Below, piece by piece: positions 1 through 64,000 of a DNA stretch of 64,000 nt. The notes under the pieces are model-generated. The model did no database searches and was not told where the DNA came from. It worked only from the letters and a program-made list of their open reading frames with translations. The position numbers and the translations under genes are program-made. This DNA is from Blastocystis sp. Blastoise (taxonomy: Eukaryota; Protista; Bigyra: Opalinata): NCBI GenBank assembly GCA_039096225.1, contig JBBPEB010000002.1, positions 930,001 to 994,000 on the forward strand, read 5' to 3'. Numbering within the stretch: the stretch's first letter is position 1; every line of letters starts with the position of its first letter.

Positions 1-63
1 TAAAGGAACAATGCTATCAATGTTTTCAGTTTCAGCAGATATTTTTAAAGTAGTAATAGGCAT
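1..63 (-). CDS. 5' end of a probable CXXC zinc-binding protein (UPF0587/C1orf123-like), running off the window
   Basis: ATG at 63 gives MPITTLKISAETENIDSIVPL, resembling the UPF0587 N-terminal pattern (L.IKA.LENV..L.P). Only 21 codons are visible. Confidence 0.5.
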   Translation of the reverse strand, partial: MPITTLKISAETENIDSIVPL

Positions 64-365
64 TTTAAACACGTAAACACAAAATAATCAAGAATTACCA
101 GTAATATAACAAAATAAAATGATCTATTTTTGTTTTTTGTTTTTTTAGATCATTTAACTGAAATGAAATAGAATTCCCTCAAAACTATTCATTTTCTTTA
201 AACAAAGATCAACATCAGTATCCTATTTCAAATTGATGAGGATACCATTCTTAGCTTACCTTTACAACAATGAATTCAAAAATATGTTATATGTAAATAG
301 AAAAAGATCCTGTTTCGTATTCATTACACTTTTTTATTCTTTCTTTCATTTGAACTAATTCAACT

Positions 366-810
366 ATGGTATGTAGACACTCTACATAGTCTAATTATTA
401 CGTATTGATGATAATTTTGATTCAATATACATAGTCTCTTTATGAATCTTCCAAATTAATGCCTAAAATCGTTGCTTATGGCTTTCCATCAATATATACT
501 GAAGAAATGGTATTTAGAATAATGTTTATATGTTTTATAGCTTTAATAACATGCTTTTACTATGTATATTTCCATTTATAGGTTCACACAATTCTATCAA
601 CATATGGCACAGTTTTATCAATAGATCTTATAAATACAGAATCTATTCAACTTACATTAAATCCAATAACTGACCAAAGTATATATTTTCAATTTAAAGT
701 ACATTCAATAATAAGTCTTTAGATTGTTTATCATTCATTATTTTATATTCTTCCTTTGAAGAATGCGAAGAAAGTATTTATAAATACAATAACTTTGACA
801 AAGTAAATAG

Positions 811-841
<31 letters not shown>

Positions 842-2336
842 GACTGTTCCTAATACTTATTTATTATATATGGATGATATTCAAATGGGTATATATTATT
901 ATTTAATATATTTTATTTTATTTTATTTTTTTATTTTTTTTTTTATAATTATTTTATTTAATATATATTTTGTATTATTAATATATAAAGAGAATAAGAT
1001 ATTTATGGGGATGATTCCTTCAATGATTACAGAAAATGATATATATACATTATTATTGGTTTATGGAGATATTGAAGAACTTGTATTGGTTAAAGATCCG
1101 ATGACGCACCTTAGTAAAGGGTATAAATATTAATATATAATATTCTTGTATTTTTATTATAATTATTATTATTTTCAAATTTAATAATAATTTGATATTT
1201 TATAATTAATTATAGTATCATTATTTTTCTATTATATTTATATTTCGTTCTATTATATATAATCTAGATGCTGTTTCTGCAGATACAAAGAACGTATTTC
1301 AGCACTAAAAGCTATCTATTCTCTTAATGGACAATTCAGATTTCCTGTATATATTCATATATAATACTATATGTATTCATCTCATTATCATATATATATA
1401 TTCTATTTCTATTTTTTTTATAAACTATTAGAATATAATATTATTATTTATAATAATATAATTATTAATATTATAACTATTAAAGAAATTGCTATAAAAA
1501 TTAATTAATTATATAGTATGGCAAACAAACCGTAATAGTTCGATTTGCCGATACATTTAAACAGCGATATATAAAACATAATAAAGATCAGCCTTCCTCT
1601 CCAACATCAATTACCGCCACTTTTCCCGCCAATTCAAACACATATTCCACGAATACTATAAATCATAATAGTAACACTAATAATAATTATACATATTCTA
1701 CTCAAACTCCTTTTCCTTCTCCTTCTCCTCTTTTCTCTTCTTCCTCTTATATTCATCCTTTAAGACCTTTCTCCTCTACTATATATATACCCTCCTACCC
1801 AACCTCTTATATACCTTCATCCTCTACTATGTATTTGAATATATATTATATTATAATTATTATATACTATTAATTATATTATATTATATTATATATTCTA
1901 GATGTGATCCATTTCTCTATTCGCATTCATTTCTACCTTATTATGCAGATCAGTGTATATACATTTATAACTAGTTCATGTCTATTATTATACATATATT
2001 ACAAAACTATTTATTATCACACTTTTAATTATTCTATTAAACTCTCAATGTTTAGATCATGATTATATTCCAGAACCCCTCTTTACAGAACACAAATCTA
2101 CTTCTTCTAATTCCACTATAATTCCTTCTTCTTTTTTTAATTTCTTATCTCCTCCTTCTCCTCCTTCTCCTTTATATACTTCTCTATATAAACAAAATGA
2201 TTTCATTTCTAAAGAAAATATAAAAATAGATGAAGAACAAGGAGTAGCAGAAGAAGAAGAAGAAGAAGAAGAAGATATTAATTTGATTCAATACCCATAT
2301 GCTATTCTCTCTATGTCGAGTGAAAGTGAACCATAA
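366..2336 (+). CDS. CELF/Bruno/FCA-like two-RRM RNA-binding protein with a S/P-rich and acidic C-terminus (multi-exon)
   Basis: Spliced RRM2 reads KIFMGMIPSMITENDI...YGDIEELVLVKDPMTHLSKG|CCFCRY...ALKAIYSLNG...|YGKQTVIVRFADT, a CELF-type signature. RRM1 is degenerate (KIVAYGFPSIYTEEM). The start assumes an ATG-only first exon at 366-368. TAA at 2334-2336. Confidence 0.75.
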
Positions 2337-3170
2337 AAAGCATATTAAATATTATTTTATTTCAGTATGTTATAGATAAGATATATTATATATTGTGAAT
2401 CATTTTTCAATTTATTATGATATTTTAAGTTACTCTTTTCCTTGTTCTATATTTATTTGTACTTTTTATTCACTTGATTTTTTTTTTTATTTTTTATAAA
2501 TTTTATGCTTTATGACACTCTATGCGTGTTTTTTTTGATGTATATCATTTGTTCACATATGTTATACAAATTTTATTTGGTTGATTAACAAGAAATAAAT
2601 GCAAAAACGAAAAAAAAATGTCATTATTCATTATCTACAAAATATAGAAAAAAAATAATTTTCTTTTCTTTCTCGTTATTTTGATTATTTTTTATTCAAA
2701 TAAAAATATTGATTCTTTATATCACAACCATACTTTTCTATCTTCAACGTTTTTATTATTTTTTAGACCAATTATTGTTTTCATTCACCGGAAAAGTGTC
2801 TTCCATATATTATTCTGAATGCATTTGTTTCTTATAAATGATGAGTCCATCATTAGTTTATTATAAATCTATCTATTTCCTTTATTTTTTAATCATTATA
2901 ATTTCAGCAATCTTCAGTTCTTCTTTTTCTGTTTCTCATTATAATACTTCTCCTAAATCAAGCATTTCAATACATTTCAGCAAAACAATATTTTTCCTTC
3001 TTACTGTCAATTAATGGGGATTCATTGTGTTCGAATAAATATATATATTCCTTACATGTTTTCAAATATTTTAAATACAAATTTCAAAAGGATATATATC
3101 CATAAAAGACGAAGATGCGTTTTTTTATGTAGCTATACAAATATAAATTGATACATCATCTATAAAAAAT

Positions 3171-5037
3171 ATGGAGAATAACATAAGACAAATAATGTAT
3201 GTTCTACTAGTTCAAGTTCAAGATTTTTCTTATGATTTCCTCTTTAGACTGATTCTTTCGTTTTTAACTATCTTCAGTAAATTGGCGCATGCGGAAGACA
3301 CTCGATATACGTATTTGACTATATACTATCCTTATTCCAGTGAATCTCGAGAAACATTGTTGTTCATTCTTGCTCTACACAACTCTATTTCACATGCCAA
3401 TACTTCAATACCATTTATTGTCATTATTCCAGAACATATTCCAAAAGAGGATATTGATATATTTAAAGAAAACAACGTTTCTCTTTTTCCTATGAATATA
3501 ACAAATATTTATCTTCAAGAACAATATCCAATTGATTACCAACGGTTATTAAACACTCTATATTTATGGTCTTTAGATATGTATACTAAAATAGTCTATA
3601 TAGATCCACATAGTATAATGGTATATAATTCCGATTTATTATTTAATTGCCCTTCTTTTTGTGCTCTTGATTCTTCTCCAATTGTATATATAATAATAAT
3701 TATTATTATTTATGTATATATAATAATTATTATTATTTATGTATATATAATAATAAATATCGTTATATAACAAAATCTATTTATATATATAGTATTATTC
3801 ACAGGATATTATGGTGATTACTCCTTCCACATCCTCTCTCTCTTATATACTTATATCTCAATCTATTCATTCATCAGATACTATTAAACAATATCAACAA
3901 TATAGAAGGAATATATATATATTTATATATATAATATAAAAACATTTTCTATATATATATATATATAATATAAAAATATTTTCTATATATTCTATTATAA
4001 TTACAGTTTTATATATATATATAGAAAAGGTTTATGGTCTCCAGAATTATATGAATATATAAATTCATCTCCTTTTATTAATTTCAATAAGTATATATAT
4101 ATATATATAAATTTCTTACTATATTTCTATATCTATATATTTCTATATTTCTCTCTCTGTATATATTCTCATAGCATTTCTTCTTCTTCTTCTGAATCTC
4201 CACTATATCGTTTTTCTATTCAATATCAATTCAATACATTAATGTATTATGAGAAATATTCATGGTTATTATATAACTGTTCTTCCTCTTCTCTTCCTAT
4301 TCCCGTGAATATCTTATCCTATTCTTCTCCTCTCTTTCATACTCCATACTTCTATCCAATCTCATATACTAGTCCAAACAGTATATTCACATTAAATACA
4401 TATTTCAATCAATATATACGTTCTATTCATTATTCATATATACCTCATATATTATATTCTATACGACTATATATCATTACTATTTTACTTCTTCTCTTCT
4501 TCTTCTCCTTCCTTTCTTCTTCTTTCCCTATTCTTCGTCCTATATACTTTAAAGGCTATCTTCTTTCTCTCCTAGCTACATATACATCATTTTTATCTCG
4601 ATATCTAGTCTCTCTTCTCTCTCTTATTATTCTATCGTTTATTCTGCATCTATACATTCCTTTATTTTTACCAAAATATGATGCCTATATATTATTTATT
4701 ACTTATTTATCAATATCTACACTTCTTCCTACTCTATATATTATATATCAATATACAAATAATTCTACTATTTATCTTTATATTCTTCCCATTATCTTTT
4801 ACTACATTTATTTTATACGTATATAATTATATATAATAATGTTTTTTGTTTATAATAATAATTATATATATAGTTCATTTATTTGTATCACCTTCATTTT
4901 CAGATACTTTCAGTTTCCTTATTCAGTTTATTCTCTATATATCTCTTCTTCTTTGGAGTCTGAATAAACCAATTAATATTATTCTTGATTCACGAGAAAT
5001 CTATTATACAAAACTACCCTTAGGAAATAGAGGTTAA
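3171..5037 (+). CDS. Glycosyltransferase family 8-like protein (glycogenin/PGSIP-type) with signal peptide and several C-terminal TM helices
   Basis: LNTLYLWSLDMYTKIVYIDPHSIMVYNSDLLFNCPSFCA matches the GT8 block (KL..W.L..Y.K.VYLDAD.....N.D.LF.C..FCA). Hydrophobic N-terminus after removing the first intron; TM-rich exons at 4242-5037. Confidence 0.7.
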
Positions 5038-5345
5038 TCTATTTATAATAATAATTTTTTCATTTTATATAGGTGTATTTATTGTGTAGGTATATATTTT
5101 TTAATGTTTATTGTAGTCAATATAATATAGTTTAAGCATCATTGAATTGTTTATTCAGTATTATTCAACTTTATAAATAGTATTTTAATATTATTTTTGA
5201 ATGAACAAATAGAAAAGAACTCTTGAAATATATTTTTTGACAATAAATTTCTAAATGAAAAAATAATAAACATAAATATTAATAAGTAAATAAAAAAATA
5301 AGTAAATAAATAAATTTTTAGTATATATATATATATATATATATA

Positions 5346-10006
<4,661 letters not shown>

Positions 10007-10761
10007 ATCTTTTCCTTGCTTAAAAAGGGTTTCTGTGAAGAAATAATTACAAAAATAATAATAAAACAAAAATTTGTTTATCTTTCTTTATTTGTTTTTT
10101 TTGAAACTATTCTTCACTGAATGTATTTTTTTTTATATTTATTAAAGATCATTTAAGCTGCTTTTGCACTAAAACTATATATTTTGAAGGGTAATTAAAA
10201 GCTCAATCATTTTATGCAATCAAAAATTGATTGCGTATTCACTTAGAAAGTATATGAAATGTGTTGCATGCATTCACAATGATATTTTTATAGAAAAGCA
10301 CATAAAAAAAAAAATGAACAGGATTTCTTACATTAATTGTTCAAAATGTTTTCTCATCATACTCAGAATATGTTCATTATCTCTAAATACCTATTTCTAC
10401 AATCAAGTCTCAAGAAAATCATAAAATGACAATAAAAGTGAATTATCTTGTATATTACCATTTAAAACTATTTTTCATGTTCCATGATATATCAAGACAC
10501 TGATGTCCTGCCAATAATAGCTTTATTCACAGTATTCAAGTACAAAAACTCATGCAAACACCTTGAATAATAAATACAATTTCAGTTCTCTTTTTTCAAA
10601 TGAGAAATGAAAAAGTCATTTGCTAAAATCGCGAATCATTTGCAAAAATGACTCAAATCGAAAAAGCAATTGATTTTCTTTGAAAGGCTGTTAGGAAAAG
10701 AGAAAGAAATCGAATTCAAGTTTCTAAATAATTTTCAATCGTTGATTTTTTCAAGAAGATT

Positions 10762-11718
10762 ATGAGTGCTACAAGAGTTTTAGGTAAATTAGTTAGAGGA
10801 AAGACTGTTTTCTTTGGATGCGACTTCCAACAATGTTTCAGAAAGTCTGTGTATCATTATGATCAAGCTATTGAAGCTGCTTCCTTCTTATTAAAGAGTG
10901 CTAGAGTTCTCAATGTTCCTGTATTAATGTCTGAACAATATCCTGAGAAATTAACTCATACTGTTCCTGAATTAATGGAAATTATAAATGCTGAAGGTCA
11001 ACAACCTATGCCTGTTTTCCCTAAAGTTCAATTTTCTATGTTAACTCCTGAATTTGAAGCTAAGATGAAAGAACTTTGTCCTGAAGTCACTGATGTTGTT
11101 GTCTTTGGTGTTGAAGTATATAGTTATTAATCACAAAATCATATTCTTCTTCATATACTAATTATATTTGTTTAATATATAGATATATTAATAGATATAT
11201 ATATATTTATAGGCTCATGTATGTGTTATGCAAACTTGTCATTCTCTTCTTGAAAAAGGTTATACTGTTCATTTAGCTGTAGATGCTACTTCTAGTCGTG
11301 CTGATGCTGATAGAAGACTTGCTCTTCAAGTATTTATTTATTTTTTTATATTATATTTATATTTATTATATTTATATTTATTATATTTATATTTATTATA
11401 TTTATATTTATTATATTTATATTTATTATATTTATATTTATTATATTTATATTTATTATATTTATATTTATTATATTTATATTTATTATATTTATTATAT
11501 TTATATTTAAAATATTTATTATATTTATATTTATTATATTATAAAAGTAATCATAATAATTATTATTATCTTCCTAGTCTTTAAGTCAAAGTGGAGTATT
11601 TTTAACTACTTCAGAAAGTGTTGCTTTCCAATTACTTGGAACTAAAGAAGATGCTTGTTTTAAACCTATTTCTGCTCTTGTAAAAGCTAAAGCTTTACCT
11701 ACTGATTTAACTTTTTAA
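10762..11718 (+). CDS. Isochorismatase-domain protein (ISOC1/ISOC2-like cysteine hydrolase), 3 exons
   Basis: Motifs TVFFGCDFQQCFR, SEQYPEKLTHTVPEL, PKVQFSM, VVVFGVE|AHVCVMQT, DATSSR and GVFLTTSESVAFQL. TAA at 11716-11718. Confidence 0.93.
11345..11535. repeat. 15-bp tandem repeat (TTATATTTATATTTA)n in isochorismatase intron 2
   Basis: Visible periodicity; translates as the LYLYL/YYIYI repeats in the ORF track. Confidence 0.9.
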
Positions 11719-12234
11719 ATAATCAAATCATCATTTTTTATTTTCTATAGCTATTATATTTATGTATTTGTCACTTTTATTAAATAGTATTATTATATAT
11801 TAATGGATTAAAATTATTGGTTATGCTTAATTCTACACATATTTGTCAAAAATAATGACATGTTCTAACAGATATCTATATTTTCTCAATGTATAATTTC
11901 AACAACATGTAAATTATTCTTATCCATGAATAACCTAATTTTTTTGCACATCAAAAAAATAACTAACTATTTTCATTCAGATCTTCATTTTTCCTATTTC
12001 ACATCTCTTCAATTATTCTTTGATGACCACTTGAAGCATATTGGTAGGTGTCACAATGACACAATTCTACCGAATCGAACAAAAAATTCAGAGAAAGCCA
12101 TTTCACATTCATCTCAACCTCATCATCAACGTTTTTCTATACGTTTTCAGTACAAATATGATGTATACAGTCTTGCCACCTAAAGCAAAAAAGTAGAAAT
12201 GATCGACCAAGGAATCGTAAGGAATGCTTATTTC

Positions 12235-12246
12235 GATTGATTGGCT
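12235..12246 (-). promoter_or_regulatory. Candidate inverted CCAAT box (GATTGATTGGCT)
   Basis: The same 12-mer occurs at 19655-19666 upstream of nrdJ. Here it is about 400 bp upstream of the surface-protein ATG. Confidence 0.35.
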
Positions 12247-12648
12247 GAAATTTCTCTTTTTTCTCAGGTTATTCTATGTTTTTCCCTATTAAGTAAATAA
12301 ACAAGGGAAATTTTATTAATGCTTTTTTGTTTTGAGGATGACACCTTATTAGTCATTCTCTAAACCAATAAAAGAGAATAATGCTAGGTTGACAGTCTTT
12401 TATGGCTAATTATTCTTGTTCCTAAAACATATGAAATAATCAATGATTTTCATGTTAATACTTTCTTTTTGACTGTAAAAAATGTTTTTTTCATTACTGA
12501 TACAAATTTATCTTATTAGGCTTTTTTCTTGTTTGGAACCTCCTGATTCTAACCACCAACCATAATGAATGATTCAAATATAGAACATACGTTTTCTTCT
12601 TTAAAAAAATCTATATTTTATTTTTATTAAATTGTCTAAAAGACAACA

Positions 12649-15600
12649 ATGAAATTCCTAATCTGTCTTTTAGTATCATTTCTTCTAGGTATATATAATT
12701 TGTATTAACGTTTAAATATACTTAATTAACCTTTTTTTATAGCTTATGCTTGTGAAAATGGTGAAATTGAGCTTGTTGTCAAAAAGGAATATTTGTCTTA
12801 TCCTACAGAAGAACAATATGAGATATGGAGAGGTACTCCTGAAACTGGTGTGAAGTTACTTGAACATAATGGTACTGCTGCTGATGCTAGTACAGTAGTA
12901 ACAAATACTATTTGTTCTACTTCTACAACACATACTGTTGTTATGAGAGATACTTATGGTGATGGTTGGGGTACTTATAGTTCAGCTCCTTATTTAACTG
13001 TTTCTCTTGGTGGAATCACTCTTATTCGAACAACTATGGAATATAAAAGTGGAAGAACATTCTTAAGAAAAGAAGTTCCTTTTGAAGGTATATATATAGG
13101 TATTATTATTATTATTATTATTATTATGTTTATTATTATTATTATGTTTATTATTATTATTATGTTTATTATTATTATTATGTTTATTATTATTATTATG
13201 TTTATTATTATATTTATTATTATTATTATTATTATTATGTTTATTATTATGTTTATTATATATACATGATAAAATATTCATAATAATATATATATAACAA
13301 TAACATATAACTTCTATAGTTAGTTTTAGTCTTCCATTTAGTCAGTCATGGAAATATACAGATACTCTTCAATCTACAAATGATTGGAAATCTCCTTCTT
13401 ATAATGATGCTTCTTGGTCTACTTCTAATGCTGGTTCTATGCCTTTATTTACTTCTGTAGTTCGTTATTATCGTCTTACTACTACTATTGCTAGTAGAGC
13501 TGCTATCAGTACTATTAATTATGTTGTAAATACAGATCAAGCTTTTGCTATTTATATTCAAGGATCTGAAGTCTATAGATATAAAATGCCTGATGGAAAT
13601 ATTACTTCTTCTACTTTACCTAGTGATGTACCTGATGGTGTTGCTTATTATAAAGGATTTACTATATATAAATATTTATTACCTGAAAGTGGTCCTTATG
13701 TAATTAGTTTAGAAATCCATTTACCTCAAGAAAGTACTGGTATTTCTGATTTATTTAATATGGGTGGAGCTACTTTAGGTTCTGCTACTATGGATGAATG
13801 TACTGAAACTAGATTAATAGATGGCTTTTCTACAGAAGTTCCTGTCAATGATAATACTTATTATACTAATGCTGCTTTTGATGGTAAAACTAGTTCCTAT
13901 TATCGTTCTATAACAACAGATCATGTTACACTTACTTATATGTTCCCTTCAAGTCATGCAGAATATTTAAATGCTTATGCTATTTGGAGTGCTTCTACTA
14001 ATTACTATGGCTTCCCTAAATCATGGAATTTCTATGGTACTGTTGATGGTACTACTTGGACATTATTAGATACTCGTAATAATATTGATTTTGGAGGTAT
14101 TACCAAACGTTTATTCTTCCCTATTCGTAGTAATACACTTACATTACGTGGGATTCGATTAGAAGTTCTTTCTAGTACACAAACATCTCAAGTAACTGTA
14201 TGTGAAATTGAAGCTATGGTATGTAATTATGCTTATGTTGCTCCTGGTATTAGTTATGATCAATCAACTGTATCTGGTTATGCTGAAATTGATTCTTTTG
14301 TTTTATCTCCTGCTACTTTTGGATATACTTCTTTTTCTTCTACTCCTACTCTTCCTTCTGGAGTTATTTTAGATACTACTTCTGGTACTATTTCTGGTAC
14401 TCCTCTTGTAACTGTGAATCAAATATATACGATTCATGCTCTTTCTATTTCTTCTTCTCAAGAATTTACTACTACTATTACTATTAATTATAATCTTTGT
14501 TTACCTCCTCAAAATTTATATATACGTCTTCGAAAAATAAATAAAAATTATGCAAACGAAGAATCTTTTACTCTAGAAGATTCTAATCATACATTATTAT
14601 TCACTTCTCCTGCTTTTGTTAATTATAAAGATTGGTCGACTGTTCTTTGTGTTCCTTCTACTATATTAACAGTTAGTGCTTCAGATAGTAAGAATGATGG
14701 TTGGACTAGTGACGCTTTCTTATATGTTGATTATAATGATTATAATGGTGATTTTAGTACTGTAGGTAGAATTTATTATAAAAAAGGTACTTCAGGTATG
14801 TATCCTATTAATGGTATGTATTCTATTTATCCTCAAGCTTCTGATTGGAAATATACTCAAGGAATTATTCCTACTAATTGGTATGCTACTAATGAACCTA
14901 CTGGTTTCTCTATATTCCCTATGGCTTCTCTTCCTACTCCTACTTCTCCTATTTGGTTATTTAGACATTCTTTCTCAGTAGCTACTAAAACTGGATATAG
15001 TGCATTTGATATACGTATTCTTTCTAGAGCAGGTATTCTTGTTTATCTAAATGGTCAAGAAATCTTTAGACGTAATTTAAATAGTGGCGATATTACTAGT
15101 ACTACTACTCCTATTGCTGGAGATTTAACTACTTCAAGTTATCTTATTACTTCTCCTTTAGATGTTCTTCTTATTGGAAATAATGTAATTGCTATTGCTA
15201 TTGTTAATATGGCTTCAAATAATCCAGATAAAATGTATTTTGATGCTTCTATTTTATTACTTACTCCTAATGAACTTGGTAGAAATTGGGATCTTTCTGC
15301 TTCTGATGAACCTTCTAGTAATACTGCTGTTTATTTACTTGATGGTGCTTATTATAATACTTGGATTAATAAACCTACAGATACTCGTCAAATAAGTGTT
15401 ATTCTTAGTTATGGTATACATAGAGCTGAATTTATTAATAAATATTGTTTTACTTCTTCTAATTCTCAAGCTTCTGGATTTGATCCTTCTGATTGGGCTG
15501 TTTATGGTAGTAATGATAATCGTGTTACTACTACTTTATTAGGTAATGTTACTAATGCTTATTTCTCTTCTAGAAAACAAGAACGTTGTTTCTATTTACC

Positions 15601-17848
15601 TCTTAATAATAAACCATATTCTTCTTATATATTTTATATGACAGAACCTGCTGTTTCATCTTCTGCTAATTATGGTTTTGCACTTAGTGAAATTACATTA
15701 TATAGTGAAGATATTTCTCAACTTGTTGTACCCCCTCTTTCATATCCTATTACTTCTTTTGAATCTTATGTTGGTATTCCATTTACAGAAATAACTCCTT
15801 CTTCTTCTCTTTGGGGTAATTTCCGTATTACTCCTGCTTTAATTCTTCCTTTAGAATTAGATACTTCTACTGGTTCTATTCGTGGTACTCCTCTATCTAC
15901 TATGAATCCTACTGCATATACTATCACTGCTTCTGATCCTACAGGTAAAGAATCTACTGTTACTATTACTCTTTCAGTTAGTATTTGTGTATCTCCTAAT
16001 ATTATGTTTACTTTAATGATTCATGCTACTACATTTGGTAAAGAATTAGGTTATTCCTTAAAAGATAGTACAGGTTCTCTTGTAAGTCAACAAAATGGAT
16101 TCTCTGATAATCAAGATAGTTATTTTGCTTTTTGTAAACCTATAGGTGTTTATTCATTAACTTTAGAAGATAGTGCCAGTGATGGTTGGGATGAAGGTTA
16201 TGCACAAATACAATTAGAAGATAATACTGTTATCTTTAGAGGATCTCTTGGAGAAGCTGAAGAATCAAATACATTCCTTATTTCTGCAGGATATGTTATT
16301 CCTCCTCTTCGTACAGAATGGAAATATTATAATAGTGGATCTATACCTTCTAATGGATGGAATACTATTTCATTTGTAGAAACTAATTGGAAAGCAAGTG
16401 CTGCTCATTCCTATGAACCAGCTAATGGTATAACTCAATATTTTAGAAAAACATTTACTATAGATTCTATAACTCCTTATGCTTCTGCTGTATTTAATCT
16501 TTATACAAAATATGGTTTAATTGTATATTTAAATGGTGAAGAAGTATATCGTTATAATCTTCCTAATGGTCTTATTAATTATTCTACTTCTTGTACTGCT
16601 GTTTCATCTTCTATTCAACTTGTAGGTTCTTCTGTTTCTATTTCTTTTGGTCCTCTTGTTCAAGGACAAAATGTATTAGCTGTAGAAGTTCATAGAGATA
16701 CTATATCTCCTGATACTATTATAGATTTTGATGCTTCTTTATTATTAGTTGCTGATAAGAGTTGGAGAGCTTTAGATGGTACAGCTAGTGCTGATATAGG
16801 TACTCAAGAAGAAGCTTCTATTGCTTTTGATAATACTGCCGGTAGTTATTATAGTACAGGACCTCGTTGTGAAGGTGCTACGTTAACTTGGACTTATAAT
16901 AATAATAGAAAAGAATATATATCTTCTTATACTATTGCTACAGGTCCTAAATGTAATGCTCGTCATCCTTCTGCTTGGGAAATCCAAGGTTCAAATGATG
17001 GTATTAATTGGTCAACATTAGATATCCGTACTAAAGAAATGTGGACAGAATATAGTCAAAAGAGAGATTATGATTTCTATACAAATCGTGCTTATAATGC
17101 TTATCGTTTTATTGCTACTGAATGTAAAAATACTGCTATTGATGGTTCATATATGGAAACAGAAGAAAATTGTGATACTTTTAATGGTAAACAAGGTTTT
17201 CAAATAGGTGAAATTGGTTTATATGTAAAGAAAATAGAAGGTGCTTGTAATCCTACTGAAGATGGATTTAGTGGTGCCTTAGAAGGTTCTTATGCATTTA
17301 AAGATTGTCCTGAATTTTATAAAGGTAGAATACAAAGTTTATGTACAAATGGTAAATTAGGTGAAGAATTAAAATCATGTAATTTAATAGCTCCTTCTAA
17401 TATTCGTTATCCTCAACGTGTTGTTAATGCTATTCAAGGTGATTATTTTGAAAATACACCTATTGTTTATGCTGCAGAATATGAATGTATAATTAATCCT
17501 GAACTTCCTCATGGAGTGTCTTTTAATACTAAAACAGGTAGTATTTATGGTAAGACTGAAAGCGTATTCCCTTCTATGGGATATACTGTTAATTGTTCTA
17601 ATATTGCAGGTACCTATTCTACTGAAGTCTTCTTAATATCTGCTGAAAAACCTAGTCTTCCTATCTATATTTGGATTATTATTGCAGTATTAGCTATTAT
17701 TATTATAGCTATTGTCCTCTTCTGTGTTCTTTGCAGATTGAAATCCAAGAAGAATAAAGGTCATACTAAATTAGAAAAGAAACCAAATACTCAAATGAAA
17801 GGTGCTAAACCGACAACATCAACACAATCTAAAACTGTTAAAATATAA
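12649..17848 (+). CDS. Large type-I membrane surface protein, 1637 aa: three repeats of [DGW module + galactose-binding-like domain + F5/8C discoidin-like domain] with putative Ig (He_PIG-like) domains, a Cys-rich juxtamembrane part, TM helix and Lys-rich tail
   Basis: Exons 12649-12688, 12743-13087 and 13320-17848 join in frame. Signal peptide MKFLICLLVSFLLAYAC. Repeated motifs D..GDGW, WKY, YLNG.E.YR, P..W...GS.DG..W..LD and LP.G...DT.SG.I.GTP. TM segment IWIIIAVLAIIIIAIVLFCVLC. Confidence 0.88.
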
Positions 17849-18151
17849 ATATATATTTTTTTAATAGATATATAATATCGCATTCTACTCTTTGCTTCGT
17901 ATATATATACATTGTTTGCTCTTTTTTTTAATTAAATTCTTTTAATAGTTTTTCTATACTATCATATATTGAATAAGAAATTGTTTTGTTTTACAGAACT
18001 TTATTTTGATATATATATATATTTATTAGTGACTGAATACGATAAGAATGCACATTTCTCAACTGATTGAAATGAAATAATGCATATAAGGGTTGTACTG
18101 ATTTCAGAGTAACTGAAGAGATCAGAAAAAAGCATATTCTAGTGTTTGAAA

Positions 18152-19447
18152 TAGAGATTTACAAAAAACCGTATATGAATATATCACCGCTTTTTTTTTG
18201 AGAAAACCGTATATACGGTTTTTTCATTTCTCAGTCAAAATTCCATATTCGGTTTTAAAACCGTATATGAATTTTATTTTACTTATATAAAGTCAAATAT
18301 TAATTTTTTAAAATTGTTTTTTGTTTTATAAGTGTTATATCAGGCTTATTCATATATTTAAGTTATTTCTTGATATTCTTTTAGAAATATTTTATTATTA
18401 ATTAGATTATATAGACAATAAAGAGATTTAAGCTTAATCTAGTCATATTACAAACATATAATAACTGTTTCTGATAATCTCAAGCAAGTTATGGGTAGAT
18501 TAAACTCTATTGATAGTAATCACTTTTTGTCCATTTTGATTGAATCAGTTAATTGTTCTTATTCAATACTCTAATCTGCGTTTATCAATATAAAATGAAG
18601 TAACTTCTTTTGGAAATACAATGAATCCGTGACTATAACATTTTTTTACATTATCGGCTATATTTGACTCTATATTATAAATAATTACATAATATGATAT
18701 ATATCATCACTTCTCAATGTATTTTATAATATTATTATAATTTCATTGAAATTTATCTATCATAAAATGAATGATGTTTTTTATTCTCTTAAATACTAGT
18801 TATAGCTATATTAAAAGCATGAAATATTTATATAGAGAGATATAAAGTATAAATGAATCATTACTACTATTAATGAGTCAAATAAAAATAGAATCAATGT
18901 ACAATTAGTGAAAATGTAATATCAGTTATAATTTATGATATGTAATTATTTATGAAGATGTTGACATGATAGAGCACATTAATCTGAAAGATATTAAAAA
19001 CATTTCACAGAATATGTAGTTTTTTAAAGCTCATCAAATGTTGATTATATTAGTTTATTGTGTATTAAATAGCATTTATAGTAAAGGAGAAATATTATAG
19101 TATAAAAAATATCAAATTAAATAATTAATTGCTTATAAAATAGTACTTATATCATGAGTATTTCAACAATATTAGTTTTTACATATATACATAACATAAT
19201 TAACATTATCATAATATAGTAAACAATAAATTCGAAGATACTTTGTGAACAATGTCAACAAATGGAACTGTTTCTTTTTTTTCTAAGTTTCTTTCTATTA
19301 CAACTATAATTCTTATGAATATACATAATTAATAAACAAAAAAATATCAACATTAAAAGACATATAAGTACAATAAAAAACCGTATATACGGTTTTCTCA
19401 AAAAAAAACCGGTGATATATTCATATACGGTTTTTTGTAAATCTCTA
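18152..19447. mobile_element. Non-autonomous hAT-superfamily DNA transposon (1296 bp)
   Basis: TIRs at 18152-18224 and 19375-19447 (73 bp, one mismatch) begin TAGAGATTTACAAAAAACCGTATATG. Flanked by a perfect 8-bp duplication GTTTGAAA (18144-18151 and 19448-19455). Repeated AAAACCGTATA subterminal motifs; no transposase ORF. Confidence 0.93.
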
Positions 19448-19654
19448 GTTTGAAACATAAAAAATCTAATTGGAAAAGAAATAATGTTTTTCTTTAAGAA
19501 TAAAATACTTTTTATTATCATCACTGAACCATCTTTTTGTTTACCAAAGCATTCTTATTACAAGTACAACAACAACAGAGTCTACCACGGAAAAATAAAT
19601 GAAAAAAAAAAAAAAAAAACGAAAAATAAAAGGAAAGCCCACCTTTTTCTAAAT

Positions 19655-19666
19655 GATTGATTGGCT
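19655..19666 (-). promoter_or_regulatory. Candidate inverted CCAAT box upstream of nrdJ
   Basis: GATTGATTGGCT about 200 bp upstream of the ATG; identical to 12235-12246. Confidence 0.4.
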
Positions 19667-19861
19667 AGAAAACTCTAGATTTTTATTTTTTCAAATAACG
19701 TGGGAAACAGCGAGGTTCTTTTCTATTAAGTCTTTATTCTTTTCTATTTTAAAGTTTTGTATAGATTTATTTCAAGTATATATTTCTATATTTATATTTA
19801 TTAAAACACTTAGAACTTGTTTTCTAGCTTATTTTTATATTTATAGAATATTAATTTTACA

Positions 19862-22197
19862 ATGAATGTTGAATTATCATTTAAATTAGATCCTGAGTTT
19901 CTTGAACCATACAAGCATCGTACACCTCCATTTGGATTCAATGGTCTTGGTGAAATTGTATATAGAAGAACATATTCTCGTGTGAAAAATGACGGTACAA
20001 ACGAAGATTGGTGGGAAACTATTCAACGTGTTGTTGAAGGTACTTATTCTATTCAAAAAGATTATATTCAGTCTATGTTATTGGGTTGGAATGATAATCA
20101 AGGTCAAGCATCTGCTCAAGAAATGTATAATTTAATGTTCAATATGAAGTTCCTTCCTCCAGGTATCTATATAATCATAATTCTTTCTTTAATTTATATA
20201 TATATACATAAATTTTTTAAGAATTGTTTGTTTTCTCTTTTATCTTCTAATGTATATTTATTTATTCTTATTATTTTATTATAATGAGTTTCAATAAATA
20301 TATATATATATATATATCTATTATAGGTCGTGGTTTATGGTGTATGGGAACAGCTGTTGTTCATAAGAAGAATTTATCTGCAGCTTTAAATAATTGTGCT
20401 TTTGTGTCTACTGAAGATATACTGAATAATCCTACTCGTCCTTTTACATTTTTAATGGATGCTTCTATGTTAGGAGTAGGTGTTGGTTTTGATACTAAGG
20501 GAGCAGGGAAAGTATCTATTATAGGTCCTTTAGAAACAGAATCTGTTGAATATATAATTGATGATAGTCGTGAAGGATGGGTTGATTCAGTAGAAGCTCT
20601 TCTTCTTTCCTATATAGGTGAGAATGGTCAACAATTACCTTCTATTCGTTTTAATTATGATGAGATTCGTCCTGCTGGAAAGATATTAAAGACATTTGGT
20701 GGTTATTCTAGTGGTCCTAAACCCTTAATGGATTTACATAATTCTATTATAGAGATATTAAATGAACGTAAAGGAACAACCATGACTTCTACGGATATTG
20801 TCGATATATTTAATTTAATTGGTAAATGTGTTGTTTCTGGTAATATTCGTAGAACTGCTGAAATTGCTTTTGGTGAACCAGAAGATAAAGAATTTTTAGA
20901 TTTAAAGAATTATGAAAAGAATCCAAGACGTATGGCTTTTGGTTGGTCTTCTAATAATAGTGTATTTGCTAAGATAGGTATGGATTATAAAGAAATAGCT
21001 GAACGTATTCAAATTAATGGTGAGCCAGGGTTAGCTTGGTTAAGTAATATGCAACAATATGGACGTATGGAAGATCCTGCTAATAATAAAGATAGTCGTG
21101 TTAAAGGTGGAAATCCATGTTTAGAACAATCTTTAGAATCTTATGAATTATGTTGTTTAGTCGAAACATTCCCTGCTAGACATACTTCCTTACAAGAATA
21201 TTTACGTACTTTGAAATTTGCTTATTTATATGCAAAGACAGTTACATTACGTATGACTCATTGGCCTGAAACTAATAGAGTTATGTTAAGAAATCGTAGA
21301 ATAGGTTGTTCTGTTTCTGGTGTAGCTCAATTCTTAGCTAAACATAGTTTAGATGAATTAAAAGTCTGGTTAGATGAAGGATATCATACTATTCAACATT
21401 GGGATGATGTATATAGTAGTTGGTTCTGTATACCACATTCTATTAAAACTACTTCCGTTAAACCTTCTGGAACAGTATCTCTCTTAGCAGGTGCTACTCC
21501 TGGTATGCATTTCCCTGAGAGTAGAACGTACTTACGTCGTATTCGTGTAGCTAAAGATTCTGCATTATTAATACCTATAAGAGAAGCAGGATATGTAGTA
21601 GATCCTGCAGTAGGTCAAGAAGATACCACTGTTGTTGTAGAGATTCCTGTAAAGATTGAAGAAGAAGGTATTCGTACTATTAATGAAGTTTCTATGTTTG
21701 AACAATTATCATTAGCTGCTTTTATGCAACGATATTGGGCTGATAATCAAGTTAGTTGTACAATTACATTTGATAAGAAAACTGAAGGTCCTCATATAGC
21801 ACATATGCTTCAATTCTTCCAATATCAATTAAAAGGGGTTAGTATGTTACCTAAATTTGAAAAATTATGTTATCCTCAGTTACCTTATGAAGAAGTTAGT
21901 GAAGAATTCTATAATGAACGTATGAAAAATGTAAAACCTATAGTATTTTTTGATCGTGGTAATAATCCTATAGAAGATACTACAGTACCTTTTTTACCTG
22001 TATTAAAAGAACCTCTAGTAGATGGTAAAAATGTAAGAGGATATACGATTAAAACATTAACCGTTAAAGGTGGATATACAGAAACTAATGAAGCTCCTGA
22101 AGTCATTCAAACTGTACCTGAAAGTCAAAAAGGAGAATTTCATCATGTTTTCCCCGATGATGTCAGTTTCTGTACCAATGAAAAATGTCAATTATAA
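19862..22197 (+). CDS. nrdJ: Class II (adenosylcobalamin-dependent) ribonucleotide reductase, monomeric NrdJ/RTPR type, 723 aa, 2 exons
   Basis: Exons 19862-20162 and 20327-22197 restore FLPPG|RGLW. Motifs VYRRTYSR, ALNNCAF, VVSGNIRRTAEI, GNPCLEQ...ELCCLVE, RNRRIG, TSVKPSGTVSLL and C-terminal redox pair FCTNEKC. Confidence 0.96.
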
Positions 22198-22390
22198 AAA
22201 AAAATTTTAATTTTATATATATACACTTTATATATATGTTAATATACTATACTGATCACATTACTTTTCTCTTTTTCTTCTTTTATACATATCAATTAGG
22301 TTAATGTTTCTAGAATAGAGTTTTGTTAGCTATATATAAATGTATTAATTTATAAACAAAAAAAAACAATTTTTCACTATAATAACCATA

Positions 22391-22935
22391 TTAATCATCT
22401 TTATATTTTATAGCTTGTGCTATATATAAAACGGCTTCTAATAAGAGCATCACAGCACCTGAAATAACGGAAATAGACAAAGCCTATATTTTTCAAATGA
22501 AGATAATAAATAAAGTTATAATCAACATACAAACTGAATTCCATGACTACGATAATATAAATAAAACATAACGATAGAAACTGTCATTATAGCAGCAGCA
22601 AAACCTAACATATAACCAGAATCTTGAAGTGGACTCTCTGATTTCTCCATTTCCACTTTGGGATATATATCTTTTGATATATCAGATACCATACGACGAT
22701 ATTCACGTTGTGAAGCTTTACATTTCAACTTTTTTATTCTTTCAATGTATTCTTCATTCGGTTTTTCATTAGGTTGATTTTGACTTTGAATAGTAGACCC
22801 TTGTAAATAATCACTTAAAGATACTTCATTCTTCTTTTCATCTCTGTCCTTATTTATGAACTCTTTAAGATTTTCAATAGGAATTTCAGATCCATCATGG
22901 CCTGAACCCTTTCCTAATTTTACTGTCAAAGGCAT
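22391..22935 (-). CDS. TMEM199: V-ATPase assembly factor Vma12/TMEM199 homologue, 2 exons
   Basis: PNEEYIERIKKLKCKASQREYRRMVSDI signature, two TM helices (second ...GAVMLLLEAVLYI) and C-terminal KYKDD, which fits the KxKxx ER-retrieval motif. Confidence 0.8.
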
Positions 22936-23712
22936 TTAGAAAAATTATGTTTTTTTGTTTGTCTGATCAACTATTTTATTATTTCTTTATACTTTTTTGA
23001 TTTCTAAGAAGTCAGGTGTATCATAAGTTACGTAATAAAAGATGTTTGATTAGTTATCAAGAAATCTAATTGCGATTATTACTGTTTTTCAAGATTTGTG
23101 CATGCTATAAGTGTTTATTATCATGACTTGATGATAAATTCAGTATATCTTCAACAGAATGGAATACTTTATTTGTGTTTATTTTGTGTAAAGTGAGTAG
23201 ATATCGTTCACCAAAGTCATAACATGTTGTATATACATTTGTAGAACATAAACTATAAATATCTCTTGGGATTATGAATTGAAAACATAAGTTTTTCGAA
23301 GAATGTGTTATTTTTCTTTATAACTATTTTAAATAGTTGTATATGAAGCAGAATACGTGATTAAAAACCTTTTTGATATTGAATACAGTGATTTAAGTTT
23401 AAATAGAGTAATTTTTCTTGTTAATTCAATGCATTTAATTCGAGATCCATACAATTTCACCGTTTATATTAATATATAAAGTCTACTATAACTATGTGTA
23501 ATTATAAAACATCGTTAAATCGTTTCTAGTATCTAATTATTAGACACACATGTTTATCAACAAAAAAAAATACATGTCTATGTAAATACGAACTACATAT
23601 CCTCTTCAAAAATAATTTTTTTAATAATTTTACAAAATGATTAAAATAATACCTTGAGCAAATAATTCATGTTATTTGAAAAACGATTCCATTTTTATTA
23701 TTTTTTTTGTCA

Positions 23713-25856
23713 ATGGCCGTTGTACGTTATTTTCTTTCTTTATTATATCTTTATAATAAAATATAGGTTACTGGTTATAAGGATATTGAGAATCTCTTGT
23801 CTATTATTTCATCGACAAGTGATAATTGGCAATATCGAATCCAAGCATTGGAATCTGTTGAAGTATCAATTACTATATCTTAACAAACTCTATATTTCAT
23901 AGACTCTAGCGAAAACAGTGAAATTACATTCTCAATTGAAACCTTATTTTTTAACAAAGGAATTAATTGGTGGTTTATTCTTACAGGTATATGATAAAGT
24001 ACTGAATAATAGTGAGTTCTATTTATTATTTAGTTTGGTGATTTGAATGTAAAGGTCAAAAAGGCTTCTAGTGAAGCGATTACTAGTTTATATGATGTAT
24101 TACCTAAAGATATGATTGAGATCAACACTCTTATTGTTTCAATGCTTCTTGAAAGAGCCACTACTGCTTCAAATGTATTTTTTTTCATTTTTTATAAGAA
24201 ACTATTTTTTTTATTCTTTAAGGTTGAATTGAAATATATTTCTAATATCTTGAGTGTCTCTATGAACCAATACCAAAATGATGATGTATTCATATTGATT
24301 GAACAATCCATGAAAATTGAAAATAAATCCTTACAATTATTATGTATTTCGTGCGTCCAGTGGGCTATTGCCAATTGGACATCAAAAACATTCGAAGAAA
24401 TACCTGAATTTATCACTATTTTTAATGTATATATGTGTGTGGTTTATGCGTTTTTAATATATTTATGTTTGTTCATATATTCTTTTTATATATATGTGTT
24501 TATATGTTTTATTATATATATTATTGATTATATATATGTGTTTATAGGTTTTTTATGTATATTAGTGATTATATATATATTATTGATTATATATATATGT
24601 TTATACGTTTTTATTATATACTATAGTTTATTATATATATTATTGATTCTATATATTTCTATGTTTATATATATATAGTTATTGCCCTCATTAATGCCTA
24701 CAATTCAAGCAATGAATATATATGCTGATATACTTATTCAAATTCCTAAATGGAAAGAATTGTATTATATATATATATTAAGGATATATTTCTATATCTA
24801 TATTAAATATATGATTTTAAGATAACACTTATATATATATGGTTATAAAAAATAACTTATATATATATATAGTGCGGATAAATACTTGACACCACAACAA
24901 TATAAACTCGTTGAGAATAGAATTATAAACTCTAAAATGACATCTATAAAAGTGAAACAACTTTTTAAACCAAAAACTTCTTCTTCATCTTTCGCATCTC
25001 TCTCTCAGCCAATTCCTTCTTTTTCCCGCTCTCTTCATCCCGCCAATCCCTCATCCCGTACAATTGTCACACCCACTACAAGTAGAGCACGTGATATCCG
25101 TACAATCCAGGAACTCCCTTCTACCAATAATCTTCCTCCACTTAAATCTCATTATAAACCGTCTTCAACAGCTCAACTATCTACTCGTAATCCTCATAAT
25201 CAAACAATACTTTCTAGTCCGAAAAGAACTAGTATATGTTATATTTATTATTATTATATTTTATTTATAATGTTTTATTTTATTTTATTATTTGTATTAT
25301 TATTGTATTTTTTTTTATTTATTATGTTTATTATTTGTATTATTATTATATTTATTATATTAATTCTATTTTCAGATTATCCAGGTGTACAATCTCGTGT
25401 TTTGGCTGAAGCTGGAATCAGTAGTCGACTGAAATCATCTGAACATATACCTTTATCTTCTTCTCGTACATCTACAGTTATTTCCACGAATAATAAACAA
25501 AATCAAGAGAAAATCAATTCTTTAAAGAAAGATGTTCAAGATGTATATATAGTATCATAAACATAACATATATTATCATATATTATCATATATTATCATA
25601 TATAATCATATATAATCATATATAATCATATATAATCATATATAATCATATATATAATCATATATTATCATATATATAATCGCAAACATAACATATATAA
25701 TCATATATAATTATATATTATACATTGATACATAAGACTATCACTTCTATATCTTTATAGAAAGCTAATTTCTTACAGTCCTGTACGCCTCCCGCGGGAA
25801 TCGTAGATGGAGATATACTTTTATCCAAATCAGAAACTCAACAAATTCACGAATAA
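23713..25856 (+). CDS. CLASP-like protein: N-terminal TOG/HEAT domain plus S/R/P-rich basic tail (multi-exon)
   Basis: SDNWQYRIQALESVE, FGDLNVKVKKASSEAI and LCISCVQWAIANW resemble CLASP_N. Followed by a low-complexity basic region. TAA at 25854-25856. Confidence 0.65.
25570..25680. repeat. 10-bp tandem repeat (ATATAATCAT)n in an intron
   Basis: Visible periodicity between the last two CLASP-like exons. Confidence 0.85.
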
Positions 25857-26584
25857 ATTCATTTATTATTCAAATATATATAAATGTAAATTTGTTATCT
25901 TATTTTACTATTCATCATTTTACCATCAAATAATACTCAAGTTTTTTAAAAATATTTTTTAGAGTTGTCTATATTCAATTCTTTATTTGATTTATATAAC
26001 ATTATTTATCCTCCTTTTCCATTATTTTCACTTTTTTCAATGTTTTGTGAGTTTTTTTAAATATTTTATCTTCAGTTTCTTTTAGTTTAGTTTGCTTAAG
26101 AATAACTATTTATTGCTCTAGTAATATATATCAAAGTCCCTAATGGAGAAATAAAGTTATTCTCACGAAAAGAAAAACAATTTGTTTTTATAAAGTTTTT
26201 TACAGTAACACTATCACGTCTAACATATCACAACATAAGATTATATCCTCTATATAGAAAGAACATAAAACCCCAAAAGAAAAGCATTTCTACATTACTA
26301 AAAACCAATTACTACCATAACAAGAATAATCTTCATATCCTATTAACTATACATATCTGTAACACTTAAAATGATGCTAAAAAACAAGGATTCACTAAAA
26401 CATAGTAAAAAATAGTAAAAACAGTCAAAGATTGTTATTTATGTTTTATCGAATTCGTAAGCCTATGACATCATTCTTAATCACGAAAAATAATTCTTGC
26501 ACATTATTTTTCATTTATTCTTTCCTTTTCATATCTTATTTGATTTTATATTCATCGTTTTATTAATTACAAGAACTATCATTT

Positions 26585-27752
26585 ATGGAACTAATTAGTT
26601 GGGGATTATATGCCTCTGCCATTTCTTTTGTTGTCGTTATGGTTTGGCTTATTTACATGGGTGCTTTCCAGTATGTGCTTAAAACGATACCTACTATAAA
26701 TATAGTATCTTAAAATCTGAAACTGTTGAGATTGATGAACAATATGTCATGTATGTTTTTGTTTTGCTTATTATTTTAGATATTCAACTTTTTTATAGAC
26801 TCAAGACATTCAGAGGTACATATAGCAATATGCAAAAGGCATCTGATATACTTGATACATTACTTATTACCGTATGTTTATGTATATTTGATATATATAT
26901 ATGTATTATATATTATAGAATTATGGGTTTTCTCTTTATAATTCTCACACGTTGGTTTTCTATCATGAAGATCCAGGCTCAACTTCCGACAGTATTTTTA
27001 TTTTTTTTAAATAAAATAAATTCGACACAAATTGTGTTCATTCTTAAAACAATATATTTATTTAGATAATTTAACTTGGTCTATGGGCGTTGTTGTTGAT
27101 AAAGATATATATGAAAAACAATTAAATACCGATGAATTACAATATATTCGTCTACCAAAGTCTAGAATATTAAGGTATATATATATATATAATTATTATT
27201 TATTTTTAAATTATTTTATATATATATAGATTATCATTCAAATATATTAACGAAGGTTCCTATATTATTGGGGCTAAAAAATGGTATATATTTATATGTA
27301 TATATATATATTATTTTTGATTGCTATTATTATAATATATTGAATATTATATATTCTTCTAATAATTAGTAATATAATAAATAAATATTATTTTATCCTC
27401 TTCTTTTTCTTCTTCTTATAATAATATATATATAGTTTTCGTAAATTGTGTCAAATTATTCAGGATAAGAATATAGTATTAACAATTCCACCGATAGAGT
27501 CCCACGATCTTCAATTCGATAAAGATTTCATTCGGTATATATATATATATATATTGTTATTTATATATCTATAATAATATATACTATTTTTTTATTATAT
27601 AATATTATTTTAATTTATACTTTTATTCACATTTTTTTTAATTATGTTATTTCATATCTATATTTTTATTATATTATTATTTATATAGTTATTATGTATA
27701 TCTTGATCGCACTCAAGTTGATTTCCAATTAAATAAATGCATTCAATTATAA
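26585..27752 (+). CDS. TEX264-like protein (N-terminal TM plus GyrI-like domain), multi-exon
   Basis: TM segment ending WLIYMGAF. KTFRGTYSN, VFYHEDP...LTWSMGVVV, LSFKYINEGSYIIGAKKW and PPIE follow the TEX264/GyrI motif order. Confidence 0.6.
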
Positions 27753-28142
27753 TCATTGAATATATTTATATTAACACACCCCAAATAATTAAGATTTGCT
27801 CTCAATTTCTTATCTATACATATGTCTTTTCATATTTTTTATTCTCTCTTTCTTTTCTCACTCTTTCTCTCTCTATTTAATCAGTTCTAATTTATACTAT
27901 TTTTATAGTTAAACTCTGTTATTTACTTTTTCCCTCTATTATATACTATTCTTTTGTCTGTGCTTCATCATTCGTTTTTATTATTTTTTTTTTGGTTTCT
28001 ATTTATTTTTTTCATTATTATATATATTTTTTTGGATTCCAAACTATTCCAAACACTTTTCTATTTTATTTTTCAAATATAAAGAAATAAAACTATTTTT
28101 TTCATAACAAATAAAAACACAATTTTTTAATTTATTCGAATT

Positions 28143-29600
28143 ATGGATGCTCAAAGAATATTACTTTCTCTTAACATTGATGGAGTCACCAGGGAGATGT
28201 ATGCTCAGAATAATAGAGATATTCTCTATTTGAAGCAAAAGATTCAGGTATTTTTATTTCGATATTAAAGTTTCTAGATATATAGAGGCTCTTCGGAATA
28301 CAAACAAGTCGTCAGACATTATATTATCGAAATCAAGAATTAACTGATGATTATTTACCATTACAAGACTTACATCTGACGTCTCTGGAGACTCTTTATA
28401 TATCAGACTCCATCCCCTATATAGAGTTAACTCTATGCTATGAGAATTACTCGATCACGAAACAAATATCAAAGGAAACTCCATTATCAGAGTGTAGTTG
28501 CTTATTAATGAGCGTATTTATGTATATTTATATTTCTAATGACAATGAAATAGAGTTTGTATAAACAAAATATTCAATTTAAAGAGAAAGAAATGCTCAT
28601 TTGTACTTATAATGGCATTCATTTAGATGAATCCATGCAAATCTTAGGCTATAAATATTTACCAAATCATTCAACACTCTCTTTTGAAAAAGTGAGCTAT
28701 ATTGGTTGCGTATATATATATATTAAAAATCACAAAAACAATGATTATTATTAATTAGAATGAATATGAACAACCTATTTATGAAAAGCTGAATCCCGCG
28801 GTTATTTGGGTATATTTAGAATATGGGAATAAGTATTCAGATATTATTTCTATATCTATTTTATCTACGTGTCAATCCATATATACAACAATTTCTGTAT
28901 ATCTATATTATATGTGGTTTCTTTTATATATGTATATTTGTATTTTTTTTTATTATATATATCGATTCTTATTATAATTTTATTAAGATATATATATAGT
29001 TTTTTATATAATATTCTTTATATATATATATATAGATATTGTATAATATTCCTATTGAGAATATTCATTTATATATAAATTCTACTCTTCTTTCTCCTTC
29101 TTCTTCTATTTATAATTATAGTATTCAGCATTTAAATCATATTCAAGTGAAAATAGATGTATATATATTGTATTATATTTTTCATATATAATTATATTTT
29201 AATATATATATATAATTATATTTTAATATATATATATATAATGATATTTATATATATATTATATATAATGATATTTTAATATATATATATAGTTATTATT
29301 TATATATGAGAATCAGGAATATAAGAAAGAAATTGACCCCGGTATTTATGTTTCTGAATTAATTCAATTTTGGCAAGTAAATATATATATATATATATTT
29401 ATATTATCATCAACAATTTATATATATAGTCTGAATTGAATTGTTTTCCTTTATTTTTAAAATCATCACATGGTTTTCTTACTTATAATTCTATTCCACC
29501 CCTATCTTCAGAGACTTCTTCTCTTCCTTTAAGGGTATTTCCCGCGGTTATTCCAATGATTCATCAATTTGATCATTCAAATCAATTTTTATTGAAGAAA

Positions 29601-29658
<58 letters not shown>

Positions 29659-30183
29659 ATTTATATTTATAGGGATTTATAATTAATACGATTAATATAA
29701 AAACGTGGAATAGAACACAAATAATGATTGAGGGATCCATGAGGGTTCGCGAACTCAATTATATTCTCTTGGTATATATATATATATATATATATAGATT
29801 TATTTATATAGGGTGAAGAAGAAGATATGATGAAAGAAGAATCAACTATTGATAATGATGAGGATACAAAAGGATATACTGTTGATTCGTTAATATCTTT
29901 AGAAACCCTCTATATATATAACGGAAGATATTTGTGTCTCAATGATACAATAAATCGATATATAAATGAGGATTCAACAGACTCTACTATTACTATTTAT
30001 TATTTATATGTATATAATATATATATATAGATTGTTATTATTATATTTCACTCCTGTCATATCATATATAACGAATAATATATTATATTATATTTATTCA
30101 TCATCATTATTCATCTGAAATATTATTCCATAGATCCCCAATATATTCCCCAATATTTCTCCAATTGATGTTTCTATTCATGG

Positions 30184-30244
<61 letters not shown>

Positions 30245-30413
30245 CTGAACAAATTCTTATGGAATCTTTAAAAACACAAAAGAATAGTATTCCTGAGTGT
30301 GTATCTATTCATTATTCTTCGAGTGTGTATACATTATTTCGTTCATATATATCAAACTATATATATATAAATGTGATGCAATCATTGAGTTCTTTACATT
30401 ATATACTTATTAC

Positions 30414-30482
<69 letters not shown>

Positions 30483-31611
30483 ATAGAAGACAATGAAAAT
30501 ATTCAATTGACTGTAGATCCTTCATTAAGTATATATATATATATATTATTATATATATAGAGCAAAGTGATAGTTATACTCAATTTATAACAATGATGAT
30601 ACCATGTATATATATATATATATATTATTATTATATATATATAGGGAGTATTATTGCTGAAGATATCTATTCATTTGTTTATATATTTAAACATAATTAT
30701 TTTCATTCATTACAGATTATAGCATTTAAGTGTATATATATATATATATATTAAGTATATACAAGAATATATATAGTATGTTTATCTACATTATCATTTC
30801 GTCTGCTTCTTCTTCTTCTCCTGTCTCTCTCTCCTATTCAAAATATAGTTTATATTAACAGTATATATATATTAGTATTATTAATATTATTATTCACATA
30901 AATATATAATAATAATAATTATTATATATATACAGATCTACCGTTATCTCTATTAAGCTCAATTATTTATAAATATATATATATATATATTAAAAAGACT
31001 TCCCTCCATTTCCCAATGGATATCCCGGAAAAACAAGAAGATATTCATGATTTTATGAAGAGTATATATATAGTTAAATATATATGTATTCAATATAGAT
31101 TTATCAAAACCAGAGAACAAAGAAATATATATACAATTTATGTTAGAACTAGATACCATTGATATTCGAATGCTTTTTAACCGCGGGAATTATGATCTTT
31201 TCGATACTATTTATATGAATAATTATGTATTATTAAATAGTTTATTGGATGAAGAAAATAATGAAGAAGAAAAAGAAGAAGAAAATAATGAAGAAGAAAA
31301 TAATGAAGAAAAAGAAGAAGAAGAAAAAGAAGAAAATGAAAAAGGACAATTAAATAATAAACAATTATATAATGAACAGAAATATACCAATAAAAATGAA
31401 TCAGAAGAAGAAGAAGAAGAAGAAGAGATAAAAGAAGGGGGAGTAGATATAGAGTCTATTTATTTTTTGGGTGAACAATATACGATTGAAGATTTGTATA
31501 ATACTATATACAGAGACACAAATGAAAATAGTATTCCAAGTGAGACTAGAGATACTATTATGGAATCTATTGATTTAGATATTAATAACATTCATAATCT
31601 CTCCTTTTATA

Positions 31612-31666
<55 letters not shown>

Positions 31667-32295
31667 GAATAGTATTGATGAGTGCAATGTACTCTTATTA
31701 CCACGGTTATTTCAACAATCTATATATAATCTTCATTTTATTCATGAAGAAGATATTGTAAGTGTAAATAAATATATTTATTATTTACTAGCACAACAAA
31801 ATTGCTGTTTAACTACAATCACATTTCAAGGTAATATATATATAATAAATATATAATAATAAATAAATAAATAAATATAATATATAAATATATCTATATA
31901 TATAGATATGCCATTTCCTTCGTCTTTTTGTTCATCTCTATCAACTTCTCTCTCTTCTTCTATATATACATTATCATTCTATAGTATATATTTATCTATA
32001 AATATTCAAACAATATTATATGTATAGAAATTCAACTGAATAAGAGTAATATCGATTCTATTCAGCATATGCTTGAGAATTCGAAAGAACACTTACCCAA
32101 TCTAAAACTTATTCTTTTTTCAAATTGCACATTTATGACAACTGATAATACTAATATAACAACAACATGCCAATTTAACGTCTCTTCCTCGTCCATTCGT
32201 GTTGTTTTTGAAGTATATTTATATATTTTCTTATCTATACCAAATTCTATGCACTAAAAAATATATAGAATGATTCATCCATTAGTGAAAACTGA
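28143..32295 (+). CDS. Uncharacterised protein with tandem divergent ubiquitin-like domains, an acidic insert and a C-terminal LRR-like region (many short exons)
   Basis: ILYLKQKIQ|RLFGIQTSRQTLYYRNQELTDDYLPLQDLHL is Ubl-like. Similar units follow (CTYNGIHLDES, YIYNGRYLCLNDTI). The C-terminus has LPNLKLILFSNC-type repeats. Internal exon structure is only partly verified. Confidence 0.55.
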
Positions 32296-32738
32296 TAAAT
32301 AGCAAAGAATAACAACGAATTCATTTTTTAACCCCTTTTTATTCTATAAATAATGTTCATCAACATACATAGCTTTCTTCTCATTTCAAATCTTATATAA
32401 ATTAAATAAAACAACTATTTTCTATTCTCCCATCAACGACGTAATCTCCATAAATCATTTTTTAGTTATCAGAGAATATACTCCTTGCTGTCAAGTAACT
32501 GACCACAAATTATTAACCGTTTCAAGTTCATTCACCACTAGAAATTATCCATCAAAATAAAAATTTTTCTTAATAATGAAAATAATTAAAAATAAAGGGG
32601 AATCTTGAGATACAATCACGATTACATTGGAGAAACTTTTTTTTTCATTTCTTGAGTTTCCTCTTTATATATAGATAAACAACTGGGAGAATAAGTAGAC
32701 TTCTTTTATTGTTGTCTTGTTGTAATATACTCTAAACG

Positions 32739-36223
<3,485 letters not shown>

Positions 36224-36444
36224 AAATATTAATTTATTAATTTTTTTTTGTATTTAGTATTTTTACTATTTTATTTTAATTTTTTAAATACATGAATATA
36301 AATATAAATATATTTGCTTGTTACATAATATTTTATTATCATTTGTCATAAAAATCATTTTGTTTTGTTTCAATATTGCTTATCATATAACAACAATTCT
36401 TATTTGATATAACATTAGAACATCAATATAATATTTTATTATTA

Positions 36445-36945
36445 TTCTTTCCTTAAATTTATGAATTTTCAACTTTAAATTGGCTATTATTATTTGAATT
36501 GTTTGTATTCACAAATAATGAAAACTTTTGAATGCTATTCTAAAATATGAATAAATATGTTTTTATTCATGAATTCGTATTATTATGATAATTATCTTTA
36601 ATATCAATATTGCGTTTTTTCACTATCTTTACAAACAAAAGGAGTACCATTAAATGTTTTATTTATCATTTTCATTAGGTAAATAATACGTAACATGAAT
36701 ACTATGTTCATTACGTATTGTAAATAAAAATTCTTTTGAAGGAGATAATTTATAAGTGAAATAATAAATAGATAGAATAATATATATATATTACATGATT
36801 CATACCAACTTGGATCTATATATCCTCTAAATATAATAATATGATTATGATTTATATGCTTAATAAGAGTCACTGTTTCTCCTTTATTATCCCACTATTT
36901 ATGGAATTCTTTCGTAGAATACAAATGATCACTTGATCTATATAA
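36445..36945 (-). pseudogene. 5'-truncated TLDc-domain pseudogene fragment
   Basis: RSSDHLYSTKEFHK*WDNKGETVTLIKHI...IFRGYIDPSW, and later FSLFVNTNNS...FKVENS*. Contains stops and has no upstream BTB-like part. Confidence 0.8.
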
Positions 36946-37164
36946 TGTATAATATATAATAACAAAGCATACAATATATATATATACTATAATTACTACT
37001 ATTATTTATGTTATATTTAGGTATAACTATAGTCAACAAAAAACATAAAATTTCATTTATATATATAATTAATAAAAACGTTATAAATATAATAGATAAA
37101 AACAAAAAATAAATATCACAATATAAAGAAGCAAAAAAACATATATACATAAGAAGTAATATAT

Positions 37165-39283
37165 TTAGTCAAATAAATAATCCACCTTATTTTCCTGTAT
37201 AAATGGTGAATCCTTTAATTGTTGTTTATATATGTCAATTCTTTCTTTTGAAATACTGTCAACTATATTACATAATACCAATATAAATAATTATATACTA
37301 TGGCTAAAAATAACAAATTCTTTCAATTTAGGAAACTTTCTATCAGTAATAAAATTGATAAGTTTTGAAAATTGTTTCTCATCATAAATATCTATAAGAA
37401 TGAATATATATAAATAATTAATATAAATACATAATTTCAAACTTCTAATATTTTGAGTTTTATTGTCATTTATACAATCAAACAACGTTTCTATCTCATA
37501 TTTACTCATCGTTTCATCTAAATAAGTGTATTACTTTTATATGATATATTTATGCCTTTATTACCAATAATTGTATTCATAAATGAATGAGTATCATATT
37601 TACATCGAAGAATAGAATTATTTGGATCATACACATAATCATCATGATCATCATTTTCCGATTCTATAGAATAACACTATTAATAAACATGAATAGAAAC
37701 ATTTTATTTATAACATACTACCAAATCGGACAATACTTGAGGATAGAAAGTTATTATTATTTATATATCTACAAAATATTTTAATAAAATCTAGAAACCA
37801 TTCTTTACCAGCTTTACCTATATATATATATACATATATTATATAATAGAAATAATCATTGTCTAATAAAAACATTTATATATAAATATATATGATTTAT
37901 AATTTAAAACATTATTATTATCATTTTTATTATATACAAAATTTGATAGATTTTAATTGAGGGAAATTTATTGTAGTATATAGTTTACAAAAATTATCAT
38001 CAGGTATATCATCAAATAATAAATCTATATTGATTAACATATTATGATGAAATATATAATAAAGCGTAATTAAAAAATTATATATATTGAATATATATAC
38101 CTAAAATTAATTGAGTTGTATTATGGAAACACCCTTTATGAATTAATCGATTTATAAAAGTTATAGAACAACCTAATAAGAATAACTATTAAATTAATAA
38201 AATAAATTATTATTAATTATATAAATAATTACCTTCTATATAAACACTAGAAGCCTTCGGTATTAATTTCTCTAATATATTCTCATATATATTTAAATAC
38301 TCAGATAATGAATCTTCTTCAATAGACGCTACTATATATATATTCATGTAATTTATAATATAGAATACAATTCATAGTTAATTCACGAATATTATTAAAT
38401 TTATTGTTATTAAAAAGAGTTGATATCCATGTTAAATATTCTATACTCATTGTATAATCACCTATAAACAATATAAAATGCATAATAATAATAAACATAA
38501 TCTTAATAATATATATATCAAGAATATACATAGAACAGTTAAATAATTCAAATTTTGCAATGCATTACTTTTTAAGAATCTTTCTAAAGAATTTCTGATA
38601 TTCATTTCATTAAGACCACTATCATCATCATTATTATTATCTATATATATACAAATATTAGTATTAATATTCATTATAACAATATATCTATTAAATATGA
38701 ATGAATACCCTGAAATTGTATACATAAACTATCAATATTTTGATTATTATTTTCAATAGAATCTAATAGTCTAATAGTTTCAGAATAAAAAAAATCAACT
38801 GTATAGAATACCATATATATAATATAAAATAAAATAAATAACTAAAAGAAAAACTAATTTCATACTATCAAGATAATTAATGGAAATAAGATTTTTCTCT
38901 AATAATTCATTTAAATGCGGAAAACAATTAGCATAACTAGCTATATAAACAGCAAATAAATATAATTAATTATATATATAGTATTATGATATAAAATGTA
39001 TATATATAATACCTATATCTAGATCACTTATATCAATCTGAATTGAATGAGTATAAATTAAATTATCTAAAAGAATCGCTATGGACTCTTTTTGATCGTA
39101 ATCAATATTATGTATATAAATAGTATCAATTCTAGATATTAAATTCACAGGAAATAGATACTCAAAAGATTCAATAACTATATTAAGAATAATAGTTTAT
39201 TTATTAACATATAAATATACTTATTGTAATATTGTAGTTGATAATATGTAATTTTGGGAAACATTCTTTCTTTATTAAAGACA

Positions 39284-39326
<43 letters not shown>

Positions 39327-39442
39327 TATTACTATAATCATCATAGATGAGTTCAGTAACATTAGGAAATACATGTGTTGTCATTATTTTGTCAAATAAA
39401 TTCTCATCAATTTTATTAATAAATTTCTTAACTATATACAAT

Positions 39443-39487
<45 letters not shown>

Positions 39488-41007
39488 TAGAAAATAATAC
39501 TCCATGCAACATTTAATGTAGTTAATGAATCAAAAACGCTTTCTTCTAATAGTTTAAAAACCATAGACTTATTTTGATAATCGAAATCTAAAAGTGAATT
39601 ATTCTATTTATTTTATATATTTATTTACCTTCATTTAAAATAATTTTGGAAATAAACAAATAAGAAGGAAGGAGTAATAATTGAGATATACCATGTTTAG
39701 ATGATATTTTATTAATTCTATTTAAGATATTAGTATAAATGCATTATAAAAAATATAATATTATTATATACGTGAATGTTTTATCACTTGTTTTATCTAT
39801 ATATAATAATAAAAAAATAAAAAATTCTATAATATATATATACCAGTATATTTAATCATGACTATATCTTTTAATACATATCCATCTTCTATTTCATGAA
39901 TTTCAAAATTTAGATTATTATTTGTATATATAGCTTCATTAACTACATATTTATATAATTTTGGTAGTTCAGTTTTTCGTCTTTTTCCATTATAGGAATC
40001 AATAGAATTATGGTAATAATAATGTGAACTCTTAAGAATTAAAGAAGAAATCTTATCATATTCATTCATATCGGTTTCAGTATAATACTCATATTTTTCT
40101 GAATCATCTATTTTATAATCATTTTCATTAAATAAACGAATATATTCCATTATATATTCATCACTATTTGGATTTAATAATTGATTAGTTTTCTTATAAT
40201 GCGTATTTACTATATAAATAAGATATATAAATACATATATATATTTATACCAGCTATATTTATTTCTTTTAAAGATGGGAATATATCTTTAATACATGAC
40301 GGACATATATATTCTACTGGAATAGTCGATGAATAATCATCTATATATAGTTTATTTTTATTATTATATATATTTACAAGTAATTTCAACTTTAGTAATA
40401 TTCATCATTTTAATAAGAAGAGAATAATATAAGAATTCATCTTTTCGTTGAGGTGTTATTAATCCTAGATATATATATAATATTATTTATATGAAATATT
40501 TATATATATACCATTAATAAATATTTTTTTCTCTTCTAAACTGAATAAATCCATAGGCATATGTGATTTAAAATAATTACAATAACATCCATCTATATCA
40601 TAATTATTCTCATTTAAATAATTATAAAATAATTGTTTAATATGTATTAAAAAATCACTTTGAATTCCTTTATCAATAGTAACTGAGTAGTCAACAAGTG
40701 TTTGATATATATCGTAACTCTCTTTCAAATTTAATGAAGAAATATCCTTGTTATCGTCAATTAACAAATCAATCACGTTTTTCATTGAAGAAAAAGGCAT
40801 ATCTATATAATAACTACCATCCTCATATTTCTCAGAGTGTTGAATAATATCATAAAAGGGTAATTGGTGATATCTCTCAATAAAATCTCTAGAAATCCAT
40901 AATTTCGTCTCATCTTGAAAAGTAAATAAATTTGAAAGAAAATAAATAATTTATATTCTTATTTGCATACATTTATCTTCAGACAACTGTAATTCAACGT
41001 TTGACAT
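37165..41007 (-). CDS. BTB-like plus LRR-like repeat protein, copy 1 (many exons)
   Basis: N-terminal LWISRDFIERYHQLPFYDII..SEKYEDGSYYIDMP resembles a KCTD-type BTB domain. CPSC motif. Recurrent FPxLxxIxI units (FPSLKEINI, FPNVTELIY, FPKLHIINY, FPQLKSIKF, FPKLKEFVI). The exons I checked join in frame. The gene is clear; the domain calls are inferred. Confidence 0.7.
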
Positions 41008-41287
41008 GGTATCAATTGAACTATAATGACATAATGAGATCAAAAATCATGATAAAAAGTAGGTATATATTAAATATACATTAAACAATTGCTAAAGACT
41101 TTCTCAAATAAATTAAGATTAATATAGGCTACCAAGAAAACAGAATAATATGTTTTCAATTTTTTTTTGATAGATTATGAAAATTATGAAAAATAGCTGA
41201 CAGATTATTTTATTCCTTAGATTATTTTTTTGCAAGTTTTAGATACATTTTTATTTATATTTTCTTCATTTTTAATTATATTTTACA
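41008..41287. promoter_or_regulatory. Conserved bidirectional spacer/promoter between the divergent pair, copy 1
   Basis: 280 bp between two ATGs, alignable with 59547-59832 (shared ATAATGAGATCAAAAAT, AAACAGAATAATAT, ATGAAAATTATGAAAAATAGCTGACA, TTTTATTCCTTAGATTATTT, TTTGCAAGTT). Confidence 0.75.
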
Positions 41288-43509
41288 ATGATAAAAGAAG
41301 GTGTTTTATTTGATTTAGATTCTTTGAATCAAGTTAAAGAAGCTGTTAGTGGTTTAGATGAGTTGATGAAGAAGGTAGTTGAAGGATTCACTTCTATCCT
41401 TTCTTTGACACTTTATTCTGGTCAAAAACTTCAAAATGCTCTTAATAATCTAGATGAAGATTGTATTCAAAGAGGAAGTGATAAATTCTCAAAATTGAAG
41501 CATTTTCTTGATAATGCTACAGGAAAAGCTACTGCAATAATGAATATGAATAATACAAATGATACTGAGCTTATTCGTTTTTCTGGAAATGGTCCTTTGT
41601 TTTCATTATCGAAAAGAATTATCAATTCGATCCCTTATTCCTATATTTATGAGCAATCTGAAGAAGAATTGAGAACAAATGATGGAACTATATTTCTTGA
41701 TTATCGAGGAAACGATGCATCCGTTTATTATTTAATAGATTACTTGAATGGTAAAGTTGTAGATTATAGTCAAATTAAGTTTCGAGAACAATTAAAGTTG
41801 CTAGAGTTATTTGAATTTTGTAATTTACCAATTCCTATAGAATTATTAGATTGTAGAGAAAAAAGAGATAAAAAACAAAAAAAGTATGAAAAAGGTGATG
41901 AAGTCTCTCTTTTTATTAATGGAACAGAAAATGATACGATTAAGAATTATTTAATAAAGAATAATTTATGGGAAGATTATATAATGAGATATAAGAATGG
42001 ATATGTTGATTATGATTATATAAATGATATTAGGTCTATAAATGTTAGCTATAAGTATATGAAGTATATTACTGAATATATGGAAAATGGTTATCTTGAT
42101 ATAAAAGAAGAAGAAATAAAGAATATAGATATCAGTCTATTAGAGAATGAAATGTATAACGTATTTGGTGATCAAGGAAGAGAAGCTACAAATAGAAATA
42201 TGATGGGAAACCCAGATATATTTAAAGACTCAAAGATTATTAATAAAAAATGCTATGAAACTCATTTAGTAAATTGGATAGGTCAAGAAAAGAAATGGAA
42301 ATTATTATTTAGAGCAAGTGACCATGATTTTAAAGCAAGTGAATTCCATAAATATTGTGATAATAAATGTCCTACTGTAACTATTATTAAACACATAGGT
42401 CATAATAAAAGAATTAATATATTTGGAGGATATACTACTCAATATTGGGAATCTAGAAGTGAAAATTGTAAATATATATATTATTATTATTTAAAATTAT
42501 AATACAATATAGTTTGGAAATATGATAGTGGGTCTTTCTTATTTACATTAAGTAATGAGCATGATATTCCTCCTACTAAATATGATATACTTGATCCTTT
42601 TAATGCATTATATTGTGATAAGAATAGTGGCCCTTGTTTTCTAGATATAAGTATTGAAGAGGATTGTCATAATAACAACGATAGTTATGTTAATGGTAAG
42701 ACTGGTGTATATTCTCATAGTCTTACTCCTCAATTTCGATCTTTATTTGTGAATACAGCTGGATTACAAGATAAAAATAATTTTATTGTTGATGAATATG
42801 AAGTCTATGAATTAATACCAAATCCTGATTTATATTTACCCAATTCAATTCTTATTACTAAAGAAATGGGTTTTGAGTTAAGTAAATGGTTTGATGAAGA
42901 TAAAGAATGGAGATTATTATATAGGTAAATTCTATTATTTTTTATAATATTATATATAGATGTTCTGATGAGAAAAGAAGTGTAAAGAAATGGCATGAGA
43001 AATGTGATGATAAAGAATCATTAGTAATTATACAAGGAAAAGGAAAAGATGGTCAATCGTATATATTTGGAGGATATACTAGTGTTGGTTGGGGAAAAAA
43101 TCATAGAGATTATCAAAATCCATTTCGAGGTATGTATATTGAATAAATAAGTATTTTTATATATATAGAAGGTACAGGATTTAGAGCAGATTCAAAAGCC
43201 TTTTTATTTTCATTAACAAATCCACATGGACATAATTATACGAAATTAGATATTAATCCTGACTATACAAATAGTGCATTAATAAGTAATGATTCTATTT
43301 CAGAACTCATATTTTGTCGTGGTATATATTTATGTACTCAAATTGATAAAGATCGATTTACAAATGGTAGTAATGAATTTTTATTTAATGAAGATCCCGT
43401 ATATATATCTCCTTATCCTGAATTAGGAAATAGTTTCTTTGTTAATACTAATAAACCTGATGAAAGAAATGAATTTGATTTAATTGATTTTGAAGTGTTT
43501 ACGAGTTAG
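41288..43509 (+). CDS. BTB-like plus tandem TLDc-TLDc protein (gene A), 4 exons
   Basis: BTB-like LIRFSGNGPLFSLSKRII...DGTIFLDY...YLIDYLNG. TLDc1 WKLLFRASDHDFKASEFHKYCDNK...IFGGYT...FLFTL...EYEVY. TLDc2 WRLLYR...WHEKCDDK...IFGGYTSVGW...AFLFSLTNP...DFEVF. TAG at 43507-43509. Confidence 0.88.
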
Positions 43510-44096
43510 TCATAAAAAAAAATTATCAAAAGCATTTATCTTCTTTTTTAAATCTTTTTTATTATTTGTTCTCTTAAATCTTTTTTATTCATATTAACGT
43601 ATATGTCATTAATAGAATTTATATGTATATATATACAGTTCATATATATATTTTCTTTATTATATACTATATATATTTATATCTATTGTTTTATGCAATA
43701 TTTTCAATATTATTCTTATTAAAATATATATTTCTTTTAGAATTATTAATTTCACAATGTATAACTTTTTTTGTTATGATAATTATTTATTATATAATAT
43801 ACTATTCATTCACATTAAAAAGGCATGAATCATAAATAATATCTAACAGTAAGGACATTAAAATATTATATTATTATATAAATTAACTAAAATGTTTAGA
43901 TATCTTTTTTATGATACCAATGATATGTAAATTCTATTATATATTCACAATTACTAAACATATAAGAAACACAAACAAATAAAAATGATGATAAAAAACT
44001 TGTAATAAGTAATAATACAAATATAAAAATATATATTTTCAGAGTATTTCAAATAGATTCATTCATATAGTAGAAAACAAATATATATATAATATA

Positions 44097-45685
44097 TTAA
44101 GCTCTTCCCCAGACTTCATAATCTTCAACTTGAAAGTAATTCTCTTCATCTGGACCAGCAGTATTTACAAATAAGCAATTATTTTGAGGAGTAAGTCGTT
44201 CTGCATAACGTTCTGCCTTACAATGAGAATTTAAGTTAGTATGATATCTATCAGATATAAGAATATCGAAGAAAAGTCCAAAAACTGGTCCATAAGTAGG
44301 AAAACAAGTTATACCAGTTGTTCGTATTGTACTATCATATACATATTTAGTAGGAGGAATGCCATGCTCATTACTTAAGGTAAATAAAAATTCTTTTGAA
44401 TAAGGTTTGATACCTATATATAGTGAATGAAATATTCATATAATAATATATACATCCTGTTTTAGGGGATTCCCAACTTTGATCTGTATATCCTCCAAAT
44501 ATATTTAGATAATCATCATGACCTATATGTTTAATTAGAGTTACTGTTTCTCCTTTATTATCACAACACTTATGAAATGATTTTGCAGAATAATTGTGTT
44601 CACTTGCTCTATATATCATTTAATAAATAAAATATAACATAGAATGAATACATATACCTATATAATAATTTCCATTTCTTTTCTTTACCTAACCAATTCA
44701 CTAAAGGTATTTCAAAATGACTCACTTTATTAATAATGATAGATTCCAAAAAATATCCACGTATTAAGTTTTTATCTGATTCTTCTCTTCCTTTTTCACC
44801 AAATAATTCAACCATTTCTTTCTCAAATAATTCCTTATTAATATCAATAAGCTTATCTTCTTCTATATCTATAGTTTCATTCTCTATATATTCATTTATA
44901 TATTCAATATAATCATATTTCTTATTCATATATAAACTATTATCAATAGGATTATAATTAATAAATCCATTATCATAATTATTAACATAATTATTCCATA
45001 ATCCATTCTTAACTAAATAGTCTTTAATACTATCATTCTTCTTTCCATTAATAATCAAAGAAACTTCATCTCCTTCTTCATATTTCTTCATCTTTGTATC
45101 TCTTCTTTCTCTACAATCTATTAATTCTAAAGGAATAGGTAAACCACAATATTCAAATAAATCTAATATTTCTAATTATTCTTCATAAGAAAAAGAATCA
45201 AAATCTACTTTCTTTCCATTCAAATAATCTAATAAATAATAAATAAAAGCATCTTGACCTTCATAACAAAGAAAGATAGTTCCATCATTCGTTCTTTTTT
45301 CTTCTTCTCGTTGATCATCTATAAAAGAACCTTTCAATGAATCTAAAACAGATTTCGATATTTGAAATATAGGACCATTATTGGTAAATCGTATCAAATC
45401 CATATCATTATCATATTTATCATCCATATTGACATTCATATTCTCATTATTATTACTTTCATAAACACATTTCTTTTCAAATTCATTTCTTTCACCTTCT
45501 TTTTCAATAAAATCATCTCCAATATGTTTTATAAGTCTATTTATCGATATTCCAGAATGTATTCCAAGATTCATTACTGATCCAAATACATTAACAACGT
45601 CTTTCATCAATTCTTCATATACATTAATATCCTCCTTCAATCTATTAAATTTATCAATATCAAATAACACCTTTTCTTTCACCAT
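44097..45685 (-). pseudogene. BTB-like plus TLDc gene (gene B) with one in-frame TAA
   Basis: ORFs 45176..45694 and 44609..45091 are in the same frame, separated by TAA at 45176-45178 where the paralogue has CAA (SYEEQLE). The rest, including the TLDc ending EDYEVWGRA, appears intact. Confidence 0.8.
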
Positions 45686-45958
45686 TTTCAACAAATAAAG
45701 TAATATATCGAATTAAAAATTTCAAAAAAATTCCCTTTGAAAAATTTGTTTTGAGAGTTGTAGTTTTTTACAAAAGATTTAGATTTTCACTTAATAACTT
45801 ACATTTTCACATTATTATATAACCTATGAACTTGTTGCAACATTGTGAATATGAATCTATGGTATTAGATTTCCTTTCTGTTGCAAATGAAAAATGGTTT
45901 AACCTAGAAATAGTAATTTTATTATTAAACTATATGTATCAAATCATAAATATAGTTT

Positions 45959-48900
45959 ATGAACCAGGAAGCAAAGAAATATTATAATTTGAATACTTCT
46001 GGTATAAGATTTGAGAGAGAAATGAGTCAAACTAAAATATGTGATTATTTTATAAATGAAGGAGATACTTACTACATTTGTAATACATGCAGCATGTCGC
46101 CAAACCTAGTATTTTGCAAAAAATGTTGGAATGAAGCAAATCATGTTGTATTTTTTATATTCTTAATGAATAACAAATTAGGGTCATGATTATCATGAAG
46201 TATTATGTGAGAATAAAGAATCGTATTGCCATTGTGGTCTATTCAATATAAAATATGATGGATATTGCGAGAATCATAAAAAAATTTATGACCATTTCTT
46301 TTCTTCAGAAGTGATTAAACCTATGTATATATATAAATTATTATTATTATCATTATACTTTTATTTATTATTAATCTTTAATTAAATATGATTAGATCAT
46401 TACAATGGTATGAAACCTATTGTCATTTCTGTATATATGCATTATTTTATTATACAAAAATATCAAATGATAAATACCGTTTTTTAGTATGATAATAATT
46501 ATTTATGTATATATATATATATACAATATAGAAGGCAATATCAATAATGAATTCATTAATTTTATTATGTGAATCAGATCTATCTATATATACATATATA
46601 TGTACCTTCTTCTCTTCTTCTATAGAGAAACATAATTCTCTATTTAATAAGAAAATAGTCGACATCGATCGTTCGTTCTTAACTCTTATTACTATAAAAG
46701 ATCAAGCACCTTTCACTTTGTTATTACTTATTAACTGTTTTATTTGTGAAGATAAAACATATCAAGTATAGTCTTCTAAATCAATAATAATCTAATTATA
46801 TATTATTATATATAGGACATTTGTAGATATTTTTTATGTTTGCTTTTTAAAGATCCATCTTTTCTTAATCTGTTTTTTACATTATTTCCTTTATTCTTAT
46901 GGTATTCCAGTATAAACTATTTAAATTTTGATAGTATATATATATTTTATTCTATTATTACTTTTATAAATTAAGTATATATGTTTCATTATTTCTGTAA
47001 TTATAGATCAAATGAATCTAACAGAATCGTTTTATTTGAATCAAAGTTATGGTTTTTCAATATTATCAAGTTATTTCGATTTTTATGATTTTGATCAATT
47101 TAAGAATTCTTCTTCATTTTCTATTATTCACATTGCTGCTCTTCCTGATTTATATACATATATAAATGATACAACTAATTATACTCCTCAACAACAGTAT
47201 TTTAGACTTATTCAGTATATAATTAATAAAGTTGTGCATGTAGCAGTTAAGAATGCTTGTATATATATTATATTTAATTATACTGTATATTACATGCTAT
47301 TACATAGTAATTCAAAATAAACCAAGAATATTTATTATAAATATTTTGTTACAGTTGTATTACTGTAATCACAATGAATTGATGCCTTATATGTATATTG
47401 ATAAATACACTTTAACTATAGAAGAATCAATACTTGACACTTTTTTATGTATTCATGTATGTAAATATAATAAATATAATAAATATAATAAATATAATTA
47501 ATATATTAAATATATAAAACAATACATAACACATATAATAAATATAGTCCATCCTATCAGGTGATACTGATAATAGAAATAAACTACTTTATACTACCCT
47601 CATAGAATGTGGAGAATATTATTCTTTATGTGATACACTTAGAAATCTATTCTATTCTATATATAATGATATTAAGGCTTTTATCCATGTATACTATATT
47701 ATATATATATTATATTATTATTGTATATAGAAATCAACAAAAGAAGAGTCAATTACATTATTAACAAATGTTATTACAATATATAATAAGATATTACTTG
47801 GTGATATTCGAAAATGTTATAATCTAAATCAGAATAATGAATATAATATTGTTCAGATTTTTATTGTTATATTATCCATGATTTTGTATGTTTATATTTA
47901 ATAATTTTTATTCTCATTTATAATCTATATTATTATAATGAAAATAATTATTTTATAACATGAGATATATATATATATAGATCTGAGATTTATAGTTGTT
48001 TTGGTGTTTGTAAATTACCCTTAGAAATTCATTCTACATTATTCTTTATTTATCATATATCATTAAGTCAATTTCTATATATATTTCATTTGATCTCTCT
48101 TAATGATGATAATGATGATAAAAATAATTATTTAGATCTATTTGCTAGTTCAATTCAATATCATTTTTTAAGTATAGCTGAATATTATGGTATCTTACTT
48201 CAAGTATATTATTTATGTACATATTATTTAAATTTAGTTACTTTATTGTTATTATTACTATATATATATAGATTCTTCCATTATATATAAATGAATATGA
48301 TTCTATGACTTTATTCTTATGGTATATATACAAATGATATAATTATTTAGAAAAGAAAGAAATCTATAAGGATATTAATATGCTATATAATGATATACAA
48401 GAATTATATAAGTTATTTTCTGTAGTTGATATACATAATTATATAAATGAAATATGTCCATTTGTGACATTATATGATGTTATACGTTTATTATTATGTA
48501 TTCAATATGATCCTTGCTATACTCTTGATAATTATGTATATAAATATATATCTATTTCTTTATTATATATATATATATATATTTAGTTCATAGCAAAGAA
48601 CAAATTATCATCATTATTTTTTAAAAAACATTCTCCAAATAAAGATATATCATTAATTGTGAAAAGAAAATCAAATGCTTCTATTGACATACCAAGTGTA
48701 CCAGATGTAAACCATATATATATATTATATTATACTTATTATGTTAATAACATTATAGTATTTGCAATACATAATATATGATTATGTTTTTCAATCTGAA
48801 TATGATGATCAAACAAAAATGTATCATTATTTATTTATTTATTATAAACATTGCTTTCTAGAAGTCATCTGTTGTACGCTATAAAAGCAACTGAGAATCA

Positions 48901-50065
48901 AAATATATATAATATATATCTATTTCAATTGTTGTTCTTTAACCATGATTATTACCATGATGTATACATAATATATAATATATAATATATAATATATAGA
49001 ATTACTTGAATAATAATCCTGATTTGATATATATTCCTTCTTCACATTCAAAACTAAAGTATATATATATCAATAGTATTATTTACATATTTTATACTAT
49101 ATTTAGGACTTATATTGATTCTCCATTCTATTTAACTTATATAACATATTACATACAACATATAATGTCTAATGAAAATGAAGAATCTATAAGAATAATG
49201 GAACTTTTATATCTTCTTTTCTTTTATATTAAAAGTATATATATATATATATTCATAAAAATATATTATTATTATTAAATATATATATATATATAGATTC
49301 CCCTATTGATCCAATAGAATTATCTAAAAATACAATAATAAATGAGGTATAGATATTTTTTTATTATTAATTTTATATATATAGTTTTTAAAACATAATA
49401 TAAGTGAAGGAATCACTATTTATATTCAGCATTTATCAGCTGTCATTCAGCTATTAATTCAAACTCATAAAAGTTTCAATAAGTATAAAATCATTAATTC
49501 TTTTCTATATAGATAGACTAATAGAAGAATATGATACAACTAATGCACAAGTAATATAAATATATTACTTATATATTATATATTTATAGAATGATTATAT
49601 AAAATCTGATCTTATCAAACCCAGTTTCAATACAGGTATGTATATAAATGTAAATATTAAATATATATATAGATAATATTATATGTGCTGCATGTATGAA
49701 AAGAGGAGGTTTGTTTGTACTTCCAGTATATATAAGTAATCAATGTCAACAAAGTATATATATATTATTATAATATATAACAAGTATTTATGCATATATA
49801 TATAGCCGATTCCTATTCATTTCAGTTTATATTAAATAAATTCATGAATAATTTATGTAAATATTTATTTTAATATATAACAAACATTTAATAGAAAATA
49901 TATATATAAATTTCTCTAGTTAATGATAATCATTCTGAATATTCCAATTCATATACTATTTATAAGAATTTTTATCATTGTATTCATAAAAATCTTTTTC
50001 ACAGATGGTTTGATTTTAGTGTTCATGTAATTATTATTAAAAATATTATTATTGAATAAAAAGAT

Positions 50066-50099
<34 letters not shown>

Positions 50100-50509
50100 T
50101 TGTAATCATCCTATTCATTATACATGTTTTTTAAATATGAATTCTTCAGAACTATACTTTCTTGTATATATATGTTTATATATATATATAAGAATTGAAT
50201 AGGAGAAAGCAATTCCATGTTGTAAATGTGGTCAGTTATATAATTTCATGATACCTATTCTTGATACTAATAGTATATATATAAATATAATAATTGTAAG
50301 ATAATATTATTTACAGTGTTTTATCGTAATGTTACTAAAGAAGAAGAAGAAGCTATATATGACAAATACAAGTCTATATATGATGTATTATTATTCTATT
50401 AAATATAATGTTATATACCTATAGAATATTATTAGATCATCCTCATATTATGGTTTAACATGCTCAGTATATTATTTTTATTATTATGATTATTATTATT
50501 ATGATTATG

Positions 50510-50569
<60 letters not shown>

Positions 50570-50716
50570 CTTAATATTTACATATAAATATAATTATATG
50601 TTATCTAGAATAACCCAAAAGATATAGACATAAGTTTTTATGTAGCTATTTTATCTTTTTATACAACTTATCTTTTTTCAAATAATAGTAGACTTTACGT
50701 ATATAGTTAATAGTAG

Positions 50717-50773
<57 letters not shown>

Positions 50774-52895
50774 CGATTATATGTGACTTATTTCCAGAAT
50801 CTATTCTTTCTTATGAATATTCTTCTCGATGTATATATATAACTATATATATAATATTATAAAATTAATAGTTTCATTATTAACAATGAATCAACAAAAT
50901 CAACTATTATATACTCGAAACTTCATATTTATTCTTCTCAGAATTCTTTTACATGTATGATAACATATTCATAATTATTCATTTACTCTTATTTGAATAA
51001 TAATTCTAAGCATTCTTCTTTTACATTAATTTATATATAGTCTGGTTATGTTACATCACATTGTCTTTCTAATTCCACATTTCCACATTTTCATGCTTAT
51101 TTTACACAAACCTTATTTACGATTAATGGCCTATGTCAGAATGATACTGAATTGATGGATTCATATTTCTGTCAACATCCTATTCAACAATTAAATAAAA
51201 GTATAGAATATACATTTGATATACATTTACGATTAATTGAAGATCTATTAAAATTTTATTATTTATGGAATGATAAAACATTATATAATAGAGAGAAAGA
51301 GAAAGAGAATATTCAGAGAGATCGAGAAATATTATATGTTGATGAAAATGAAGTTGCGTTTAAATATATTAATATACCTATAGATGATTATTATGAAGAA
51401 GCATATCAACAATATATCCAAGATATGAAGAATAGTAAAGATATATATTCAGAATATATAAAAAAATTAATAGGAAATATTCCTTTTCCTATGTTTAATG
51501 AAGATAATAAACATTCTATTTTTAATAATGATCAATATGGATATATATTTGAAAGATATAGATTTCGTTATATAAATATACTTCATTGTAGAAATACTAT
51601 ATTACAACCTTCAATTAACAATAAAATTCGTACTCCTTATGATGATTTTAATAATATATTTGTACCTCAATTAGAAATATATACTTCTGAAATTGATCAA
51701 TATAAATTAGATCATGATATAAAAGATATAGATATTCAATCAAAGTTAAAAGATGTTGAATATGTTTTTATAGAAACCTCTCAACATACTGCATTCTATA
51801 TAGATATTTTACAACAAATGATGGAAGATCTTTATTTATATTATGAAGATATAATGTGTAACAATAAACAAAGTAATATACGATATATATATTTACTTAT
51901 GGCAAATATATTCTATAATTTAGCTGATTATAACGAATCTCATTATCCAGTTGAAATTTCAACTGCATACCCTCGATTATCATTATTATATACAAAACCA
52001 ATTGGATATCATGAAATTATCAAGTATTGCTATGTGATGGAAGACCTATTATTATTTAAACCTTTATTAACTCAAATGACTCAAAATTATATGTCTATTT
52101 TTTCAGAAGAATCATTATTGTCGATTATAAATAATAATTCTACAAGTTTCTCTAAACAAGATTCAAATAATAACAATAATAAGTTATTACAATGTATTAA
52201 TATATCAACTATAATTAAGAAAGACTGTGCTACTTCTATTGATATTACTAGTGATGATTATTATTATTTTATTTATTTCTATTTAATTATTACAATTCAT
52301 ATAGAACTATCAAAATTTACTATTTTAAATGATCCTAAATATCAATATAATCCTGATTATCCAATTATTTGGGATCAAAATAAAGAAGTGAATATACAAA
52401 AAATGAATAATACAACTAATAATATAGATGAAAATAGAAATGAAGAAGGAAAAGAATCAAGTGAAGTAATAAATGAAAATGAGATGAATTTTGAATCATC
52501 GAACTTATATAATAATTTCTTTAATCCTTTAAAAGTTATATTCCTTCAGTTGACACCAAAAGTATTTTCAGATACATATATAAATTATTATAATACTCGA
52601 AAATATCCATTTGTTATACAAAATGATTATTCTTCATTTCTGAATTTCCAACAGAATTATATATTAAATCAAACATCTATATATAAATCACATTATAGCC
52701 TCCCATTACATTATTCAACTATAGAAATATCTTCAAAGAGTATTGTTGAATATTTACAATTGTTCTTTGAATTATATGATATTGATACTAGTATAGTAAA
52801 TATTTATAATTTTATAAACCAATTATTCACCCAAAAATTATCATTTAAACAACTTTTATCTTTATATACTATTGATCCATGTATATTTATATATC

Positions 52896-52980
<85 letters not shown>

Positions 52981-54956
52981 TTACATATATATAAATAATT
53001 TATTTTATATTATTCATAATATTCTATATAGTATTTGTTGATTATCAATATATATTAATTGGTTTACTTGCATCATATTCAGAAACTGGTCCGTCTTATA
53101 TACATCAACTTAATGTATGCTTAATGGGAATAATTACTTGTAACACTATGGTGGTTAATAATAATACTTTTGTAAATGATATCAATTCATTTAAGTCTAT
53201 TAATCAAAATATTGAAAATTATCTAAAAGTTAAATTAGAATCTAATCATCCATATTTATCAGATCATGATATAAATCAATTAACACATAATTCGATTATA
53301 TTTAAACCTAGAAATATAGCCAAGGAATTTATTAGTTATTTATTTTGTCATTTTCCACTTGGAAATAATAATGGTAAGTGATTTATATATATTTTTTTCT
53401 TATATATATATATAGAAATGACAATTTTATTATATAAACATTTCAAAGAATTATATCCAGTTATGTATAAGAATAATAAATTAATTATTTTACTTCAATT
53501 AATGGTACTTATTCTTCACAAAGATTGTTGTATATATAACTATAAATATATATTTTATCTATATTATTTTATATATAGTAAAATATTTATTTTATTACTA
53601 TCAAACAGCTCTTGAATCTGATATATGTATAGTTTTAATTATAATTCTTATTATTAATATATAATATATATAGTCGATTTTCAACGTGAATTAGATGGAA
53701 ATGGTAACATTGATGAAGATATTTTCACATTCTTTTCAATTGTTAAAGAATGGGAAAGACGTGAAATATATGTATATGAAGAGATTCCTTATGAAGAAGA
53801 AATAACGAATATGTTATTAGAAAAAGGAGTATTATAGATATTTTATAATACTAATAATTATATATATATAGATTACGTATACTGTTCAACAATTATCTAT
53901 TCCATTTATGAGATCGTTATGTATATATATATATATATATATATAATACACATCATTCTGTAAAAATATCGAATCTATTTCTCTATATATATTTCTATAT
54001 ATAGATTTATTAAATATTATTCTTTCTCCTTCTTTTATTCCTTCTTCTGATATTTCTATTCCTACCTCCTTCTCTTCTTTATATACATACCTCTCTCTAT
54101 CTTCTTCTCCTTCTATTTTATCTCTATTAAAAAAGAAACCATGTGATTTTATTACTAAAGAAGTAATAGATGTACTCAGTTTCGATGTATTAAAGTATGT
54201 ATAATTATTGAAAAATATATCTATTTTAAATATTCATTTTTTTGTAGAATGTTTGAAATGCCTTATTATTTCTTCATATTAGATTTTGATCTGAGTTTCA
54301 AACAATGCGAATTCTCACTTTTAAATAAATTAGTATATTTTCTTTATAATACTATACTCTATTTCATATTTATTTATTAGCTTTATTTATCTGAAAAAGA
54401 AATAAAAGATCTTTCTAAGAATTGTGTTTGCAATCAATGTAATAAAAAGAGCAATCAAATGATATGTATGTGTATTGCTTGTGGACAAACAGTATACTCT
54501 ATATAATAATTAATAATAATTGATTTTATATTATTTTTATCATTTTACTAGGTTTGCTATTCATGTCAGCAAAATAGGCAATGTATAAAACAATACTTAA
54601 ATGATGACACTAATTTTTGTCATTGTTGTATTTTCATTCAACTATATAGTGGAACTATATATTATTTTGGAAGTGAGAATTGGTATATAATACTTGGAAA
54701 TCTGTAAGTTGATATATATATATATATTTTTAATTATAAAATAATTCTTTCTTTTTTATATATAATACATTATTTACTATTATTATTTGTTTATAGTTTT
54801 GATTTAGTACATTCCTTATTATTAGAAGATGTAGATATAGAAAAGAAGAATGAAAAAGAAATGAAGGAATTAGCTATTCAAGAAATTACTTCACTTTTAA
54901 ATAGAAATGATATTAGTCAACGAAAAAAATATCTAAATAAGATGTATGATCTTTAA
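45959..54956 (+). CDS. Divergent UBR1/PRT6-like E3 ubiquitin ligase (UBR box, RING-like domain, C-terminal Cys-rich domain), highly fragmented by introns
   Basis: UBR box CDYFINEGDTYYICNTC...VFCKKCW...NHV|GHDY...YCHCG. RING-like CAAC...SCNHPIHYTCF...PCCKCGQLYNFMIP. C-terminal CNQC...CMCIACGQT|VC. The true start may be slightly upstream. Confidence 0.8.
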
Positions 54957-55187
54957 TTTATTTAATATATATATGTTTATATTCTAATTGTTATCTAAAA
55001 AATTGTTATGCTTATTTTATATTAAATACATTCATTTTTATTGTTAATTATTTTACTAAGTATTTTTATTATTTTTTAATAAGCTTTAAATAGAAAAGAA
55101 TATATTTCCAAAGTCATATGTAATATATAAATAATTTAATTATATATATATCTAATATTCAATGGCTAGAAATGAACTATATTCTTT

Positions 55188-55358
55188 TCACTACCTTCCA
55201 AATATTTTGTGACTCTTGTGGTGTCTTTTTGTGATAATCACTTTAAGTCACTTTAAGTCTGTTTTTTATGACTCAGTATAACAATATATATTTTTTCATC
55301 AAAAACTATCAAAAGTAACACATTTTTCTGTGACAATTGTGGTGCAATATAAAAAAGA
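55188..55358. repeat. Degenerate non-coding dispersed repeat, copy 1 (direct repeat of 62265-62421)
   Basis: TCACTACCTTCCAAATATTTTGTGACTCTTGTGGTG versus TCACTGTCTTTCAACTATTTTGCGATACTTGTTGTG, then CACTTTAARTCA and CACATTTTT..TGACAATT in the same order and similar spacing. Confidence 0.7.
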
Positions 55359-55614
55359 CCTTATGGAAGGCAGTGATTAAAAATATTATAATAATGAGTT
55401 TATGATAATCACATAAAATACTTTTTTATATATATAAAATAAATTTTACCTTATTTGTGTTAGATTTAGTTACAACCTTCTTAAAAAATAAAAACAAACA
55501 TCAATTTTATATATATAATTAATAAAAGCATTAAAAATAAAGTAGATAAAAAAAAAATAATTAAACATAACAATAGAAAGAATAAAAATATATATACAAA
55601 AGAAATAAATAAAT

Positions 55615-55970
55615 TTAAACAAGTTTATAATCTACATGATTTTCATGAATAAATAAAGAATGCTCTAATTGCTGGTTATATATATTAATTTTGTTTCTTG
55701 AAATATTATTACCTAAATAACATAATATCAGTATAAATAATTATATATATATACTGATATTAAGAAATAACTCTTTTAATTTGGGAATTTTTCGATTAAT
55801 AATAAATTTGATAAGTTTTGATAATTGTTTCTCATTAAAAATATCTATAAGATTAAATATTATTTAATCTATTTAAATAAATACAAAATTCTAAACATCT
55901 TATATTTTGAGTTTTATTTTCATTAATACAATCAAATAACGTTTCTATCTCAAATTTGTTCATCGTTTCA

Positions 55971-56047
<77 letters not shown>

Positions 56048-57464
56048 TCAGAACCAATAATTGTATCTATATATGAATTCGTATCATATTTACATCGAAA
56101 AATAGAATTATTAGGATTATAAATATAAACAATTTTTTCCGAATAAGGATCTATAGAATAACAATATTAATGAATATAAATAGAATCAATATTATAATTA
56201 ACATACCACATAAATAGACAATACTTGAGGATGGAAAGTTATCATTATTTATATATGTACAAAATATTTCAATAAAAGAATTCCACCATTCATAACTATA
56301 TTTATCTATATATATATACATATATTATTTTATAAAAATAATTGTTTACATAATGATAAGAATATATATAAATATACATGATTTATAATAAAAAATATTA
56401 TTATTATTATATACAAAACTTGATAGTTTTTAATTGAGGGAAATTATCTTTAGTATATAGTTTACAAAAACTATCATCAGGTATATCATTAATGTCTAGA
56501 ATAATATTTATATAAAAAAAGAAATAGATATAGTATATCATAGAATTAAAACATATACATACTTAAATATAATTCAGTTGTATTTAGGAAACACCCTTTA
56601 GGAATTAATCGATTTATAAAAGTCATGTAGCAATCTAATAATAATAATTGAAATTAATTAAATAAATTATCATTAAACACAATAATTATACATATATAAA
56701 TAATTACGATTTATATTAACAATAGATGCCTTAGGAATTAATTTAATCATAATACTTTCATATATAGTTAAATATTCAGAGGATGATTCTTCTTTAATAG
56801 AATCTACTTTATATATATAGATTCATATATATATATATATAATATAATATACAGCCAATCGTTAATTTATGAATAGTATTAAACTTATTATCATTAAAAA
56901 GTGTTGAAATCCATGTTAAATATTGTATATTTATATATTTATAAACTATAGATAATGCACAAAGAATAATAATAATAAAATATATATAAAAAAAATACAC
57001 AATATAGATAAGTTATTCAATTGTTGTGATACATTACTCTTTAAGAATCTTTCTAAAGAATCTTTTTTATCAATCTCTTCATCACTATCATCATCATATT
57101 CATCATCTATAATGGATAAATATTAGCATTATTATTATATATCAACAATATATTTATTATATATTATGAAATACATGTGAATGTTATATATAAGCAATCA
57201 AGTCTTTGTTTATAATTTTCCATAGCATCTAACATTTCAATATTTTCAATATCAGAAGAATCAACTATAGAGAATAGTATATATATATAATATAAATAAT
57301 ATATGAAAAGATTTTTAAAATAAATTGTCATACTAGAAAGACAATCAAATAAAATAAGATTGTTCTCTAAAAATTCTTTTAAATGTGGAAAATAATAAAT
57401 ACAATCATCTATATAAAAAGTAAATAAATATAATTAATTATATAGATAGTATTATAATCTTAAA

Positions 57465-57501
<37 letters not shown>

Positions 57502-57784
57502 CGTGTATATTCATCAATTATATAAATATGAATAGAATGGGTATAAACTAAATCATCTAATAGAATAGCTATTTCCTCTTTTTGATCATTATTAATAATA
57601 TTTATATAAATAGTATCAATCATAGACATTATATTAACTGGAAATAGAGACTCAAAATTATCAATATCTAGAATAAGAATAATAATTTATTTATTACATA
57701 TACAAATATACTTATTTCAATTTTGTAATTGATAATGTGTAATTTTGGAAAGTATTGTTTCTTTATTGAAGATAATTGGAAAGG

Positions 57785-57836
<52 letters not shown>

Positions 57837-57973
57837 TATCATTATCATCTTCTTCTTCATCATCCTTATATATAAGTTCAATAACATTAGGAAATACATG
57901 AGTTGCTAGTATTTTCTTTAATTGATTATCAAAAAATTTATTATTTATTTGTTTAACTATATTGAATAATAAC

Positions 57974-58009
<36 letters not shown>

Positions 58010-58724
58010 TAAAAAAAATACTCCAGTCAACACTCAACGTAGTTACAGAATCAAAAACACCTTTTCCAACTAATTTTATAAAATCCACAAAATCATTTTG
58101 AAAATAATTATCTAAAAAATAATTATATTTAGTATTATATATATTTACGTTCAATTAAAATGTTTTTTGATATAGACAAATAAGAAGGAAGAAGTAATAA
58201 TTGAGATATACCATATTTAGAAGATACTTTATCAATACTATTTTACAAATTATTAATTAAATTAATAACATAAAATAATAATAATATTATTTACACGAAT
58301 GTTTTATCATTTATTTTATCTATATATAATAATAAATTATATTATTTTATAATACATATATACCCGAATATTTAATTATTACTGTATCTTCTGATGTATA
58401 TCCATTAGCTGTTTCATTCATTTCTACTTTTGAATTCTCATTTGTATATATTGTTTCATTAATTATATATTTGGAAAATATATTTAATTCCCTCTTCTTC
58501 CTTTTTTCATTATAAGAATCAATATAATTATATGAATTATTCACATCATTCAGATCTAAAGAAAAGATTTTATTATATTCATTCATATTGGAATCAGTAT
58601 AATATTTACATTTTTCATGATCATCTATTTCATCATCATATCTACCAGATATGTTATTATATTCCTTTATAAATTCATCATTAGTCAGATTTAATAGTAG
58701 CTCAATTCTCTTATAATGCGTAAT

Positions 58725-58771
<47 letters not shown>

Positions 58772-59010
58772 TATACCAGTTATTGTTAATTCTTTTAATG
58801 AAGGGAATATATCTTTAATACACGACGGACATATATATTCTAATGGAATATTTGATGCATAATCATCTATATATATATATATATATATTATAATATATTG
58901 TGTTAAAAATATTTACATATAATTTCAACTTTAGTAATATTCATCATTTTAAAAAGAAGAGAATAATATAAGAATTCATCTTTTCTATTTGGTGTAAATA
59001 ATCCTATATA

Positions 59011-59042
<32 letters not shown>

Positions 59043-59546
59043 GGAATTACCTTTTATAGATATTGATAGTCTCTCTGAATTGAATAACTCCATAGGAATA
59101 CGTGAATCAATGTCTTTATAATAATATCCATCTATATCATAATTGTTTTCTTTCAAATATTTATAGAATAATTCTTTAACATGAAAGAATAAATCACTTT
59201 GCTTTTCATTATCAAGTGTAACAGAATATTTAAAAAGTATTTCATATATATCATAACTATCTTTCAAATTTAATGAAGAAATATCCACGTTATCTTCCAT
59301 TAAAAATTGAATCACATTGTCCATGCTCAATGAAGGCATATCTATATAATAACTACCATCCTCATATTTATCAGAGTGTTTAATGATATCACAAAAGCGG
59401 AATTGGGGATATCTCTCAATAAAAACTCTAGAAATCCATAATTGCGTCTCATCTTGAAAAGTAAAGAAATCTGAGAAAAAATAAATAATTTATATTCTTA
59501 TCTACATACATTTATCTTCAGATAACTGTAATTCAGCGTTTGACAT
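55615..59546 (-). CDS. BTB-like plus LRR-like repeat protein, copy 2
   Basis: Colinear with 37165-41007 with matching intron positions: MSNAELQLSEDK|YFFTFQDETQLWISRVFIERYPQ...EDGSYYIDMP, YICPSCIKDIFPSLKEL. TAA at 55615-55617. Confidence 0.7.
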
Positions 59547-59832
59547 GGTAGTAATTGAACTATAATAACATAATGAGATCAAAAATAATATAAAAAAGCG
59601 ATTATATATTAAATATATGGTAACTGATTACTAAAAACTTACTCAAATTAATTAAAACTAATACAGGCTATGAAAAAAACAGAATAATATATTTTCCGTT
59701 TTTTTGATAAACTATGAAAATTATGAAAAATAGCTGACAAATTGTTTTATTCCTTAGATTATTTCTTTGCAAGTTCTAAATAAATTTTTTTTTTTAAATT
59801 TCATTTTTTGTCATTTTTAATCATATTTTACA
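59547..59832. promoter_or_regulatory. Conserved bidirectional spacer/promoter, copy 2
   Basis: 286 bp, homologous to 41008-41287. Confidence 0.75.
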
Positions 59833-61375
59833 ATGATAAAAGAAGGTAATTTATTTGATTTAGATTCTTTGAATTAAGTTAAAGAAGCTGTAAGTGGTTT
59901 AGATGAATTAATGAAGAAGATTGTAGAAGGATTCACTTCTATCCTTTCTTTGACACTTTATTCTGGTCAAAAACTTCAAAATGCTCTTAATAATCTAGAT
60001 GAAGATTGTATTCAAAGAGGAAGTGATAAATTCTCAAAATTGAAGCATTTTCTTGATAATGCTACAGGAAAAGCTACTGCAATAATGAATATGAATAATA
60101 CAAATGATACTGAGCTTATTCGTTTTTCTGGAAATGGTCCTTTGTTTTCATTATCGAAAAGAATTATCAATTCGATCCCTTATTCCTATATTTATGAGCA
60201 ATCTGAAGAAGAATTGAGAACAAATGATGGAACTATATTTCTTGATTATCGAGGAAACGATGCATCCGTTTATTATTTAATAGATTACTTGAATGGTAAA
60301 GTTGTAGATTATAGTCAAATTAAGTTTCGAGAACAATTAAAGTTGCTAGAGTTATTTGAATTTTGTAATTTACCAATTCCTATAGAATTATTAGATTGTA
60401 GAGAAAAAAGAGATAAAAAACAAAAAAAGTATGAAAAAGGTGATGAAGTCTCTCTAAATATTAATGGAAAGAACAATGATATGATTAAAAATTATTTAAT
60501 AAAGAATAATTTATGGGATGATTATATAATGAGATATAAGAATGGATATGTTGATTATGATTATATAAATGATATTAGGTCTATAAATGTTAGCTATAAG
60601 TATATGAAGTATATTACTGAATATATAGAAAGTGGTTATCTTGATATAAAAAAAGAAGAAATCAAAAATATAGATACTAGCTTATTGGAGGAAGAAGTAT
60701 ATAGTATATTTGGTGATCAACAAAAAGAAGCTGTTAAAACATATTTGAATGGAATACCAACTGTATTTGCGGATTCAACGATAATTGAAGAGAAATATTT
60801 TGAAACCCAATTAGTGAATTGGATAGGTAAAGAAAAGAAATGGAAATTAATATTTAGAGCAAGTGACCATGATTTTAAAGCAAGTGAATTCCATAAATAT
60901 TGTGATAATAAATGTCCTACTGTAACTATTATTAAACACATAGGTCATGATAATAAGATTAATATATTTGGAGGATATACAAATCAAAGTTGGGAATATC
61001 ATAGTGCATGTGGTATATATTAATTATTTTATATAATTATTCAATATAATTTATATAGGTTGGAAATCTTATTCAAAAGAATTTCTATTTACATTAAGTA
61101 ATGAACATGGTATTCCTCCAACTAAATATGATTATATTGATAGTGATAGAAGTTATGGTATCTTAAATAGTTATTTTGAGGGTCCCATATTTGGAGGTGG
61201 CAATGATATCCATATATCTGAAAATTGTCATAGTAATATTAATTCATATTGTAATGCATGTTCTTATTCTGAAGTGAATACTCCTCAAAAATCATCATTA
61301 TTTGTGAATACTAATAATGTTAATTCTAGAAATTACTTTACAGTAGAAGATTATGAAGTATGGGGAAGAGCTTAA
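59833..61375 (+). pseudogene. BTB-like plus single TLDc gene (gene C) with TAA at codon 15; may still be expressed from the in-frame ATG at 59911
   Basis: Paralogue of 41288. TAA at 59875-59877 replaces CAA. Otherwise open through one intron to EDYEVWGRA-stop at 61375. Confidence 0.7.
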
Positions 61376-62264
61376 AATAGGATAATAAATTATTATTTCT
61401 CTTATTTTCTTTCTTTATATATATTGTTTTCTTTTCTTTATTAGAGTTTTTTCATTATATATATATTATTTTAATAAAAAAGAATATAAAATAGTTTTGT
61501 TAATTGTATTCTTACTATACTTATTAGTATTAAAAGTTTATTAATATTAATTAGTATATAATATTTCAAGAATAAATAATTTTGTTTTATTAAAAATACT
61601 TTTGTAAATATATTTATTTTATAGATATATTAAAAGTAAGATAGAAATCCTAAGAATAAACCAATAAAATATATGTAGGATAAGAATTCTATGAAATAAA
61701 TATCAATACAATCTAATCTATTTAAATAAAAAAATTTTTATTGAAAGTATAAAACAAAAGATAGTATTTAAAATAAAAATGAAAGTTGATTCTATTCTTT
61801 TATTTATCAAAAAAAAAATTTCTATAATCTACAATAATAGGAATGCTATATATATAAATATCAATTTATATAATGTATAAATAAAAATATATTATATCTT
61901 TGAATTTTTTGTAAAAACAAAAAATTAAAAATAGTAAAATCAAAATATAGAATGACTATTATTCAATTAAAAAATGAACAAATATATTAAAATATTAATA
62001 AAAAAAGTTATTGAATACTTAAATACACTAGAGAATATATTTTATAAGCAAGAATAAATTGAGAATAGTATATAATTCATGAATATTATATAATTTATAT
62101 AAAATAGTTAAATGAAGTTTTTAAAACTATTAATAACTATAATAAAATGAGAATAATAATGAAAATAGTTTTTATTTTGATGAAGAGTATAAATACAGAT
62201 AAATATTTAATAATATAGAAATATAATTAAAGAAGATAGATTTGATAAATATATTAAAATAGTA

Positions 62265-62421
62265 TCACTGTCTTTCAACTATTTTGCGATACTTGTTGTG
62301 ACTATCATATAGATACACTTTAAATCAGACTTTTTATTATGGAATATAAAATATTTTTAATAGTTAAAAAATTAACAGAAGTGTCACATTTTTTATGACA
62401 ATTACTGTTCAAGAAAAAAAG
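62265..62421. repeat. Degenerate non-coding dispersed repeat, copy 2
   Basis: Alignable by eye with 55188-55358. Confidence 0.7.
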
Positions 62422-62628
62422 TGTTTCAGCGAAGTGAGTGTTTATTCTTAATATATATATCAAAACATTGAATAAAAATAAATTTTTAATAGTTATTGGC
62501 AAACAAAACTTAATAGAAGATTATAAGTCATCAGTTATTTATACCATTAAAGATTATTAAAATTTAATTGTTAATAAAATATAATTATAGTTGTTATAAT
62601 AATAATATGTATATAAACATATTTTTTT

Positions 62629-64000
62629 TTACCATACTTTATAATTATCTATTTAAAATGATTCACCTTCTATGAGCAACTAGTATTTATTAATAACGAG
62701 TATTCTTTATTAGTATTTGAAATACTAAAGTGATTTGCAATATAAGAATTTATATTACTATAATAATCCTATACTATTTCTATATCATCACCCATATAAT
62801 CAGGATAATATAAATAACAACATATACTACTTTTTTATTATTATTATATAATCATAATTGGTTTGAGGAATACGCTGCTTGTTTCTTAAAATAGAAACTC
62901 TATTGAAAATGGTTTCCAACCATTATATTATATATTGAATAATCTTCTAAAATGACAATTATATACAAACTTCATGAATTATCCCAACTTTAATCTGTAT
63001 ATCCTCCAAATATATACATATGGTTGTTATGATCTACATGTTTAATAAGAATCACTGTTACCCCTTTATTTTCATAATAGTTTTGGAATTCATCTTTAGA
63101 ATAAGTATATTCACTTGCTCTTTATATATAGAATAAAAAATATTAAATCACACCTAACTAATAATCTCCTTTTCTTTCCCTTACCAAGTCAATTTTGAAA
63201 TTGATAATCTATATTCTTATTATAAAGAATTGAATAATAAAATTGAGGTTTTATATTTAAATATAATTTTACTTCTCTTCCTTTTTCACTAAATAGTTCT
63301 ATCATTTCTCTCTCAAATAATTCTTTATCAATATCACTTATCTTATCTTCTTCTATATCTATAGTTCCATTATTCACATATTCAGTAATATATTTAATAT
63401 ATTCATATTTCTTGTTCATATATAAACTATCAGTTATATGATTATAATTAATAAATCCATTATCATAATTATTAACATAATTATTCCATAATCCATTCTT
63501 AACTAAATAGTCTTTAATAATATCATTCTTATTTCCATTTATAATTAAAGAAACTTCATCTCCTTCTTCATATTTCTTCATTTTTCGATCTCTTCTTTCT
63601 CTACAAGCAATCAATTCTAAAGGAATGATCAAACCACAAAATTCAAATAAATTCAATAATTCTAATTGTTCCTCATAAGAAAAAGAATTAAAATCTACTT
63701 TCTTTCCATTCAAATAATCTAATAAATAATAAATAAAAGCATCATTACCCCTGTAGTCAAGATATATGAATCCATCATTTGTTCTATATTCTTCTTCACG
63801 TTGATCATCAATAAAAGAGCCTTTTAAGGTATCTAAAACAGATTTCGATATTTGAAATATTGGACCTCTATTCGTAAATCTAATGAAATCAATATCATTA
63901 GCATGATTAGCATCTATATTGACATTCATATCTTCATAATTATTACTTTCATAAATACATTTTTTTCAAATTCATTTCTTTCACCTTCATTTTCAATATA
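62629..64000 (-). pseudogene. BTB-like plus decayed TLDc pseudogene (gene D, paralogue of gene B); 5' end lies outside the window
   Basis: The BTB-like part is open (63189..63929) and very similar to gene B. The TLDc part has TGA for Trp (N*LGK), TAA for Gln (GYTD*SW) and frameshifts, ending in ...DNYKVW*. Confidence 0.85.

Follow-up and report, generated by a model that had tools for sequence, protein, structure and literature searches.

KCTD domains assemble into tetramers or pentamers, and Cullin-3 is recruited by some of them (matched PDB entries 8i79 and 8u80, by title). The BTB-MATH families of nematodes and grasses and the F-box families of plants are lineage-specific expansions of ubiquitin-ligase adaptors, and RGA4/RGA5 and RRS1/RPS4 are head-to-head pairs of plant NLR genes. 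Proteins with a TLDc domain have been described as a V-ATPase-interacting class (PMC8608904, PMC9263379, PMC11066047, PMC11094088), and the function of the Bombyx protein Bmmp was reported to require its BTB domain (bioRxiv 10.1101/2021.07.26.453796).

We analyzed a 64,000-nucleotide stretch of DNA (the window) from Blastocystis sp. 'Blastoise' (= Rus-B), which originates from tortoise gut. Two modules within it are best explained as copies of a genome-wide cassette composed of four expanded gene families, named L (BTB-like domain and LRR), T (BTB-TLDc), X (a divergent BTB-LRR family), and U (UBR box). We assign a probability of about 0.7 to this explanation as a whole, including the mode of spread and the protein functions proposed below.

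A module present twice in the window

The gene order given in the first-pass annotation, a minus-strand L gene, a spacer, a plus-strand T gene, and a minus-strand T gene, was found twice when positions 36500-46500 were compared with 54500-64000 by blastn. A collinear match of 5.8 kb (36977-42595 = 55427-61141, 79.8% over 5815 columns) spans the L 3′ flank, the whole L gene, the spacer, and exon 1 of the plus-strand T gene, so that the spacer and the L 3′ flank are alignable as had been claimed. A second match (44303-45509 = 62816-63998, 79.1%) covers the minus-strand T gene; no alignment was obtained between the two matches (42.6-44.3 kb vs 61.1-62.8 kb).

The first L gene, L1 (37165..41007, minus strand), encodes a BTB-like N-terminus followed by LRR in ~18 to 20 short exons. 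It is apparently intact, as residues 1-869 were covered exon by exon in tblastn searches with the annotated members P0121 and P0123. All exon blocks of its paralogue L2 (55615..59546, minus strand) were matched without internal stops (P0123 residues 14-865, 17 clean blocks). The ATG-to-ATG spacer between L1 and T1 (41008..41287, 280 bp), presumed to be a bidirectional promoter, is alignable across 12 loci, and that between L2 and T3 (59547..59832, 286 bp) aligns with it in blastn.

T1 (41288..43509, plus strand, four exons) is identical to the annotated protein WA158_003604 (700 aa; 100% identity to P0001); it encodes a helical hairpin, a KCTD-type BTB domain, an α/β middle domain, and a tandem pair of TLDc domains. 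Convergent with it lies the single-TLDc gene T2 (44097..45685, minus strand), with a Pfam TLD match on exon 44371-44619 (E 4e-10). As an in-frame TAA codon (45176-45178) stands where T4 has CAA (Gln), T2 is probably a young pseudogene. T3 (59833..61375, plus strand), whose annotated form (WA158_003608, 472 aa) starts at a Met further downstream, is a chimera with a 5′ part of the T1 type and a last exon of the T2 type encoding a single TLDc domain (59% identity to the last exon of T2 vs 51% to that of T1); its codon 15 is TAA (59875-59877), which is CAA in T1. Exact string comparison and windowed dN/dS revealed an identical tract of 530 bp on the plus strand of T1 and T3 (41381..41910 = 59926-60455), which we attribute to gene conversion because the genes are otherwise diverged (dS ~0.3 outside the tract). 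The T2 paralogue T4 (62673..64000, minus strand) continues past the window end and is probably decaying, because the stretch preceding its TLDc domain is out of frame and its TLDc exons are degraded. A further, truncated TLDc fragment (36600..36944, minus strand) lies just downstream of L1, the usual site of the T gene in tandem L-T cassettes. Positions 36697-36944 align in opposite orientation with the T3 exons for TLDc (73%) and an ORF at 36604-36873 encodes the TLDc core motif, while ~1 kb of N-terminal sequence is gone. Gene conversion, the chimeric T3, TAA nonsense codons, and truncations bear out the birth-and-death evolution that had been proposed for these genes.

Head-to-head with T2, at an ATG-to-ATG distance of ~140 bp, lies the large gene U (45826..54956, plus strand), which had been described as a UBR E3 ligase merely flanked by the modules. 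The UBR box was confirmed (45959-46382, PF02207, E 2.5e-8), but the scanned exons gave no match to a RING or any other ligase domain. Its role as a bystander was rejected, as U recurs as a cassette member: the UBR-box exon has eight close copies, in six of which the gap to the 5′ end of a minus-strand T exon is exactly 274 bp, and a distal U exon recurs 6.9 to 8.2 kb downstream at the same 10 loci. Just past the window (C15:994778), an X gene stands head-to-head with T4.

Domain architecture of the cassette proteins

The TLDc assignment was verified with Pfam (PF07534), which matched whole proteins with E 1e-25 and 8e-20; in T1, the match with E 1e-25 comprised two stretches. A language-model search placed T beside clusters containing PF07534 and PF02214 (scores 0.94 to 0.96). 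For the BTB domain in L and T, no Pfam model was matched, BTB_2 remaining below threshold, no Pfam LRR model matched L, and searches of PDB sequence profiles with these proteins returned no match. Since neither resource matched, the BTB and LRR assignments are based on structure predictions and a single profile-profile alignment.

In the predicted structure of T, residues 90-195 adopt a BTB fold. Structure comparison with KCTD17, KCTD9, and KCTD10 gave Z scores of 10.0 to 10.3 (KCTD17, 10.3), the top Foldseek matches were all KCTD/T1 proteins, and all 50 matches listed for this domain were BTB-fold proteins (BTB/POZ, T1, Skp1, Elongin C). The claim that all partners begin with a BTB-like segment therefore holds for T with respect to the fold but not to its position, as the domain follows a helical hairpin of ~85 residues. 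The N-terminus of L is probably a BTB-like domain, judging from its profile alignment with the T BTB (hhalign probability 86.7%, E 4e-6). The proposed LRR nature of L was borne out by its predicted structure (pLDDT 81), in which residues 364-869 match the LRRs of NLRP, TIR1, D3, and ribonuclease inhibitor, forming a solenoid of ~500 residues.

Conservation was 65% for the TLDc domain of T vs 39% for its N-terminal helices, and 64% for the BTB of L vs 38% for its LRR. Each of the two families has a constant part, TLDc in T and BTB in L, and a variable part, the N-terminal helices in T and the LRR in L. The proteins may be cytosolic BTB-oligomer scaffolds in which LRR subunits bind variable ligands and TLDc and UBR-box subunits provide a constant output, e.g., control of the V-ATPase or turnover linked to ubiquitin; paired expression would follow from the short shared promoters that are assumed. 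A six-frame Cullin scan, which is insensitive in this intron-rich and AT-rich genome, yielded one gene, most similar to CUL4B, and no Cul3.

Copying, pairing, and decay across the genome

At least 122 L loci (matches to the N-terminal exon), at least 103 T loci (103 scored among 504 candidates; 155 database proteins), ~60 to 72 X loci, and ~10 U loci were counted; these are lower bounds, and the share of paired genes is therefore uncertain. Another member was present within 15 kb for 232 of 297 family genes, and at least 43 divergent pairs closer than 2 kb were counted vs ~1.3 expected by chance. The spacers are short and of fixed length, e.g., ~285 bp (<-L T1->), ~205 bp (<-T X->), and 274 bp (<-T U->). 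Two types of unit recur on many contigs, <-L X/T1-> <-T U-> and L-> T->. Pairing extends beyond the two modules of the window, since 12 L-T loci are head-to-head (270 to 300 bp spacing), at least 35 are L-T tandems, and 43 divergent pairs exist in all; T lies downstream in tandem for 36 of the 122 L genes, 35 of these pairs having been fetched and analyzed. Within the literature searched, we found no described system with such a layout, in agreement with the first-pass annotation. The cassette layout, repeated at dozens of genomic sites, is real and undescribed, and it looks so far like genes copied together rather than proven partners.

At the 12 head-to-head loci, the distances of L, spacer, and T correlate (Mantel r 0.56 to 0.68; 0.39 among the 35 tandem pairs), and the head-to-head loci descend from one block copied as a unit. 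Recent ancestry also explains the conservation of the spacer, because its mean pairwise identity (0.79) is not above that of L third codon positions (0.76). Descent from a single copied block is the primary explanation of the head-to-head pairing of L and T, and functional coupling is possible. Through segmental duplication, whole units have reached many contigs, where they were homogenised by gene conversion, recombined to chimeras, and partly lost through nonsense mutations and truncations.

The first-pass annotation had proposed a two-component sensor/adaptor system, possibly for surveillance or defence. In a true system of this kind, the L and T proteins of a divergent pair would be obligate partners, co-assembling via the BTB domain of each and serving surveillance or defence in the manner of paired plant NLRs. 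Divergent short-spacer pairing is indeed pervasive and comprises several classes (L-T, L-X, T-X, T-U), L and T have a homologous BTB-like domain of the oligomerising KCTD/T1 type in common, a variable LRR and a constant TLDc fit a sensor-plus-effector pattern, and the families are very large with rapid turnover. However, every pair class traces to copied blocks, the spacer is under no extra constraint, and for half or more of the L genes no T was scored within 12 kb, in lists that are incomplete. Partners are also reshuffled among cassettes: the gene trees of the 35 tandem pairs are only partly congruent (r 0.39), with L and T having the same nearest neighbour in just 8 of the 35, and the L genes of loci L034 and L029 are close relatives with T genes of different classes. 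Nor is amino acid change in excess in the LRR, the L1/L2 LRR exons having a dN/dS of 0.40. We therefore consider such a two-component system unlikely.

Essentially neutral or selfish amplification, in which ectopic recombination would have dispersed segmental duplicates through a genome with long intergenic DNA, leaving most copies redundant or decaying and the layout without functional meaning, would account for the stops in first exons (~20% in T and L; ~20 to 30% among those scored), for the damage to T2, T3, T4, and the 36.6-kb fragment, for the nearly neutral N-terminal exon of L1/L2 (dN/dS 0.77 to 0.83), for a spacer evolving as silent sites do, and for active gene conversion. It is nevertheless improbable, as T (dN/dS 0.46 for T1/T3, 0.40 for T2/T4) and the L LRR exons are under purifying selection, first exons are open in most copies, multi-exon L genes stay intact despite ~20 introns, and many members were annotated by a pipeline that required introns supported by RNA-seq (PMC10690189). 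That the block is cargo of a transposon or of an integrated giant virus would fit the presence of the same unit on many contigs and the expansion of LRR and BTB families in giant viruses, with BFVD matches to LRR proteins of Mimiviridae-like viruses at the fold level. We regard this origin as very improbable, as the cassette genes annotated in the region include no transposase, integrase, or capsid gene, base composition does not depart from that of the rest of the window, the units form local arrays in mixed orientations, as is typical of unequal crossing-over, and the resemblance to the viral proteins is that of LRR folds in general, with 10 to 14% identity.

Comparison with described systems

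The T BTB superposes on KCTD/T1-type BTB domains (KCTD5, 7, 9, 10, 16, and 17; Kv channel T1) with an rmsd of ~3 Å over 97 residues and a Foldseek TM score by target of ~0.7, and BTB_2 proteins were also returned for T in an Atlas shape search. Sequence identity to KCTD proteins is only 13 to 23%, and their oligomeric state and Cul3 binding might apply to the cassette proteins by analogy; the latter also differ in having a long helical hairpin before the BTB and a TLDc or LRR after it, in place of the KCTD C-terminal domain. The domain combination of T recurs in BTB_2+TLD clusters of Rotifera, Evosea, and diatoms and in the BTB-BACK-TLDc proteins Bmmp of Bombyx and CG7102 of Drosophila. The insect proteins contain a classical BTB-BACK, whereas T has the T1/KCTD type, and other BTB-TLDc genes are present in single or few copies, whereas T exceeds 100 copies, of which some encode two TLDc domains, and is embedded in cassettes together with LRR and UBR genes. 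With the V-ATPase-binding proteins OXR1/Oxr1p, NCOA7, mEAK-7, TLDC2, and Rtc5p, T has the TLDc domain in common (Pfam, above threshold), and a V-ATPase link may be suggested by analogy; none of the solved TLDc chains matches T by sequence at E 0.01, and none of these binders is known to contain a BTB domain.

The L solenoid aligns with LRR receptors and sensors (TIR1, COI1, D3, FBXL; NLR LRR; ribonuclease inhibitor) over 180 to 430 residues (Z 9 to 10.8; Foldseek E 3e-6 to 1e-4). Like L, F-box LRR proteins couple an adaptor domain of the Skp1/BTB-fold class to an LRR, but L has neither an F-box nor a NACHT domain, its adaptor being a divergent KCTD-like BTB. An Atlas feature search gave scores of 0.83 to 0.84 with plant BTB-BACK-LRR 'FBL11' clusters, which we regard as no more than a lead. 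The cassette appears to resemble the ubiquitin-ligase adaptor expansions and the plant NLR pairs in that its adaptor-like proteins belong to large families, clustered and with rapid turnover, and in that genes are paired divergently on a common, here presumed, promoter, and an immune or ligase role might be proposed by analogy; it differs from both in its domain sets and in interleaving several families.

Two collinear modules in the window

Comparison of the two halves of the window with blastn bore out the module duplication described in the first-pass annotation and yielded two collinear blocks. Positions 36977-42595 aligned with 55427-61141 at 79.8% identity over 5.8 kb, covering the gene that combines a BTB-like domain with leucine-rich repeats (family L), 188 bp of flanking DNA on its 3' side, the spacer between the start codons of the divergent genes, and the first exon of the TLDc gene (family T). 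Positions 44303-45509 aligned with 62816-63998 at 79.1% identity, which corresponds to the convergent T gene. Between these two blocks, blastn found no alignment of the modules.

Exon-by-exon reading placed L1 (minus strand, 37165-41007) and T2 (minus strand, 44097-45685) in module 1, and L2 (minus strand, 55615-59546), T3 (plus strand, 59833-61375) and T4 (minus strand, 62673 to beyond 64000) in module 2. T1 of module 1 (plus strand, 41288-43509) has two TLDc domains and equals the database protein P0001; its first exon was 100% identical to WA158_003604 of Blastocystis sp. 'Blastoise', and its best 120 database matches all came from this organism. A gene with a UBR box, termed U, extends on the plus strand from 45826 to about 54956. 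For L1, L2, T2, T4 and U the exons were searched singly, and full-length family members were taken from the protein database.

The G+C content varied between 18% and 31% across the window, and the introns are short and AT-rich. The genes are read with the standard code; a ciliate code was rejected, as the standard code yields open reading frames of 1,500 residues. Long (TA)n microsatellites are located in the introns of the L genes (37800-37900, 39280-39330, 55970-56045, 57790-57835 and 58720-58775), and their matches to one another inflated the blastn hit lists. Outside the modules, a single-exon reading frame of 1514 residues (13304-17845) contains He_PIG and F5/8 type C (discoidin) domains, and a 648-residue reading frame (20251-22194) showed weak matches to the barrel and insertion domains of B12-dependent (class II) ribonucleotide reductase. 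These two intron-less reading frames could be bacterial-type acquisitions.

A recurrent unit of four gene families

Genome-wide searches covered the assembly of 33.3 Mb in 34 contigs, and all family counts are lower bounds. With the first exon of T as query, 103 scored places were obtained among 504 candidates, and the N-terminal exon of L gave at least 122 strong places. A divergent BTB-LRR family resembling protein P0148, termed X, occupies about 60-72 places and aligned with L over the whole length at 23% identity. When 1.84 billion representative proteins were searched with the N-terminus of L, 29 clusters were found and no more, and all ten clusters whose source was checked came from this strain.

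The members of these families are clustered and arranged in preferred orientations. At least one other member was located within 15 kb for 232 of the 297 scored genes, and 43 divergent pairs had their 5' ends less than 2 kb apart, compared to about 1.3 expected under random placement. The gaps between the 5' ends were 270-300 bp in 12 L-T pairs, about 340 or about 925 bp in 17 L-X pairs, and about 205 bp in 11 T-X pairs; the 12 L-T loci show that this pairing extends beyond the two copies in the window. In addition, 36 of the 122 L genes had a tandem T gene downstream, 4.4-5.7 kb from start to start. Behind L1, all that is left of such a tandem partner is the TLDc fragment at 36600-36944.

The U gene, which the first-pass annotation described as flanked by the modules, turned out to be a member of the recurrent unit. 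The genome contains its UBR-box exon in eight close copies. At six of them (the window copy, C3:478020, C16:1691547, C22:843184, C26:814697 and C23:693816), a T gene on the minus strand lies head-to-head with U at a distance of exactly 274 bp. A distal U exon was present at each of the ten loci, 6.9-8.2 kb downstream, which argues that the copies are full-length; the 33-Mb genome thus holds about ten full-length paralogues of this roughly 9-kb gene, for example at C16:1691547-1698781, C22:843184-850508 and C19:325116-333532. These ten loci and the fixed T-U distance at six of them led us to reject U as a single-copy bystander.

Combination of the L, X and U search coordinates revealed the recurrent unit <-L X-> <-T U->, the arrows giving the direction of transcription. 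In the window and at C23:688-694 kb, the place of X is taken by a two-TLDc T gene of the T1 type, and the last gene of module 2, T4, is in head-to-head orientation with an X gene that lies just past the window. The duplicated module is real and larger than first claimed: it is a cassette of four families and accounts for a few percent of the gene set. Together the four families comprise roughly 300-350 loci, or some 3-4% of the 8,547 genes annotated for strain Rus-B, the Blastocystis of the Russian tortoise (PMC10690189). The text of the Rus-B genome paper makes no mention of TLDc, BTB or LRR genes (PMC10690189), and the cassette is undescribed in the literature searched.

Domain composition of the cassette proteins

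Pfam found the TLDc domain (PF07534) in every T gene, with exon-level matches also above the gathering score of 24.5 bits. The scores were 91 bits for T1 (in two stretches), 71.8 bits for T3 and 78.3 bits for the family member P0012. A phmmer comparison of the TLDc domain with solved PDB chains (E 0.01) gave no match. The N-terminal part of T escaped sequence searches as well: BTB_2 (PF02214) and BTB (PF00651) did not match T1 or 23 BTB segments even at an E value of 10, and a PDB profile search gave chance matches alone and no BTB. Residues 1-315 of T1 were modelled by AlphaFold2 with 56 paralogues, and residues 90-195 (pLDDT 83-92) superposed on KCTD17, KCTD9 and KCTD10 (VIA Z scores of 10.3, 10.1 and 10.0; rmsd about 3 Å over 97 residues). 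The best 50 VIA matches among 48,161 chains were all BTB-fold proteins, the top 50 Foldseek matches were all KCTD/T1 domains, and an Atlas shape search led to BTB_2 proteins. As the modelled fold has the core order beta1-beta2-alpha1-alpha2-beta3-alpha3-alpha4-alpha5 and superposes on solved KCTD/T1 domains, and as the structural matches were all of this kind, T is predicted to carry a KCTD/T1-type BTB domain. The proposal that T starts with a BTB-like segment thus held for the fold and failed for the position, since the domain follows a helical hairpin of 85 residues. An alpha/beta middle domain (residues 197-305, window about 41876-42202, pLDDT 79-92) lies between BTB and TLDc.

For L, the full-length member P0123 (869 residues, encoded at C29:630230) was modelled with a pLDDT of 81 and a pTM of 0.75. 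Residues 364-869 form a beta-alpha solenoid of 18 or more units in the model. Foldseek matched it to the LRRs of NLRP, TIR1, COI1, D3, FBXL and ribonuclease inhibitor (E 3e-6 to 1e-4), with 60 matches at E<=1e-3 of which those listed were all LRR proteins, and the best 50 VIA matches were likewise all LRR proteins (Z up to 10.8). The model therefore predicts an LRR solenoid in the L proteins, although the LRR families of Pfam gave no match at E<=1 in eight L-family members. The N-terminal domain of L is probably a BTB domain: hhalign aligned it with the T BTB profile over 77 columns (86.7% probability, E 4e-6), and residues 12-120 of the full-length model follow the b-b-a-a-b-a-a-a order of BTB, with a pLDDT of 60-80. 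BTB_2 matched 2 of 23 L members (E 0.04), and a PDB profile search with the L N-terminus gave chance matches alone.

In the LRR-coding parts of the L genes (55615-57800 and 37165-39300), an exon of 21-32 residues matches about one LRR unit. The LRR strands are spaced by 27-33 residues in the model, and the intervening introns measure about 50-120 bp. With one exon per repeat, repeats could be shuffled more easily. The L-family protein P0133 (WA158_006655, 1174 residues) has a C-terminal NEMP domain (PF10225, E 2e-21), which reflects a genuine fusion or the joining of two gene models into one.

The annotation of U as a UBR E3 ligase was supported for the UBR box zinc finger (PF02207, E 2.5e-8, 34.3 bits versus a cut-off of 25.2); no RING was detected in the 11 exon-sized pieces scanned out of many short exons. 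The UBR box is the sole part of U recognised by Pfam, and the family is unusually large.

Turnover, common descent and possible function

Several features point to a rapid turnover of the cassette genes. A tract of 530 bp (41381-41910 and 59926-60455) is identical in T1 and T3, which have a dS of about 0.3 elsewhere, and such identity inside otherwise diverged genes argues for gene conversion. T3 combines a 5' part of the T1 type with a last exon of the T2 type. In-frame TAA codons occur where the paralogue has CAA (Gln), namely at codon 15 of T3 (59875-59877) and at 45176-45178 in T2, in genes that are otherwise open. A reassignment of TAA to Gln was rejected, given the 1,500-residue reading frames obtained in the window with the standard code, and the TAA codons appear to be ordinary nonsense mutations, for which one C-to-T substitution suffices in this AT-rich genome. 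T4 and the TLDc fragment at 36.6 kb are degraded, and stops were found in about one-fifth of the T and L first exons genome-wide.

The dN/dS ratio was 0.46 for T1/T3 and 0.40 for T2/T4. For L1/L2, it rose from 0.40 in the LRR exons to 0.64 in the middle part and 0.83 in the BTB exon, and positive selection on the LRRs of this pair was not seen. These ratios suggest that the cassette genes remain constrained. Family-wide, pairwise identity was 64% for the BTB of L and 65% for the TLDc of T as the constant parts, and 38% for the LRRs of L and 39% for the N-terminal helices of T as the variable parts.

The recurrence of L next to T could result from copying together or from working together. At the 12 head-to-head loci, all T genes facing an L are members of the T1 subfamily, with 65-100% identity, and distances computed over about 230-310 bases per part correlated between L and T (Mantel r = 0.56) and between L and the spacer (r = 0.68), with values as high in 0-2 of 5000 permutations; this correlation indicates that L, spacer and T spread as one block. 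The C23 copy resembled module 1 more closely than module 2 did, and therefore the two modules of the window are not the product of a simple local duplication. The mean identity across the 12 loci was 79% for the spacer, compared to 76% and 89% for the third codon positions of L and T. Extra constraint on the spacer was rejected, as it evolves like silent sites, and recent ancestry therefore suffices for its conservation.

The expectation of congruent gene trees held in part. Among 35 of the 36 tandem L-T pairs, the distance matrices correlated weakly (r = 0.39, none of 5000 permutations as high), and the nearest neighbour was the same locus for L and T in only 8 of 35 pairs. Compared to P0012, the T genes behind L fell into two classes of 64-100% (mostly 70-87%) and 37-42% identity, a contrast that separates L016, L017, L021, L023-L025, L030, L032, L034-L037, L039 and L040 from the remaining tandem loci. 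Since L genes of one clade precede either T class (L034 versus L029), the cassettes are mosaics. The L-T association thus appears to reflect co-duplication followed by reshuffling, and at present the pairing is accounted for by common descent.

Large, clustered adaptor-like families with fast turnover are usually a sign of conflict, such as immunity, viruses or self/non-self recognition. Blastocystis is the commonest eukaryote of vertebrate guts, and to our knowledge almost nothing is known about its conflict or recognition systems. Beyond the documented domain architectures, layout, spread by duplication and turnover, we propose that the BTB domains mediate oligomerization, with the LRR subunits as putative variable binders and the TLDc or UBR subunits as a putative constant output, and that the short spacers may ensure paired expression of the divergent genes. 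A further reading, with a probability of roughly one in eight, is that the cassettes encode an intracellular system of combinatorial recognition for which no counterpart has been described among protists. In this reading, variable LRR subunits (L, X), numbering in the hundreds, would be joined to constant TLDc subunits (T) via KCTD-type BTB oligomers, together with dedicated UBR-box ligases (U), and the combinations would be set by shared bidirectional promoters. Such complexes would either direct a bound protein, foreign or aberrant, to ubiquitin-dependent destruction or locally control the V-ATPase of the large central vacuole.

Recruitment of Cullin-3 is known for some KCTD proteins, as in the matched PDB entries. 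A six-frame genome scan with PF00888, which is insensitive here, detected one cullin gene (G000:C15:289500-293400, loci L051 and L052) and no Cul3-like gene; the largest exon of the former was closest to human CUL4B (E 8e-4). The cassette provides natural material on what BTB-TLDc proteins do and on the question of whether KCTD-type BTB domains can assemble subunits with different arms into mixed oligomers. Should co-duplication alone account for the pairing, the locus still illustrates the shaping of a protist genome by segmental duplication, gene conversion and LRR genes built with one exon per repeat.

The sensor/helper NLR pairs of plants, to which the first-pass annotation compared the module, differ in two respects. 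They possess an NB-ARC/NACHT switch, whereas Pfam detected neither domain in L or T, and their partners are coupled, whereas those of L and T have been reshuffled between cassettes. TLDc proteins are known binders of the V-ATPase (PMC8608904, PMC9263379, PMC11066047, PMC11094088), and regulators of the OXR1, NCOA7 and mEAK-7 type have the TLDc domain alone in common with T. The BTB_2-TLD architecture of T is widespread in Rotifera, Evosea and diatoms, and arthropods have BTB-BACK-TLDc proteins, of which Bombyx Bmmp is a described example.
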